In this document: in pieces, positions 1-64,000 of the stretch | Layout: every line of letters begins with the position of its first letter | Position numbering within the stretch: the first letter of the stretch is position 1 | Assembly (NCBI GenBank): GCA_964016885.1 | Contig: OZ024741.1 | Coordinates: 101,122,001-101,186,000, forward strand | Source of the DNA: Eledone cirrhosa | Taxonomy: Eukaryota | Direction: 5' to 3' | DNA: 64,000 nt | The notes under the pieces: generated by a model | Seen by the model: the letters and a program-made list of their open reading frames with translations, nothing else | Told to the model about the DNA's origin: nothing | Databases searched by the model: none | Position numbers and translations under genes: made by a program

Positions 1-301
1 AGAGAAGGGCTAAAGTTAAACCTAAGAAAGCTACACAAAGTGAGTTTAATGTTAAAAAGAAAACATCAGTTACTCCAGATGTCGGCATCTCTAAGGAGAA
101 TAATATGTCAGAAGAAGAAAACATTGATATAAAGAAGAACATGCTGAGAAAATATAGATCTTCACTGAATTCCACAGATAGTACCTTCAAACAACCATCA
201 ATGCAACATTTTTCATCTAAATCACTTTCTGATATATACCAGTCTAATGAAACAAACAGCCATCTTGAAAATCAAAAAGTATATAATGAAATTAACCAAA
301 G
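1..301 (+). CDS. SPATA7: SPATA7-like gene, internal exon (5' end outside the window)
   Basis: Open frame from position 3 (RRAKVKPKK...YNEINQ). Donor AG|GTGATT at 301/302, phase 2, compatible with the next exon. Confidence 0.72.
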
Positions 302-663
302 GTGATTGTTAATTTTATTTTACTAGGAATACAATTTTTAGTCTCTGATAAAATTTGTATATTATCCAACATGCTACAGCCACCAGCCCACTGAGCTTTT
401 ATAGAGTTGCTTGATCAGTTAGGGTTAAAGATAGATTGCACTATAATTTATTATTGTACCCCTTTGTTTGGTACCTACCTTTCCCTTGGACAACATTGGT
501 AGAAAGGAGAATGGAGAGAGGAGACTTGAATACATGAGTAACTACTGATCTTCCACAAAAAGACATTGCCTAGGTCGGCATGTTGTAGAACTTTCCAGGT
601 GCAGATCCCTGGTCTCAAAAGATATACAGATCTGTTTCATTACTATGTAACCTGCTGTTTCAG

Positions 664-928
664 TTAACCTTTTTGATACCAAACTGCTTGAAACTACCCT
701 CTGGATTTATGATACATTATTGTTAGTTATAAAATATTTATATTTTCCTAAAAACTTTCCATCATAATTTGATGTAAGAATCTTTGTTAATTTATGTTCC
801 AAACACCAGCTTAATAATGACAAAGTTTGTTATATCATTAAATCCCTCCAAATTCTTGATTATTTTCAACATTATTTAAAAACCATAGGCAGTGTATTTC
901 ATTAGAAATATGGTAATGAAAATGTTAA
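664..928. mobile_element. Degenerate TTAA-flanked MITE (piggyBac-like); related copy at about 41058-41268
   Basis: TTAACCTTTTTGATACC ... GGTAATGAAAATGTTAA imperfect inverted ends. The internal sequence recurs inverted near 41060-41270 and 60540-60700. Confidence 0.4.
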
Positions 929-1004
929 AATATCAGTTCTTTACTATTTAAACAGCAGTTTTCTATATTTCACTATTGACATATTTTCTATTTATGAAGA
1001 CACA

Positions 1005-1270
1005 AACTAGTGGCTAGAGTGTTGGGCTCACAATTGCAATATCGTAGGTTCAAGTCCTGGATCAGGTGGCATGTCTCCTTTAGCAAAACACTTAACTTCA
1101 CAGTGTTTCAGTTAACAGCTAAAAAATAGTACAAGCAGTAGCTGGAGATTAAACCTGTGATAAATTGGTGCTCTGTCTGGAGAATCTTGTACTCTCAGTT
1201 ATTTAATGTCAATAAAATCAAGATAAGCTCCATTCTAATGAGCCTCTGGATTTGGGGCAGACTTTAACCT
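1005..1270 (+). mobile_element. Old tRNA-derived SINE
   Basis: A-box/B-box-like head (GTGGCTAGAG...GGTTCAAGTCC) followed by a body resembling the other SINEs in the window. Confidence 0.55.
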
Positions 1271-1352
1271 TCTTTATTTTCCATTGATTGATTATTCACC
1301 TATTTTCTATAAATAATTAATATAATTAAATGAGTATCTGTCTGTCTTTCAG

Positions 1353-1427
1353 CAGTGAATGTGAATACATCAACTTCATGAAACATGTCACTGAAGATAT
1401 TTTACTCAAAGGTTTATTCACAAACAG
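1353..1427 (+). CDS. SPATA7: SPATA7-like exon (conserved domain)
   Basis: Acceptor tgtctttcAG and donor AG|GTAAAG, phase 2-2. Encodes SSECEYINFMKHVTEDILLKGLFTNR, similar to my recollection of vertebrate SPATA7 (YLSFIEDVTDEILKLGLFSNR). Confidence 0.85.
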
Positions 1428-1972
1428 GTAAAGTAACTCCTCCATCTCGTTCCAGCTCTCCCTTCATGTAAACACATAGAGTAGGAATAGCCTAGTGCAG
1501 TAATGGGTAAACTGCAGCCTACAAGCTGCATGTGGTTTGTTTCGCTTTCTGAATGACATGCCTAATTTCAAAATTGCTTTGAATTTTTTTAGTAGTGCAT
1601 CCTGTCTCATGATGAGTGCCACAATAAAATACACCTAGTCCACTCTGTAAAGAAGGTAATGCTACTGTTACAATAACATGCCCCCTTCTTACTCTGTAAA
1701 GTGATTGGCATTAGGAAGAGTATCTAGCTGGAGACACCATGTCAGACCGGAATGTATGAGCAGGACATAGTCATCCAACTTGTGTTGTCACTGAGGATAA
1801 CAACACGTTCAACCCTTGCCAGTATTAAAAACAGAAATAAAACAGGGATGATGATGATGATAAATATATAAGTTTAGAAATTTAGATGTGTATGTATAGG
1901 AAATTAGAAACTTACCATTGCTTTTCTTTTTGGGAAGCCAACCTAATGCAAATAGTTATGAATAATAGTTGA

Positions 1973-3898
1973 CACAGGTCTACAGAAAAAAAAAAATTGA
2001 AATTATGCAGGGGGTGTTTTGACTGATTTTAAAGTTTTTCAGGCTGCTGAATCCCCAAATCATACTCATTTTCACTGTTAGCTTTAGTTTTCTTGCATTC
2101 TTACATCTCTTATTCTAAGAAAAATGGTGTAAGTTTTATATAAAAGTATATCCATCAAAGAAAAAAAACATGATTTATCATAGAAAAAAATTAATAAGAA
2201 CTATAGATGTATTTGAACACAGTCTCTCACAAATGTGTATTCATCACCGCAAAATAAAAACTAATCATCTTAGACGAAAATTTAGAGTAGAGATTTTCTT
2301 TTGAGTGATTTTCTAAAATGTTCTGTGTGTACCTCATCACGTTTCAAACATCAGCAGTAGTCTGCCATCATTTTCATATCCCACCTCCCTTCCATCACTT
2401 TGATGTCTTGGTGAAATCTTTCCCCTTGCTCATCACTAACATGTCCTAAATTTTCAGGGAAACGATCTAAATGGCTGTATAAAAAATGTATTTTTATACT
2501 CATCTTCACTCAAAGCTGCTTGAATTTCTCTAGTATGTTCTCCACTATTTCTTTGTAGTTGTCAGCTCTATGACTTCCCAGAAAGTTTTTTACAACTTCA
2601 ATAAATGCAGACTATGCTGCTAACCCGTCCAATGTCATAAAACCTACAAAGTGTTCATCTTTCATGAGTTTTCTGATTTGTGGAACATCAAGAAAGGCAT
2701 TTTTCAATTTTTCCATACTCAGTATGGAAAAATTGAAAAATGGCCAGGGAAAGATTGACAAATGTATTAGAAATAGTCACCATCCTTGTTCAAAGCTTTT
2801 ACAAACTGCTTCATTAAGCCCAGCTTGATATGCAAGGGAGGAAATATCTTTTCCCTGGACACCAAAGATTCATTTATCACATTCTTATCTCCAACAATCA
2901 ATTGTTCTCTTGTTTGCCAGTCTCTTTTGATCCAATAGTTCTCTCTGTCTCTGCTGTTCTAGTAACAGATAAAACAGCCCTACTGTTGCCCTAGCAGAAA
3001 ATTGACCATCTTTAAGTCAACACATATCACTCAGTTTTCATAGTACTTAAACAGATTTAAAACTTTCTTAATAGCATCATACCTCTCTTTGTATTTCACT
3101 GAATGGAAGCATATACATTAAAGATATGCAGCAAGATGCACTTCAAACTTCGTTTAGAGCTATCAATACATAGCCTCCAGTCCTCAGGAAAATACTTTTC
3201 AATTCACAACATAGAAAGAATGCCTTCTCTATTTTTACAAAACACCAACTCATCCCTTTTGTCAAAAATGGAACAAATTCTGCATCTCACGTACGATAAA
3301 ACATTTTTGTTCCTGGTAGGAGGAGGTTTTTATATTTTAGTCAAGAAGCTAGTAACTCAGATGATTCCTTTAACAGGTTTAAATCTCTGACCAAGTCACT
3401 AAGTTGTGCTTGTGTAAAACAGATTGGTTAATAATCCTCATCATCTTTATCTGTTTCAACGAAATCATCAAAATTGGGTCCGGCAGCTATATCGTCAGTT
3501 GCTTTTTGGATAAATTCTGTAAAAATTGGCACTGGAATTTTTTCACAATACAGCACAGGTCTTATAGCCTAATTCAAATTTGGATAGCTCAAAGATTTGC
3601 ATTTCTTTCTATTCACACCTACCAAATTAACAGCAGAAAAATAACAGTCATCTACATGATTGCGAGGCTCTTTCCAAATCATTGGTATACCAAATTTTAG
3701 TGACTTCTAAGTAACCAATGTCAGACTACAATGAATCACAAGAAGGCAAGATCTAAAATTTTAGGAAAAATAGGCATATTCAGTGCAAGGAAAATGAAAG
3801 CTAACCAAGACAAATGGATGCTATTTTCAGATTCAACACCACAAAATTACTAAAGAACAGCTCAAATAGTGCTTGACGAAAATATGTGTTGGCCTGTG
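1973..3898 (-). mobile_element. Chapaev3-type (CMC superfamily) DNA transposon with a decayed transposase
   Basis: Termini CACAGGTCTACA / TGTTGGCCTGTG (10/12 inverted) and a 3-bp TSD TGA (1970-1972, 3899-3901). Minus-strand remnants GIPMIWKEPRNHVDDCYF, PLHIKLGLMKQFVKAL and SHLDRFPENLGHVSDEQGERFHQDIK. Confidence 0.8.
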
Positions 3899-3949
3899 TG
3901 ATTAATATATATATAACTTTAGAATCTGCTTTTCCATTTTTATTTCAAG

Positions 3950-4007
3950 GGCAATTCAACAAGTCTTTGAATTCCACATTATGAAGTATAGAGGCAAACT
4001 TGATGAA
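3950..4007 (+). CDS. SPATA7: SPATA7-like exon
   Basis: Acceptor ttttatttcaAG and donor GAA|GTAAGT, phase 2-0. Encodes RAIQQVFEFHIMKYRGKLDE (cf. SPATA7 RFLERLFERHIKQNKHLEE). Confidence 0.85.
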
Positions 4008-4029
4008 GTAAGTACCAACATATACATAC

Positions 4030-4491
4030 ATACGAAAGGCCGGTTATATGATGCCTGTGTGAGATGCGCGATGCTGCATGGTAGTGAGACATGGGCAGCA
4101 ACTACAGAGGATATGTGACGGCTGGAGAGAAATGAAGCAAGCATGCTCCGTTGGATGTGCAATGTCAATGTGCGTGAATGACTAAGCATAGATGAGTTGA
4201 GAGAGAAACTGTGTATAAGAGGGATAAGTTGTGGTGTGCAGGAGAGAAGACTGAGATGGTATGGACATGTAATGTGCATGTTGGATGACCGCTGGGTAAA
4301 GAAGTACCAAGAAATCCCAGTAGAAGGAAGACCACGAAAAACATCGCCTGAGGTAGTGAGAGCAGACCTCAGATCACTGAAGCTCACAGGGGAGATGACG
4401 AAGGACCATAACAAGTGGAGAGATGCTGTGCTGAATAGGACCCGTCCCACCCTTGCAAGCAGGGAAAAGCGGACATAAAATGATGATGATG
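4030..4491 (+). mobile_element. RTE-clade LINE (family B), 3' fragment
   Basis: KGRLYDACVR...[10 protein letters not shown] and a (TGA)n tail. Confidence 0.85.
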
Positions 4492-4680
4492 ATACATATA
4501 TATATATACATATATACACATACACATACAGATATACATATACATATACATATATATACATACGTATATACATATATCGGATCTAGCTGTCGAAGTGGCC
4601 GGCGCTCAGCCGTCGAAGTCCTGATTCTTTTCACATATATACATACATACATATATATATATACACACATATACATACAT

Positions 4681-5073
4681 CATTATCATCATCGTTTAAC
4701 GTCCATCTTCCACTCTAACATGGGTTAGACGGGTTTGTCCCACTTGAGGCAAAATTGGTCGGGTGACTGTGTCTCACTCATATAAAAACTGTTTCTGGCT
4801 GGTTTTCTACAGTTGGATGCCCTTCCTAACACCAACCACATTTACAGTGTGGACTGGAGCCTTTTTACTGTATCCCTTACACGACCACTTTACAGCATGG
4901 ACTGGATGTTCTGTGGTACCAACATAACTTTACAGAGAAAGGGTGGTGTGGGAGGATGGAATAGGGTGTGTGGGTTGGGTGTATATTGGGTTAAGAGGTG
5001 CCTACTGACTAGGTTTAAGTTTGTACGTAAGGGAAGGCAGGTCTTCTGTATTATTGCATAGCGCCAAAGATCT
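4681..5073 (-). mobile_element. RTE family B, 3'UTR fragment
   Basis: (CAT)n tail plus a 3'UTR matching the copies at 13381 and 42245. Confidence 0.8.
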
Positions 5074-5119
5074 CATATACATATATATAAACATATAAAT
5101 AATAATAATGAAAATATTG

Positions 5120-5385
5120 TGTACAGTGCTCAGGTGCACTACAACTCATCAAAAGTGTATGTATAGTACATAGGGTAATGTACAAACGTCAGGAAAATGA
5201 ACAGTGCATGAGTCATGATACACACATGTGTGCATGTGTATGGAAGAGGGACATCAGGTGTAGTTTTTGCGAATTTCGGCAAGCATGAGGGTTTTAAAGG
5301 ATGCAGTGTTTCGGCAGCTAACAACTGACGCAGGCAGTTTGTTCCATGCTTCAGCAACTCTGAGCGCAGAAAAAATGTTTCCGAA
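5120..5385 (-). mobile_element. CR1-like LINE 3' end; related copy at about 37870-38260
   Basis: FRKH.F.LRV...WNKLP...V motif typical of the CR1 ORF2 C-terminus. Confidence 0.65.
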
Positions 5386-5924
5386 ACATATATATGTATG
5401 TAAAAGATAAACAGAAATAACAACACAATCGGTACATTATATGGAAGGAATATATTAGGTTAACGCTTGCAATAGCAGGAAGAGGGTCATAACGTTTCGG
5501 ACGCTAGTCCTTCATCAGAAGAAAGAAAGAGAAATTAGAAAAATCGAAGGGACAGGCGGGGTAGAATTGGAAAAAATGTTTTAGAGAAAAATAACAGATC
5601 CATTCATGTTGCCATCTCAAACCACTGACCACTCCCAGTGACAGACAAGAAAAACAACAAACTTAAGATTTTTTTGCTTTTTTTCACTTTGACTGAATGC
5701 CTATATATGGACTGTACCCCTTGATAAGTTCAGCTAGATTCTTGCCATTCTAATACTGGTGGCTTAGTTCAGATTACCTACTCTACTACTCCAAGTATCA
5801 AGTACTCTAGTGCATTGTGGTCCACCTGGATTTTACCACACACTCTTTGTTATATGTACATATATACACACATATATATATACACACACACACATATTAT
5901 ACACACACACACACACATATATAA

Positions 5925-7691
5925 ACAATGTACGAAGCCGAATTTTTCAGCTTTTGAAGCACTGAGAATATAGACCCAAACCTCTCCAGGACGCAACAAC
6001 TCGCCCTGAAGAACCTGCGGAAAAGGAAACTCATATACTTACGATCCAACAAAGGGAAAGAGTTTTGTGTCATCTCTCAAGCCACATACAACAACCTAGC
6101 TTTTGAACACTTAAGCGACAACAAACTATATACAGAGGTCCCGGACATAACTGCAGCCCAAATCGAAAAACAGGCCAACTCCATCTGGTCCGACATCTGA
6201 TGTAGAAGACAACTCCCAAATAAATTTAAGTCCAATTACATCACTAGAAATAGCAGACTGCCCACTTTCTATCACCTCATCAAGACCCACAAGAATAGTA
6301 CTAAGACACAAATAAGACCCATCGTCTCTAGCATAGAAGGGCCCCATTTCCTGGCTCCTCTCCCAGGTCCTCAAGCCTTTACTCTCCACCTTTCCCGTGC
6401 ATGTCAGTAGCTCCGAAGAGGTTACACATAGATTACACCAACTCCAGCCAGAACAACTTAAACTCAATAGATACGCCTTTAGCCTCGACGTTGTCTCCTT
6501 CTACACTACAGTCCCCACTCATCCAGCTGTCGATTTATTGACAGACTGCGTGGTCGCCGAAGACATGCACTGCTATGGCCTCCATCCGACGGACATACAC
6601 CAGCTTTTGTCCTTCACAGTGGACAACACATACTTCACCTTCCACCACCACACATACAGACAACAGGATTACCCATGGGATCCAGCAGGGACCTGTTCGT
6701 CCATTTCAGGTCAGCCCTCCCACTCGGTGCTAAGTTTGGATACATAAGGAACGAACTGACACGCATCCGGAACAAATGCACCGACGCAAGAGACCGAGAC
6801 ACACACACTACACACTTCCTGGAAGTACTTAAACTGAACGGATACCCAACGTCCACCGCGAACCGTGCTAGGAACAACAGATGACACCAGACCCGAAGCA
6901 CTAACACCTGCTTCCTGAAACTCCCACACTTCAGTGACGAAACTACAGCAGCTATCCGCAGGGCTATCAGACAAGAGGGACTAGATATCCAGCTAGCCCA
7001 CTCAGGACCTTCCCTACGCAGACAGGTAGCCAAGAGACACTCCACCACACAAGACAGCTGCTGCACGGTGGCCAACTGCCCCATCAACGACACAGACCTA
7101 TGCCACCAGGCATATGTCGTCTACAGATTAGAGTGCGACAAATGTAGCAGTTTCTACATAGGTAGCACCACCAGACAACTTCACATTAGAATAAAAGAAC
7201 ACCTCAACACTAATGCTTCCTCATTTAAGAAACACCTGGAGAAATGTAAAAACACCAACAAAAACATAATAGGATAGAAGCTAAGGAAAGAAACCTCGGC
7301 AATCTTAGAATTAAAGAAGCATTAATTATAGACAAAACGCAACCACCAATCAATAATAGATTAGAACTCAACATCCAATTTTTAACATGATAGAGCATCT
7401 AGTTCCCAGATTTACATCTCTACGTATCCACTCAGGCTCATGCATACACCTTTGCGTATTCTCTCACACACACACTTAGACATACATGTCCAAACCCTTT
7501 AAAGGGAGATAACTCTTATCCACTTAACCTGCACTTTTTGACATTAGAAGTAGAATAGAATTTTATACTACTTCCAGTCAGCATGACTTGCAACCCACTC
7601 AGAACACTGGATTAACCCCTTTACTTTCCTCAGACGAAGAGATATTATCTCGAAATAACAGGCTATATAAATAAATTAAGGTAAAAGACTA
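5925..7691 (+). mobile_element. Penelope-like retroelement (Naiad-like), RT core deleted, GIY-YIG endonuclease; its 3' end continues at 33196-33356
   Basis: SNKGKEFCV, FYHLIKTHK...IRPIVS and FSLDVVSFYTTVP. PMGS is fused directly to thumb sequence (no YxDD). C-x4-CP...VVYRLECDKC...YIGSTTRQLHIRIKEH. A degenerate hammerhead-like motif CAGACGA-stem-GAAA lies at about 7631-7655. Confidence 0.85.
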
Positions 7692-8102
7692 GGCACTACA
7701 ACGCTATTAGCTGTCAGTCCAGTGGAAAACAGGCGAAGGTGACGTCACTCGTCAACATCGTTTATTTCCGTATTACTACCACGCGTAAGTGGAGTTTTCA
7801 CGCGTTTTTTTGGGGAGAGAGGGAAGAGGAGAGAGAGGGAAGAGTTAAAAGGGCCAAATTAGAAAATAAATAGAAAAAACAAATAGAAAACAAGTCATGG
7901 TTATAAAGCATATCGATGTAAGTGGAGTTACTTAAATGAAAATATAGGTGGCCCTTAAAAGGGCCAAATTAGAAAACAAATTTAAGTTAATTAGAAAACA
8001 TGTCATGGTTATCAATGTAGAAAACAAGTCATTTATAAATTTAAGTTTTATAATCAAATTTCTTTAAGCAACAAATATGACAGCTAATAGCGTTGTAGTG
8101 CC
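7692..8102. mobile_element. MITE with 25-bp TIRs GGCACTACAACGCTATTAGCTGTCA (Merlin-like)
   Basis: Perfect TIRs at 7692-7716 and 8078-8102. GG termini and the 8-bp duplication (see findings) fit Merlin/IS1016; the superfamily is inferred. Confidence 0.75.
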
Positions 8103-8137
8103 CGCAATTCTGTATTTTTACGTATATTGCGCATAGA

Positions 8138-8430
8138 TACGAGGGTTGACAAAGATACTCTCATGGAATGTGACCAAATGAGGTTTATTTTTCAACATAG
8201 TCTCCCTTGCGTTCCACACACTTCTTCCATCGGTGTTGCAGTACTGTGATCAATGTTTTCCTCGGTAGTGGCAGTTGTGGGACGTCCAGACATTGGGTCA
8301 TCTTCAAGAATCCCCTATCCTTTCCTAAATTCGGCTGCCCACTGTCGCACAAAGGAAAATTGTGGTACAATATTGTAAGGTCTGCTTATAGCATTATCCA
8401 TCTTTCAAAAATGAAGGTCCACTTTCGTCG
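8138..8430 (-). mobile_element. Mariner transposon fragment
   Basis: TA|CGAGGG terminus. C-terminal LQHRWKKCVERKGDYVEK* is typical of mariner transposases. Confidence 0.8.
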
Positions 8431-9047
8431 ACTTCAATACATTTTATTACATTTTATTGTATTGTAAACATTAACTTTTATGGAAATTTTATTACAAAAT
8501 TTCAATTTAGTTCGATTTTTTGGAATTTATTTAACAAACATGGAAAAATAAGAAAAAGAATAAACTAAAAAATAATTTGATTGCCTTTAATAAAGAAGAT
8601 AAATAGAGTGGAACTGATTTCCAAGTCATACTAATGAAACAAGGTTTTTTCCATTACTGATATTATCTGTCTGCCGCAAGTCCTGGTAGAAGATGCTACA
8701 CGAACTAAAGTATTTTACTGAAGGACGTAACCCCTAAGGCATGTGCCTTCACAGAGGAAAGGTAAATCATATTATAACAGATTAGATGGGTACTATGTTA
8801 GATATTACTATGTGTCATATTATACCAAAGAGGAAGTGTGCTGTATAATAAACATTGATATCAGGTTGATTCAATAACTACCCGGTCCCAAATATGAACC
8901 CATGAGCTTATGGTCGTCAGTCAAACACTTTAACCATTGTATGTATGTATACACGTATGGATGGATGTATGTATGTATGTGTGTATGTATGGATGGATGT
9001 ATGCATGTATGTATACATGTATATATGTAAGTATGTATGCGTGTATG

Positions 9048-11530
9048 AGAACAACTGGAAGGACTTCAGGAGTTCGGTCTATGAGGCTTCAGCAGAGGTC
9101 CTTGACTTTGTCACAAGAAAACAAGGACTGGTTTGATGAGAATGACCAGGAGGTCAAGGCTCTGCTAGACAGAAAACAAAAGGCACTTGATGCAGTTCTT
9201 AAAGGCGGTAGCTCTGTTGGTGACAATTATGAGCGTTACAGACAGGTAAAGAAGGAAGTGCAGGTGAAACTCGGGGCTATGCAAAATACCTGGTGGAGCA
9301 ACAAAGCAGATGAAGTTCAAGTGGCATCTGACGGCAACAATGTGAAACTGCCGCACTTTCTACTCACAGAGGTGTATGGCCCTTTCAGCTCTCCAGTGGC
9401 CCCTTTGAGATCGAAAGATGGCAAGCAATTACTGCGCGACCCAAAAGACACTCGACAGATAGAGAGATCACTTTGATGAGCTCTTAAACCAGCCATCCCA
9501 GGTTGATGATGATTTCATTTGTTCCATGCCTATTGAACCAGTTAAGCATATGAGATGGCTAATGTATCTTCTCTTGCAGAGGGGACTTCTGTTGTGCATA
9601 AGCTGAACTGTGGTACGTCTCCTGGTATGGATGGTCTGAGTGGAGCGGTTTTGAAGTGTGGTGGTGAAAACTTCACGCAGCGCCTGACTGACCTCATGAA
9701 AATGGTGTGGGAAGATGAGAATGTCCCACAAGAAGGATGCGTTCATGGTGATTCTACAGAAAGGAAAGGAGGGCAAGGACAAATGTGGCAATTATCATGT
9801 CATATCCCTTCTTTCAGTAGTTGGTAAAGTCGTGTCGAATATTGATGGATAGATTGATCCCAAGAGTTGCTCTGAATGTGTTGCCTGAGTCGCAGTGTGG
9901 GTTCAGAAACGAAAGAGGAACAGTGGATATGATCGTTTCTGCTCGGCAGCTGCAAGAAAAGTGTATCGAACGATGTATGGACCTTTACCAGGTCTTTGTT
10001 GACTTGACAAAGGCCTTTGACACTGTCAATCGAACTGCGTTGTGGGAAAAAAATCCAAGGTAGGGTAGAAGATTCTGCATCTTTTCCATGATGACATGAA
10101 GGCTTTGGTCAGTATTGGTGGTAGCATCTTTGAACCAATATCAGTTGAAAATGGAATGAAGCAGGGGGACATTCCGGTTCCAACTCTGTTTTCCTTATAT
10201 TTTACGATAGTATTTGTCATGGCATTCAAATATTGTTCTCATGGGGTTTACATCAGGCATCGCTCTTCAGGAAGGTTGTTCAACACCAGGCGCTTTGGTA
10301 CAAGCACAAAGGTATTAACATCTATAATCCGAGAATTTTTTGTATGCAGACGACTGCGATCTTTTTGCACACTCACAAAGTGACATGCAGCATATTATGA
10401 ACTCTTTTTCTGCAGCTTGCAGCACTTTGGGCGTCACAATAAGCTTGGAAAAGACTGTTGTGATGTATCAGCCAGTACCTGGAAACGAGTACACTGCACC
10501 AAGTGTGTACGTGTACGGAAAGAGGTTAAAAGTTGCTTACAAGTTTGTTTACCTTGGTAGTACGTTGAACACTTCATGCACACATGATAATGAAATATCC
10601 TTAAGAATCAAGAAAGCCAGTGATGCTTTTGGACGGCTGCATCAACATTTATGGTCCAGACGAGGTATCACTATCGAAACCAAGGTGAAAGTGTATCTGA
10701 CTTGTGTTGTCTCCTCTTTACTTTATGTTTGTGAAACGTGGGTCACATACAGAAAGCACCTCAAGGATCTGGAGAGATTTCACGAACAATCTCTTCATAA
10801 GTTACTTGGGGTGTGGTGGAAAATGTTCGCCAGTGATTTGGAAGTTCTAGAACGGAGCAGGTGCGTGACTATAGAGAGCATAATCTTTCGGTATCGGTTG
10901 AGGTGGTGCAGTCACATGGTCCGGATGTCTGATGATCGTATTCCAAAGCAACTTCTCTATGGAGAACTGTGTGAAGGAAGGCGACCACCACATAAACCAA
11001 AAAGGCGGTACCGGGACTGTATCAGGGGCACCTTGGCTTGTGCTGGAATTTCATCTGACGAATGGGAGAAAATGGCTGACGAGCGTGTGAAGTGGAGACG
11101 TTTGATCAAGTCAGGCGGTGAACACTTTGAAACTCGTCGGAGAGAACACCTATCACTGAAAAGGAAGGTGAGGATTGAGACTGTTCTGAACTGCCTGCTG
11201 TTGAACATCATCTGGTTTGCCAGCACTGTGGTCAAGTCAGCCTGAGCAAAGCTGGTTTGATTAGACATGAACAAAGTCATATCAGTAGACCTCATGTAGA
11301 TTATGATCTGAAAAGGTGTAAGAAATGTACAAGCATGGGAGGTCTTAAAAGATACATGTGAACATACAGCCAGAACAAAGCAATGGAAGGTTTCAGGGGA
11401 GCCTAAAGTTGCCATGTGTGTGCCAGAGGGTGCAAGTATTTGGCTGGTTTAAAGAGTCACATTTGTGCTTCACATTTTTGAACATTTTATTGGGCGATGG
11501 CAATACTTGAACACGAGTTTGCAGCCATCA
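9048..11530 (+). mobile_element. RTE/BovB-like LINE (family A), 5'-truncated and frameshifted
   Basis: DWFDEND, LPESQCGFR, FVDLTKAFDTVNR, GMKQGD, YADD, RLRW..H..RM...RIPKQLLYGEL; 3' end GCAGCCATCA. Confidence 0.92.
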
Positions 11531-11546
11531 TGTAGTATGTATGTAT

Positions 11547-12150
11547 GTCGGGTCACTCTTGAGTGCTATTGGTAACATGTAACCCAGTACAACCTGTCGC
11601 ATGGTCGGGTCGTCGGCGACTAAACCGGCAACTCCACCAAGTTTACTTGGTGAGGAGGGTGATTTTGGACACCCTGCAGGACAAAAAACAAAACCTGACA
11701 AAGGGCGGAAGATCTCATAAGAGTGTAAATATGTATATACACATGTACATATGTATGTATATGTATATGTGTATATACATGAGTGCATGTGTATGTACAT
11801 GCGCAGGGACATAGAAATAATCGGGCTGGACACCCGATCGCGCGGTTAAACCACTGGGAGTGAAGGACCCCTAGCCTTTGTCAGGGCATTCTTCTAGGAG
11901 AAGGCAACTCAGGAAACTGGGATAACTCCGATATAAAACCTGCGGCTCAGTAGTTACCGATGATGTTGATATTTTCTTCTTTTCGGGTTATAGCTACTGT
12001 CGCTCAGAGAGTGGGATTGGCTCAGTGCAGTCTTTCCTCATTTAAAAAAATATCTTCATGCACAGGCATTGCACGATAGAATTAATTAATAATTATTAAT
12101 AATGGTATATCGTGCAATGGCCATACTCGATAATGAGGGGGCAGCCATCA
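11547..12150 (+). mobile_element. Non-autonomous RTE derivative: 5' leader joined directly to the 3' tail
   Basis: 11801-12075 matches the RTE 5'UTR at 26717-27000. 12117-12150 matches the tail at 11497-11530. 11547-11725 matches the inverted leader at 51085-51265. Confidence 0.75.
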
Positions 12151-12364
12151 TGTATGCATGCATGCGTGTATGTATGTGTGTGTGCGTGTGTGTATATATA
12201 TATATGTGCATGTGGGTGTGTGTATATATATCTCCATATACATATTTATTCAGCTGATATAGGCTGGATTGGTTGGAATATTCTGACGCGAATTCTTTCT
12301 GCTCTGTTAAATCGAAACAAATCTTGACTTTTTATTTGAGGTTTTCTATATAAGAGACCGGGAG

Positions 12365-12960
12365 ACCATGTTGATACTATGAAGGCCATTTGTCCTAAGC
12401 CGCCTGGACTATTGCTCCCAGCTGATGTCACCCCATAGTATCAAACTAACCACGGAACTTGAGACAATCCAACGAAGCTACACCAAGAGGATTGCACAAT
12501 GAAGGAGATGAGCTACTGGGAGAGGCTAAAAGAACTGAAACTCTACTCCTTGGAACGAAGATGGGAGAGATACGCAGGGATATACATATGGAAAATCCTG
12601 GAGGGACTACCGCCAAACTTTGGTATTGAGAGCGGGACCAACCCCCGAACAGGACGTCACTGTGTGGTGACAAAGGTCCCGTCTTCCACATCTAGAACAA
12701 GAAGCAGATATTGCAATAGACTGGGGTTCAAAGGCCCTCAACTCTTCAACAAACTGCCGAGGGATTTGAGAGATCTACATGGTGTGGCCGTGGATATTTT
12801 CAAGAAACTTCTCGACACCCTGTTATCCAGGATCCCAGATGAGCCCACATCATGGTACGAAGGTAACCTAAGGGCAGCAGCAACGAACTCCCTCTTACAT
12901 CAATGGCCAGCCAACACAGGCTGGAGATAGAATGTGTAGCAACAAGGGCAGTGCCCAATC
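12365..12960 (+). mobile_element. CR1-clade LINE 3' fragment; related minus-strand piece at about 17150-17467
   Basis: LDYCSQ..SP, LETIQRSYTKRI, SYWERLKELKLYSLERR.ERY, LFNKLPRDLR. Confidence 0.85.
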
Positions 12961-13271
12961 ATGGTCTCAGCTGGATGGCTGGAACAGCTAAAAGAGTATA
13001 TATATATATTTAATATAGAAATGGCTTCAACAGGACTAGAACTGTTTCATTTGGAGGAAATCATCAGAAAAGCCGACTGTCAATGTAATATGGTGGTATT
13101 TATACATTTTCTGGTGGTAGGGGAGGGTAGTAAATTGATGCTAAGTAGACAAACACATACACACTGACAGGCACTCCAAATTTTCAAGATTCATTTATTC
13201 CAAACAAACAAAGGGTTTTCATTGAGTAGCAATATTAAAATGCTCTGCTAAAAGATATAAGTATGTGTGTG

Positions 13272-13302
<31 letters not shown>

Positions 13303-13380
13303 TTGTGTGTATATATATATATATATGTGTGTGTGTATGTATATATATATATATGTGTGTGTGTGTTTGTGTATAAATAT

Positions 13381-15128
13381 ATCATCATCATCGTTTAACG
13401 TCCATTTTCCACACTAGCATGGGTCTGGACGGGAATTGTCCCACTTGAGGCAAGATTGGTTGTCTTGCGGGTTTTCTATGGCTGGATGCCCTTCCTAACA
13501 CCAACCACGTTTACAGTGTGAACTGGGAGGTTTTTACCGTGTTACCTATACGGCCACATTACAGCGTGGACTGTGTGTTTTATTGTCGTGACACCTACAC
13601 GTCTGGCGGGTTTTCTACGGCTGGGTGCCCTTCCCGACACCAACCACATTTACAGTGTGTACTGGGATGTTTTTGCCGTGTTACCTACATGGCCACATTA
13701 CAGCCTGGACTGTGTGTTTTTTTGTCGTGACACCTACACGACCTCATTTGTTTCGGACTGGATGTTGTGGTACCAACATAACTTCACATTTAAGGAGGTG
13801 GTGTGGATGGGGTGGGGGTAGTGGGACGGGGGTGTATTTTGTTAGAGGTGCCTACTGACTGTAGGTTTCGCTTTGTACTTAGGCAAGGCGGGTCTTCTGT
13901 ATAACTGTGTGGCGCTAAAGATCTCGGTCCAGTGACATTGTCTTGGAGAGGTGTAAGTGTGTGAGGTCGGAATTTATCAAGTCGTCCCAGGTTTTTCTGG
14001 GTCTGCCTACTCCGTGGCTACTGTCTATTTTTATCGCCCTGCAATTTTTTATACAGCTGTCGTCTTTCACTTTCATGCGCATCACGTGACCATACCAACG
14101 TAGTCTTCTCTCGAGTAAACAACATCTGATCCCTCTTATTCCTAATTTCTCCCTTAGTTCGTTTATGCTTTGCCGTTCACGTATATTACTATTACACATC
14201 CAGCGGAGCATGCAAGCTTTGTTTCTCTCCAGTCTGCGTATATCCTCTGCACACAATGCCCAGGTCTCACTGCCATGTAACATTGCTGTTCGTATGCAGG
14301 TATCATACAGCCTGCCTTTCATTTTTAGAGAGAACCCTTTAGCGGCCAATAGTGGTATAAGCTCTCTGAACTTTTTCCATCCCGTTCTGACTCTAGCTAC
14401 TGTACTTTCAGAGTACCCTCCCCCACTGCTGATTTTGTCACCCAGGTAACGGAAGCTGTCCACTATTTCTATAGAACCATCTGTGCAATGGAATGAGCTA
14501 GTATTCTGTGGGCACTTGCTGCTACTTATTGCACCAGAGCACCGGCCACATATAAAATCTATATTCTTAGTTAGCTTACCTGTGATCCCACTACATCTTT
14601 TATGCACCCATACTTTGCATTTGGGACATAAAATGGAGTTTCTGTCTACTCCTTTCCTACACACTGAGCATGGCCATTTCTCAGATGGGACCGGTGCCCT
14701 ATTTTCCTTCCTACAAACTAGAACTTTAGTCTTAGACAAGTTAACTTTAAGGCCTTTTGATTCTAGGCCATGTTTACATGTTTGGAATTTCTTCTCTAGT
14801 TCAGCCATTGATTCAGCTATGAGCGTTAGATCATCTGCATATAGGAGTTCCCATGGGCAGCCGGTCTTGAACTCCTCTGTTATAGCCTGAACGGCAATAA
14901 TAAATAGTAGGGGGCTAAGGACGGAGCCCTGATGAACACCAACTTTTACGCTAAACTCTTCACTATATTCGTTGTTAATTCTAACCTTGCTGACTGTTTC
15001 TTTATACATGGCTTGTATAGCTCTCACAAGCCATTCATCAACACCTAGTTTTCTAAGGGCCCACCAGATAATCGAGCGGGATACTCTGTCAAAGGCTTTC
15101 TCCAAGTCAACAAAGGCTAAGTATAGGG
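13381..15128 (-). mobile_element. RTE family B LINE, 5'-truncated
   Basis: 396-aa ORF with VDLEKAFDRV, GVHQGSVLSP, LLYADD and a Cys-rich finger; (TGA)n tail; both flanks are microsatellite. Confidence 0.93.
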
Positions 15129-15741
15129 ATTTATATATATATATATATGTGTGTGTGTGATGTGTGTGTGTGCAAATTTCAATAATATTAAGACACCCTA
15201 GTGAGGGTTAAACGCCCTATAGTGAAAAGTTTGGCCAATAAATGGAACAAGATTTTATGAACTCCTCCTATGGTTTTGGAGATAGACCCCCATAACCATA
15301 TATATTCTGAAACTACATTGCCCAGGTTATTTGTATAAGTATATTTCATTTTAATCAAAGGGTTCATCGGGGGCACAAAACCGCCGCTGAAACTTTACCT
15401 TCAATTTATATGAAATTTAAACCATAGGTAAATGACAAGATATGATGCCTATTCACAAAAGTTTTCAATTGATATTTTTAAAAAAATTATTTACAAGAAA
15501 CAAAATTTAATAATGCAATTTTGATTTGATATATTACAAAAAATGATGTTTTCCAATTTTTCATGCATTATATTTTACATTGAGTAATATTGAGTTTTTC
15601 TCCATAAATTATATCACTGATTTAAAATCAATCATCATTTTCTTACAAAAAAAATGTGTGAAACGCAGCAAGGCGCTGGTAATTCGGCTAGTATATATGT
15701 ATATGTGAGTGTGTGTATATATATGTGTGTGTGTGCTCATT

Positions 15742-16700
15742 ATGTAGGTAGAAACTCCATCCTCTGCCCCATATGCAAACTATGGGTACACAAGAGATGT
15801 AGTGGGATCTCAGGAAGTTTAGTTAAGAATGTAAGCTTTACATGTAGCAGTTGCACCAGGACAGTAAGCAGCAAACAATCACTGAAAACAAGTGACATCA
15901 AAGTCTGGGAGGACTTGGTAAAAACAATACCGAATTAGCAGCGGAGGGGGCTGTTCTGAAAGAACGGGATGGAAGAAGTTGAGGGAGCTACTGCCACAGC
16001 TGGATACAAAAGGCTTTTCCCTCAGAATAAAAGGTAGACTGTATGATGTGTGCATATGAACGGCAATGTTGCATGGTAGTGAGAGCTGGGCGCTGTGTGT
16101 AGAAGACTTGCGTAGATTAGAAAGGAATGAAGCTTGTATGCTCCGATGGATGTGTAATAGTAATATACGCGAACAGCAAAGCATAAACAAACTGAAAGAG
16201 AAACTAGGCATAAGAAGAATCAAATGTTGTGTGCAGGAGAGGAGATTATGTTGGTATGGACATGTGATTCGTATGAAGGATGACAGCTACATAAAGTCCC
16301 AGAAAGACTTGAGATGAAGTGATAAAAGCCGACCTTGCCCAATTGCACCTCTGAAAGGCAATGACACAGGACCAAGAGCTCTGGCGTTATGAGGTAATAC
16401 AGAAACCCCAACATCCCATGGGCCCAGGCCAAGGCTGAAACATACAGTATGCACCACTCCATCCCACCCGCCAATATATCTTTCATGAGAACAGGCCGAA
16501 ACACTGTAAAGTGGTCGTGATGGTGACTCGGTAAAAAACACCCAGTCCACACTGTAAAGTAGTCGTGGAGGAATCACAACAAAAAACACCCAGTACTCAC
16601 TGTAAATGAGCTTGGCATTACGAAGGGCATGCAGCTGTAGAAAACAAGCCAAAATCAGTTCTTTATGAGCAAGACATGGTCACCTGACCTAACATTGCCA
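15742..16700 (+). mobile_element. RTE family B, decayed fragment
   Basis: VGRNSILCPICKLWVHKRCSG...MLHGSESW and 3'UTR. Confidence 0.85.
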
Positions 16701-16705
16701 ACAAT

Positions 16706-17078
16706 AGAAGGCACATGGCTCAGTGGTTAGAGCATTGGTCTTGCAATTGAAAGGTTGTGAGTTTAATTCTCGGACCGGGTGATGTGTTGTTTCCTTGAGC
16801 AAGACACTTTATTTCACATTGCTCCAGTTTACTCAGCTGTAGAAATGAGATGATAGGACTGGGGTCCCTATCATTCCACTGCAAAGTGGTCGTGGAGGTG
16901 CCACGGCAAAAAAAAAAAAAAATACCCACCACTCACTGTAAATGAGGTTGGTGTTAGGAAGGGCATCCAGCCAGAATCAGTTCCTGTATGAGCAAGACAA
17001 GGTCAGCCGACCGGACACTGCTCACAACAGGACAACCCATGCTAGCGTAGAAGAACTGACATAAAATGATGATGATGA
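16706..17078 (+). mobile_element. tRNA-SINE with an RTE-derived 3' tail
   Basis: Head GGCACATGGCTCAGTGGTTAGAGC...GTGAGTTTAATTCTC, shared body, RTE-B 3'UTR and (TGA)n. Confidence 0.85.
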
Positions 17079-17466
17079 AATATAACAGAGTTTTATAGCT
17101 TGCTTGAAGCATTGATGAATAGGAAACACAAATTTAAATTTTGAAAACCAAGTTGAGGGCCTTTGAACCCCAGGCTATTGCAATAGCTGCTCCTGATTCT
17201 AGATGTGGAAGACGGGACTTTTGGTACCACACAGTGATGTCCTGTTCGAGAATTGGTCCAGCTCTCAATGCGAAAGTTTGGTCTTAGTCCCCCCAGGATT
17301 TTCCATATGTATATCATTGCATATCTCTCCCGTCTTCATTCCGAGGAGTAGAGTTTCAGTTCTTTTAGACTCTCCCAGTAGTTTATCTCCTTCATCGTGG
17401 CAACTTCATTAGATTGCTTCAAGCTCCATGCTTAGTTTGATACTATGGGGTGACCACAGCTGGGAG

Positions 17467-17836
17467 CATTCATCATCATTTCATTTTACGTCCACTTTTT
17501 CCCTGCTTGCAAGGGTGGGACGAGAACTGATTCTGGCTTGATTTCTGCAGCTGGATGCCCTTCCTAACATCAACCTCATTTACAGTGAGTGCTGGGTGCT
17601 TTTTTCCCATGGCACCTCCACATCCACTTTACAGTGTGGGCTGGGTGCTTTTTTGTCATGGCACCTCCACGACCACTTTGCAGCGGAATGATAGGGACCC
17701 CAGTCCTATCATCTCATTTCTACAGCTGAGTAAACTGGAGAAATGTGAAATAAAGTGTCTTGCTCAAGGAAACAACACATCACCCGGTGTGAGAATTGAA
17801 CTCACAACCTTTCGATTGCAAGGCCAATGCGCTCAA
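17467..17836 (-). mobile_element. tRNA-SINE (same family)
   Basis: Near-identical to 20501-20834 and 53755-54098. Confidence 0.85.
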
Positions 17837-17862
17837 TATGTATGTATATATATATATATAAT

Positions 17863-18403
17863 TAGTAATAATAATACATATGAAGACTAAAATCCAAAGA
17901 GGTTCTTATATAAGAACCGTAGAGCAAATATTTATTAAAATAACAGATTAAAGTTTAAGCAAAGAATCGGCTGCTTTCACCCTGAATGGGATCTTCTGAA
18001 ACTAAAAAAAAAATCAATCTGTAAACGCAGAAGTAAATATTTTGAAAAATGTTGCAACCGAAGGAAGGCGATACTTTGGTTCGTGGAGACATAGTTTTAG
18101 GTATTTCTTCCTGCTTGGTACGCGTATGTTCTTTGTAGAAATATTCAGATGTTTCTGCATGATGAATATAAGTCAATAGAGTACTCAATCAAGGGAGCCA
18201 AATAGTAATAATAATAAATTTGAAGACTAACATCCAAAGAGAGCTCGATAAGGATAAGTATATATCAAATATATAAGAACCGTAGAGCAAATATTTATTA
18301 AAATAACAGATTAAATTTTAAGCAAAGAATCAGCTGCTTTCACCCTTAATGGGATCTTCTGAAACTAAAAAAAATCAATCTGTGAACGCAGAAGTAAATA
18401 TTT
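17863..18403. repeat. Tandem duplication, period about 340 bp (1.5 units)
   Basis: 17863-18042 is repeated at 18203-18403. Confidence 0.85.
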
Positions 18404-18509
18404 CTAAGCCGACCTTTCCCAATTGCACTTCTCAAGGGCAATGACACACGACCATGACCTCTGGCGTCACACAGTAATACAGAAGACCCGACTTTCCACA
18501 GGAACATAT

Positions 18510-21300
18510 AGACAATATTTGTTTTCCTTTGTTTTTTTATGTCCTATCAACTAATCCGACCTCCAAAATGCTTGCAATTGACTATTTTTTTAGCATATTA
18601 ACAACAAATATGATTTCCACTGCAATTAAAAATGACTAGCTTTGTGAATGGTTTTTCCACCCACTTTCTGCCTTCATTTTGCTACAAAGCTAATCATTGA
18701 CGATAAGTTTCAAAGTTATATTCATTCATAATATGTGAAAAAAATAGTCAACTGCGAGCATTGGTGTGATGTAAATGGTAGGAGTAGGTGTTCTGTAATA
18801 AATTTACCATATGGTGAAGTATGGTTATGGTGAAGTATATGATGTGGATTGGGGTAGATTAATGTGGTGTGCTGTGCTTTGTTATAAGTGAGGATTTAAA
18901 TTTCCACTTTGATTTATGTTAGAAAAAAAATTTTCCTTCATTTTTGCATGTGCTATCAACTTCCAAGAAGCTCGCAGTGGACTATGCTTTTAGCATATTA
19001 ACAAAAAATATGACTTCCGCTGCAATAAAAAATGGCTAGCTTTGTAAATGGTATTTCCACCCACATCCTCCCTCACAACCTTCTACAAAGCTAGTCATTT
19101 TCATCAGGTTTCCATGTCATAACCATTGATAATATGTGCATAAAATAGTAATTTGCTAGCACCATTTATGTCAAATTGGGTGGTAAACACAAAAAAAAAA
19201 AAAAAAGATGCCAAATGAAAGTTTGTCACACCAAAATCAATAGCTTGGTGTGATGTAGTATGGTGTGGTTTGGTGAAGTTTCTACAAAGATAGTCATTTT
19301 CGACAGGTTTCCATGTCATAATTATTGATATGTGAAAAAAAAAGTAAATTGGGAGCACCTTTAATGTCAGATTGAGTAGTAAGCACACAGAAGAAAAAAA
19401 AAGGAAACGGGAAAAAAAGGTTTCACACCAAGATCAATAGCTTGGTGCGATGTAGTATAGTGTAACTTGGTATGGTGTGGTTTGGTTTGGTGAAGTTATG
19501 AAATGGAAACCAATTCTAAACGATAGATTCCCATGTCATATTCATTGATAATGTGGAAAAATAGTCATTTGCAAGCACCTTTGATGTTAGTTTGAGGTGG
19601 TAACCACAAAAAAAAAAAAAAAAGCAGGTAGCAAATTTGTCACATTGATGTCCATACCATGGAGTGATGTAAATGATAGGAGTAGGTGTTCTGTAATAAA
19701 TTTACCATAATATGGTGCTGTTTGATATGGTGTGGTTTGGGGTAGATTAATGTGGTCTGGTGTGCTTTGTTATAAGTAAGGAATTAAATTTCAACTTTGA
19801 TTTATGTAAGAAAAAAATTTTTTTGTTCACTTTTGCATGTGCTAACAACTAATACAACTTCCAAGATGCTCGCAGTGGACTCTGCTTTTAGCATATTAAC
19901 AAAAAATATAACTTCCGCTGCAATAAAAAATGACTAGCTTTGTAAATGGTATTTCCACCCACATCCTCCCTCTTTTTTCTACAAAGCTAGTCATTTTTGA
20001 CAGTTTTCCATGTCATAATTATTGATAATATGTGCGAAAAATAGTCAATTGCAGCACCTTTGATGTCAGATTGGGTGGTAAGAACACACACAAAAAAAAA
20101 AAAAGAAACAGGAAGAAAATTTTTCACACTGAGATCAAAAGCATGGTGTGATGTAGAATGGTGTAGTTTGTTATGGTGTGGTTTGGATTGTTGGAGTTAT
20201 GACATGGGAACCTATTGCAAATGATAGGTTTCCATGTTATATACATTGATAATGTGTAAAAAAATAGTCATTTGTGAGCACCTTTGATATCAGATTGGAT
20301 GGTAAGCACACACACACACAAAAAAAAAAAAACAGGAAGAAAAATGTTCTCACTGAGATTAATAGCATGGTGTGATGTAGTATGGTGTAGTTTGCTATGG
20401 TGTAGTCTAATGTAGTTTGCTATGGTGTAGTCTAATGTAGTTTAATGTGGTATGGTTTTCCAACCTCCAACATGCTCACAGCCGACTATGCTTTTACCAT
20501 CATCATCATCATTTTACGTCCACTTTTCCCTGCTTGCAAGGGTGGGACGGGAACTGATTCTGGCTTGATTTCTACAGCTGGATGCCCTTCCTAACACCAA
20601 CCTCATTTACAGTGAGTGCTGGGTGCTTTTTGCCGTGGCACCTACATGACCACTTTGCAGTGGAATGATAGGGACCCCAGTCCCTATCATCTCATTTCTA
20701 CAGCTGAGTAAACTGGAGCAATGTGTAATAAAGTGTCTTGCACAAGGAAACAACACACAACCTGGTCTGAGAATTGAACTCACAACCTTTCGATTGCAAG
20801 GCCAATGCTCTAACCACTAAGCCATGTGCCTCCATTACCATATTAACAACAAATATGACTTTCACTGCAATCAAAAATGACAAGCTTTGTGAATGGTATT
20901 TCCACCCACTTTCTGCCCTCTTTTCTCTACAAAGCTAGTCATTTTCAACAGGTTTCAAAGTCTTCATTGATAATATGTGCAAAAAATAGTTAATTGCAAA
21001 CACTTTTAATGTCAGATTGGGTGGTAAGCACACACACAAAAAAAGCAGGAAGAAAATTTTTCACACTGAGTTCAATAGCATGGTGTGATGTAGTATGTTG
21101 TAGTTTGTTATGGTGTGGTTTGGTTTGGTGTAGTTTGGTATAGTTTAGTTTGGTGTAGTTATAACATGGAAACCTATCATAAATTTACCAAGGTATGGTA
21201 TAATCTGGTTTGGTGTAGTGTGGTGTGGTGTGTTATTGTGTTGCATCGTATAGCGTGATTCTCTTTAAATTAAAATCATTAAAATGTAATGCCTATCTTC
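18510..21300. repeat. Degenerate hierarchical tandem repeat (satellite-like)
   Basis: Recurring modules GACTATGCTTTTAGCATATTAAC..., CTACAAAGCTAGTCATTTT, GCACCTTTGATGTCAGATTGGGTGGTAAGCAC and (GGTGT)n near 18580, 18980, 19880 and 20485/20840. Confidence 0.85.
20501..20834 (-). mobile_element. Full-length tRNA-SINE with a 7-bp TSD
   Basis: TTACCAT at 20494-20500 and 20835-20841; the SINE interrupts a satellite unit. Confidence 0.9.
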
Positions 21301-21349
21301 TATATCTTAAAGAGTGACCTTAAATGTGATTGCAAATGACTTTTTTCTC

Positions 21350-21918
21350 TGGGTTAATGTTAGTGTTAGGGTAAGTTTTACTGTTAATGATAAGTTTATT
21401 GTTAGTGACTGTGTTACTGTTAGCATTATTCTCACTGTTAGTGTTACTGTAATTGTTACTCTTACAGTTACTGTTTGCGTTACTGTCTGCATCAGCATTA
21501 GCATTTGCATAAGCGTATATGTAAGCTTTTGTGTTAGTGTCTATGTAGACTGGTGTTAGCATCTGCGTTAGTGTTTGCGTAAGTGTCAGCGTCTGCACTG
21601 GTGATAGTTATTGTGTCAGCATTTCCCTTAGCGTCTGAGTCAACATTAGTGTTAGCATTAGTGTTTGTTTCAGTGCCTACGTCTACGTCAGCTTCTGAGT
21701 CAGCATTATCATTAGCGTCCGCGTCAGCACTTGTGTCAGTGTCAGCATTTCCCTCAGTGTCAGCGTTTGCATCAGCATGCACGTCAGCATTTGCATTTGT
21801 GTAGGGGTTAGCATTTGCGTCAGCATCTGTATCAGCATTCACATTAGCATTAGCGTTTGTGACAGCGTTTCCTTTAACGTCTTTGTCAGCATTTCCGTTA
21901 GCGTCTGTGTCAGCGTTT
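21350..21918. repeat. Degenerate hexamer array (GTTAGT to GTCAGC); resumes at 23160-23265
   Basis: 6-nt periodicity that produces spurious A/D/N/T and V/S ORFs. Confidence 0.8.
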
Positions 21919-23159
21919 CATCATCATCATCATCATCATCATCAGGTTTAGCGTCCGTGTTCCACGCTTGCATGGGTTTGGACGGGGGTTTTCCCACTTG
22001 AGGCAAGAGTGGTTGTCTTGCTCGCATAGGACTGTCTGGCGGGTTTTCTACAGTTGGATGCCCTTCCTAACACCAACCACATTTACAGTGTGGGGCTGGG
22101 AGGTTTTTACCGTGTTGCCTACACGGCCACATTACAGCGTGGACTGTCTGGCGGGTTTTCTACAGCTGGATGCCCTTCCTAACACCAACCACATTTACAG
22201 TGTGGGGCTGGGAGGTTTTTACCGTGTTGCCTACACGGCCACATTTACAGCGTGGACTGTGTGTTTTTTGTCGTGACACCTACACGATCTCATTTGTTTC
22301 GGCCTGGATGTCGTGGGACCAACATAACTTTACATTGAAAGGGGCGGAGGTGGTGGGACGGGGGTGCGTTTTGATAGAGATGCCTACTGACTGTAGTAGG
22401 TTTTTACTTTGTATTTAGGTAAGGCGGGTCTTCTCTATTACTGAGTACCGCCAAAGGTCTCGGTCCAGTGACATTGTCTTGGAGAGGTGTAAGCGTGTGA
22501 GGTCGGAATTTATCAGCTCGTCCCATGTTTTTCTGGGTCTGCCTACTCCGTGGCTACCGTCTATCTTTATTGCCATGCACTTTGTTATACAGCTGTCGTC
22601 TTTCATGCGCATCACGTGACCGTACCAACGTAGCCTTCTCTCGAGTAAACAACATCTGATCCATCTTATTTCTAATTTTTTCCTTAGTTCGTTTATGCTT
22701 TGCCGTTCACGTATATTACTATTGCACATCCAGCGGAGCATGCAAGCTTCGTTCCTCTCTAGTCTGCATATATCCTCTGCACACAATGCCCAGGTCTCAC
22801 TGCCATGCAGCATTGCTGTTCGTATGCAGGCATCGTATAACCTGCCTTTCATTTTTAGGGAGAACCCTCTAGCGGCTAATAGTGGTATAAGCTCTCTGAA
22901 CTTTTTCCATCCAGTTCTGACTCTAGCTACTGTACTTTCAGAGCACCCTCCCCCACTGCTGATTTTGTCACCCAGGTAACGGAAGCTGTCCACTATTTCT
23001 ATAGTACCCTCTGCGCAGTTGAAGGAGCTAGTATTTTGTGGGCACTTGCTGCTACTTATTGCACCAGAGCACCGGCCACATGTAAAATCTATGTTCTTAG
23101 TTAGCTTACCTGTGATCCCACTACATCTTTTATGCACCCATACTTTGCATTTGGGACAT
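21919..23159 (-). mobile_element. RTE family B LINE, 3' 1.2 kb
   Basis: 240-aa ORF remnant, 3'UTR and (TGA)n. Confidence 0.92.
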
Positions 23160-23271
23160 TAGCTTATACGTCAGCGTTTCCGTAATGTCTACGTCAGCGT
23201 TTCCGTTAACATTAGCGTTTCCATTAACCTTTCCTGTGGCGTCCGCATCATTGCAGCGTCTGCATATCCCA

Positions 23272-23769
23272 TGTTTAGCAATGTTTAGACAAATCACAGA
23301 GGCAATAAACATAAAAGAATTACAACCAAAATTAAATAGAAAATATGAGTGGAACAGCAACATCACAACTTACAATTAAGAACAAAATGAAAACACACAC
23401 GCACATAGAACAAACAACCAACCTGTAGCATGTAAATAAACAAATAAATAAACAAATATAAACACACACAGACACCCGGATGTGGCGCATGCGCAGACTG
23501 AGCACACAACACACACACAGAAACAAAATGGCGTAGGACAGAACAAAGGAGGGGCACAAAAACAAAGAAAAGAATCCCCAGTCACTGAAGAGGTCACAGA
23601 ATGTGTGACGAAACAACTTTGACAATATATAAACAACCATCGGATTATGGAACCAACCAACCAACCGGAAATTTATAAATTCCTAAATTTATAAATTTAT
23701 TATAATAAATTGAAGTGAAAGCAACTGGTGCGTGTGTTTCTTATTGGCAACATGACCCTGCCAAAGTAT

Positions 23770-23773
<4 letters not shown>
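23272..23773 (+). mobile_element. Possible solo LTR (TGTT...AACA)
   Basis: TGTT start, TAACA end, AATAAA near 23705 and a GCGCATGCGC element. No clear TSD. Confidence 0.4.
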
Positions 23774-23819
<46 letters not shown>

Positions 23820-23997
23820 ACATACATATATACACACACATATATATACACACACACATATACATTAATAACAATGATAATAATAATAATAACAACAATA
23901 ATAATAATAACAACAACAATAATAATATACATATACATATATATATACACATACACGCACACACATAAACATATCTATACACACACACACACACACG

Positions 23998-26160
23998 ATA
24001 GCAACCAACAGCGCTGCGATCGAATGTGGCTTTTTAGCCCAGCCAATGATCTAAAATGTCTTGCACAGAGTCGGCAACCAAAACATTCACTGGGAATAGT
24101 CGGCTGTGGTTGGAGTTTGTGTACTTTTGCATGTCGCTTGAGCCCTCCTGCTGATTTACATTCTCTACCACATGTTTGGCAAGCATGATGAGTAACATCT
24201 CCAACAGCAGCCTGGTAGTCAACCACTGGTCTTACTTTCTGACTGCGAAGATGACTTTCGAGTCCAGCTTTGCTTAGGCAGAGTCTCGCACATACGCTGC
24301 ATGTCAGCACCATAGGAGGACCCTCGCCGTCTGGAAGTGCAACAGCAATGCTCTTCCTCACATCCCGCTTTACTTTCTCGTATGCGATTCGAGATGCCTC
24401 AAAGGCACTTTTTCCCTCATATACAGTCTTTCTCCATTTATTACAATCAGCAGCAATATTTTCCCATGTATCAGCAGAGATGTTAGCGTCTTTCAGAGAG
24501 GCTTTCAAGGAATCCTTATACCTCTTTTTTGGTTTATGTGGCGGTCGTTTTCCTTTAACCAACTCTCCATAAAAGAGTTGTTTTGGTATTCTAGAATCCT
24601 TCATCCTGGCAAGGTGACCACTCCAACAGAGTCGTTGCTTAAGCACAAGAGCTTCTATACTGTCACACATAGAGCTTTCCAAAATCTCGAAATCACTGAT
24701 GTGGTCTCTCCAGTGAACGCCATGGATCTGTCTGAGACACTTCTGATGGAAACGCTCCAATTGCTTAAGGTGGTGTCGATATGTGACCCAGGTCTCGCAG
24801 GCATAAAGAAGACAAGAGAGCACACATGCCCTGTACACCTTTACCTTTGTCCTCCTGCATATGTCTCGCCGACCCCAGAGTCGCCTTTCTAGCTTTCCGA
24901 AAGCATCACTTGCTTTACTAATCTAAGTGAGATTTCACTGTCAAGGTTGCTGTATCGATTGACAGTGCTTGCCAGGTAGACAAACTGATCAACCACTCCA
25001 AGTCGTTTACCATACACATAGATGTTTGGTTCAGTGTACTGCTTACTGGGGGCAGGTTGGTACATGACGACGGTTTTCTTGAGACTGACAGTCAATCCTA
25101 GGGCAGTGCAAGCGTCAGAAAATGCATTCAAAATGTGCTGCATATCACTCTCTGTGTGCGCTACAAGATCGCAATCATCTGTATACAAGAGGTCTCTTAT
25201 GATTGATGTAAATAGTTTTGTCTTTGCAGCAAAGCGCCTGATGTTAAATATGCTGCCTGAGGTTCGATATCGGATGTAAACACAATGCTCGCAATTCCTG
25301 AATGCAATACAGAAAACCATTGCAAAGTATATGGCAAACAGGGTCGGTGCTGGAATATCCCCCTGTTTCACTCCATTTTTTACTGAGATGGGCTCCGACA
25401 TGTCACCTCCGATATTAACCCAAGCCTTCATGTCGTCATGGAAAGACCTAACTAAAGCAAGGAACTTATCAGGGCAACCAAGTTTCTGGAGAACCTTCCA
25501 TAATGCAACTCTGTTAACAGTATCGAAAGCTTTTGTCAGATCGACAAAAACCTGATACAGATCCAAGCCTTGTTCCATGCACTTCTCCTGGAGCTGTCTA
25601 GCTGAGAAGATCATATCAGTAGTGCCGCGTCCAGCACGAAAACCAGATTGACTTTCAGGAAGAACACAATCTGCAATGTGTGTCAGCAGACGGTCCAGAA
25701 GCACCCTACATAAAACTTTCCCTACGACAGAAAGCAATGATATACCTCTGTAGTTCCCACAATCATTCCTGTTACCCTTTCCCTTGTACAAGACCACCAT
25801 TACTGCATCTCCCCAGTCCTCAGGTACGGATTCATTAGCCCATATCCTGCCAAACAAAGAGTGAAGATGTTGCAGGAGTCTCTCACCACCATATTGTAGG
25901 AGCTCAGCATGTATGCCATCCATACCTGGAGATCTTCCACTGTTCACCTTCGAAATAGCCACTGCAACCTCCACAAGCGTCGGAGGTTCTGCGAGAGCTA
26001 CTTTCACAGGACTTTCTGGAATGAGATTGAGGAAATCTTCACTGACGACAGACGGCTGATTCAAAAGATCATCAAAGTGCTCTCGCCACCTTCGTAGAAT
26101 TCCTTGTGAGTCACGAAGAAGTTCTTTGCCATCCTTGCTGCGAAGCGGTATCACCAGAGA
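23998..26160 (-). mobile_element. RTE family A LINE, 3' half (RT + C-terminal C2H2 fingers)
   Basis: ORFs 24889-26223 and 23975-24838: NYRGISLLS, FVDLTKAFD, LLYTDD and three C-x2-C-x12-H fingers. Confidence 0.93.
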
Positions 26161-26716
26161 AACAAAAAAACTCAAAATAACAAAACACACACACACACGC
26201 ACACAACACAACAACAACATCAACTGCCACCGCCGCCATCACTATCACCAGCGACCGGGCCTTAAGAAAATAACTTTAATAATAATTTTTCTGCTTTTGG
26301 CACGGATCCAGCGACTGGTCCAGCGCATCACTGGTACTCTCTTTTGTTGACTCCGTGGGGATGAAAGGCAAGGTTGACCTCGGTGGGATTTAAGCTCAGA
26401 GCATGGAGAGCCATAACTCTATGCTGTAAAGCAATTATAATAATACTGGACTGTAATACGAACGGCTTCAACTATACAAACTCTTGAAAGTCAACAGTTG
26501 ACATAATCTTGTAATCTTGTATCAGTAATGACGGTAATATATATATATATATATATGTGTAAGTGAGTAGCGTGTGTGTGTTTGTTTGTATGTATGAGTG
26601 TTGCTGTGTGCGTGCGTATGTATGCGTGTGTGTGCGCGCATATGTATGCAGGTGTGTGTATGTTGTACGTATAAGTGTCAATAAGTGAGTTTTTATTTTA
26701 TTTTTTTTTTTTTTTT

Positions 26717-28459
26717 GCGCGCGGGGACATAGAAATAATCGGGCTGGATGCCTGATCGCGCAGTTAAACCACTGGGAGTGAAGAACCCCTAGCCCTTGTC
26801 AGGGCATTCTTCTAGGAGAAGGCATCTCAGGAAAATGGGTTAACTCCAACATAAAACCTGCGGCTCAGTAGTTACCGATGATGTTGATCTTTTCTTCTTT
26901 TCGGGTTATAGCTACTGTCGCTCAGAGAGTGGGATTGGCTCAGTGCACAGTCTTTCCTCACTTTAAAAAAATATTCGTCACGCACAGGCATTGCACGAGT
27001 GCATTAATAATTATTAATAGTGTACTATTATTATTATTATTATTGTTAGTATTATTATTACTTTTTTTTTTTTCTTTCCAATTCAATGATGTTCCAGAAC
27101 AATATAAAAGAGATAATTGGCAATTTAGGTTCTGGAACAAAAAAGATAATTGGCAATAAGGGCAGGGGCCCCAGGTTATCACAGCCTGGGCCATTCATCA
27201 TGCCATTGTAATAGAGCCAAACAAGGCATTTAGTTTTGGCTGCTGGAACGTACGGACGCTGCTTTACAGGGATTCTTTGGAGCGTCCTGAACGAAGGACC
27301 GCTCTTGTTGCAAAGGAGCTTCGACGTTACGATCTTGACATCGTGGCTTTATCTGAGACGAGGTTAGCTGGAGATGGTCATCTTACAGAATTTTGTGGAG
27401 AATATACATTCTTCTGGAAAGGAAGAGATGAAGGAACCAGAAGAGAGGCTGGGGTAGGATTTGCTGTTAAGACTGTACTTGTGAATAAATTAGAAGAATT
27501 GCCAGTAGGGATTAGTGAGCGTCTTATGTCCATGAGAATTTCGCTGGACAAAGGAAGATATGCGACCCTGGTGAGTGTGTATGCTCCAACTATGAATTCT
27601 GTCGATGAAGAAAAAGTGTCCTTTACCATGCCTTGAAAGGTATTTTAAGAAATATCCCTCAGGCAGACAAAGTCATCGTGCTTGGTGACTTTAATGCTAG
27701 AGTGGGTAGGGATTTTAACACATGGAATGTAATCGGAAGGCATGGGGTGGGAAAGTGTAACAACAATGGTATGCTCCTGCTGCAGATGTGTGAGGAGCTG
27801 GATCTGTGTGTTACCAACACCATGTTCCAACAAAAGAACAAATTCAAGACCACATGGATGCATCCTGCATCTAAGGAATGGCATCTTTTGGACTACGTCC
27901 TAGTCAGGATGCATGACAGACAGGATGTGCAGTGTGTTCGTGCTCTTCGTGGAGCTGAGTGCTGGACGGACCACCGCCTGGTACGCGCAAAAGTGAAACT
28001 AATCACTAAACGTAAAATCCGGGCTCCTGGTGTTGCCCTGCCCAAAAGATTGAATGCTGCTCGTCTTAAGGATAAAAATGTGAAGAGGACATTGGAAGAA
28101 GAGATGCAGGCTGCAGATCTTTGTGAGGATTGGCCGACCCTTAAAAAGTTGGTTTATGATGTAGGCAGGCGTGTTCTGGGATTAGTGCAGAGAAAACATC
28201 AGGACTGGTTTAATGAGAATGATGTACATATAGCAGACTTGTTGGCTGATAAGAGGTGTGCTCTGTCACGCTACTTGACGGCAAAACCACAGGAGAGGAA
28301 TACGTTGCATGAGGAACTCAAGGATGTAAAATCACGTGTTAGGCAGTCTTTCTCAGATGAAGGATCAGTGGTGGAGTGAGAAGGCTGGTGAGATACAAAC
28401 TGCGTCAGATTCCAATAACACAAGGCTGTTGTACAGTCTCTTGCTTGAGGTTTATGGAC
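26717..28459 (+). mobile_element. RTE family A LINE, 5' half (5'UTR + APE endonuclease)
   Basis: WNVRTL, LSETRL, GVGFAV, VYAPT, LGDFNARVG, LLDYVLV and CWTDHRLV; ends at LLLEVYG. Confidence 0.93.
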
Positions 28460-28500
28460 ATACATACATACATACATACATACATACATACATACATACA

Positions 28501-28530
<30 letters not shown>

Positions 28531-28534
<4 letters not shown>

Positions 28535-29226
28535 ATGGCGGTGAAGATTCGAAACCGAGTTTGAGCTTTCCCGCCTCTGGGACAAGCCGCAGTAACTTGT
28601 TTACGCTCAAGAGACTAACCCCTTGGGAGAGGCTAAACACAGGTCAGAGGTGTTTACGCCTGACAGAAAATAGGTCAGAGGATATATCCATCTTTCTGAC
28701 TTGTTTATGCTTGGCAAACTAATCCCTTGGGAGAGACTAACCAAAGTTCAGAGGATATATCTATCCTTCTAACTTCAACTCTTATAAATACAGGGGTTGT
28801 TCACGCCCCGATAGAAAAGAAGTGATATACAGACAAGACAAGTCGCATTTACAAGCTCTCGTCACGAAAAACCAGTCTGCCACTTATTCTCACCTTCCTG
28901 GCTGATCGCTGACTCCTGCAATACAAGCACACACGCATTCACAGTGAGTTCAGCATTTGTACACGCACCATTCATTTCTGTTTACACATATTATAATTGT
29001 ATTCTGTGATACTTGAATTTACGTGGCTCGAAGAGCCACCAAATTATTGTATGAATATTTTGTGTTATTGATTTTATCATTCAATATTCAAATTGAATAT
29101 TGTTATAATAAAATAAACTTTGTAACAACACAATCCTGGTATTTTTCTTTACATCGAAACCACCATACCAACAGTTACATCCATCAATCCACTTATCGTT
29201 ACAACCACACATAATATTCCGTTACA
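28531..29226 (+). mobile_element. Solo LTR
   Basis: TATAATGG...CCGTTACA (6/8 inverted), TATAAATA at 28783, AATAAA at 29107/29112, internal duplicated modules, CATA/TATA flanks. Confidence 0.65.
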
Positions 29227-29269
29227 TATATACAATATATTGATAAACTATATTTATAAAACCATATTT

Positions 29270-29730
29270 ATTTTATACATATTTCAAAGGCCACCGCTTT
29301 CATCAGATAAAATACATATATATACATACACACATATATATATGTATGTATGAAACTTAATTATTCGTGTAATGCGACTCCTGTAACGTTTTTAATAATT
29401 ATTTGATATTACTTACATTTTCTTATCTTTTGATGTTACTGTTTCTTCATTTCTCCTGCGTTTGTTGACATTTGCTATTCTCTGGAGAAAAATGGCGCCA
29501 AACTTTTCCTTTTGAAAGAATAATGTGATTTGTCACGTGATTGTGTTCACGTGATATTACCTCTAAATATGTGTGTGATTTGTCACGTGATTGTGTTCAC
29601 GTGATATTACCTCTAAATATGTGTATACGTATATACGCATACACATATTTAGAGGTAATATCACGTGAACACAATCACGTGACAAATCACATTATTCTTT
29701 CAAAAGGAAAAGTTTGGCGCCATTTTTCTC
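29270..29730 (-). mobile_element. Foldback mini-element with a degenerate hammerhead
   Basis: Inverted arms across 29485-29730, with a 50-bp tandem duplication in the left arm. Minus strand reads TATTTTAT-CTGATGA-AAGCGGTGGCCTTT-GAAA-TATGT-ATAAAATA at about 29269-29314. Confidence 0.6.
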
Positions 29731-30142
29731 GTATATACGTATTTTTTCCTTGTATGTTCGGAAAAATGATAAACTGGAATAATTCTATTCTGCCGCAGAA
29801 TAAATGGTATTTAATTTTAAAAATAATACTAATAATATATATATATATATATTCCCGTTTGGCTAACAGTGGGGGTCTCTTCTTGCTTACACCCCACTCA
29901 CACTGGACGTGTCTGTACCTTTCGCTCATGAAACCCACCCAGCTTATGCTGACCAGGACTGCCATGTTGCTTGTTTATTTCCTCCCTTTGCTTTTATCCT
30001 TCAATGTTGCTCACTTGCTCACAATCTATATGAAAGTGAGGCTGGAGAAGGAAGAAGGAAAGGAAAAATAAAATAAAACTACACATGCAAACACACAGAC
30101 AAAAACACGCACACTCACACACATAAGCATACATACACACAT

Positions 30143-30189
<47 letters not shown>

Positions 30190-30387
30190 CTCATACATAC
30201 ACACACACACATATATGTATATAAATACACACAAACACATACATATACACATATATACATACGCACATAAATATCAACACATCCATACATACACATACAT
30301 ATATACAACCACACACACATATATACACACATACATACACATAGAAACATAAATATAAATACATATACATACACACATATACATACA

Positions 30388-30420
<33 letters not shown>

Positions 30421-31026
30421 GTGTACAAGCATACACATCCATAAACATAGACATACACACATACATATACATACATACATGCACACAATCATACATATAT
30501 ACACGTACATACATACACATACATAAATGCACTCCTCTACATATTCACACACACAAATAAATATAAGAAAATTTTTATATTTATGTATATATATATATAT
30601 ATATATGTATGTGTATATAATTACATATACATATGTGTGTGTATAATTGTATACGTGTGCATATGGGTGCATTTGTGTATGTGTATGTATGTGTTTATGT
30701 ATTTGTATATGTATATTTATGTGTGAGAGTGTGTGTATGTATTTACTATTTCGTACGTATGTATACGTGCATTTGTGTGTATTACTTACCACGCGTGTCT
30801 GTCCAGTTACCCGCCGTTTGTATTGCTGTCAACATTTTTTTTAATTTTTTTAATTTTTTTATATATATATATTTTTTCTTATATTTATTTGCATGTGTGA
30901 ATATGTAGAGGAGTGCATTTATGTATGTGTATGTATGTACGTGTGTATATATGTATGATTGTATGTATGTATGTATGTATATGTATGTGTGTATGGCTAT
31001 GTTTATGTATGTGTATGCTTGTACAC

Positions 31027-31063
<37 letters not shown>

Positions 31064-31221
31064 TGTATATGTGTGTATGTATATGTATTTATATTTATGT
31101 TTCTATGTGTATGTATGTGTGTATATATGTGTGTGTGGTTGTATATATGTATGTGTATGTATGGATGTGTTGATATTTATGTGCGTATGTATATATGTGT
31201 ATATGTATGTATGAGTGTATG

Positions 31222-31265
<44 letters not shown>

Positions 31266-31268
<3 letters not shown>

Positions 31269-32489
31269 TGTAAGAAAGAAAATAAGGCGGCGGTCCCTTC
31301 CGGGAAGTGGCCATGCTCAGTGTGTAGGAAAGGCGTAGGTAGAAACTCCATTTTGTGTCCCAAATGCAAAGTATGGGTGCATAAAAGATGTAGTGGGATC
31401 ACAGGTAAGCTAACTAAGAACATAGATTTTACATGTGGCCGGTGCTCTGGTGCAATAAGTAGCAGCAAGTGCCCAAAAATACTAGCTCTTTCAACTGCGC
31501 AGAGGGTACTATAGAAATAGTGGACAGCTTCCGTTACCTGGGTGACAAAATCAGCAGTGGGGGAGGGTGCTCTGAAAGTACAGTAGCTAGAGTCAGAACT
31601 GGATGGAAAAAGTTCAGAGAGCTTATACCACTATTAGCCGCTAAAGGGTTCTCCCTAAAAATGAAATGCAGGTTGTACGATGCCTGCATACGAACAGCAA
31701 TGTTGCATGACAGTGAGACCTGGGCATTGTGTGCAGAGGATATATGCAGACTAGAGAGGAACGAAGCTTGCATGCTCCGCTGGATGTGTAATAGTAATAT
31801 ACGTGAACGGCAAAGCATAAATGAACTAAGGAAAAAATTAGAAATAAGAGGGATCAGATGTTGTTTACTCTAGAGAAGGCTACGTTGGTATGGTCACGTG
31901 ATGCGCATGAAAGACGATAGCTGTATAACAAAGTGCAGGGCAATAAAGATAGACGGTAGCCACGGAATAGGCAGACGCAGAAAAACCTGGGACGAGCTGA
32001 TAAATTCCGACCTCACACACTTACACCTCTCCAAGACAATGTCACTGGACCGAGACCTTTGGCGGTACTCAGTAATAGAGAAGACCCGCCTTACCTAAAT
32101 ACAAAGTAAAACCTACTACAGTCAGTAGGCATCTCTAACAAAATACACCCCCGTCCCACCACCCCCACCCCATCCACACCGCCCCTTTCAATGTAAAGTT
32201 ATGTTGGTGCCACAACATCCAGGCCGAAACAAATGAGATCGTGTAGGTGTCACGACAAAAAAACACACAGTTCACGCTGTAATGTGGCCATGTAGGCAAC
32301 ACGGTAAAAACCTCCCAGCCCCACACTGTAAATGTGGTTGGTGTTAGAAAGGGCATCCAGCTGTAGAAAACCCACCAGATAGTCCTATGCGAGCAAGACA
32401 ACCACTCTTGCCTCAAGTGGGAAAACCCCCGTCCAAACCCATGCAAGCGTGGAACACGGACGTTAAACGTTGATGATGATGATGATGAT
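31266..32489 (+). mobile_element. RTE family B LINE, 3' 1.2 kb
   Basis: Near-identical inverted copy of 21919-23159, inserted into (TA)n. Confidence 0.92.
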
Positions 32490-32843
32490 ATGTGTGTGTG
32501 TATGTATGCTTTTGTGTGTAAGTGTGCGTGTTTTTGTCTGTGTGTTTGCATGTGTAGTTTTATTTTATTTTTCCTTTCCTTCTTCCTTCTCCAGCCTCAC
32601 TTTCATATAGATTGCATTTTTGTTTTTAAAATCCAAATTCAATAAACAGACCAGGATTTTTTCATTCTGAGGATTGAAAGCAAAATCTTTTGCTTTTAAG
32701 AAACCACTGGTAAATGGAATAATTGCCTTATGTTGTTTATTACATAACTATTAAGCTCTGTTACCTACATAGAGCACTCTTTTTTCCTGGACTTTTCCGA
32801 CGGAATTACTTCATTCATACATATATATATATATATACAAGCA

Positions 32844-32918
32844 CAGTGTCCCAAAATACGTATACACACTTCAACAGCAAAGTAATCAAAGTGTGTATAT
32901 ATTTTGGAGGGGACACTG
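32844..32918. mobile_element. Tiny Tc1/mariner-like MITE
   Basis: CAGTGTCCC...AAAATA.GTATACACACTT inverted arms. Confidence 0.55.
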
Positions 32919-32987
32919 TGTGTATATATATATCTGTGTGTGTGTGTGTGTATGTGTAACTAGTAAAACTGTAAAAACGCAACGGTA

Positions 32988-33195
32988 TATTCTAATTTGG
33001 CCCTTTTAAGAGCCACCTATATTTTCATTTAAGTAACTCCACTTCTATATGCTTTAATAAAAAAAATTAAAAAAACCCGTGAAAAAAAAAAATTTCATAT
33101 AAGTAACTCCACTTACTCGTGGTAGTAATACGGAAATAAACGATGTTTTGCTTTCATCGGCTGCTTCGACTGACAGCTAATAGCGTTGTAGTGCC
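32988..33195 (-). mobile_element. Half copy of the Merlin-like MITE, inverted relative to 7692
   Basis: 33168-33195 is the exact reverse complement of 7692-7719; subterminal sequence is also shared. Confidence 0.8.
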
Positions 33196-33676
33196 AAAGA
33201 CTAATTGTCAGCGTTATCTTTTGCATTTATATTTATATTCAAACCTGCATTGTTCTGGTCTTCTAAACGCTTGAAGTTAGAAGACCAGAACAATGCAGGT
33301 TTGAATATAAATATAAATGCAAAAGATAACGCTGACAATTAGTCTTTTACCTTAATATATATAAGTATAAACATATATATATATATAAGTATAAACAAAG
33401 TGCTCATGCACTTCTTTTTCTGTCTTTTAAGGGTCTTGACACTATTTTATAAGCTATATTTATAGCATTTCTGCACTTGAACACTTTCTTTATACTTATA
33501 TATACATCCATACATCATTTTACATCTATTTTTCCATGCTTATATGTGTGAGTGTATGTATGTATGTATGTATGCATACATACATAGCATGCACGCTTAG
33601 TATTGACAGTTGAGAGAATGAGTACTCAATACCATAGTAGAAATTAATATTAATAAAACAAAATTGGCCTTGATAA

Positions 33677-33712
<36 letters not shown>

Positions 33713-34549
33713 GTAGAACTCTGGAAGGTAATATCCGTAGTGGTAGAGCACTCAGTCCATGGGACGAGTTAGGTGGAAGTGGTTAGAAGTGTGTAACCAC
33801 TTCTATATATATATATATATATATATCCGTGGTGTTGGTGATCTACTGATTCATCATCATCATCATTTTACGTCCGCTCTTCCCTGCTTGCAAGGGTTGA
33901 TGTATATTATAAACGCACTGGATACACTTTTTAAAGTGGTTGATTATAGGAAGGTCATCCACCTTTAGAAAACTTGCTAAACAAAGGGTTAGGAGGACCC
34001 TTCAACTGTGTCAAAGACATAACAACCTAATAAGTTCTTGTATCACAATTAAATGCACTTGGGAAATTGCAGGACTGTATGTGAGATGCAGTCCTATTTA
34101 TTCACAATGACTGCTCTCCTAGTTAGGCTGTCTTCCCCATGAGTTACAGAGCCCATGTCTACTCCACTCAGTTATATTTACTCTGAGTTACTGATGTAAA
34201 CAAGCTGTCTTATTTGTGCTGTATGGAACCCTCATCTGCTCTCCTCATCCCAAAGGTAATGTTACTTTCCTTGCAGCTTACAGAGTCCATATCTGCTTTA
34301 AAGATCATGTAGTTAAGGTCCAGTAAGTGATCCACCATTAAAACATATCACATGGCTATGTGGGGAAAGTGTACTTTCCTAAATAGCACTGACCATCATA
34401 GTTGTGGGTTGACTGCTGAACACCAGATCACAAAATTTGTGAGTTTTGATATCTATATCAGTGTAATCAGTTTAATGTCTAAATACTGTATAATGATGTT
34501 TTCCTAATTGTAATACTTGGCAATTTTCTTTTTTTTTTTTTTTTTTCAG

Positions 34550-35809
34550 GAAAAAATGAGAAGAATGCTCATGAACTTTTTAAAAGATGTAGGCATTAAA
34601 CCTGAAAGCGATGCTTCATTTAATGGAAACACATCTAAGTCAAATAAACTGAACAGTAATTTTCCAAGCTATTCTGAGTATATGCTACCAGAAAATCTCT
34701 CCAGAAGAACATCTCTGGCAAGTAACTTAGAGAAAAGTTATGAGAAGAATATGGAAAAACTGACTGACTCTGTGTCTGGCTTGAATGTTAGACAAACTGA
34801 AAGAAAACTTTTAGTGAAGGAAAGCCCTCAACCAGAAGTGTCCTCTGCTAGAAAACAGCGACATCAGTCTTCTCGTTCCAGTCAAAGAAATGGTACAAAT
34901 GTAGCAGTTACAAGCAACCAACTGAAAAATGATGCAGAAGAAAAGAAGGTTATATCTGATGAAAAGACAGATATATCTAATGAAAAGATGGATATATCTA
35001 ATGAAAAGAAGGTTATATCTAATGAAAAGAAGGTTATATCTGATGAAAAGAAGGTTATATCGGATGAAAAGAAGGTTATATCGGATGAAAAGAAGGTTAT
35101 ATCTGATGAAAAGAAGGTTATATCGGATGAAAAGAAGGTTATATCGGATGAAAAGAAGGTTATATCTGATGAAAAGAAGGTTATATCGGATGAAAAGAAG
35201 GTTATATCGGATGAAAAGAAGGTTATATCTGATGAAAAACTAATAACTGGCAGTCCAGATGCAAGCATGATGAACTGTAGAGAAGACATTGATAGCAGAC
35301 AGAACAATAAACCTATACCACGACCTCGCCGAAAGAACTCTTTGTCAAATGTATCACAAGAATCATCAACAGTCAAAGACATGACGTTCATTACACAAAA
35401 CTCAGATCTCGATATATTTTGTGAAAAAGCAGCCGGAGATGGTATAATTTCAAAGGAACCATTCCTAGAAGGAACTGCATCAGTGAACAGTTCTTTGAAA
35501 ATTGCAGATAATGTTTCAGAAATAAAGGTTGCATCAGAACCAGTTAAAAGTGAAAGTAATTTAAGTATGTCCATTGCTTCGAACATAATGAACCTAAGTT
35601 CTGAAGAATCTCCTAGTAAATCACCGGAATTAGATCGAGATTCAGTTGGTTTAGAATCTGCAGCTAATTTTGAGCTGACAAATGATTCTTCCCAAGTGAA
35701 TCAGTCTCCAGATTCACCAATTAACAGCTTGTCTGATAACCACATTGAAGAACAGAATGATTATGAGGAAGATAAATTTGAAAGTGATGATAGTGACAGT
35801 GATTTCTAG
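34550..35809 (+). CDS. SPATA7: SPATA7-like terminal coding exon
   Basis: Long poly-T tract + CAG acceptor, phase 0. Starts EKMRRMLMNFLKDVGI (cf. SPATA7 EKMRHLLHVLKVDLG), then a long S/E/D/K-rich tail to TAG at 35807-35809. AATAAA at 36035. Confidence 0.85.
   Translation, partial: EKMRRMLMNFLKDVGIKPESDASFNGNTSKSNKLNSNFPSYSEYMLPENLSRRTSLASNLEKSYEKNMEKLTDSVSGLNVRQTERKLLVKESPQPEVSSARKQRHQSSRSSQRNGTNVAVTSNQLKNDAEEKKVISDEKTDISNEKMDISNEKKVISNEKKVISDEKKVISDEKKVISDEKKVISDEKKVISDEKKVISDEKKVISDEKKVISDEKKVISDEKKVISDEKLITGSPDASMMNCREDIDSRQNNKPIPRPRRKNSLSNVSQESSTVKDMTFITQNSDLDIFCEKAAGDGIISKEPFLEGTASVNSSLKIADNVSEIKVASEPVKSESNLSMSIASNIMNLSSEESPSKSPELDRDSVGLESAANFELTNDSSQVNQSPDSPINSLSDNHIEEQNDYEEDKFESDDSDSDF
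34940..35233 (+). repeat. Coding 21-bp minisatellite, 14 units (EKKVISD)
   Basis: GAAAAGAAGGTTATATC(T/G)GAT repeated in frame inside the terminal exon. Confidence 0.95.
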
Positions 35810-35839
35810 ACTATATATATGAACATTTGTGATACAGAA

Positions 35840-35992
35840 GCAGGCATGACTGTCTGGTTCAGGAGTTCGCTTTGCAACCATGTGGTTTCAGGTTCAGTTC
35901 CACAGTGTGGTAGTGTCTTCTATAGTTTTAGGTTGACCAATGCCTTGTGAGTGAAACTTGGTAGATGGAAACTGTGGAAGCCTCTTGTATAT
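35840..35992 (+). mobile_element. tRNA-SINE in the SPATA7-like 3'UTR; related copy at about 61975-62300
   Basis: GGCATGACTGT...GGTTCAGTTCC head and AATGCCTTGTGAGTG...GGAAACTG body. Confidence 0.65.
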
Positions 35993-36719
35993 ATTATGTG
36001 TGCATCCATTTTTACATTTACATAAAAAGAGATCAATAAAATAAGTACAAAGCAGTGCACCTGCATGACTGCAGTCAAATAACTGAAATAATTAAGAAAA
36101 TAAAAGAAGGCCACAGAGATACTGCTTTACAGATGTCAATTGTTGGGTTGTGACCAAGCTGCAGAACCACCTCTGATGGTATAGTTGATTATAACAACCT
36201 CAGTACTTCAGTACTTCTATACTGGTACTTACTTATTTCATTAACCTCAGAATGATGAAATGCAAAGTTTACCTAGGTACTATTTGAAATTAGAATATAA
36301 ATGAATATAATCAAATATTTGATGATGTATATGTAATGTTAATTTTTTTTTCCAATTTAGTGATATCTTAAGCTAACAAGAAAAATTGTTGTTTTTTTTT
36401 CCTTTTTGTATTTGAATATTTTCAAACACTTTGCAAAGGACTGAATAGTTGGAATATAAAATAAACTTATTGAATGCGATATTTCTGAATTATCAACTAT
36501 TATTGCTTGGTAATAAATGCACTGAGTACTTGTTACATAGTGTTGTTATATTTTATATATATACACACACATTCTGTTGACCTATATTGAAATCATGATA
36601 TTCATATAGGTAATAATTACTTTCTAGAAATTCAAGTTTTTCAATACCAAACTCAGTACACACACAACCACACATACATGCAACCACAGACACACAAATA
36701 TTATTATAGGAAATTTAAA

Positions 36720-38730
36720 TATTGTTAGAAATGAGTATCTCAGTTAGTTGATGATGAAGGGAACTAGGCATAGAGTCTGTTGGAGTGAACTGCTCTATGT
36801 TAAGCAGAATGATATGAAAATCAATAGAAGATTTTGTAGACAAGTTAGGTATAAATATTGATGTTGCTAATAAGGCTTTTGGGGGCTGGAAGGAAAGAGT
36901 TGGTAGCTTGATTAAGGGTAGGATAAGGAGGTTGAATAGGGTAGGTGGTGAAACGTCTATACTTAAAAAACCTGAGGTAGAGCAGTATTTCAGTGAGTTC
37001 TGTGGAAAGTATATTATCACAGCAGCAGATAAGGCAGTGGATAATTTTGTGATAATTTATAAGACACTTATCTAATGGTTTTGACTTGGGAGTTAGGAGA
37101 TGATAAATATTATAACTTTAGCAGTAATGGGACTTACAAATTGGTGTCAGTGGACATCGGTTCACTAACTGAATGACCTATTTTTGAAATGAAGGGTTTG
37201 AGTGACTGTCAGATAGAAGAGGAGAATAGGTATACAGTGAAATTCTGTTACAACAAAATTCACAGGGTATAAAAAAAAATTTGTTGCAACAAAAAATTTT
37301 TTATAACGAGATTGGCAAACAAATCGAGCGTTTGTTGTATGACCTTGGGGATTGAAAAAAAATTTGTTATACTGAAAAATTCATTATAATGCTATTCGTT
37401 ATAATGGAATTTTACCTGTATTCCAGATTTTTCTAAACTCCAAAGTTACATAAGTCACTGTATAAATGTAGATTTATAATGGGAGTCAGAAAAGGCAGAA
37501 ATAGACAAGTGGCTATTTTGGTTAATGAGGCTTTAGCTGTGGTAAAAGAAGCCTATGTAAAGTATTTATAACAATAGTCCTTTGACTACAAGGTGGAGTA
37601 TAAGATCATAGGATCATAGATTGAGTTTTTGGTAAGATTCCATAGATTAGAGGTGGTAAAAACTATGCACATTTATGATTTCTTTACCTTATATATGAGC
37701 TTGGATTTAAGTTTGGTTGAGGAAGGGGTGGGTAGGATAACTGGCATGGTTTACAGAGAGAAATTTAAATACATGAATAAGAATGGTTTCATGTCTAGGA
37801 TAAAGTATAACTGATTAACTTCTTGGACAAAGGTTATACTCAAACACTTGGTTTATAATAATGAAATTATTGTGCACTACAACTCATCAAAGGTGCATAT
37901 TAGTACATAGAATAATTGTTTCCACTTTTGGCACAAGGCCAGCAATTACCCAGTGTATTACTGGTACTTTATTTTATCGACCCCATAAGGATGAAAGGCA
38001 AAGTTAACCTCGGCGGGTTATAATAATAAACAAGAAAGACGGTATCATTTGCCCATTTCATTTGATATACATGCATGCGTGTGTATGAGGAGAGATATCA
38101 GGTGTACTGTTGGCAAATTTCAGGAAGTATGGAAGTTTTAAAAGATGCAGTTCCTGGCAGCTAACAACTGATGCAGGTAGTTTGTTCCATGCTTCAGCAA
38201 CTCTTAGCATGAAAATATGTTTCCGAAAGTCATGGGAGCTGTGCTGTTTTCTGACTTTCATAGTTTCATAGTTAACAATATATAAGTTACGTTTGAGGGT
38301 AGTCTGTTGAAGCAGGTCATGGGTATACTAATGGGCAGGAACTATAGTTTGCTTCTGGCAGATTTGTATTTATCTGCTTGTGAATTTCTTTTTCTAGAAA
38401 AATTGCAAAAGTTAAAGATAGGCCTGATTAAGCAGTTCAGTAAGTGTTGTAAGTACACAGACAACATTTTAGTTTTAAGCTACAGACATTTTGAGGATTT
38501 ACTCTGTAGAATTTATTCTTTTAGATTTGAGGTGAGCTAGAGTTGTTGCAATGTTAGTAAGGTTAATTATTTATATCCCACTATTGAAATGAATGATGAG
38601 TCTGTTGTGATAAGTATTTACAATAAAGCTTTGGTTCTGAAGTAGATTGGATGCCCTTTACCTCCAGTTGTATCTCCAAAATAATGGCTTATAACATGTT
38701 TTCAAGCCAAGTGTTAAGGTATGGTAGCAT
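36720..38730 (+). mobile_element. Heavily decayed Penelope-like RT, interrupted by a MITE and CR1/SINE pieces
   Basis: AADKAVDNFVII, PKLHK...CRFI, QVMGILMGRNYSLLLADLYL, KYTDNIL (YIDD-like). Confidence 0.6.
37235..37418. mobile_element. Tc1/mariner (pogo-like) MITE
   Basis: TA|CAGTGAAATTCTGTTACAAC ... GTTATAATGGAATTTTACCTG|TA. Confidence 0.7.
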
Positions 38731-39251
38731 CAGCAAACACATAAAGGGCGGGGGGGGGGGGGGGGCTTATGATAGGGGGTGTATGATAGCAGCTACAAAG
38801 TGGATACAACATGTCAGAATTTTAGAGGTGGGTGTAGCGATGGAAAGAATATCTACTAAGGAGTGATAGAGAGGGTTTTGGATGCATGGGTGAGTGTACA
38901 GGGATGATGAGAATAGCTACTAAGGAGAGATAGGAGGGGATGGATTAAGTGGTGATGTACACTAATGGTGAGGATAGCTAGTAAGAAGTATTTGTGGAAG
39001 GTGGGACATATGGATAGGTCAGATCACATTTTAGGCTGGTAGCTGAGTCTTCTTCAGTACAGTATGTCATCAATTCTCATAGTCCTTTGCCATCTCTTTT
39101 TTGAGGTTCAGCTTTTTAAGGCTGGTCTTCACTATCTCATTCCATATCTTCTTGGGTTTGCCTCTTCTGTTATTCCAAGTTTGTCTCTCAATTCACTTAT
39201 GCTATGTTGTTCAGCACACTAACAATACAGATCCACTGGAGCATTTTCATT

Positions 39252-39289
<38 letters not shown>

Positions 39290-39502
39290 TTGTGTGTGCT
39301 AAATCAAAATTTTAGAAAACAAACAATTTTAATCAAGTTAAAATAGTACCTTTATAAACATTTCCAAATATTTAGATTTATTAGTAAAGTATTTGTTAAA
39401 TTGTCATTTGGAGTAGCTTGAAAGCTTGTTTGGAGTCATTTTTCCAACCCCAGAGGACCACTTTCTTCTAGACCTGCCAAGTAAAAAGAAATGTTTTTCC
39501 TG

Positions 39503-40135
39503 TTAGAGAAGTAGACATACATGTTTAGAATGACTTCGTTTTGATTTGGAATATTCTGATGTTATATCTCCAATGGGTTCTTGTTTTAGCATTAATGAAG
39601 AATTATTAACATCTTTATCTGTAGTGTTTCTAACATTATTTTCAGCATTAACAGGAATATTTTCACCAGGTAGAGATGTTGTTACATCATTGCATTCAAT
39701 CTTTTCAAGTTCATTTTCATTCGGTAAACTTTCCTTACTGTATTCCTTCTGTTCTTTACCTTCACCATCTGAAATTTTGCTCTCTGTTTCTTCTTCATCC
39801 TCTATAGAAATCTTCAGTGCCATATCATCTATTGCTACACCAGAATCCTTGTCTATCTCACAGCAGCTCTGTTTAGTTGTTCCATTAGAAAATCTTTTAA
39901 CACAACACAAATTAGCTGAACTGTTAGCATTTGCTGTTCCAGTAATGTTTTCTGTTAATTTTCCATCAAATATGACCTTACTTTCCAGTTGTTCCTCCAC
40001 CAAGTTTATTTCATTTTCAAGATCTTTTGTTAAACAACTTTCTTCTTTTTCTTCTTCCTCATCTTTTTTTTTTCCTTCTCTATTTTCTTTATCATTATCA
40101 TCATCATTTCTTTCTTTCAACCATGTTACAAGACT
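39503..40135 (-). CDS. TIR-domain gene, terminal exon: acidic disordered tail ending in a CaaX box (CLLL)
   Basis: Acceptor gttttttttttcaAG, phase 0, 210 open codons ending SKSKRSHSKHVCLLL-TAA. AATAAA on the - strand at 39377-39382. Confidence 0.75.
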   Translation of the reverse strand, partial: SLVTWLKERNDDDNDKENREGKKKDEEEEKEESCLTKDLENEINLVEEQLESKVIFDGKLTENITGTANANSSANLCCVKRFSNGTTKQSCCEIDKDSGVAIDDMALKISIEDEEETESKISDGEGKEQKEYSKESLPNENELEKIECNDVTTSLPGENIPVNAENNVRNTTDKDVNNSSLMLKQEPIGDITSEYSKSKRSHSKHVCLLL

Positions 40136-41528
40136 CTTGAAAAAAAAAACCCAAAGAATTACAAAGAATTTTTAAAAAAGAATATAAATCATCATCATAA
40201 TCATCGTCATTATCAACATCATCATCATCAACACCCATCACTACAACCATCATCACCATTATCTTATTATCAGCAGCAACACTCACCACAACCACTACCA
40301 TTATCATTTTACGTTTGTTTTTCCATGCTGGCATAGGTTGCATGGACTGACATAGACCGTGTCAGTACTTATTTGAACTTACTGCCCAGCTAGACAAATC
40401 AGAGGACCTGGTCCATCTCATACATTTAGGAGCATAATGATAAAATATATTCAATAATATATATCTTTATGTTCTGATATTTGGGCATAGCACTTCCACT
40501 AATCCACTGCCCCTAACAGATGCTTTATTTTATTGTTTCCTGAAGACTAAAAGACAAAATTGACCTCAGAGCTGAGCCAGATCAAATACTACCAAACATT
40601 TAGTCCAAGGCTCTAACAATTCCACAAATTCACTGCCATTAATAGGTACTTAATTTTACCAACTCCTGAAGAATGAAAGGCAACATTGATCTTAGAAAGA
40701 TTTAAACAAAAGTCACAAGGCTTTTTTCCCAACACTCTAATGATTCTGAAAATCTACCATTTTGAAGGTTAGTGGGTGGATAGTTACTGGAAAAAATATT
40801 AACAAGAAGGAAGATTAAGCATGGTGAATCTCTGGGGGTTTTTATTTTTAAATGAATTTTGTTGTTCCAGCAAAAATGGCTAGAGCATTTATTGACTACA
40901 GTAAAACTGGTCAATAACAAAACCAACACAACTATTAAGATATATCTGAAACAATGGTTAAAGAATATTGTTATATTTGTGGAGGGTCATGTCATAATAT
41001 TGCCAGAAAAATATAGTAAAACACACTCAGGAATACTTTCTTGAACAAGAAGTTTGTTTAACCCTTTCATTACCATTTTTCAAACAATTTTAAAGGATTT
41101 AATTCAAAACAATTTTAAAAGATTTAATTAAATAACTAACTTGCTGATATTTGGAGCATAGCTTACATAAAATTATGATGGATGGTTCTGAGATAAATAT
41201 ATATAAACACTTTAAAACAATTTTGTATCATTGAACTAGGTTCAGACTGTTTGGTGTTGGAACAGTTAAACATCATTTTATTTTTCATCTACCTACTAAT
41301 GCACTGACTATTCTTACTTCAGCCCAAAACAGAAGTATGGTAGATCAACTTAGTGAATATGAGGTGGGGTGGTGAGCTAGATCATACAAGAAGTGACTGC
41401 TGCTGATTATGCACAATAAAGAAATGATTGTTTGAATTATTAAAAACAGAAATAATATTAAATTTAAAAAGAAGGTAGAAAAGGAAAACATTTTGAAATT
41501 TTCTTTAAGAAAAATTTGTTTCACATAC

Positions 41529-41607
41529 TGCATCTAAAGCCAAAACTGGATCCTTTTCTGGTTGGATGTCAAAAACATTAACAAGATTTCCAACACTATC
41601 TGAAGAG
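41529..41607 (-). CDS. TIR-domain gene, small exon
   Basis: Acceptor ttttctttcccAG and donor GCA|GTATGT. Phase 2-0 bridges the two flanking exons exactly. Encodes SSSDSVGNLVNVFDIQPEKDPVLALDA. Confidence 0.7.
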
Positions 41608-42244
41608 CTGGGAAAGAAAATAATTTCATATATGATTAAGTGCTTGTGGGTGTATGTGTGTGTGTGCAGTGACAAACTTGGTCTAAAAATATTGGTAGCC
41701 AGGAGACAAAAAGGGCCCGCCCACAACTACACTGTTATCATTTAATTTTTATAACAAATAAATTTCAAAAAATATGCAAGTGGAAACAAAAAGATGCAAT
41801 TAAAAGTTTTGTGAAAAAATGTATATTTTCTACTAATTGTAGTGTACATATACTGTACTTATTACTGACAGTATACAGTAATACCAAATGTAAATACAGG
41901 ATGTTATAACTGAATTTTTAAATAAATTTTTTGATGAATGTTTAGTATATATCAATTTCAATATTTTCAATGAAGACTTTTTATTGTCAAAGAGATAACT
42001 AAGTTTTATAATAAAAATTATGGCCTTGCAGTCAATACCACATCTTCCGTAAAATTGTAAAGTCAAAATACAGATTATAACAAATATTAAGCAGTTCTTA
42101 CTTCTCCAGTAAAATATATACATCCACAAAATAGCAGTAATGAGCTTCGGTCTGTCACACTCAATATGTGTGTGTGTCTGTGCATGTACATATGTATATA
42201 TACATTTATATATGTGTGTGTGTGTGTGTATATATATATATACC

Positions 42245-44350
42245 ATCATCATCATCGTTTAACATCCATCTTCCACACTAGCATGGGTTTGGACGGGAAT
42301 TTTCCCACTTGAGGCAAGATTGGTTGTCTCGCTCGTATAGGACTATCTGGCAGGTTTTCTATGGCTGGATGCCCTTCCTAACACCAACCACATTTACAGT
42401 GTGGACTGGGAGGTTTTTACCGTGTTACCTACACGGCCACATTACAGCGTGGACTGTGGGTTTTTTTGTCGTGACACCTACATAACCTCATTTATTTAGG
42501 ACTGGATGTTGTGGTACCAACATAACTTTACATCAAAAGGGGTGGGGGTAGTGGGATGGCGGTGTATTTTGGTAAGGGGTGCCTACTGACTGTAGGTTTC
42601 GCTTTGCACTTAGGCAAGGCGGGTCTTCTGTGTTAGTGCGTAGCGACAAAGATCTCGGTCCAGTGGCATTGTCTTGGAGAGGTGTAAGTGTGTGAGGTCG
42701 GAATTTATCAAGTCGTCCCAGGTTTTTCTGGGTCTGCCTACTCCATGACTACCGTCTATTTTGATCGCCCTGCACTTTTTTATACAGCTGTCGTCTTTCA
42801 TGCGCATCACGTGACCATACCAACGTAGTCTTCTCTCGAGTAAACAACATCTGATCCCTCTTATTCCTAATTTCTCCCTTAGTTCGTTTATGCTTTGCCG
42901 TTCACGTATATTACTATTACACATCCAGCGGAGCATGCAAGCTTCGTTCCTCTCCAGTCTGCGTATATCCTCTGCACACAATGCCCAGGTCTCACTGCCA
43001 TGCAACATTGCTGTTCGTATGCAGGCATCATACAGCCTGCCTTTCATTTTTAGAGAGAACCCTTTAGCGGCTAATAGTGGTATAAGCTCTCTGAACTTTT
43101 TCCATCCAGTTCTGACTCTAGCTACTGTACTTTCAGAGCACCCTCCACCGCTGCTGATTTTGTCACCCAAGTAACAGAAGGTGTCCACAATTGCTATAGA
43201 ACCATCTGTGCAATGGAATGAGCTAGTATTCTGTGGGCACTTGCTGCTACTTATTGCACCAGAGCACCGGCCGCATATAAAATCTATGTTCTTAGTTAGC
43301 TTACCTGTGATCCCACTACATCTTTTATGCACCCATACTTTGCATTTGGGACATAAAATGGAGTTTCTACCTACTCCTTTCCTACACACTGAGCATGACC
43401 ATTTCCCGGATGGGACCGGTGCCCTATTTTCCTTCCTACAAACTAGAACTTTAGTCTTAGACAGGTTAATTTTAAGGCCTTTTGATTCTAGGCCATGCTT
43501 CCATGTTTGGAATTTCTTCTCTAGTTCGGCCATTGATTCAGCTATGAGCGTTAGATCATCTGCGTATAGGAGTTCCCATGGGCAGCCAGTCTTGAACTCC
43601 ACTGTTATAGCCTGAAGGGCAATAATAAATAGTAGGGGGCTAAGAACGGAACCCTGATGAACACCTACTTTTACGCTAAATTCTTCACTATATTCGTTGT
43701 TAATTCTAACCTTGCTGACTGTTTATTCATACATGGCTTGTATAGCTCTCACAAGCCATTCATCAACACCTAGTTTTCTAAGAGCCCACCAGATAATGGA
43801 ACGGGGGACTCTGTCGAAGGCTTTCTCCAAGTCAACAAAGGCTAAGTATAGGGGTTTACTTTTAGCTAGGTACTTCTCCTGTAGTTGTCGTACAATGAAG
43901 AGAGCGTCTGTTGTACTTTTACCTGACACAAACCCGAACTGCTCTCTGATTAGTTGCGCTATTACTTTTTCTATGACCTTCATGACCTAGTCAATTAATT
44001 TAATTAAAAACAGACACTCTGTCACATCTTCTGGTAAGGATATAATCTACCTGGCTGGTATGTTCCCCTGATCTGTAGGTGATCAAGTGATTGTCTCATT
44101 TTTTGAAGTTAGTGTTACAGATAGTTAGGTTATTTGCGTCACAGAATTCCAGGATTCTGGAGCCTTCCTCATTTCTAGTGCCAAACCCATAGCCTCCGTG
44201 GATTCCGTCATAGCCGTCACAATGTTGTCCATTTAGGTCGCCAGCAATAATTATATAGTCACTGTTGGTTATTTGGGAGGTAGTGAGCATCAGTGTCTCA
44301 TAGAATCTGTCTTTTATAGCGCCAGGCAGTCCGGATTCAGATTCTAGAAT
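42245..44350 (-). mobile_element. RTE family B LINE, internally deleted (EN fragment fused to RT)
   Basis: IAGDLNG...ILEFCDANNLTICNT joined at about 44005 to IKLID.VMKV...; 330-aa C-terminal ORF; (TGA)n tail. Confidence 0.92.
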
Positions 44351-44374
44351 TCTGCGATGCCAATGACATGTCGA

Positions 44375-47148
44375 TATGTAACACAAAATTCAAAAACCCT
44401 GACAACCATCTAATCACCTATAGATCAGGGGAGCATTCTAGTCAGATAGATTTTATCCTCATCAGAGGACGTGACAGATGGACGGTCGTAAACATAAAAG
44501 CCTTCCCTAGTGAGGAATGTACCTTCCAACATAGCTTAGTTGTCAGCGACCTCACAGTCAGAACTAGACGAACCTGGAAACAGAGGCCAACCTGGAGAAG
44601 AAAGACCTGGAAGCTGAAAGACCCCTCAGCCAGTAACAGATTTAAAGATATTTTACTCAACGCCTACGACAGTAAAGAAGAACAGATAAAGACATTCAAT
44701 GTAGAAGAGCACTGGGAGTTCCTAAAAAATAACTTACTAGAGGCGACGGATGCGGTCTGTGGCTGGAGTAAGACCACAAGCAGGAGGAGAATGACTTGGT
44801 GGTGGAACAATAAGGTAGATGAGGCAGTTAAGGCCAAGAGACAGGCATGGAAAGAATGGAAGAACAGGGAGAGCAGCGTACATTACATAGAGACCAAGAG
44901 GGAAGCTAGGCGACAAGTATACTTAGCTAGGAGGGAAGCAGAGGATAGAAAATTCAAGCATGTTTTGTAACGTGAGGACCAGAAACAGGAGGTGTTCAAG
45001 ATTGCGAGGCAGTGTGTCAGAGAGAATTGTGATGTCATTGGAGAGAAGTGTATCCAGAATGATAAAGGTGAGCTTGCCCTCACAAGTGCTGAGAAGAAAG
45101 ATGCATGGAAGAGTCATTATGATAGATTACTAAATGAGGAGAATGCATGGGAAGAAGAGACCCTACCCAAAGTAGACCCTATAGAGGGGCCAGCAGTACA
45201 AGTCAGCAGCAGCGTAGTAAGTAAGGCAATCAAAGATATGAAGATGGGGAAGGCAACCGGTCATTCGGGTATAGCTGCCAAGATGCTGAAGGCATCTGGG
45301 TCTGTAGGTCACACTATAACCACACGTATTGTTAACCAGGTAATACTAGAAGGTGTCATACCAAAATATTGGTGCAGTAGCATCATTGTCAACTGCTACA
45401 AAGGTAAAGGTGATGCACTCGATAGAGGTATAAAGCTGATGGACCAGGTCATGAAAGTAACAGAAAGAGTTATAGCACAGTTGATTAGGGACCGGGTGAA
45501 ACTAGATGAGATGCAATTTGGGTTTGTACCAGGAAGAGGCACTACTGATGCCCTCTTCCTTGTGAGGCAGTTACAGGAAAAGTACCTAGCTAAAAGTAAG
45601 CCACTCTACCTGGCATTCGTCGATCTCGAGAAAGCCTTTGACAGAGTTCCACGTGTTGTAATCTGGTGGCCTCTTAGAAAACTAGGAGTAGATGAATGGC
45701 TTGTGAAAGCTGTACAAGCCATGTTTAGGGGAGCAGTCAGCAAAGTTAGGATTAGCAATGAGTATAGCGAGGAATTTAGCATACAGGTTGGGGTCCACCA
45801 GGGCTCTGTTCTTAGCCTTCTCCTGTTCATCATAGTCCTGCAGGCAATAACGGAGGAGTTTAAGACCGGATACCCATGGGAACTCCTGTATGCTGATGAC
45901 CTCGCACTTATAGCTGAATCTATGGTAGAACTAGAGGAGAAATTCCAAACTTGGAAGCAGGAACTAGAAAGAAAGGGTCTCAAAGTCAACATGACAAAGA
46001 CTAAGGTCTTTGTAAGTAGATGAGAAAACAGAACCCAGATCCCCTCAGGGAAATGGCCTTGCTCAGTATGTAGGAAAGGTGTAGGTAGGAACTCCATTCT
46101 CTGCCCCAAATGCAAACAATGGGTACACAAGAGATGTAGCGGGATCTCAGGAAGCTTAATTAAGAATGTAGGCTTCACATGCAGCAGCTGTGCTGGGACA
46201 GCAAGCAGCAAACAGCCACAGGAAACAAGTACCACCAATCTCTGGGAGGGCTCTGTAGAAACAGTAGACAACTTCTGCTACCTAGGTGACCGAATTAGCA
46301 GCGGAGGTGGGTGTTCAGAGAGTACAATAACTAGGGTAAGAACGGGATGGAAGAAGTTCAGGGAACTACTACCACTGCTAGCTGCAAAAGGCTTCGCCCT
46401 CAAAATGAAAGGCAGACTGTATGATGCGTGTATCCGAACAGCGATGTTACATGGTAGTGAGACCTGGGCGCTGAAGGTGGAAGACTTACGTAGATTAGAG
46501 AGAAACGAAGCCTGCATGCTCCGATGGATGTGTAATAGTAATATACGCGAACGACAAAGCATAAATGAATTGAGAGAGAGACTGAGCATAAAAGGAATCA
46601 AATGCTGCGTGCAGGAGAGGCGGTTGCGTTGGTATGGACATGTGATGCGTATGAAGGATGACAGCTGCATAAAAAGGTGCAGAGCACTAGAAGTCGATGG
46701 AAACCGCGGAGTGGGGAGACCCAAGATGACCTGGGATGAGGTGATAAAAGCCGACCTTACCCAATTACACCTCTCAAAGGCAATTACACATGACCGTGAC
46801 CTCTGGCGTCACGCAGTAATACAGAGTACCCGACCTCCCATGGGTACAAGCTGAAGCATATAGACAATATGCCCCTACACCCTCCCTCTGCAAGGTGGTC
46901 GTGGAATTGCCACGGCAAAAAAGCACCCAGCCCACACTGTAAAGTGGACATGTAGGCGCCACAGAAAAAGCACCCAGCACTCACTGTAAATGAGATTGGT
47001 GTTAGGAAGGGCATCCAGCTGTAGAAATCAAGCCAAATCAGTTCCTGTATGAGCAAGGCATGGTCACCCGACCAGACACTGCCCACAACAGGACAACCCG
47101 TCTAACCCATGCTAGCATGGAAGAACGGACGTAAAACGATGATGATGA
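44375..47148 (+). mobile_element. RTE family B LINE, longest copy (EN C-terminus, RT, Cys finger)
   Basis: SQIDFIL, WWWN, QFGFVPGRGTTDA and LLYADD; nonsense codons at 44968-44970 and 46021-46023; (TGA)n tail. Confidence 0.95.
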
Positions 47149-47326
47149 TACATGTGTATATATATACATATATACATATGTATATATATATATACATATA
47201 TATACACACATATATATATTACATACATATATATATACACACATATATATATATACATATATACATATATATATACACATATATATATATATACACATAT
47301 ATATACATACATATATATACACATAC

Positions 47327-47357
<31 letters not shown>

Positions 47358-47770
47358 TATATATATATATACACATATATATATACATATATATATACAC
47401 ATATATACATACACATATATACATACACATATATACATACATATATATATACACACATATATACACATATATATATACACCCATATATATATACATACAT
47501 ATATCATCATCATCAATGTTTAACGTCCGTGTTCCACGCTTGCATGGGTTTGGAAGAGTGATTATCTTGCTCGCATAGGACTATCTGGCGGGTTTTCTAC
47601 AGCTGGATGCCCTTCCTAACACCAACCACATTTACAGTGTGGGGCTGGGAGGTTTTTACCGTGTTGCCTACACGGCCACATTACAGCGTGGACTGTGTGG
47701 CGGGTTTTCTACAGCTTTGACGAAAGTCGAGCGATCCTTTTATACATATATATATGTATACACACACACA

Positions 47771-47848
<78 letters not shown>

Positions 47849-47893
47849 GTGACGAAACATAAGTCAATTGCATGAACTCATAATCCTTTATTT

Positions 47894-47949
47894 ACTGCTA
47901 TATATATTTCGGTGATAGCCATTGAATGGCTATGACCTCATCAGGCAGT
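47894..47949 (-). ncRNA. Hammerhead ribozyme, inverted copy of H1
   Basis: Exact reverse complement of 48142-48197. Confidence 0.88.
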
Positions 47950-48141
47950 TAGTCAGTTCTTAGATATGCCAGCTCTGTGTGTACAGTGTTGATGGCATCA
48001 GACCCTTGGGACATATGTCCCAAGGGTCTGATACCATCAACACTATACACACAGAGCTGGCATATCTAAGAACTGTATGTCCCAAGGCTCTGATACCATC
48101 AACACTATACACACAGAGCTGGCATATCTAAGAACTGACTA

Positions 48142-48197
48142 ACTGCCTGATGAGGTCATAGCCATTCAATGGCTATCACCGAAATATATATAGCAGT
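48142..48197 (+). ncRNA. Minimal type-I hammerhead ribozyme (element H1)
   Basis: ACTGC-CTGATGA-[GGT C ATAGCCAT TCA ATGGCTAT C ACC]-GAAA-TATATA-TA^-GCAGT: intact core, stem I ACTGC/GCAGT, palindromic stem III. Confidence 0.88.
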
Positions 48198-49040
48198 AAA
48201 TAAAGGATTATGAGTTCATGCAATTGACTTATGTTTCGTCACTATTATAACTCCGGAATTTATATCTTCCTTGAGTGCTCCCTATCCGCCTACTGAAGTA
48301 CTGGATTTTACCAACACTTACTTTCTTGCTTACATACATATATGTATATATATACATATATACATATATATACATACATATATATATACATATATATATA
48401 TCCACATATATATATATACACATATATATATATACACATATATATATATATATACACATATTAATACATACATATATATATGAATATATATGTACACACA
48501 CATATATATATACACACATATATATACACACACATATATATATACACACATATATATACACACACATCTATATATACACACACATATATATATATATATA
48601 TACACACACATATATATATATATACACACATATATATACACACACATATATATATATACATATATATATATACACACATTTATATGTACACACATATATA
48701 TAGACATATATATATATATATATATAAACACACATATATATACATATATAAATATATATACACATATATGTATACATATATACATATATATACACATATA
48801 TATATACATATATACATATATATATATACATATATACATATATATATTTATATACATATATACATATATATACATATATACATATATATACATATATACA
48901 TACATATATATATATACATACATATATATATATATATATACACACACATATATACATATATACATATATATATATACATATATATACACATATATATATC
49001 ATCATCATCATCATTTTACGTCCGCTCTTCCCAGCTCGCA

Positions 49041-49132
<92 letters not shown>

Positions 49133-49391
49133 GGAAAAAATGAAACGATATTTCATTTCCCACTCTTAGTACGGCTGTTACTTAAATATAAGTATGTACA
49201 CGTACATACATATATGTATACCGACGTACAGTAGTATGTATATATATACATACATGCACACATATATATATGCACGTATGGATTCACCGAACATTTATTA
49301 TAATGCTCGGTGTGTTTGTAAACAAACATCCCGTATTAAGCCGTAGTGTCTAGCAACCACCGTTGCTCGTTTGTTCAACACTGACAAAGGA

Positions 49392-49434
49392 ACGCTGTAC
49401 TAGTTTCAAGCTTGTTAGCTATCGTCAGCAACGT
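49392..49434 (-). ncRNA. Hammerhead ribozyme, inverted copy of H2
   Basis: Exact reverse complement of 49739-49781. Confidence 0.78.
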
Positions 49435-49738
49435 ATACCTTCCTGCCAGATTGTTGAACGTATATACTTACCTTATGCATATTAACGGCTGAGTAGCCCA
49501 ATTTGCATATCGAGTGGGTATACATATATGTATACCCACATATATGTATGTACGTGTACATACTTATATTTAAGTAACAGCCGTACTAAGAGTGGGAAAT
49601 GAAATATCGTTTCATTTATTCCGTTTATCGTTTTCGGTGCACCCGGCCGATTAACCCACTCGATATGCAAATTAGGCTACTCAGCCGTTAATATGCATAA
49701 GGTAAGTATATACGTTCAACAATCTGGCAGGAAGGTAT

Positions 49739-49781
49739 ACGTTGCTGACGATAGCTAACAAGCTTGAAACTAGTACAGCGT
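49739..49781 (+). ncRNA. Minimal type-I hammerhead ribozyme (element H2)
   Basis: ACGTTG-CTGACGA-T AGCT AACA AGCT T-GAAA-CTAG-TA^-CAGCGT. Stem I is 6 bp with one G.U; there is a U.U pair at the base of stem II. Confidence 0.78.
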
Positions 49782-50859
49782 TCCTTTGTCAGTGTTGAAC
49801 AAACGAGCAAAGGTGGTTGCTAGACACTACGGCTTAATACGGGATGTTTGTTTACAAACACACCGAGCATTATAATAAATGTTCGGTGAATCCATACGTG
49901 CATATATATATGTGTGCATGTATGTATATATATATATATACATACTACTGTTCGTCGGTATACATATATGTATGTACGTATACATACTTATATATATATA
50001 TATATATATATACATATATACATATATATTCACATATATATATATATATATAATATATATACATATATACAGATATATATACATATATACACATTTATAT
50101 ATAGATATATACACATATATATACATATATACACACATATATATACATATATACACATATATATATATACATATATACACATATATATATATATACACAT
50201 ATATATATATATATACACACATATATATATACATATATACACATATATATATATATACACATATATATATATACATATATACACATATATATATATATAT
50301 ACACATATATACACATATATATATACACATATATACACATATATATATACATATATACACATATATATATATATACACATATATACACATATATATATAC
50401 ACATATATATATATATATACACACACACATATATATACATATATACACACATATATATATACACACACATATATACACACATATATATATATATATATAC
50501 ATATATACACACATATATATATACATATATACACACATATATATATACACACACACATATATATACATATATATACACATATACATATATATACACATAT
50601 ACATATATATATATACATATATATACACACACACATATATATATATATATCCATATGGTGGCTGCCAACTCGTTTTCGAGTACGGCTACTACTTTATATC
50701 CATGTAGGAGAACCCCTACCGATGCGCTGAACGAGTGTGACTTTTTAGTCCAGCCAGCGACTTGAAAACTCTGGTACAAACACTACACCTGTGACAATTA
50801 TTGACACATAGTGCTGGGCCCATGGTACCATGTGACGACAAGTGCAGAGAGATCTCCAG

Positions 50860-51265
50860 ATATAAAGCAATGCCTGCGCCGTGAAGCTTTTATAGTGAGC
50901 AAAGGCACTGCACAAAGCCAGTCCCACTCTCTTAACCAAGATGATATTTACCAAAAAGAAGAACAAGTCAACATCATTGGATACCATCAGGGTTGCAGGT
51001 GTTATATCAGAGTTTTCCTTCTCCTAGAATTCTGCCTTGACAAAGGCTAAGGGGTCATCTCTCCCGGTGATTTTGGATGGCCATTGACTCTTAAGAGCTC
51101 CTTTGCCCTTTTGACAGGTTTTGTTTTTAGTCCTGCAGGATGTCCAAAGTCACCCTCCTCACCAAGAAACCTTGGTGGGGTTGCCAGTTTAGTCGCCAAC
51201 GACCCGACCATGGGACAGGTTGTACTGGGATACATGTTACCAGTAGCACCAACTGGTGACCTGAC
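50860..51265 (-). mobile_element. RTE-type 5' leader without ORF
   Basis: Homologous to 11547-11725 and to the CTAGGAGAAGG...GAGAGTGGGA(T/C)TGGCT leader at 11870-12050 and 26790-26970. Confidence 0.7.
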
Positions 51266-51583
51266 ATATATCCATATATACATATATATACACACATATA
51301 TATATATATATAAACATATATATACACACATATATATATATATATACGTATATACATATATATACACATATATATATACATATATACACATATATATATG
51401 CATATATATATACACATATATATATATATACACACACATATATATATACATATATATACACACATATATATATATACATATGCAAGCGTGGAACATGGAC
51501 GTTAAACCGATGATGATGATGATACATATATATATACATATATACATATATATACATATATACATATATATATACATATATAC

Positions 51584-51632
<49 letters not shown>

Positions 51633-51739
51633 CATATATATATACATATATACATATCATCATCATTATCATCATCATCATTTCACGTCCACTTTTCCCT
51701 GCTTGCAAGGGTGGGATATATATATATACATATATACAC

Positions 51740-52385
51740 ATCATCATCATCATCATCATCAACGTTTAACGTCCGTGTTCCACGCTTGCATGGGTTTGGA
51801 CGGGGGTAGTCCCACTTGAGGCAAGAGTGATTGTCTTGCTCGCATAGGACTGTCTGGCAGGTTTTCTACAGTTGGATGCCCTTCCTAACACCAACCACAT
51901 TTACAGTGTGGGTCTGGGAGGTTTTTACCGTGTTGCCTACACGGCCACATTGCAGCGTGAACTGTGTGTTTTTTTGTCGTGACACCTACACGATCTCATT
52001 TGTTTCGGCCTCGATGGCGCGGCACCAACATAACTTTACATAGAACGGGGTGGTGTGGATGGGGTGGGGGTGGTGGGGGTGGGACGGGGTGTATTTTGTT
52101 AGAGATGCCTACTGGCTGGAGTAGGTTTTACTATATATTTAGGCAAGGCGGGTCTTCTCTGTTACTGAGTACCGCCAAAGGTCTCGGTCCAGTGACATTG
52201 TCTTGGAGAGGTGTAAGTGTGTGATGTCGGAGTTTATCAGCTCGTCCCAGGTTTTTCTAGGTCTGCCTATTCCGTGACTACCGTCTATCTTTATTGCCCT
52301 GCACTTTGTTATACAGCTAGCGACTTTCATGCGCATCACGTGTCCATACCAACGTAGCCTTCTCTCGAGTAAACAACATCTGATA
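51740..52385 (-). mobile_element. RTE family B, 3' fragment
   Basis: [16 protein letters not shown]..., 3'UTR and (TGA)n. Confidence 0.9.
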
Positions 52386-52489
52386 TACACATAAATATAT
52401 ATACATATATATATACATATATATATATATACATATATACACATATATATATATATACATATATACACATATATATATATATACATATT

Positions 52490-52535
<46 letters not shown>

Positions 52536-52650
52536 TATACATATATACATATATATATATATACATATATACATATATATATATATACATATATACACAT
52601 ATATATGTATATACATATATACACATATATATACACATATATATATATTT

Positions 52651-52836
52651 CTAAGGCGGGTAAAATTCCCGAGATCCATTGACGAGTTCTCTCCAGCAGT
52701 CTCTGTCCCTCATTATCGCTGCCATGTCCTGCGTCTCCAACAGACCAGTGTCTGTCCTTAGGGCATCAACATACGTTAACCTTGGTCTTCCTCTTCTAGT
52801 GTGTCCATGTAGGGGCTCCCAAAGGAGCACTGAGTG
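52651..52836 (-). mobile_element. 3' fragment of a third RTE-like LINE family
   Basis: [23 protein letters not shown]...MRDRDCWR. Confidence 0.7.
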
Positions 52837-52855
52837 CATATATATATATATACAC

Positions 52856-52888
<33 letters not shown>

Positions 52889-52897
52889 TACACATAT

Positions 52898-53742
52898 CAT
52901 CATCATCATCATTTTACGTCCGCTTTTCCCTGTTTGCAAGGGTGGGACGGGTCTTATTCAGCACAGCATCTCTCCACTCGTCACGGTCCTTCGTCATCTC
53001 CACCGTGAGCTTCAATGATTTGAGGTCTGTTCTCACCATCTCCGCCCATGTTTTTCGTGGTCTACCTCTACCACGTCTTCCTTCAACTGGCATTTCCTGG
53101 CACTTCTTCACCCATCGGTCATCCTCCATGCGCATCACATGTCCATACCATCTCAGACTCCTCTCCCGTACACTACATTCTATCCCTCTCAGACACAGTT
53201 TCTCTCTCAACACATTTATGCTGGGTCGTTCACGCACATTTACACTGCACATCCAACGGAGCATGCTTGCCTCATTTCTCTCCAGCCGTCGCATATCCTC
53301 TGCAGTTGCTGCCCATGTCTCACTACCATGCAGCATCGCGCTCCTCACGCAGGCATCATACAACCGGCCTTTCGTACGCAGGGAGAAACCCTTCTTCGTC
53401 AAAAGAGGAAGCAGCTCCCTAAACTTCTTCTAACCCGTCCTTATTCTAGATACTATGGCCTCGGAACACCCTCCTCCCATGCTAATCTGATCTCATAGGT
53501 ACCGGAAGCTATCCACCACTTCTATAGCGCCCTCCTGCATTTGAAAAATGTGTCTATCAATGCGACTTCTACTGTCTAATTTCCTTGTACATCTACTGCA
53601 TACATATTTCTCCCTACCTTTTAGTTTGCCTGCTATCCCGCTACATCTCTTGTGTACTCAGGATCTGCATTGTGTGCATTTTATAGAATTTATGCCAGTT
53701 CCTTTTCTGCATATCGAACATGGCCATTTCCCTGACGGTATC
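52898..53742 (-). mobile_element. RTE family B (subfamily of 4030-4491), 3' fragment
   Basis: GKWPCSIC...WVHKRC and KGRLYDACVRSAMLHGSETW; tail. Confidence 0.9.
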
Positions 53743-53754
53743 ATATATACACAC

Positions 53755-54098
53755 ATCATCATCATCATCATTTCATTTTACGTCCGCTTTTCCCTGCTTG
53801 CAAGGGTGGGACGGGAACTGATTCTGGCTTGATTTCTACAGCTGGATGCCCTTCTTAACACCAACCTCATTTACAGTGAGTGCTGGGTGCTTTTTGCCGT
53901 GGCACCTACATGACCACTTTGCAGTGGAATGATAGGGACCCCAGTCCCTATCATCTCATTTCTACAGCTGAGGAAACTGGAGCAATGTGAAATAAAGTGT
54001 CTTGCTCAAGGAAACAACACATCACCCGGTCTGAGAATTGAACTCACAACCTTTCGATTGCAAGGCCAATGTTCTAACCACTAAGCCATGTGCCTCCA
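53755..54098 (-). mobile_element. tRNA-SINE (same family as 20501)
   Basis: Full head, body and RTE tail. Confidence 0.88.
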
Positions 54099-54663
54099 CA
54101 TATATATATATATATATATATACTCTCCACATATATATATATATATATACATATATACACACATATATATATATATATACATATATACACACATATATAT
54201 ATATATACATATATACACACATACATATATATACATATATACACACATACATATATATACATATATACACACATACATATATATACATATATACACACAT
54301 ATATATATATATATATATACATATATACACACATATATATATATACATATATACACACACATATATATATATATACACATATACAGATTTGTTTTATAAA
54401 TAAATATTGACATACCCGGAAAAATATATATATACACACATATATATATATATATATATACACATACATATATATATATATACACATACATATGCATAAA
54501 CATATACATATATATATATATATATATATACACATACATATGCATATACATATATATATATATAAATATATATATATATTAAAAATATTTAGAAGACCAT
54601 ACGCTATCAGTTTTAAAGTAGTGACTGTGTCACTCACTTCTTTTTGGCGAAAGAAGGGAGAGA

Positions 54664-54705
54664 AGCTGACAGTCTGTTTCACGCTGGTTGGCATTCATCA
54701 GGGCC
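54664..54705 (-). ncRNA. Hammerhead H3, inverted copy
   Basis: Minus strand GGCC-CTGATGA-ATGCCAACCAGCGT-GAAA-CAGACTG-TC-AGCT. Confidence 0.7.
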
Positions 54706-55130
54706 ACATACATATATATATACATACATATATATACACATATATATATATATACATATATATACACATATATATATATATACATATATATACACATATA
54801 TATATACATACATATATATACACACATATATACATACATATATATACACATATATATATATACATACATATACACATATATATATACATACATATACACA
54901 TATATATATACATACATATACACATATATATATATATATACACACACATATATATATATATACACACACATATATATATATATACACACACATATATATA
55001 TACATATATATATACACATATATATATACATACACATATTAATACATACATATATATATTTGTATATATATGTACACATATATATATAGGGCCACATACT
55101 TATATTTTCGGCTGAATCAGGGGCGTACGT

Positions 55131-55172
55131 GGCTCCGATGAACGCCAACCAGCATGAAACAGGCTGTCAGCT
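55131..55172 (+). ncRNA. Hammerhead H3, first tandem copy (core U4>C)
   Basis: GGCT-CCGATGA-ACGC CAACCA GCAT-GAAA-CAGGCTG-TC^-AGCT, 293 bp upstream of the second copy. Confidence 0.6.
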
Positions 55173-55423
55173 TCTCTGCCTTCTTTCACTGAAAAGAAGT
55201 GACACAGTCACTACTTTAAAACTGATAGCGTATGTCTTCTAAATGTTTTTAATTAAACATACGGTATATTGCCAAATATACTATACATACATTCATGTGT
55301 ACATCGCTATTTCAGAACACCAATCCTAATACCTAATCGCTCTGTATAATCAGTCCCTGATTATTACTGGAATTCTATAAGAAACCAGCTTCTATAATTT
55401 TCGGCGAAAGCAGGGGAGTACGT

Positions 55424-55465
55424 GGTTCTGACGAATGCCAACCAGCGTGAAACAGACTGTCAGCT
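55424..55465 (+). ncRNA. Minimal type-I hammerhead ribozyme (element H3, second tandem copy)
   Basis: GGTT-CTGACGA-ATGC CAACCA GCGT-GAAA-CAGACTG-TC^-AGCT. Confidence 0.75.
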
Positions 55466-55657
55466 TCTCTGCCTTCTTTCACTGAAAAGAAGTGACAAAG
55501 TCACTACTTTAAAACTGATAGCGTATGTCTTCTAAATGTTTTTAATTAAACATACGGTATATTGCCAAATATACTATACATACATTCATGTGTACATCGC
55601 TATTTCAGAACACCAATCCTAATACCATATATATCTATATGTATATATACATATATA

Positions 55658-55712
<55 letters not shown>

Positions 55713-55914
55713 CTCCTCATCATCATCATTTAACATCCATTTTCCACACTAGCATGGGTTAGACAAGTTGTCCAGTTCTGAGACAGCCATGTCGGAGGAC
55801 CGTGTTTTCCTCACAGAACATACATACACAGAACATATACATACATATATATATGTTCATATATATATATATGCATACACATATACATAAATATATATAT
55901 AAAATCATAAACTT

Positions 55915-56157
55915 ATAAATTCTACAACTTTAGCCAACAAAATATGGGAACTAGAGAGGAAGGGAGCTGAATACAAGATTTCTTGGTCTGTCCTGGGATT
56001 CGCCGACCAGTACAAACATGATATGAGTATTTGTAATATCTGTATACTAGAATTGTACTTTATAATTACTGAAAAAAATTTAATAAATAATAAATTAGAA
56101 TGGGTTTTCCACTGTAGACATAAACACTTTAAAACTTTCTATTATGATCCTGACTAA
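55915..56157 (+). mobile_element. Penelope-like GIY-YIG C-terminal fragment
   Basis: STTLANKIWELERKGAEYKISWSVL...CNICILE...LINNKLEW..HCRHK. Confidence 0.7.
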
Positions 56158-57036
56158 CATAGAATCCGATCCCACAACTATACCCTTTAGACATATAAAT
56201 AATACTAGTGATTGACCTCAACTCTGTGTATTCATCACTATAGAATATATTAATGGTGACAGAGAATACTCCACATGGCCCAGCCTTATCAAATAGGAAC
56301 ATTAAGATGTCACAATGATTTACCACTACCTGCTTGAAGTGCATGATAAGGAATTCTTTAAATCTCAGTGCAAGTGCCGACACTGATCAATGGTCATGGA
56401 ACTACCCTTTATTCAACAAATCAACAGCCACTTCTGTTAACTATGTTAGCCCTACCTCATGGAGAGAAAAAAAAATAATGATGATGGTAATACTATCAAT
56501 GCTAATGATAGAGTTATTACTGTTGTTATTGCTTGGGAATTCCTCTATAAATTTACATAGTTTTTCTCTCAATATAGTTGTTGATATTTCAATACTTTTA
56601 TGACTTTATATAGCCTAAATTTCTCTTTAGCAACACACCTTCTCTCTCTATATATATAAACATTTCCCTGTATGATTAAAAACATTATTAGACTTTGATA
56701 ACTGATATGTAAGACTGTTGATGCAGAATATTGGAATTTGAATTCTCCCAAAACAGACATCGGCTTAGCAGTTTTAGATGTACTCACATATTAATGAAAT
56801 ACATGTCAGTTACATAAATAGTGGAATTGGTGTATTCATGTAATTTATTAATTTCTATATAAATACTCCAGGAATTACCTTTATTGTACCTACGGTTAAT
56901 CACCACAGAAAAACTATGAAAAACAATTCATTTGTTGAGTCAAAAACCACTATGTTGACACAGTCTTCGATTTCAAGTTACACAAATTCAACTAATGGAC
57001 ACCGATTACTACTATAATCTCTCTCTCTCCCTCTCT

Positions 57037-57100
<64 letters not shown>

Positions 57101-58391
57101 CCTACCTATGTATCTATCTATCTCTGGACAATAAAGACAACAGCATCTATCTATTTACCTACCTATTTTTCTGTCTGTTTATCTATCAGTATGTCTATCT
57201 AACTAGCTATCTATCTATCTACCAATGTATATTTATCTATCTACCCATTTACCTTTCTATCTACCTGTCAATCAATAGTTATCTATTTATGAATATTTAC
57301 CAATATATTTATCTTCGGACAAGAACAATAATAAAGCCCAAATACATATAGAGGTAAGTAGGCACCTAAGTGATAGATAAGTAGATAGAGAGACAGATAG
57401 ACAGACAGGCAGGCAGAAAGTCAGACAAACAGACTAGATACATAATTTAGTGAATATATGTTTGATAATAATTAATGAAAATGTGGGAGAAAATTATTGT
57501 AACTAATTTAAATGAATGTAAAATGAAATACAACAATTATTGTTGTGACAAGAGGGAGAAGATCAAGGAAAAGTGAGGATTCAAGTATCTTTATATAGAA
57601 TGTTGTAATCAATGAATTATCAAATTTAATATTTTTTACTATAAACCCTGTCATTTGTTATGGGTACTATGCTAGTATATATATAGAGAGAGATAAATGT
57701 TAAAAATACCAGTATAGCTAAGAGCTTATTGAATAGGAATAAAAATAAAAAAAGGAGGGCACACAAGACAAAGACAATGGAAAAAACAGACAGTCCCTGC
57801 TCTACAGTCAATTTCTAGAAATCTTTCAGTGCATTAAAATTGGAACTATTCATTCCAGTGCATATGGAACAGTAACAGAACAAAACAGGAAGACATAGAA
57901 CAAATTGTTCCTTTCAATGAATTACACAACACAAATATAGCCAAAATACTCTACAAACTAATGTGCTTCTAATGAAAAGGAAGAGATAAAAATGTGATGT
58001 GCAATAGCTTAGCCAAGAAGAGAAAAATAAAAATAAATAGTTCAGACTGTAGTCCTATAAACAGAGAGCACAAAATAAATGACACCTCATCCAGCTATTT
58101 TGTATGACTACAGTCCTAACTATTTATTTCTATTTTCTCCTTATCTAAGCTATTTTTATCCCTTCAGTTGAAGCACATTGGTTTATAGCATCTTTTTTGG
58201 GGGGCTATATTTGTGTAATTTATCGAAAGACAATTTGTCCTATGTCAGTATGTTATAGAAAATAATATTTAAAACGATTTTTACAAATAAAAAAATAGTT
58301 TTCTCTATAACCAATAAAACCATCATCATATTTGATGACATGGATAAATAAATTAGTTAGTTATTTGATTAATAAAGGGTCCAAAACTCAC

Positions 58392-59002
58392 CTGGTCGTA
58401 ACAGTAGAAATAATATCTAAAGCTAATTTCTGCAAAGCGATATGTTCTGAAAGTTCATAGGAATAATTCCCAGATATTTCTGAAACTGTAACAGTCACTG
58501 AATATTTTGATTTAACAATTTTTGGTTTAACATACCAGCAGGTGTCAGTAAACACTACACTGTAAGGCAAGATTTCAAAATATGCCAGAAATGTCGGTAT
58601 CTTTCCAGTACAGATGAAATGCAAAAGCTTCTGCTTCGATTTTCTCTGACGATTAAAGGCTATGTTTAGTTCTTCGAGAGCTTTTGATGATGCAAAATAT
58701 TCTTCACATATAAACATTACAATTACATCTGCTTCTTCAAGTAATGCCAGTCGATCATGAATCGAAGTATTGAAGAGAAGGACTTGCATATCTGAGAAAT
58801 AGTTTTCAAGAATTGAAACCAAAATGGCAGCAAATTTCATGTCATGGGGTGCAAAACAAAACAGTATTTTGCAGGGCTTTTTGTAAATACCACAGTTTAC
58901 TTTAGAAGTAATTATTTTCCCCTTCAAGTCATAATTAGCTTCAAGTTCTCTTTGTCTAAACTGATATAAAAGTTTCGACAGAGAAACGTTTTGGTTTTTC
59001 AA
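58392..59002 (-). CDS. TIR-domain gene, exon (second TIR)
   Basis: Acceptor ttttctttttt-ctgaacAG and donor AG|GTGAGT, phase 0-2. Contains ILFCFAPHDMKFAAIL...LEEADVIVMFICEEYFASSKALEELNIAFNRQR. Confidence 0.85.
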
Positions 59003-59477
59003 CTGTTCAGAAAAAAGAAAATAAACAAATTTTAATTATAATAATAACATTTTGTGTATAAATATATAATATGATAAATATATAAAAATGTATGGCAGGG
59101 AGGGCTTTAGACATACCAAGGATATAACAATCTTCCTAGTGCTTGTACCATGTACACAGCACTTAGTGGTTGAAGTTAGGAAGGACATCAGACTTACACT
59201 TTTTAAAAGGTTTTATATATATATATATTAATGTGGTAGTTGTGTGCCATATATTGGTATATATTATAGATTAGTAAAACATTATCTGATAGAGAACTCA
59301 AACAAAATATAGTAGAAAGATATATTTTATATATAGTAGGTAGAGCCACCAACAAGGCAAAACTTATGTGTAACTGTCATCATTTATGTGTGTGTGTGTG
59401 TGTGTGTGCATGTTTTATCATTGAGTTGGATAGGTTGTTATGGTTCAAGACTAGACAGTTCAGTGTAATGCATCTTG

Positions 59478-60280
59478 CTTATACTAAAGTTTTAGTAACT
59501 AGGAAAGAAGACAGAGAAGTGGTTTGCTCGATATGCATAAAAAGAGTAGGTAGAAACTCCACATGATGTTCATGTAAATCTTGGGTACGCAAGCGGTGTA
59601 GTGAGATTTCAGGCAGATGAACTGAAAATCTAAACTGAGTATGCAGTAGATACACAGGGATAGTTGGTAGTAAGAGCATCAATAAAATAAATGTTTTCCA
59701 ATCTTAGGAAGGACCCATAGAAATGGTGGATAGCTTCTACTACCTAGGTAATATAATTAGCAGTGGAAAATGTTGCTCAGAGAGCATAATAGCTAAAATA
59801 AGTACAAGATGGAAAAAGTTCAGGGAGACACTACCTCTGTTGAACAAAAGGTTTCTTTCTAGGACTGAAAGGCCAGCTGTATAATGCCTGTGTAAAATGT
59901 TGAATGATAGGGAGACATGAGCAGTGAATGCAGAGAAATGAAAAGTCTGGAAAGAAATGAAGTGAGCATGCTCCAATGGATGTGTAATGTTAATGTGCAA
60001 GAACAATGAAGATGAGATATGAGAAAAAAAACTGGGAATAAAAGGAATCAGATGTAGTGTGCAAGACTGTGCTAGTATGGGCATATGATGTTTATATATG
60101 ATGATAATTAGGTGAAGATGTGCCTTGGCAGAGGAAGACCTAGGCAGAGGTTGTGACCTCAAGTCACTGAAGCTCAAAATTGAGATGATAAAAGACTGCA
60201 ATAAGTTAAGAGATGCTGTCCTGGAAAAGACACGTCCAACATGCAAGCATAGAAAAACGGATGTAAACAATGATGATGAT
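59478..60280 (+). mobile_element. Old decayed RTE family B fragment
   Basis: TKVLV...CSIC...VGRNS remnants and a (TGA)n tail. Confidence 0.75.
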
Positions 60281-60301
60281 ATATAGATATGAAACCCTTA
60301 C

Positions 60302-60499
60302 CTTGTTTTTACTTGTCATCCAACTAAATTCTTGTTGCAAAGTTTTGTTTTTGTAACACTTATTTAGAAGAGGTGACAAGCTGTTCATGACAGGTACCAA
60401 ACAATCACCTCGAGCATCTATCATATGTAGAGGTCCAAACCAGTGTGGAATTGATGCAACATCAGCAATACAAACAGGTACTAAGACCATAGGGTGTGT
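60302..60499 (-). CDS. TIR-domain gene, exon
   Basis: Acceptor tatttatttcAG and donor AAG|GTAAGG, phase 0-0. THPMVLVPVCIADVASIPHWFGPLHMIDAR completes the TIR (beta-D LVPV, IP, ID). Confidence 0.82.
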
Positions 60500-61401
60500 C
60501 TGAAATAAATACATCAATTGATTAGTCAACGGAAACTCTTTCGTTACCATATTTCTAACAAAAGATATTGCTTATGATTTTCAAGTAATTTTGAAAATAA
60601 TAAAAAATTTTGAATCATCTGATAAAATATTTTATTTTCTCATTATTAAGCTGGGTATTGGAGCATAACTTAAAGTTTCTAACATAAAACTATGATGGAC
60701 AGTGTAGGTACCATGATAAAAAAGCACCCAGTACTCACTGTAAATGAGGTTGGTGTTAGGAAGGACATCCAGCTGTAGAAATCAAGCCAAAATCAGTTCT
60801 GTATGAGCAAGACATGGTCACCTGACATGGCATTGCCCACAACAGGATAATTCATCTAACCCATGCTAGCGTGGAAGAGTGGATGTAAAACAGTGATGAT
60901 GATGATGATATAAACTTTAAACTAAACAACTTAATATTGCAGAACCATATTCTAACAAGTAGTTAATTGTCCCTTAAGACAGATAGTGTTGTCATTAAAA
61001 GGTACTTATACTAATGGCATGTTTTGGGTGGAGGCAGTATTTTTATTTAGAAAATAAAAAAAATACTTCCAAGAAACAGAAAGGCTACTGTGAAGGCTCA
61101 TGTGGATGTAGAAGACACACTCCAGCTGCTGACCCACAGACAAGTAGTCTCCTCTCTCTCTGCCTCTTCAACCCACTACAACAATGATCTCTGATCCTTA
61201 GAGATGGCTGGTTGGTCTCATGCCAGCTTCACTCAAGCACTCCTGACTTACTTGCCTTTTCTAGCCTCATCATGCATGTTGTATCCAATGCCCAAGGTCC
61301 CACACTAGCCACTACACACAATCCTTTCTGCTCAAAACAACATCCCTCTGGAACTCCACATCTTTTCTACAAAAACAAATTAATAACAAGGATTTTCTCA
61401 C

Positions 61402-61544
61402 TTTTTCTTCAGAGATACTCAAAGCAATAGCAATACTGAATTCTTCTTGGCACATAAGAGATTCAAAGTATGCTGGTGCAATGAGAATCACACAACATTT
61501 GGAACATTCCAAAGCTCTGTAAATTGACTGCTGCCAATCACTAC
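61402..61544 (-). CDS. TIR-domain gene, exon (first TIR visible in window)
   Basis: Acceptor ttctattccAG and donor AAA|GTGAGA, phase 1-0. GSDWQQSIYRALECSKCCVILIAPAYFESLMCQEEFSIAIA fits the TIR pattern G..W...I..AL..S...(I/L)...P.Y..S..C..E...A. Confidence 0.85.
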
Positions 61545-62343
61545 CTGGAATAGAAGAATAAAGAATAAACATATATAATGAATAAGCTGAGAGAATAACT
61601 GGGTATAAGAGGAATCAGATATCATGTGCAGGAGAGAAGACAGTGTTGGTGTGGATATGTGATGCATATGAATGATGATTATTGGGTGAAGAAGTGCTAA
61701 GTGATCTCAATGGAAGAAAGCTACAGTAAAAAACAAATGATGGCCTGGGAAGTGGTGCTAAGACTAGATCTCAAAATACTGAACCTCAAAACCTCACAGA
61801 GATATCAAGGGAATGTGATAAGTGAAGGATGCTGTGCTGGAAAAAACCCATCCAACCCATGCAAGCATGGAAATAGTCATGATGATGATGACTTTCATGA
61901 TACTAGAGTGATAAAGAGAGAGATAATTGCTGGAACTTTCCAGAACAGAGATATCCAATATGTATTTATCCACTTGACACAGACATGGGTAAGTGATTAA
62001 TAAGTTTGCTTTGCAAACATGAAGCCCTGGGTTGCATCCTACTTCATGGTGTCTTGGGCAAGTGGCTTTACTATAGCCTTAGGTTGACCTAAGCCTTGTG
62101 AATGAAATTTGGTATATGGAAGCAATGTAGAAGCCTGTCAAATGGACTGTACCTGTAATTCAAAGGTCTGGCTTTCTCATTGTGTCAAATTGATTCAACC
62201 TGTAAATTACATTCAGAGTACACGTGTCTGTGGAATACTCAACCATTTACACATTAATTCACATGTTCAACATCAAAACCAACAGAGGATCCACCATTTA
62301 TCCATTACATTCATATGATAAATAGAGAGATAATTGATAGAAC

Positions 62344-62743
62344 TGTAGTAAGAGTTGCCTCCCCTGCCACGACAATTGAATCGCTGTTCCCTAGACAGGA
62401 AGTAGGTGGAGTTGCTTCCCTTTGGGATTGACCAAACTCCCTAGTGGTCACTTCCGGTCAACAGAGATAAAAGGAGCGATTAACCGCGAAATCTCTCTCT
62501 CGCCTCCTGATTCCCGAAGTGGTAACATCTTCGACCATAGCTGGATTCTTTCTGGACGACCCTTTCGTTACCAGCACAATCCAGCTCACCAGCCTGACAA
62601 CTTCACAATGGCATTATTGCCATCGGGTAACAACCCTTTACCTTATACACCTTTGACTTCTATGAAGTAAAACTTTATCACACACACCAGTACTCTTTGT
62701 CTTTTATATTATGTTGCATGTGCACCGATATCTATTTCCTAAA
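62344..62743 (+). mobile_element. 5' LTR of a Gypsy (CsRn1-like) retrotransposon
   Basis: TGTAGTAA...TTCCTAAA imperfect inverted ends, immediately followed by a PBS. Confidence 0.75.
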
Positions 62744-62744
62744 G

Positions 62745-62762
62745 TGGTGACCCCGACGTGAT
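62745..62762 (+). promoter_or_regulatory. Primer binding site for tRNA-Trp
   Basis: TGGTGACCCCGACGTGAT is complementary to the 3' end of tRNA-Trp (ATCACGTCGGGGTCACCA). Confidence 0.9.
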
Positions 62763-63223
62763 ATTTTTTTTTTTCAATGGGAAATGGTTATACGGTGTAT
62801 CTGATATGATATAGGACACAAACAAAAAAAAGAAAAAAGAGAAAAATATAACACCTACAATTATTGACACGCAGACAAACCACAATTCTATAAATGTTTT
62901 CACCATCCTCATTTTCTCTCCTTTTTCTGCCTTTCGCTTCTCTCGCAAAAAAATAATTTTTACGAGGATGACAAGATGGAGTCTCTCTTCTTTTTAAATA
63001 GTGTTTTGGCGCGAAATAGTCCGCCATGTTGGATTTTTTTTTTTGTTGAGTTTTTAGGCCCCCCGAAATTAACGTAGATAACAGCATTCAAGTAATCGCT
63101 GGTTCGCACACTGTCCCGGATGCATTAGTTTTCCGGTTCAGTGCTCTGACGAAAGATTTTAGTTTCCATTTACTGTTACCTTAGAGACATTTTCCCCATA
63201 CGGTAGATCACTACGGCATACCA

Positions 63224-64000
63224 ATGGCTTCCCACTCTGTTCTGCCAACGTACACGGGCGACGTAAGGTTGTGGTTCTCGCAATTAGAAGCTTTCTTCAG
63301 GGCGAACAGAGTCGACGAGGAACTACAGCATTCTGTGGTCCTCAGTGCCATTCCGCCGGCAATTCTCCCAGCGGTCAAGGACCTCGTGTTGGAGGCAACG
63401 GCAGAGTCGTCGTACGCGTCTCTGAAGGCTGAAATACTCAGCCGGACAGAACAGTCGTCAGAGAGGAGATTTAGGGCTCTGGTCCACCTGGAGCACATAG
63501 GGGATGGCACACCATCGAACCTCCTTAGGCGGATGAAGGACCTAACGGAGGGGTCTGCAGCGGAGACTGCCCTGCTGAAGCAGTTGTTCTTTTCGCGCCT
63601 GCCGACGAACGTACAGGCAATTTTGGCCCCCATGAGGGATTCGAGCTCGGTTGAGCAGCTTGCCTCATCGGCGGACAAGATATTCGAGGTGACGAATGCC
63701 GGAGACAGTGACCCCCTCGCCGCTGTTCAACACCCAGCTCGGGCCACACACGGCCATGCGATCTACGCGGCAGCACCAACGGATAGCTTGGCGATCATTG
63801 CGATGCAAAGGTCCATTCAGGAGCTCACCATGGAGCTCCACAAGATGAAGGCCTTGTGTGGTGGCTGTTCGCGCGCCCGCAGTCGCGGGAGATCGCAAAG
63901 TTTCAGACGACGGTCCAAATCACCTGGTTCAGCCTTATGCTGGTACCACGAGCGGTTCGCGGAGAACGCGAAGCACTGCGTGCAACCTTGCTCCTATCAT
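63224..64000 (+). CDS. Gag of a CsRn1-clade Gypsy LTR retrotransposon (runs off the window)
   Basis: ATG at 63224, open to the window end: LWFSQLEAFF..., PSNLLRRMK, LFFSRLPTNVQAIL, LASSADKI and CWYHERFAENAKHCVQPC (C-x2-H-x9-C-x3-C). Confidence 0.9.
   Translation, partial: MASHSVLPTYTGDVRLWFSQLEAFFRANRVDEELQHSVVLSAIPPAILPAVKDLVLEATAESSYASLKAEILSRTEQSSERRFRALVHLEHIGDGTPSNLLRRMKDLTEGSAAETALLKQLFFSRLPTNVQAILAPMRDSSSVEQLASSADKIFEVTNAGDSDPLAAVQHPARATHGHAIYAAAPTDSLAIIAMQRSIQELTMELHKMKALCGGCSRARSRGRSQSFRRRSKSPGSALCWYHERFAENAKHCVQPCSYH

Follow-up and report, generated by a model that had tools for sequence, protein, structure and literature searches.

The window, which is the whole 64,000-nt stretch of Eledone cirrhosa DNA analysed here, carries the 3' part of a gene on its minus strand, and the full-length product of this gene was predicted to be a protein of 964 amino acid residues, with an open frame from 12 coding exons. 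The features are listed below in the numbering of the window, which was extended for the upstream exons.

85515-85380, 84050-83876, 82874-82760, 75933-75739, 75206-75016, 73650-73477 and 69873-69629, minus strand: seven predicted upstream coding exons
61545..64000, minus strand: 3' portion of the intron between exon 8 and these seven exons, which lie outside the window
61402..61544, minus strand: exon 8, residues 411-458, TIR2 core including C442 and E445, the candidate catalytic residue (Pfam TIR_2, X4 contig)
60302..60499, minus strand: exon 9, residues 459-524, which complete TIR2 and form a helical linker (flanking introns both seen as CT..AC joints)
58392..59002, minus strand: exon 10, residues 525-728, linker, degenerate TIR3, C-terminal beta-hairpin and helix (X4 contig, orthologue model)
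41608..58391, minus strand: intron of 16.8 kb with retroelement fragments and simple repeats (X4 record coordinates run on from 2340 to 2341)
41529..41607, minus strand: exon 11, residues 728-754 (X4 contig)
39503..40135, minus strand: coding part of the last exon, residues 755-964, acidic low-complexity tether, basic patch, CaaX and stop (X4 contig unbroken)
39350..39502, minus strand: 3' UTR of ~150 nt, with AATAAA at 39382-39377 and the X4 contig end at 39350

The five exons in the window have AG/GT ends and compatible phases, and they form a single open frame of ~554 aa, as had been proposed in the initial annotation. That they belong to a real spliced gene was indicated by a 3,205-nt contig of run X4, on which all five were joined at a depth of 18.6, with no gaps and no other letters. 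This evidence comes from one contig of one sample, the kind of the run is not on record, and contigs of this sort drop rare isoforms. Two introns were seen as joints with CT..AC ends, and the last two junctions were read from the contiguous record coordinates (1386-1531, 1532-1729 and 1730-2340, then 2337-2419 and 2420-3205). The suspicion that the last two exons were part of another gene was dispelled, since both lie on the same contig. Nor was a splice found at the CAT|GTATGT site just before VCLLL: the contig is gapless from 40135 to 39350, crosses that site at 39520 and reads through to the CLLL-stop. It ends 27 nt past the AATAAA at 39382, which probably marks the poly(A) site. A processed retrocopy as the source of the joined contig was disfavoured by the 0 mismatches and the single genomic match, as well as by the X1-X3 contigs, which are unspliced through 39301-41019. 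Exon 10 had one match in its own genome, and the gene gave a single locus in the Eledone cirrhosa genome. Compared with octopod orthologues by tblastn, exon 9 showed 79-82% identity and exon 11 showed 52-59%. On the minus strand, SLMCQEEF lies at 61461-61438 (E445 codon 61443-61441, TIR2), SSKALEEL at 58690-58667 (E635 codon 58672-58670, TIR3), SKSKRSHSKHV at 39550-39518, CLLL at 39517-39506 and the stop at 39505-39503.

The N-terminus had been expected outside the window, and a tblastn search with octopod orthologues predicted the seven additional coding exons there (contig positions 101191629-101207515; AG/GT ends and phases checked). They encode residues 1-410, comprising a Macro-fold domain (1-~205), TIR1 (~214-350, with E289) and the start of TIR2. 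The X4 contig extends 1,388 nt upstream of 61544, as compared with 1,231 nt of predicted upstream coding sequence. The predicted domain order is Macro-TIR-TIR-TIR, followed by an acidic disordered tether and a CaaX. The tandem TIRs of the earlier description were thus recovered, although their number is three rather than two and an N-terminal Macro-fold domain had gone unseen. The absence of transmembrane and LRR segments was borne out by a top 19-residue hydropathy of 1.6, reached inside TIR3, and by the lack of an LRR motif. Pfam scans of full-length orthologues matched TIR families only and revealed no LRR or Ig with TM, no death domain and no ARM-SAM; together with the Macro N-terminus, this agrees with an architecture unlike that of TLR, MyD88 or SARM1.

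The Macro fold was examined on the Octopus bimaculoides orthologue, which is 80% identical to the Eledone cirrhosa protein in this domain, and the model reached a pLDDT of 83.9 and a pTM of 0.75. The top Foldseek matches of this orthologue model were macroH2A1.1 (E 8e-7) and Af1521 (E 1.2e-6), and VIA aligned it with the PARP14 macro domain over 177 residues (Z 16.9, rmsd 2.9), with which Atlas concurred. PARP14 macro, PARP9 macro 2 and macroH2A were among the top structural matches, with Z differences below 1. A single-sequence fold of the orthologue P0001 (pLDDT 31.6) carried no weight in the assignment. Neither Pfam Macro nor ThsA_Macro matched the 2 full-length octopod proteins, and no Macro family matched any of 38 homologues. 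Residue D26 is the adenine-binding Asp of a G-D-I-T motif and aligns with the GDIT of OiMacroD. The Asp of G-D-I/L was kept in 78/89 eukaryotic and 109/111 bacterial rows, and was replaced by Ser in 9 of the 57 newly added rows. The aromatic residue in the second phosphate loop of MacroD enzymes (G-V-Y-G type) has a role in catalysis; here Gln142 aligns with the corresponding Tyr of OiMacroD, and the position of the canonical A-A-N-type motif reads S-A-F. S42, Y48, W85 and E103 were near-invariant across bacteria and animals.

The TIR2 exon scored 31.8 bits against Pfam TIR_2, over the cut-off of 28, and the TIR3 exon scored 25.2 bits (E 2.4e-5), under it; the octopod orthologues contained three TIR_2 stretches each (139.5 and 146.5 bits). 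Structural alignment to solved TIRs gave Z 15.6 for TIR1 and Z 12.8 for TIR2. S376, Y377, C442 and E445 of TIR2 were invariant in all 94 homologue rows with a residue there (96 aligned). At the alpha-C position of TIR1, Glu occurred in 8/93 and Gln in 70/93 homologues, and this gene has Glu (E289). The combination of Ser/Tyr/Cys/Glu invariance in TIR2 only with the Glu-to-Gln change in TIR1 is the pattern of a catalytic site. TIR3 kept its alpha-C Glu in 71/83 homologues, and octopod TIR3 has neither the alpha-C Cys nor the beta-A Ser/Tyr. Of the glutamate pair described at the outset as retained in catalytic position, only E445 occupies a family-invariant site, whereas the Glu of TIR3 lies in a degenerate domain. 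With a bacterial TIR profile made from matches aligned to TIR1, TIR3 scored 33.5 bits versus 108-112 for TIR1 and TIR2, and because of that construction the scores of TIR1 and TIR2 (112 versus 108) are uninformative on the ancestral repeat. The bacterial relatives had Glu in 109/111 rows of their TIR. A complex prediction for four TIR2 copies with NAD was uninformative (score 0.00). The choice between adaptor and NADase had been left open, and conservation favours an enzyme. Octopods keep Glu in all three TIRs, and on their sequences the notion of one catalytic TIR may not hold in this species. Hurieva et al. 2026 (10.64898/2026.04.20.719644) tested 154 TIRs, and non-TLR animal TIRs made cADPR in a Glu-dependent manner. 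In a recent E. coli screen, no more than 12 of 61 animal TIRs with the glutamate showed activity, and TLR2, IL-1R9 and IL-1R10 have the Glu but are inactive.

The last-exon tail contains 50 D/E among 210 residues, its counterpart in the orthologue model had a pLDDT below 50, and it was only 12-45% identical among homologues. A CaaX formed the end of 50 of the 83 eukaryotic homologues reaching TIR3 (X = L in 33, I in 6, other in 11), in cnidarians, lophotrochozoans and ambulacrarians; examples are CIIL in O. sinensis, CKLI in Argonauta, CSLF in Nematostella and CLLL in Eledone cirrhosa. It occurred in 1/112 presumed bacterial rows, at a Cys frequency of 2.6%. The remaining 33 homologues lack it, including O. 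bimaculoides P0001, the short-tailed P0004 and P0196, and three thraustochytrid-like proteins, and some of these may be truncated gene models. The proposed CaaX tail is thus conserved in orthologues, mostly with X = L/I; its polybasic character proved modest, with 4 K/R at -15 to -5 here and 1-6 in homologues. GGTase-I acts on proteins with a C-terminal C-a-a-L/I. CLLL has this form, and the protein is likely geranylgeranylated. Literature searches found no published report of a CaaX-type anchor signal on a TIR protein.

By sequence comparison, the animal Macro and TIR parts are homologous to an unnamed bacterial Macro-TIR module of ~340 aa (e.g., P0042, P0046, P0054 and L022-L025). The Macro domain was 37% identical to this module in the median and 42% at best, and the profile scored 172.9 bits. 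Bacterial versions were fused to NUDIX, OGFr_N, kinase, Hsp70, T6SS sheath, GT4, pYEATS and CHAT/NB-ARC domains. The module is sporadic, being found in 0/400 sampled genomes of the seed's phylum. At three of four bacterial loci, those with ORFs listed, the neighbours were largely housekeeping genes with no evident partner effector. No PADLOC model matched the Macro part; the PADLOC and NCBIfam matches covered essentially the TIR parts only, and all NCBIfam scores were far below cut-off. The split between eukaryotes and bacteria received an SH-aLRT of 94 (unstarred) in an unrooted quick-method tree, which does not show the direction of transfer. P0131, bacterial by default label, groups among animals and bears the animal TIR1 signature. 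The tree of the gene follows animal phylogeny; given this and the single locus, a housekeeping role fits as well as an immune one.

Taken together, these data suggest, with a probability of roughly 55%, a prenylated, membrane-tethered enzyme in which the middle TIR alone is catalytic, the other two TIRs are scaffolds and the Macro domain reads ADP-ribose. Prenylation and the ~210-residue flexible tether would concentrate the protein on the cytosolic face of a membrane, where TIR2 would cleave NAD+. TIR1, with Gln in place of Glu in most animals, and TIR3 would act as scaffolds, either as assembly surfaces or by holding TIR2 off. The Macro domain would read, without hydrolysing it, ADP-ribose, one of its derivatives or an ADP-ribosylated protein, and would switch or feed back on TIR2. 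The module may derive from a bacterial conflict protein, to which TIR triplication and the CaaX tail would have been added in eukaryotes, and its role would probably lie in defence or stress signalling.

A non-catalytic membrane scaffold appears rather unlikely. Here the Macro domain would read ADP-ribosylation, the three TIRs would bring in MyD88-like or other TIR proteins in the manner of a prenylated TIRAP or TRAM, and the TIR2 residues would be kept for fold or binding. Two of the three TIRs look degenerate, the profile's best PDB sequence matches are the TIRs of TLR15, TLR2, MyD88 and TIRAP, and the screen found most animal TIRs with the glutamate to be inactive; however, the four residues are strictly invariant in TIR2 alone, its sister TIR1 having Gln in place of the Glu, and the bacterial relatives share the same site without a TLR pathway. 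Were the Macro domain instead a hydrolase or product trap that removed ADP-ribose marks or TIR products, the protein would be a self-limiting enzyme or signal eraser that damps or shapes an NAD+-derived signal. The best sequence matches of the Macro profile are indeed MacroD hydrolases (OiMacroD, E 0.0065; YmdB, E 0.013), the near-invariant S42, Y48, W85 and E103 could form a new active site, and bacterial fusions to NUDIX and OGFr_N would fit. This is nevertheless improbable given the Gln in place of the MacroD aromatic and S-A-F in place of the A-A-N-type motif, and the structurally matching macro domains of PARP14 and macroH2A1.1 are called non-catalytic in PMC11204291.

It is very improbable that the CaaX is not the working end, either left unmodified or removed, giving a soluble form, by splicing of a 47-nt cryptic intron at 39520-39474 in a minor or tissue-specific isoform. 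GTATGT could serve as the donor, the word CTAAC resembles a branch point, and a pyrimidine-rich AG follows 47 nt after the donor; 33/83 homologues lack a CaaX, and rare isoforms would be dropped from contigs; against this, the sole spliced contig retains the 39520-39474 stretch, and the motif, which terminates a tail that otherwise aligns poorly, is conserved from Nematostella through molluscs and echinoderms. Beyond the preferred reading of a tethered enzyme, we tentatively propose a wider scenario that we hold to be doubtful: before cnidarians and bilaterians split, a Macro-TIR conflict module from bacteria was domesticated to become a single prenylated chain that senses ADP-ribose and generates an NAD+ signal, triplication set one catalytic TIR between two pseudo-enzyme TIRs, and TIR1 was re-armed in cephalopods, giving a Thoeris-like nucleotide circuit of marine invertebrates, seemingly absent from model animals. 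The family bears on which animal TIRs are enzymes and what reads their products, as it joins a candidate TIR enzyme to a candidate reader of ADP-ribose within a single chain. The simple 340-aa bacterial relative is testable in E. coli, and the Glu/Gln difference that occurs naturally between TIR1 and TIR2, reversed in cephalopods, provides built-in controls.

No published description of a Macro-TIR fusion protein was found in the literature searched, which was without Gerdol et al. 2017, and no paper was found on the bacterial module; this bacterial relative of the animal Macro-triple-TIR protein is apparently unstudied. The word 'macro' is absent from the main text of 10.64898/2026.04.20.719644, and the searched passages of PMC8195603, PMC9503650, PMC7075850, PMC13142454 and 10.64898/2025.12.03.692087 held nothing on this protein. 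The ecTIR-DC families (Gerdol et al. 2017) are TIR proteins conserved in invertebrates and reportedly missing from vertebrates, and a Trichoplax TIR-TIR protein of 1,082 aa carries the label ecTIR-DC 8 in supplement 1 of PMC6321704. The Macro-triple-TIR family is possibly ecTIR-DC 8; the figure text of that supplement marks no Macro or CaaX, the comparison being by label and domain cartoon only. No Trichoplax name occurred among 82 homologue rows.

Like SARM1/TIR-1 and other catalytic animal TIRs, the protein appears cytosolic, has an alpha-C Glu and begins with a domain that could act as a nucleotide sensor, and the SARM1 TIR aligned with TIR2 over 124 residues (Z 12.8, rmsd 2.4). It differs from SARM1/TIR-1 and TIR-STING in having no ARM, SAM or STING, and in its three TIRs, Macro sensor and C-terminal CaaX. 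TIRAP and TRAM are likewise TIR proteins held at membranes without a TM segment, by lipid binding and myristoylation, whereas the predicted anchor here is a CaaX at the C-terminal end of a long tether, in a protein with three TIRs, a Macro domain and an invariant catalytic-type site. The bacterial Macro-TIR module belongs to the same Macro clade, and the TIR behind its Macro domain carries the S-x-x-C-x-E-E-F/Y site as well, but it has a single TIR and no tail or CaaX, and is often fused to other domains. Type II Thoeris, in which the Macro domain is established as the receptor of a TIR product (10.64898/2025.12.03.692087 and PMC11204291), also pairs a catalytic-Glu TIR with a Macro domain and a membrane link, and the EcThsA Macro aligned with this Macro over 173 residues (Z 12.3, rmsd 3.3). 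The present protein has no visible effector domain and no ThsA Macro match in Pfam or PADLOC, and its Macro domain is closer to PARP14, macroH2A and Af1521 (Z 16-17) than to ThsA. Type II Thoeris consists of a separate ThsB gene and a two-TM Macro effector, whereas here a single polypeptide without TM segments carries both domains and a lipid signal.

The gene lies on the minus strand of the window, which spans contig positions 101122001–101186000 and where the motifs quoted in the initial annotation were found in place, and its five-exon frame of ∼554 aa ending in CLLL-stop was borne out by the AG/GT ends of the exons and by one open frame running through them.

Coding exons of the gene in the window (each with AG/GT ends and present on the X4 contig)
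61544–61402, minus strand, coding exon
60499–60302, minus strand, coding exon
59002–58392, minus strand, coding exon (TIR3 exon)
41607–41529, minus strand, coding exon
40135–39503, minus strand, last coding exon, ending in CLLL-stop

All five exons were carried by a single 3,205-nt contig assembled from sequencing run X4, with zero mismatches and contiguous record coordinates, and this contig ended 27 nt past an AATAAA. Splicing at the donor at 39520, which had been raised earlier as a way to lose the CaaX end, was checked, and the X4 contig crosses the site unspliced. The splicing evidence comes from a single contig and a single sample, of a run whose kind is unrecorded, and rare isoforms are lost from contigs; the X1–X3 contigs entered the last intron unspliced. 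A possible 47-nt cryptic intron (39520–39474, minus strand; GTATGT donor, CTAAC and a pyrimidine-rich AG) spans the CaaX codons; its removal would end the protein ahead of the CaaX Cys, and it was unused in the single contig seen. Elsewhere in the window, a 431-codon open frame (34514–35809, plus strand) that is acidic at its end and contains some twelve copies of a seven-residue repeat probably represents the final exon of a neighbor gene in convergent orientation. Long reverse-transcriptase-like retroelement frames were recognized by eye at 42613–46851 (both strands), 9821–11242, 13918–15207 and 24892–26238, two retroelement frames being placed, likewise by eye, inside the 16.8-kb intron of the gene.

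When the TIR3 exon was used as the query, three longer proteins (O. bimaculoides, O. sinensis and Argonauta; 66–73% identical) were found among 1,092 candidates. Tblastn with octopod proteins on 200 kb of adjoining genome revealed seven further coding exons outside the window, at distances of as much as 21.5 kb, in agreement with the earlier placing of the N-terminus there. These seven exons were predicted from homology and splice sites; the X4 contig contains 1,388 nt upstream, consistent with 1,231 coding nt and a short leader. All twelve exons are GT-AG with compatible phases, and the predicted protein of 964 aa comprises a ∼205-aa domain without a Pfam match, three TIR domains, an acidic tail of 210 residues and the CaaX; no transmembrane segment or LRR was seen in the whole predicted protein, as had been noted for its C-terminal part.

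The N-terminal domain is predicted to be a Macro fold. An alignment-based model (121 sequences) of the O. bimaculoides orthologue gave a pLDDT of 83.9 and a pTM of 0.75, with a disordered tail, and the top Foldseek ranks for this domain were macroH2A1.1 and Af1521. VIA comparison gave Z 16.9 against the PARP14 macro domain (rmsd 2.9, 177 aligned), 16.8 for both PARP9 macro 2 and Af1521, and 12.3 for EcThsA; an Atlas structure search with the Lottia homologue concurred. That search also matched a bacterial cluster (commonest phylum Bacteroidota) with a very similar Macro domain (TM 0.81), whose proteins are annotated DUF4145. The Asp of the Macro G-D-I was kept in 78 of 89 eukaryotic rows, with Ser in 9.

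Conservation was examined in 96 aligned eukaryotic rows (39 including this gene, with 57 of 63 newly added rows, six bacterial-type fusions being dropped), which include paralogues and isoforms and so are not independent. TIR2 S376, Y377, C442 and E445 were kept in all 94 rows having a residue there. At the Glu site of TIR1, Gln was found in 70 of 93 rows and Glu in 8, five of the latter being this gene, two octopod orthologues and two further close relatives. In TIR3, Glu was present in 71 of 83 rows, Cys was absent from nearly all, and the beta-A Ser/Tyr were absent in octopods. Since conservation differs between the TIR domains, the two glutamates that had been annotated as catalytic-position residues are unequal candidates: the first (E445, TIR2) is a strong one, and the second (E635, TIR3), its Cys and beta-A motif gone, is weak. 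The TIR1 exon (73650–73477 in window numbering extended upstream, beyond the window) carries Glu in octopods and two close relatives; as these rows nest inside molluscs, their Glu looks like a reversion.

Judged from the aligned sequences, the CaaX is under selection. The tail is only 12–45% identical between homologues, and a C-x-x-x end was found in 50 of the 83 rows reaching TIR3 (39 of them ending in L or I), so the orthologue check proposed earlier was positive; the same end occurred in 1 of 112 presumed bacterial rows, with a Cys frequency of 2.6%. Examples are Nematostella CSLF, Lottia CVLI, Pecten CQIL, Tubulanus CSLL and Saccoglossus CHLL. The other 33 rows, the O. bimaculoides orthologue P0001 among them, were without a CaaX, and some could be truncated models. 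P0001 has neither the acidic block nor the CaaX, both present in O. sinensis, possibly through assembly or annotation error.

Named homologues were found in cnidarians, molluscs, a brachiopod, nemerteans, an annelid, a flatworm, echinoderms, hemichordates and the thraustochytrid Mucochytrium; no vertebrate, arthropod or nematode was named among the matches listed in these non-exhaustive searches. In proteins of Mucochytrium and two relatives (P0087, P0102, P0140), a Macro domain and three TIR-like repeats are present but the tail and the CaaX are missing; the TIR triplication may therefore be older than the CaaX, or may have moved between eukaryotes.

Searching 1.84 billion representatives yielded 177 matches at E ≤ 1e-30; Macro-TIR proteins, many of ∼340 aa, made up most of the 150 listed. 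The few named sources were an Actinomycetes MAG and a Longimicrobiaceae bacterium, along with four Chloroflexota loci. The octopod Macro domain had a median identity of 37% to the bacterial-type ones, and the TIR Glu was kept in 109 of 111 bacterial-type rows. Some bacterial-type Macro-TIRs carry additional domains in the same protein (kinase, Hsp70, T6SS sheath with FHA, NUDIX, GT4, pYEATS, OGFr_N or CHAT/NB-ARC), and these fusions apparently represent an undescribed mobile conflict module. Among five groups of homologues (P0058, P0067, P0077; P0035, P0039, P0043; P0069, P0118; P0151; P0122), the partners included T6SS sheath VipA/VipB (one with FHA), Hsp70, NUDIX, OGFr_N and pYEATS. Sampling 400 genomes from the phylum of the seed did not turn up the module. 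At three of the four Chloroflexota loci no effector partner was evident among the listed ORFs, the neighbors being largely housekeeping genes. Closely related Macro-TIR genes at L023:6001–7017 and L024:6001–7035, from two Chloroflexota genomes, lie in unrelated neighborhoods, each with a Uma2-family gene, perhaps by chance. In a quick Macro tree (88 rows, 55 of them drawn at random from the 112 presumed bacterial rows), eukaryotes and bacteria were separated (SH-aLRT 94, unstarred), and the branching inside the eukaryotes broadly matched animal phylogeny; the tree is unrooted, so that it leaves a bacterial origin of the module as an inference.

The observation is real; directly tested here were how the 3′ end is spliced, how many homologues end in a CaaX and how Glu and Gln are divided between the TIR domains. 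No paper on a Macro-TIR fusion protein was found under Macro-TIR spellings or among the papers listed by related searches, the content of Gerdol 2017 lying outside them; the fusion was absent from the searched passages of PMC8195603, PMC9503650, PMC7075850 and PMC13142454. This family possibly corresponds to one of the ecTIR-DC groups in Gerdol 2017, and the label ecTIR-DC 8 appears in supplement 1 of PMC6321704.

We slightly favor (probability about 0.55) a membrane protein tethered by prenylation, in which TIR2 would cleave NAD+, TIR1 and TIR3 would assemble with TIR2 or restrain it, and the Macro domain would read ADP-ribose and gate, or feed back on, TIR2. CaaL motifs direct geranylgeranylation, and disuse of the CaaX is very improbable. 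In macrodomains, the second-loop Tyr is tied to the MacroD hydrolase type; Gln occupies this position here, which suggests a reader rather than a MacroD hydrolase. S42, Y48, W85 and E103, near-invariant across bacteria and eukaryotes, could mark different chemistry. A Macro domain acting as an eraser is unlikely. A non-catalytic scaffold is also unlikely, if a little less so; the invariant TIR2 residues speak against it. In a screen, 12 of 61 Glu-bearing animal TIRs were active (10.64898/2026.04.20.719644), a rate that counts against a catalytic TIR2. A protein of the present family may be among the entries in Table S4 of that screen.

For the favored tethered NAD+-cleaving protein, the closest comparison is type II Thoeris, described in PMC11204291 and 10.64898/2025.12.03.692087 as a system in which a Macro domain receives the TIR product. 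The Macro-triple-TIR protein falls outside Thoeris as its membership is defined, whereas the pairing of TIR with Macro is comparable.
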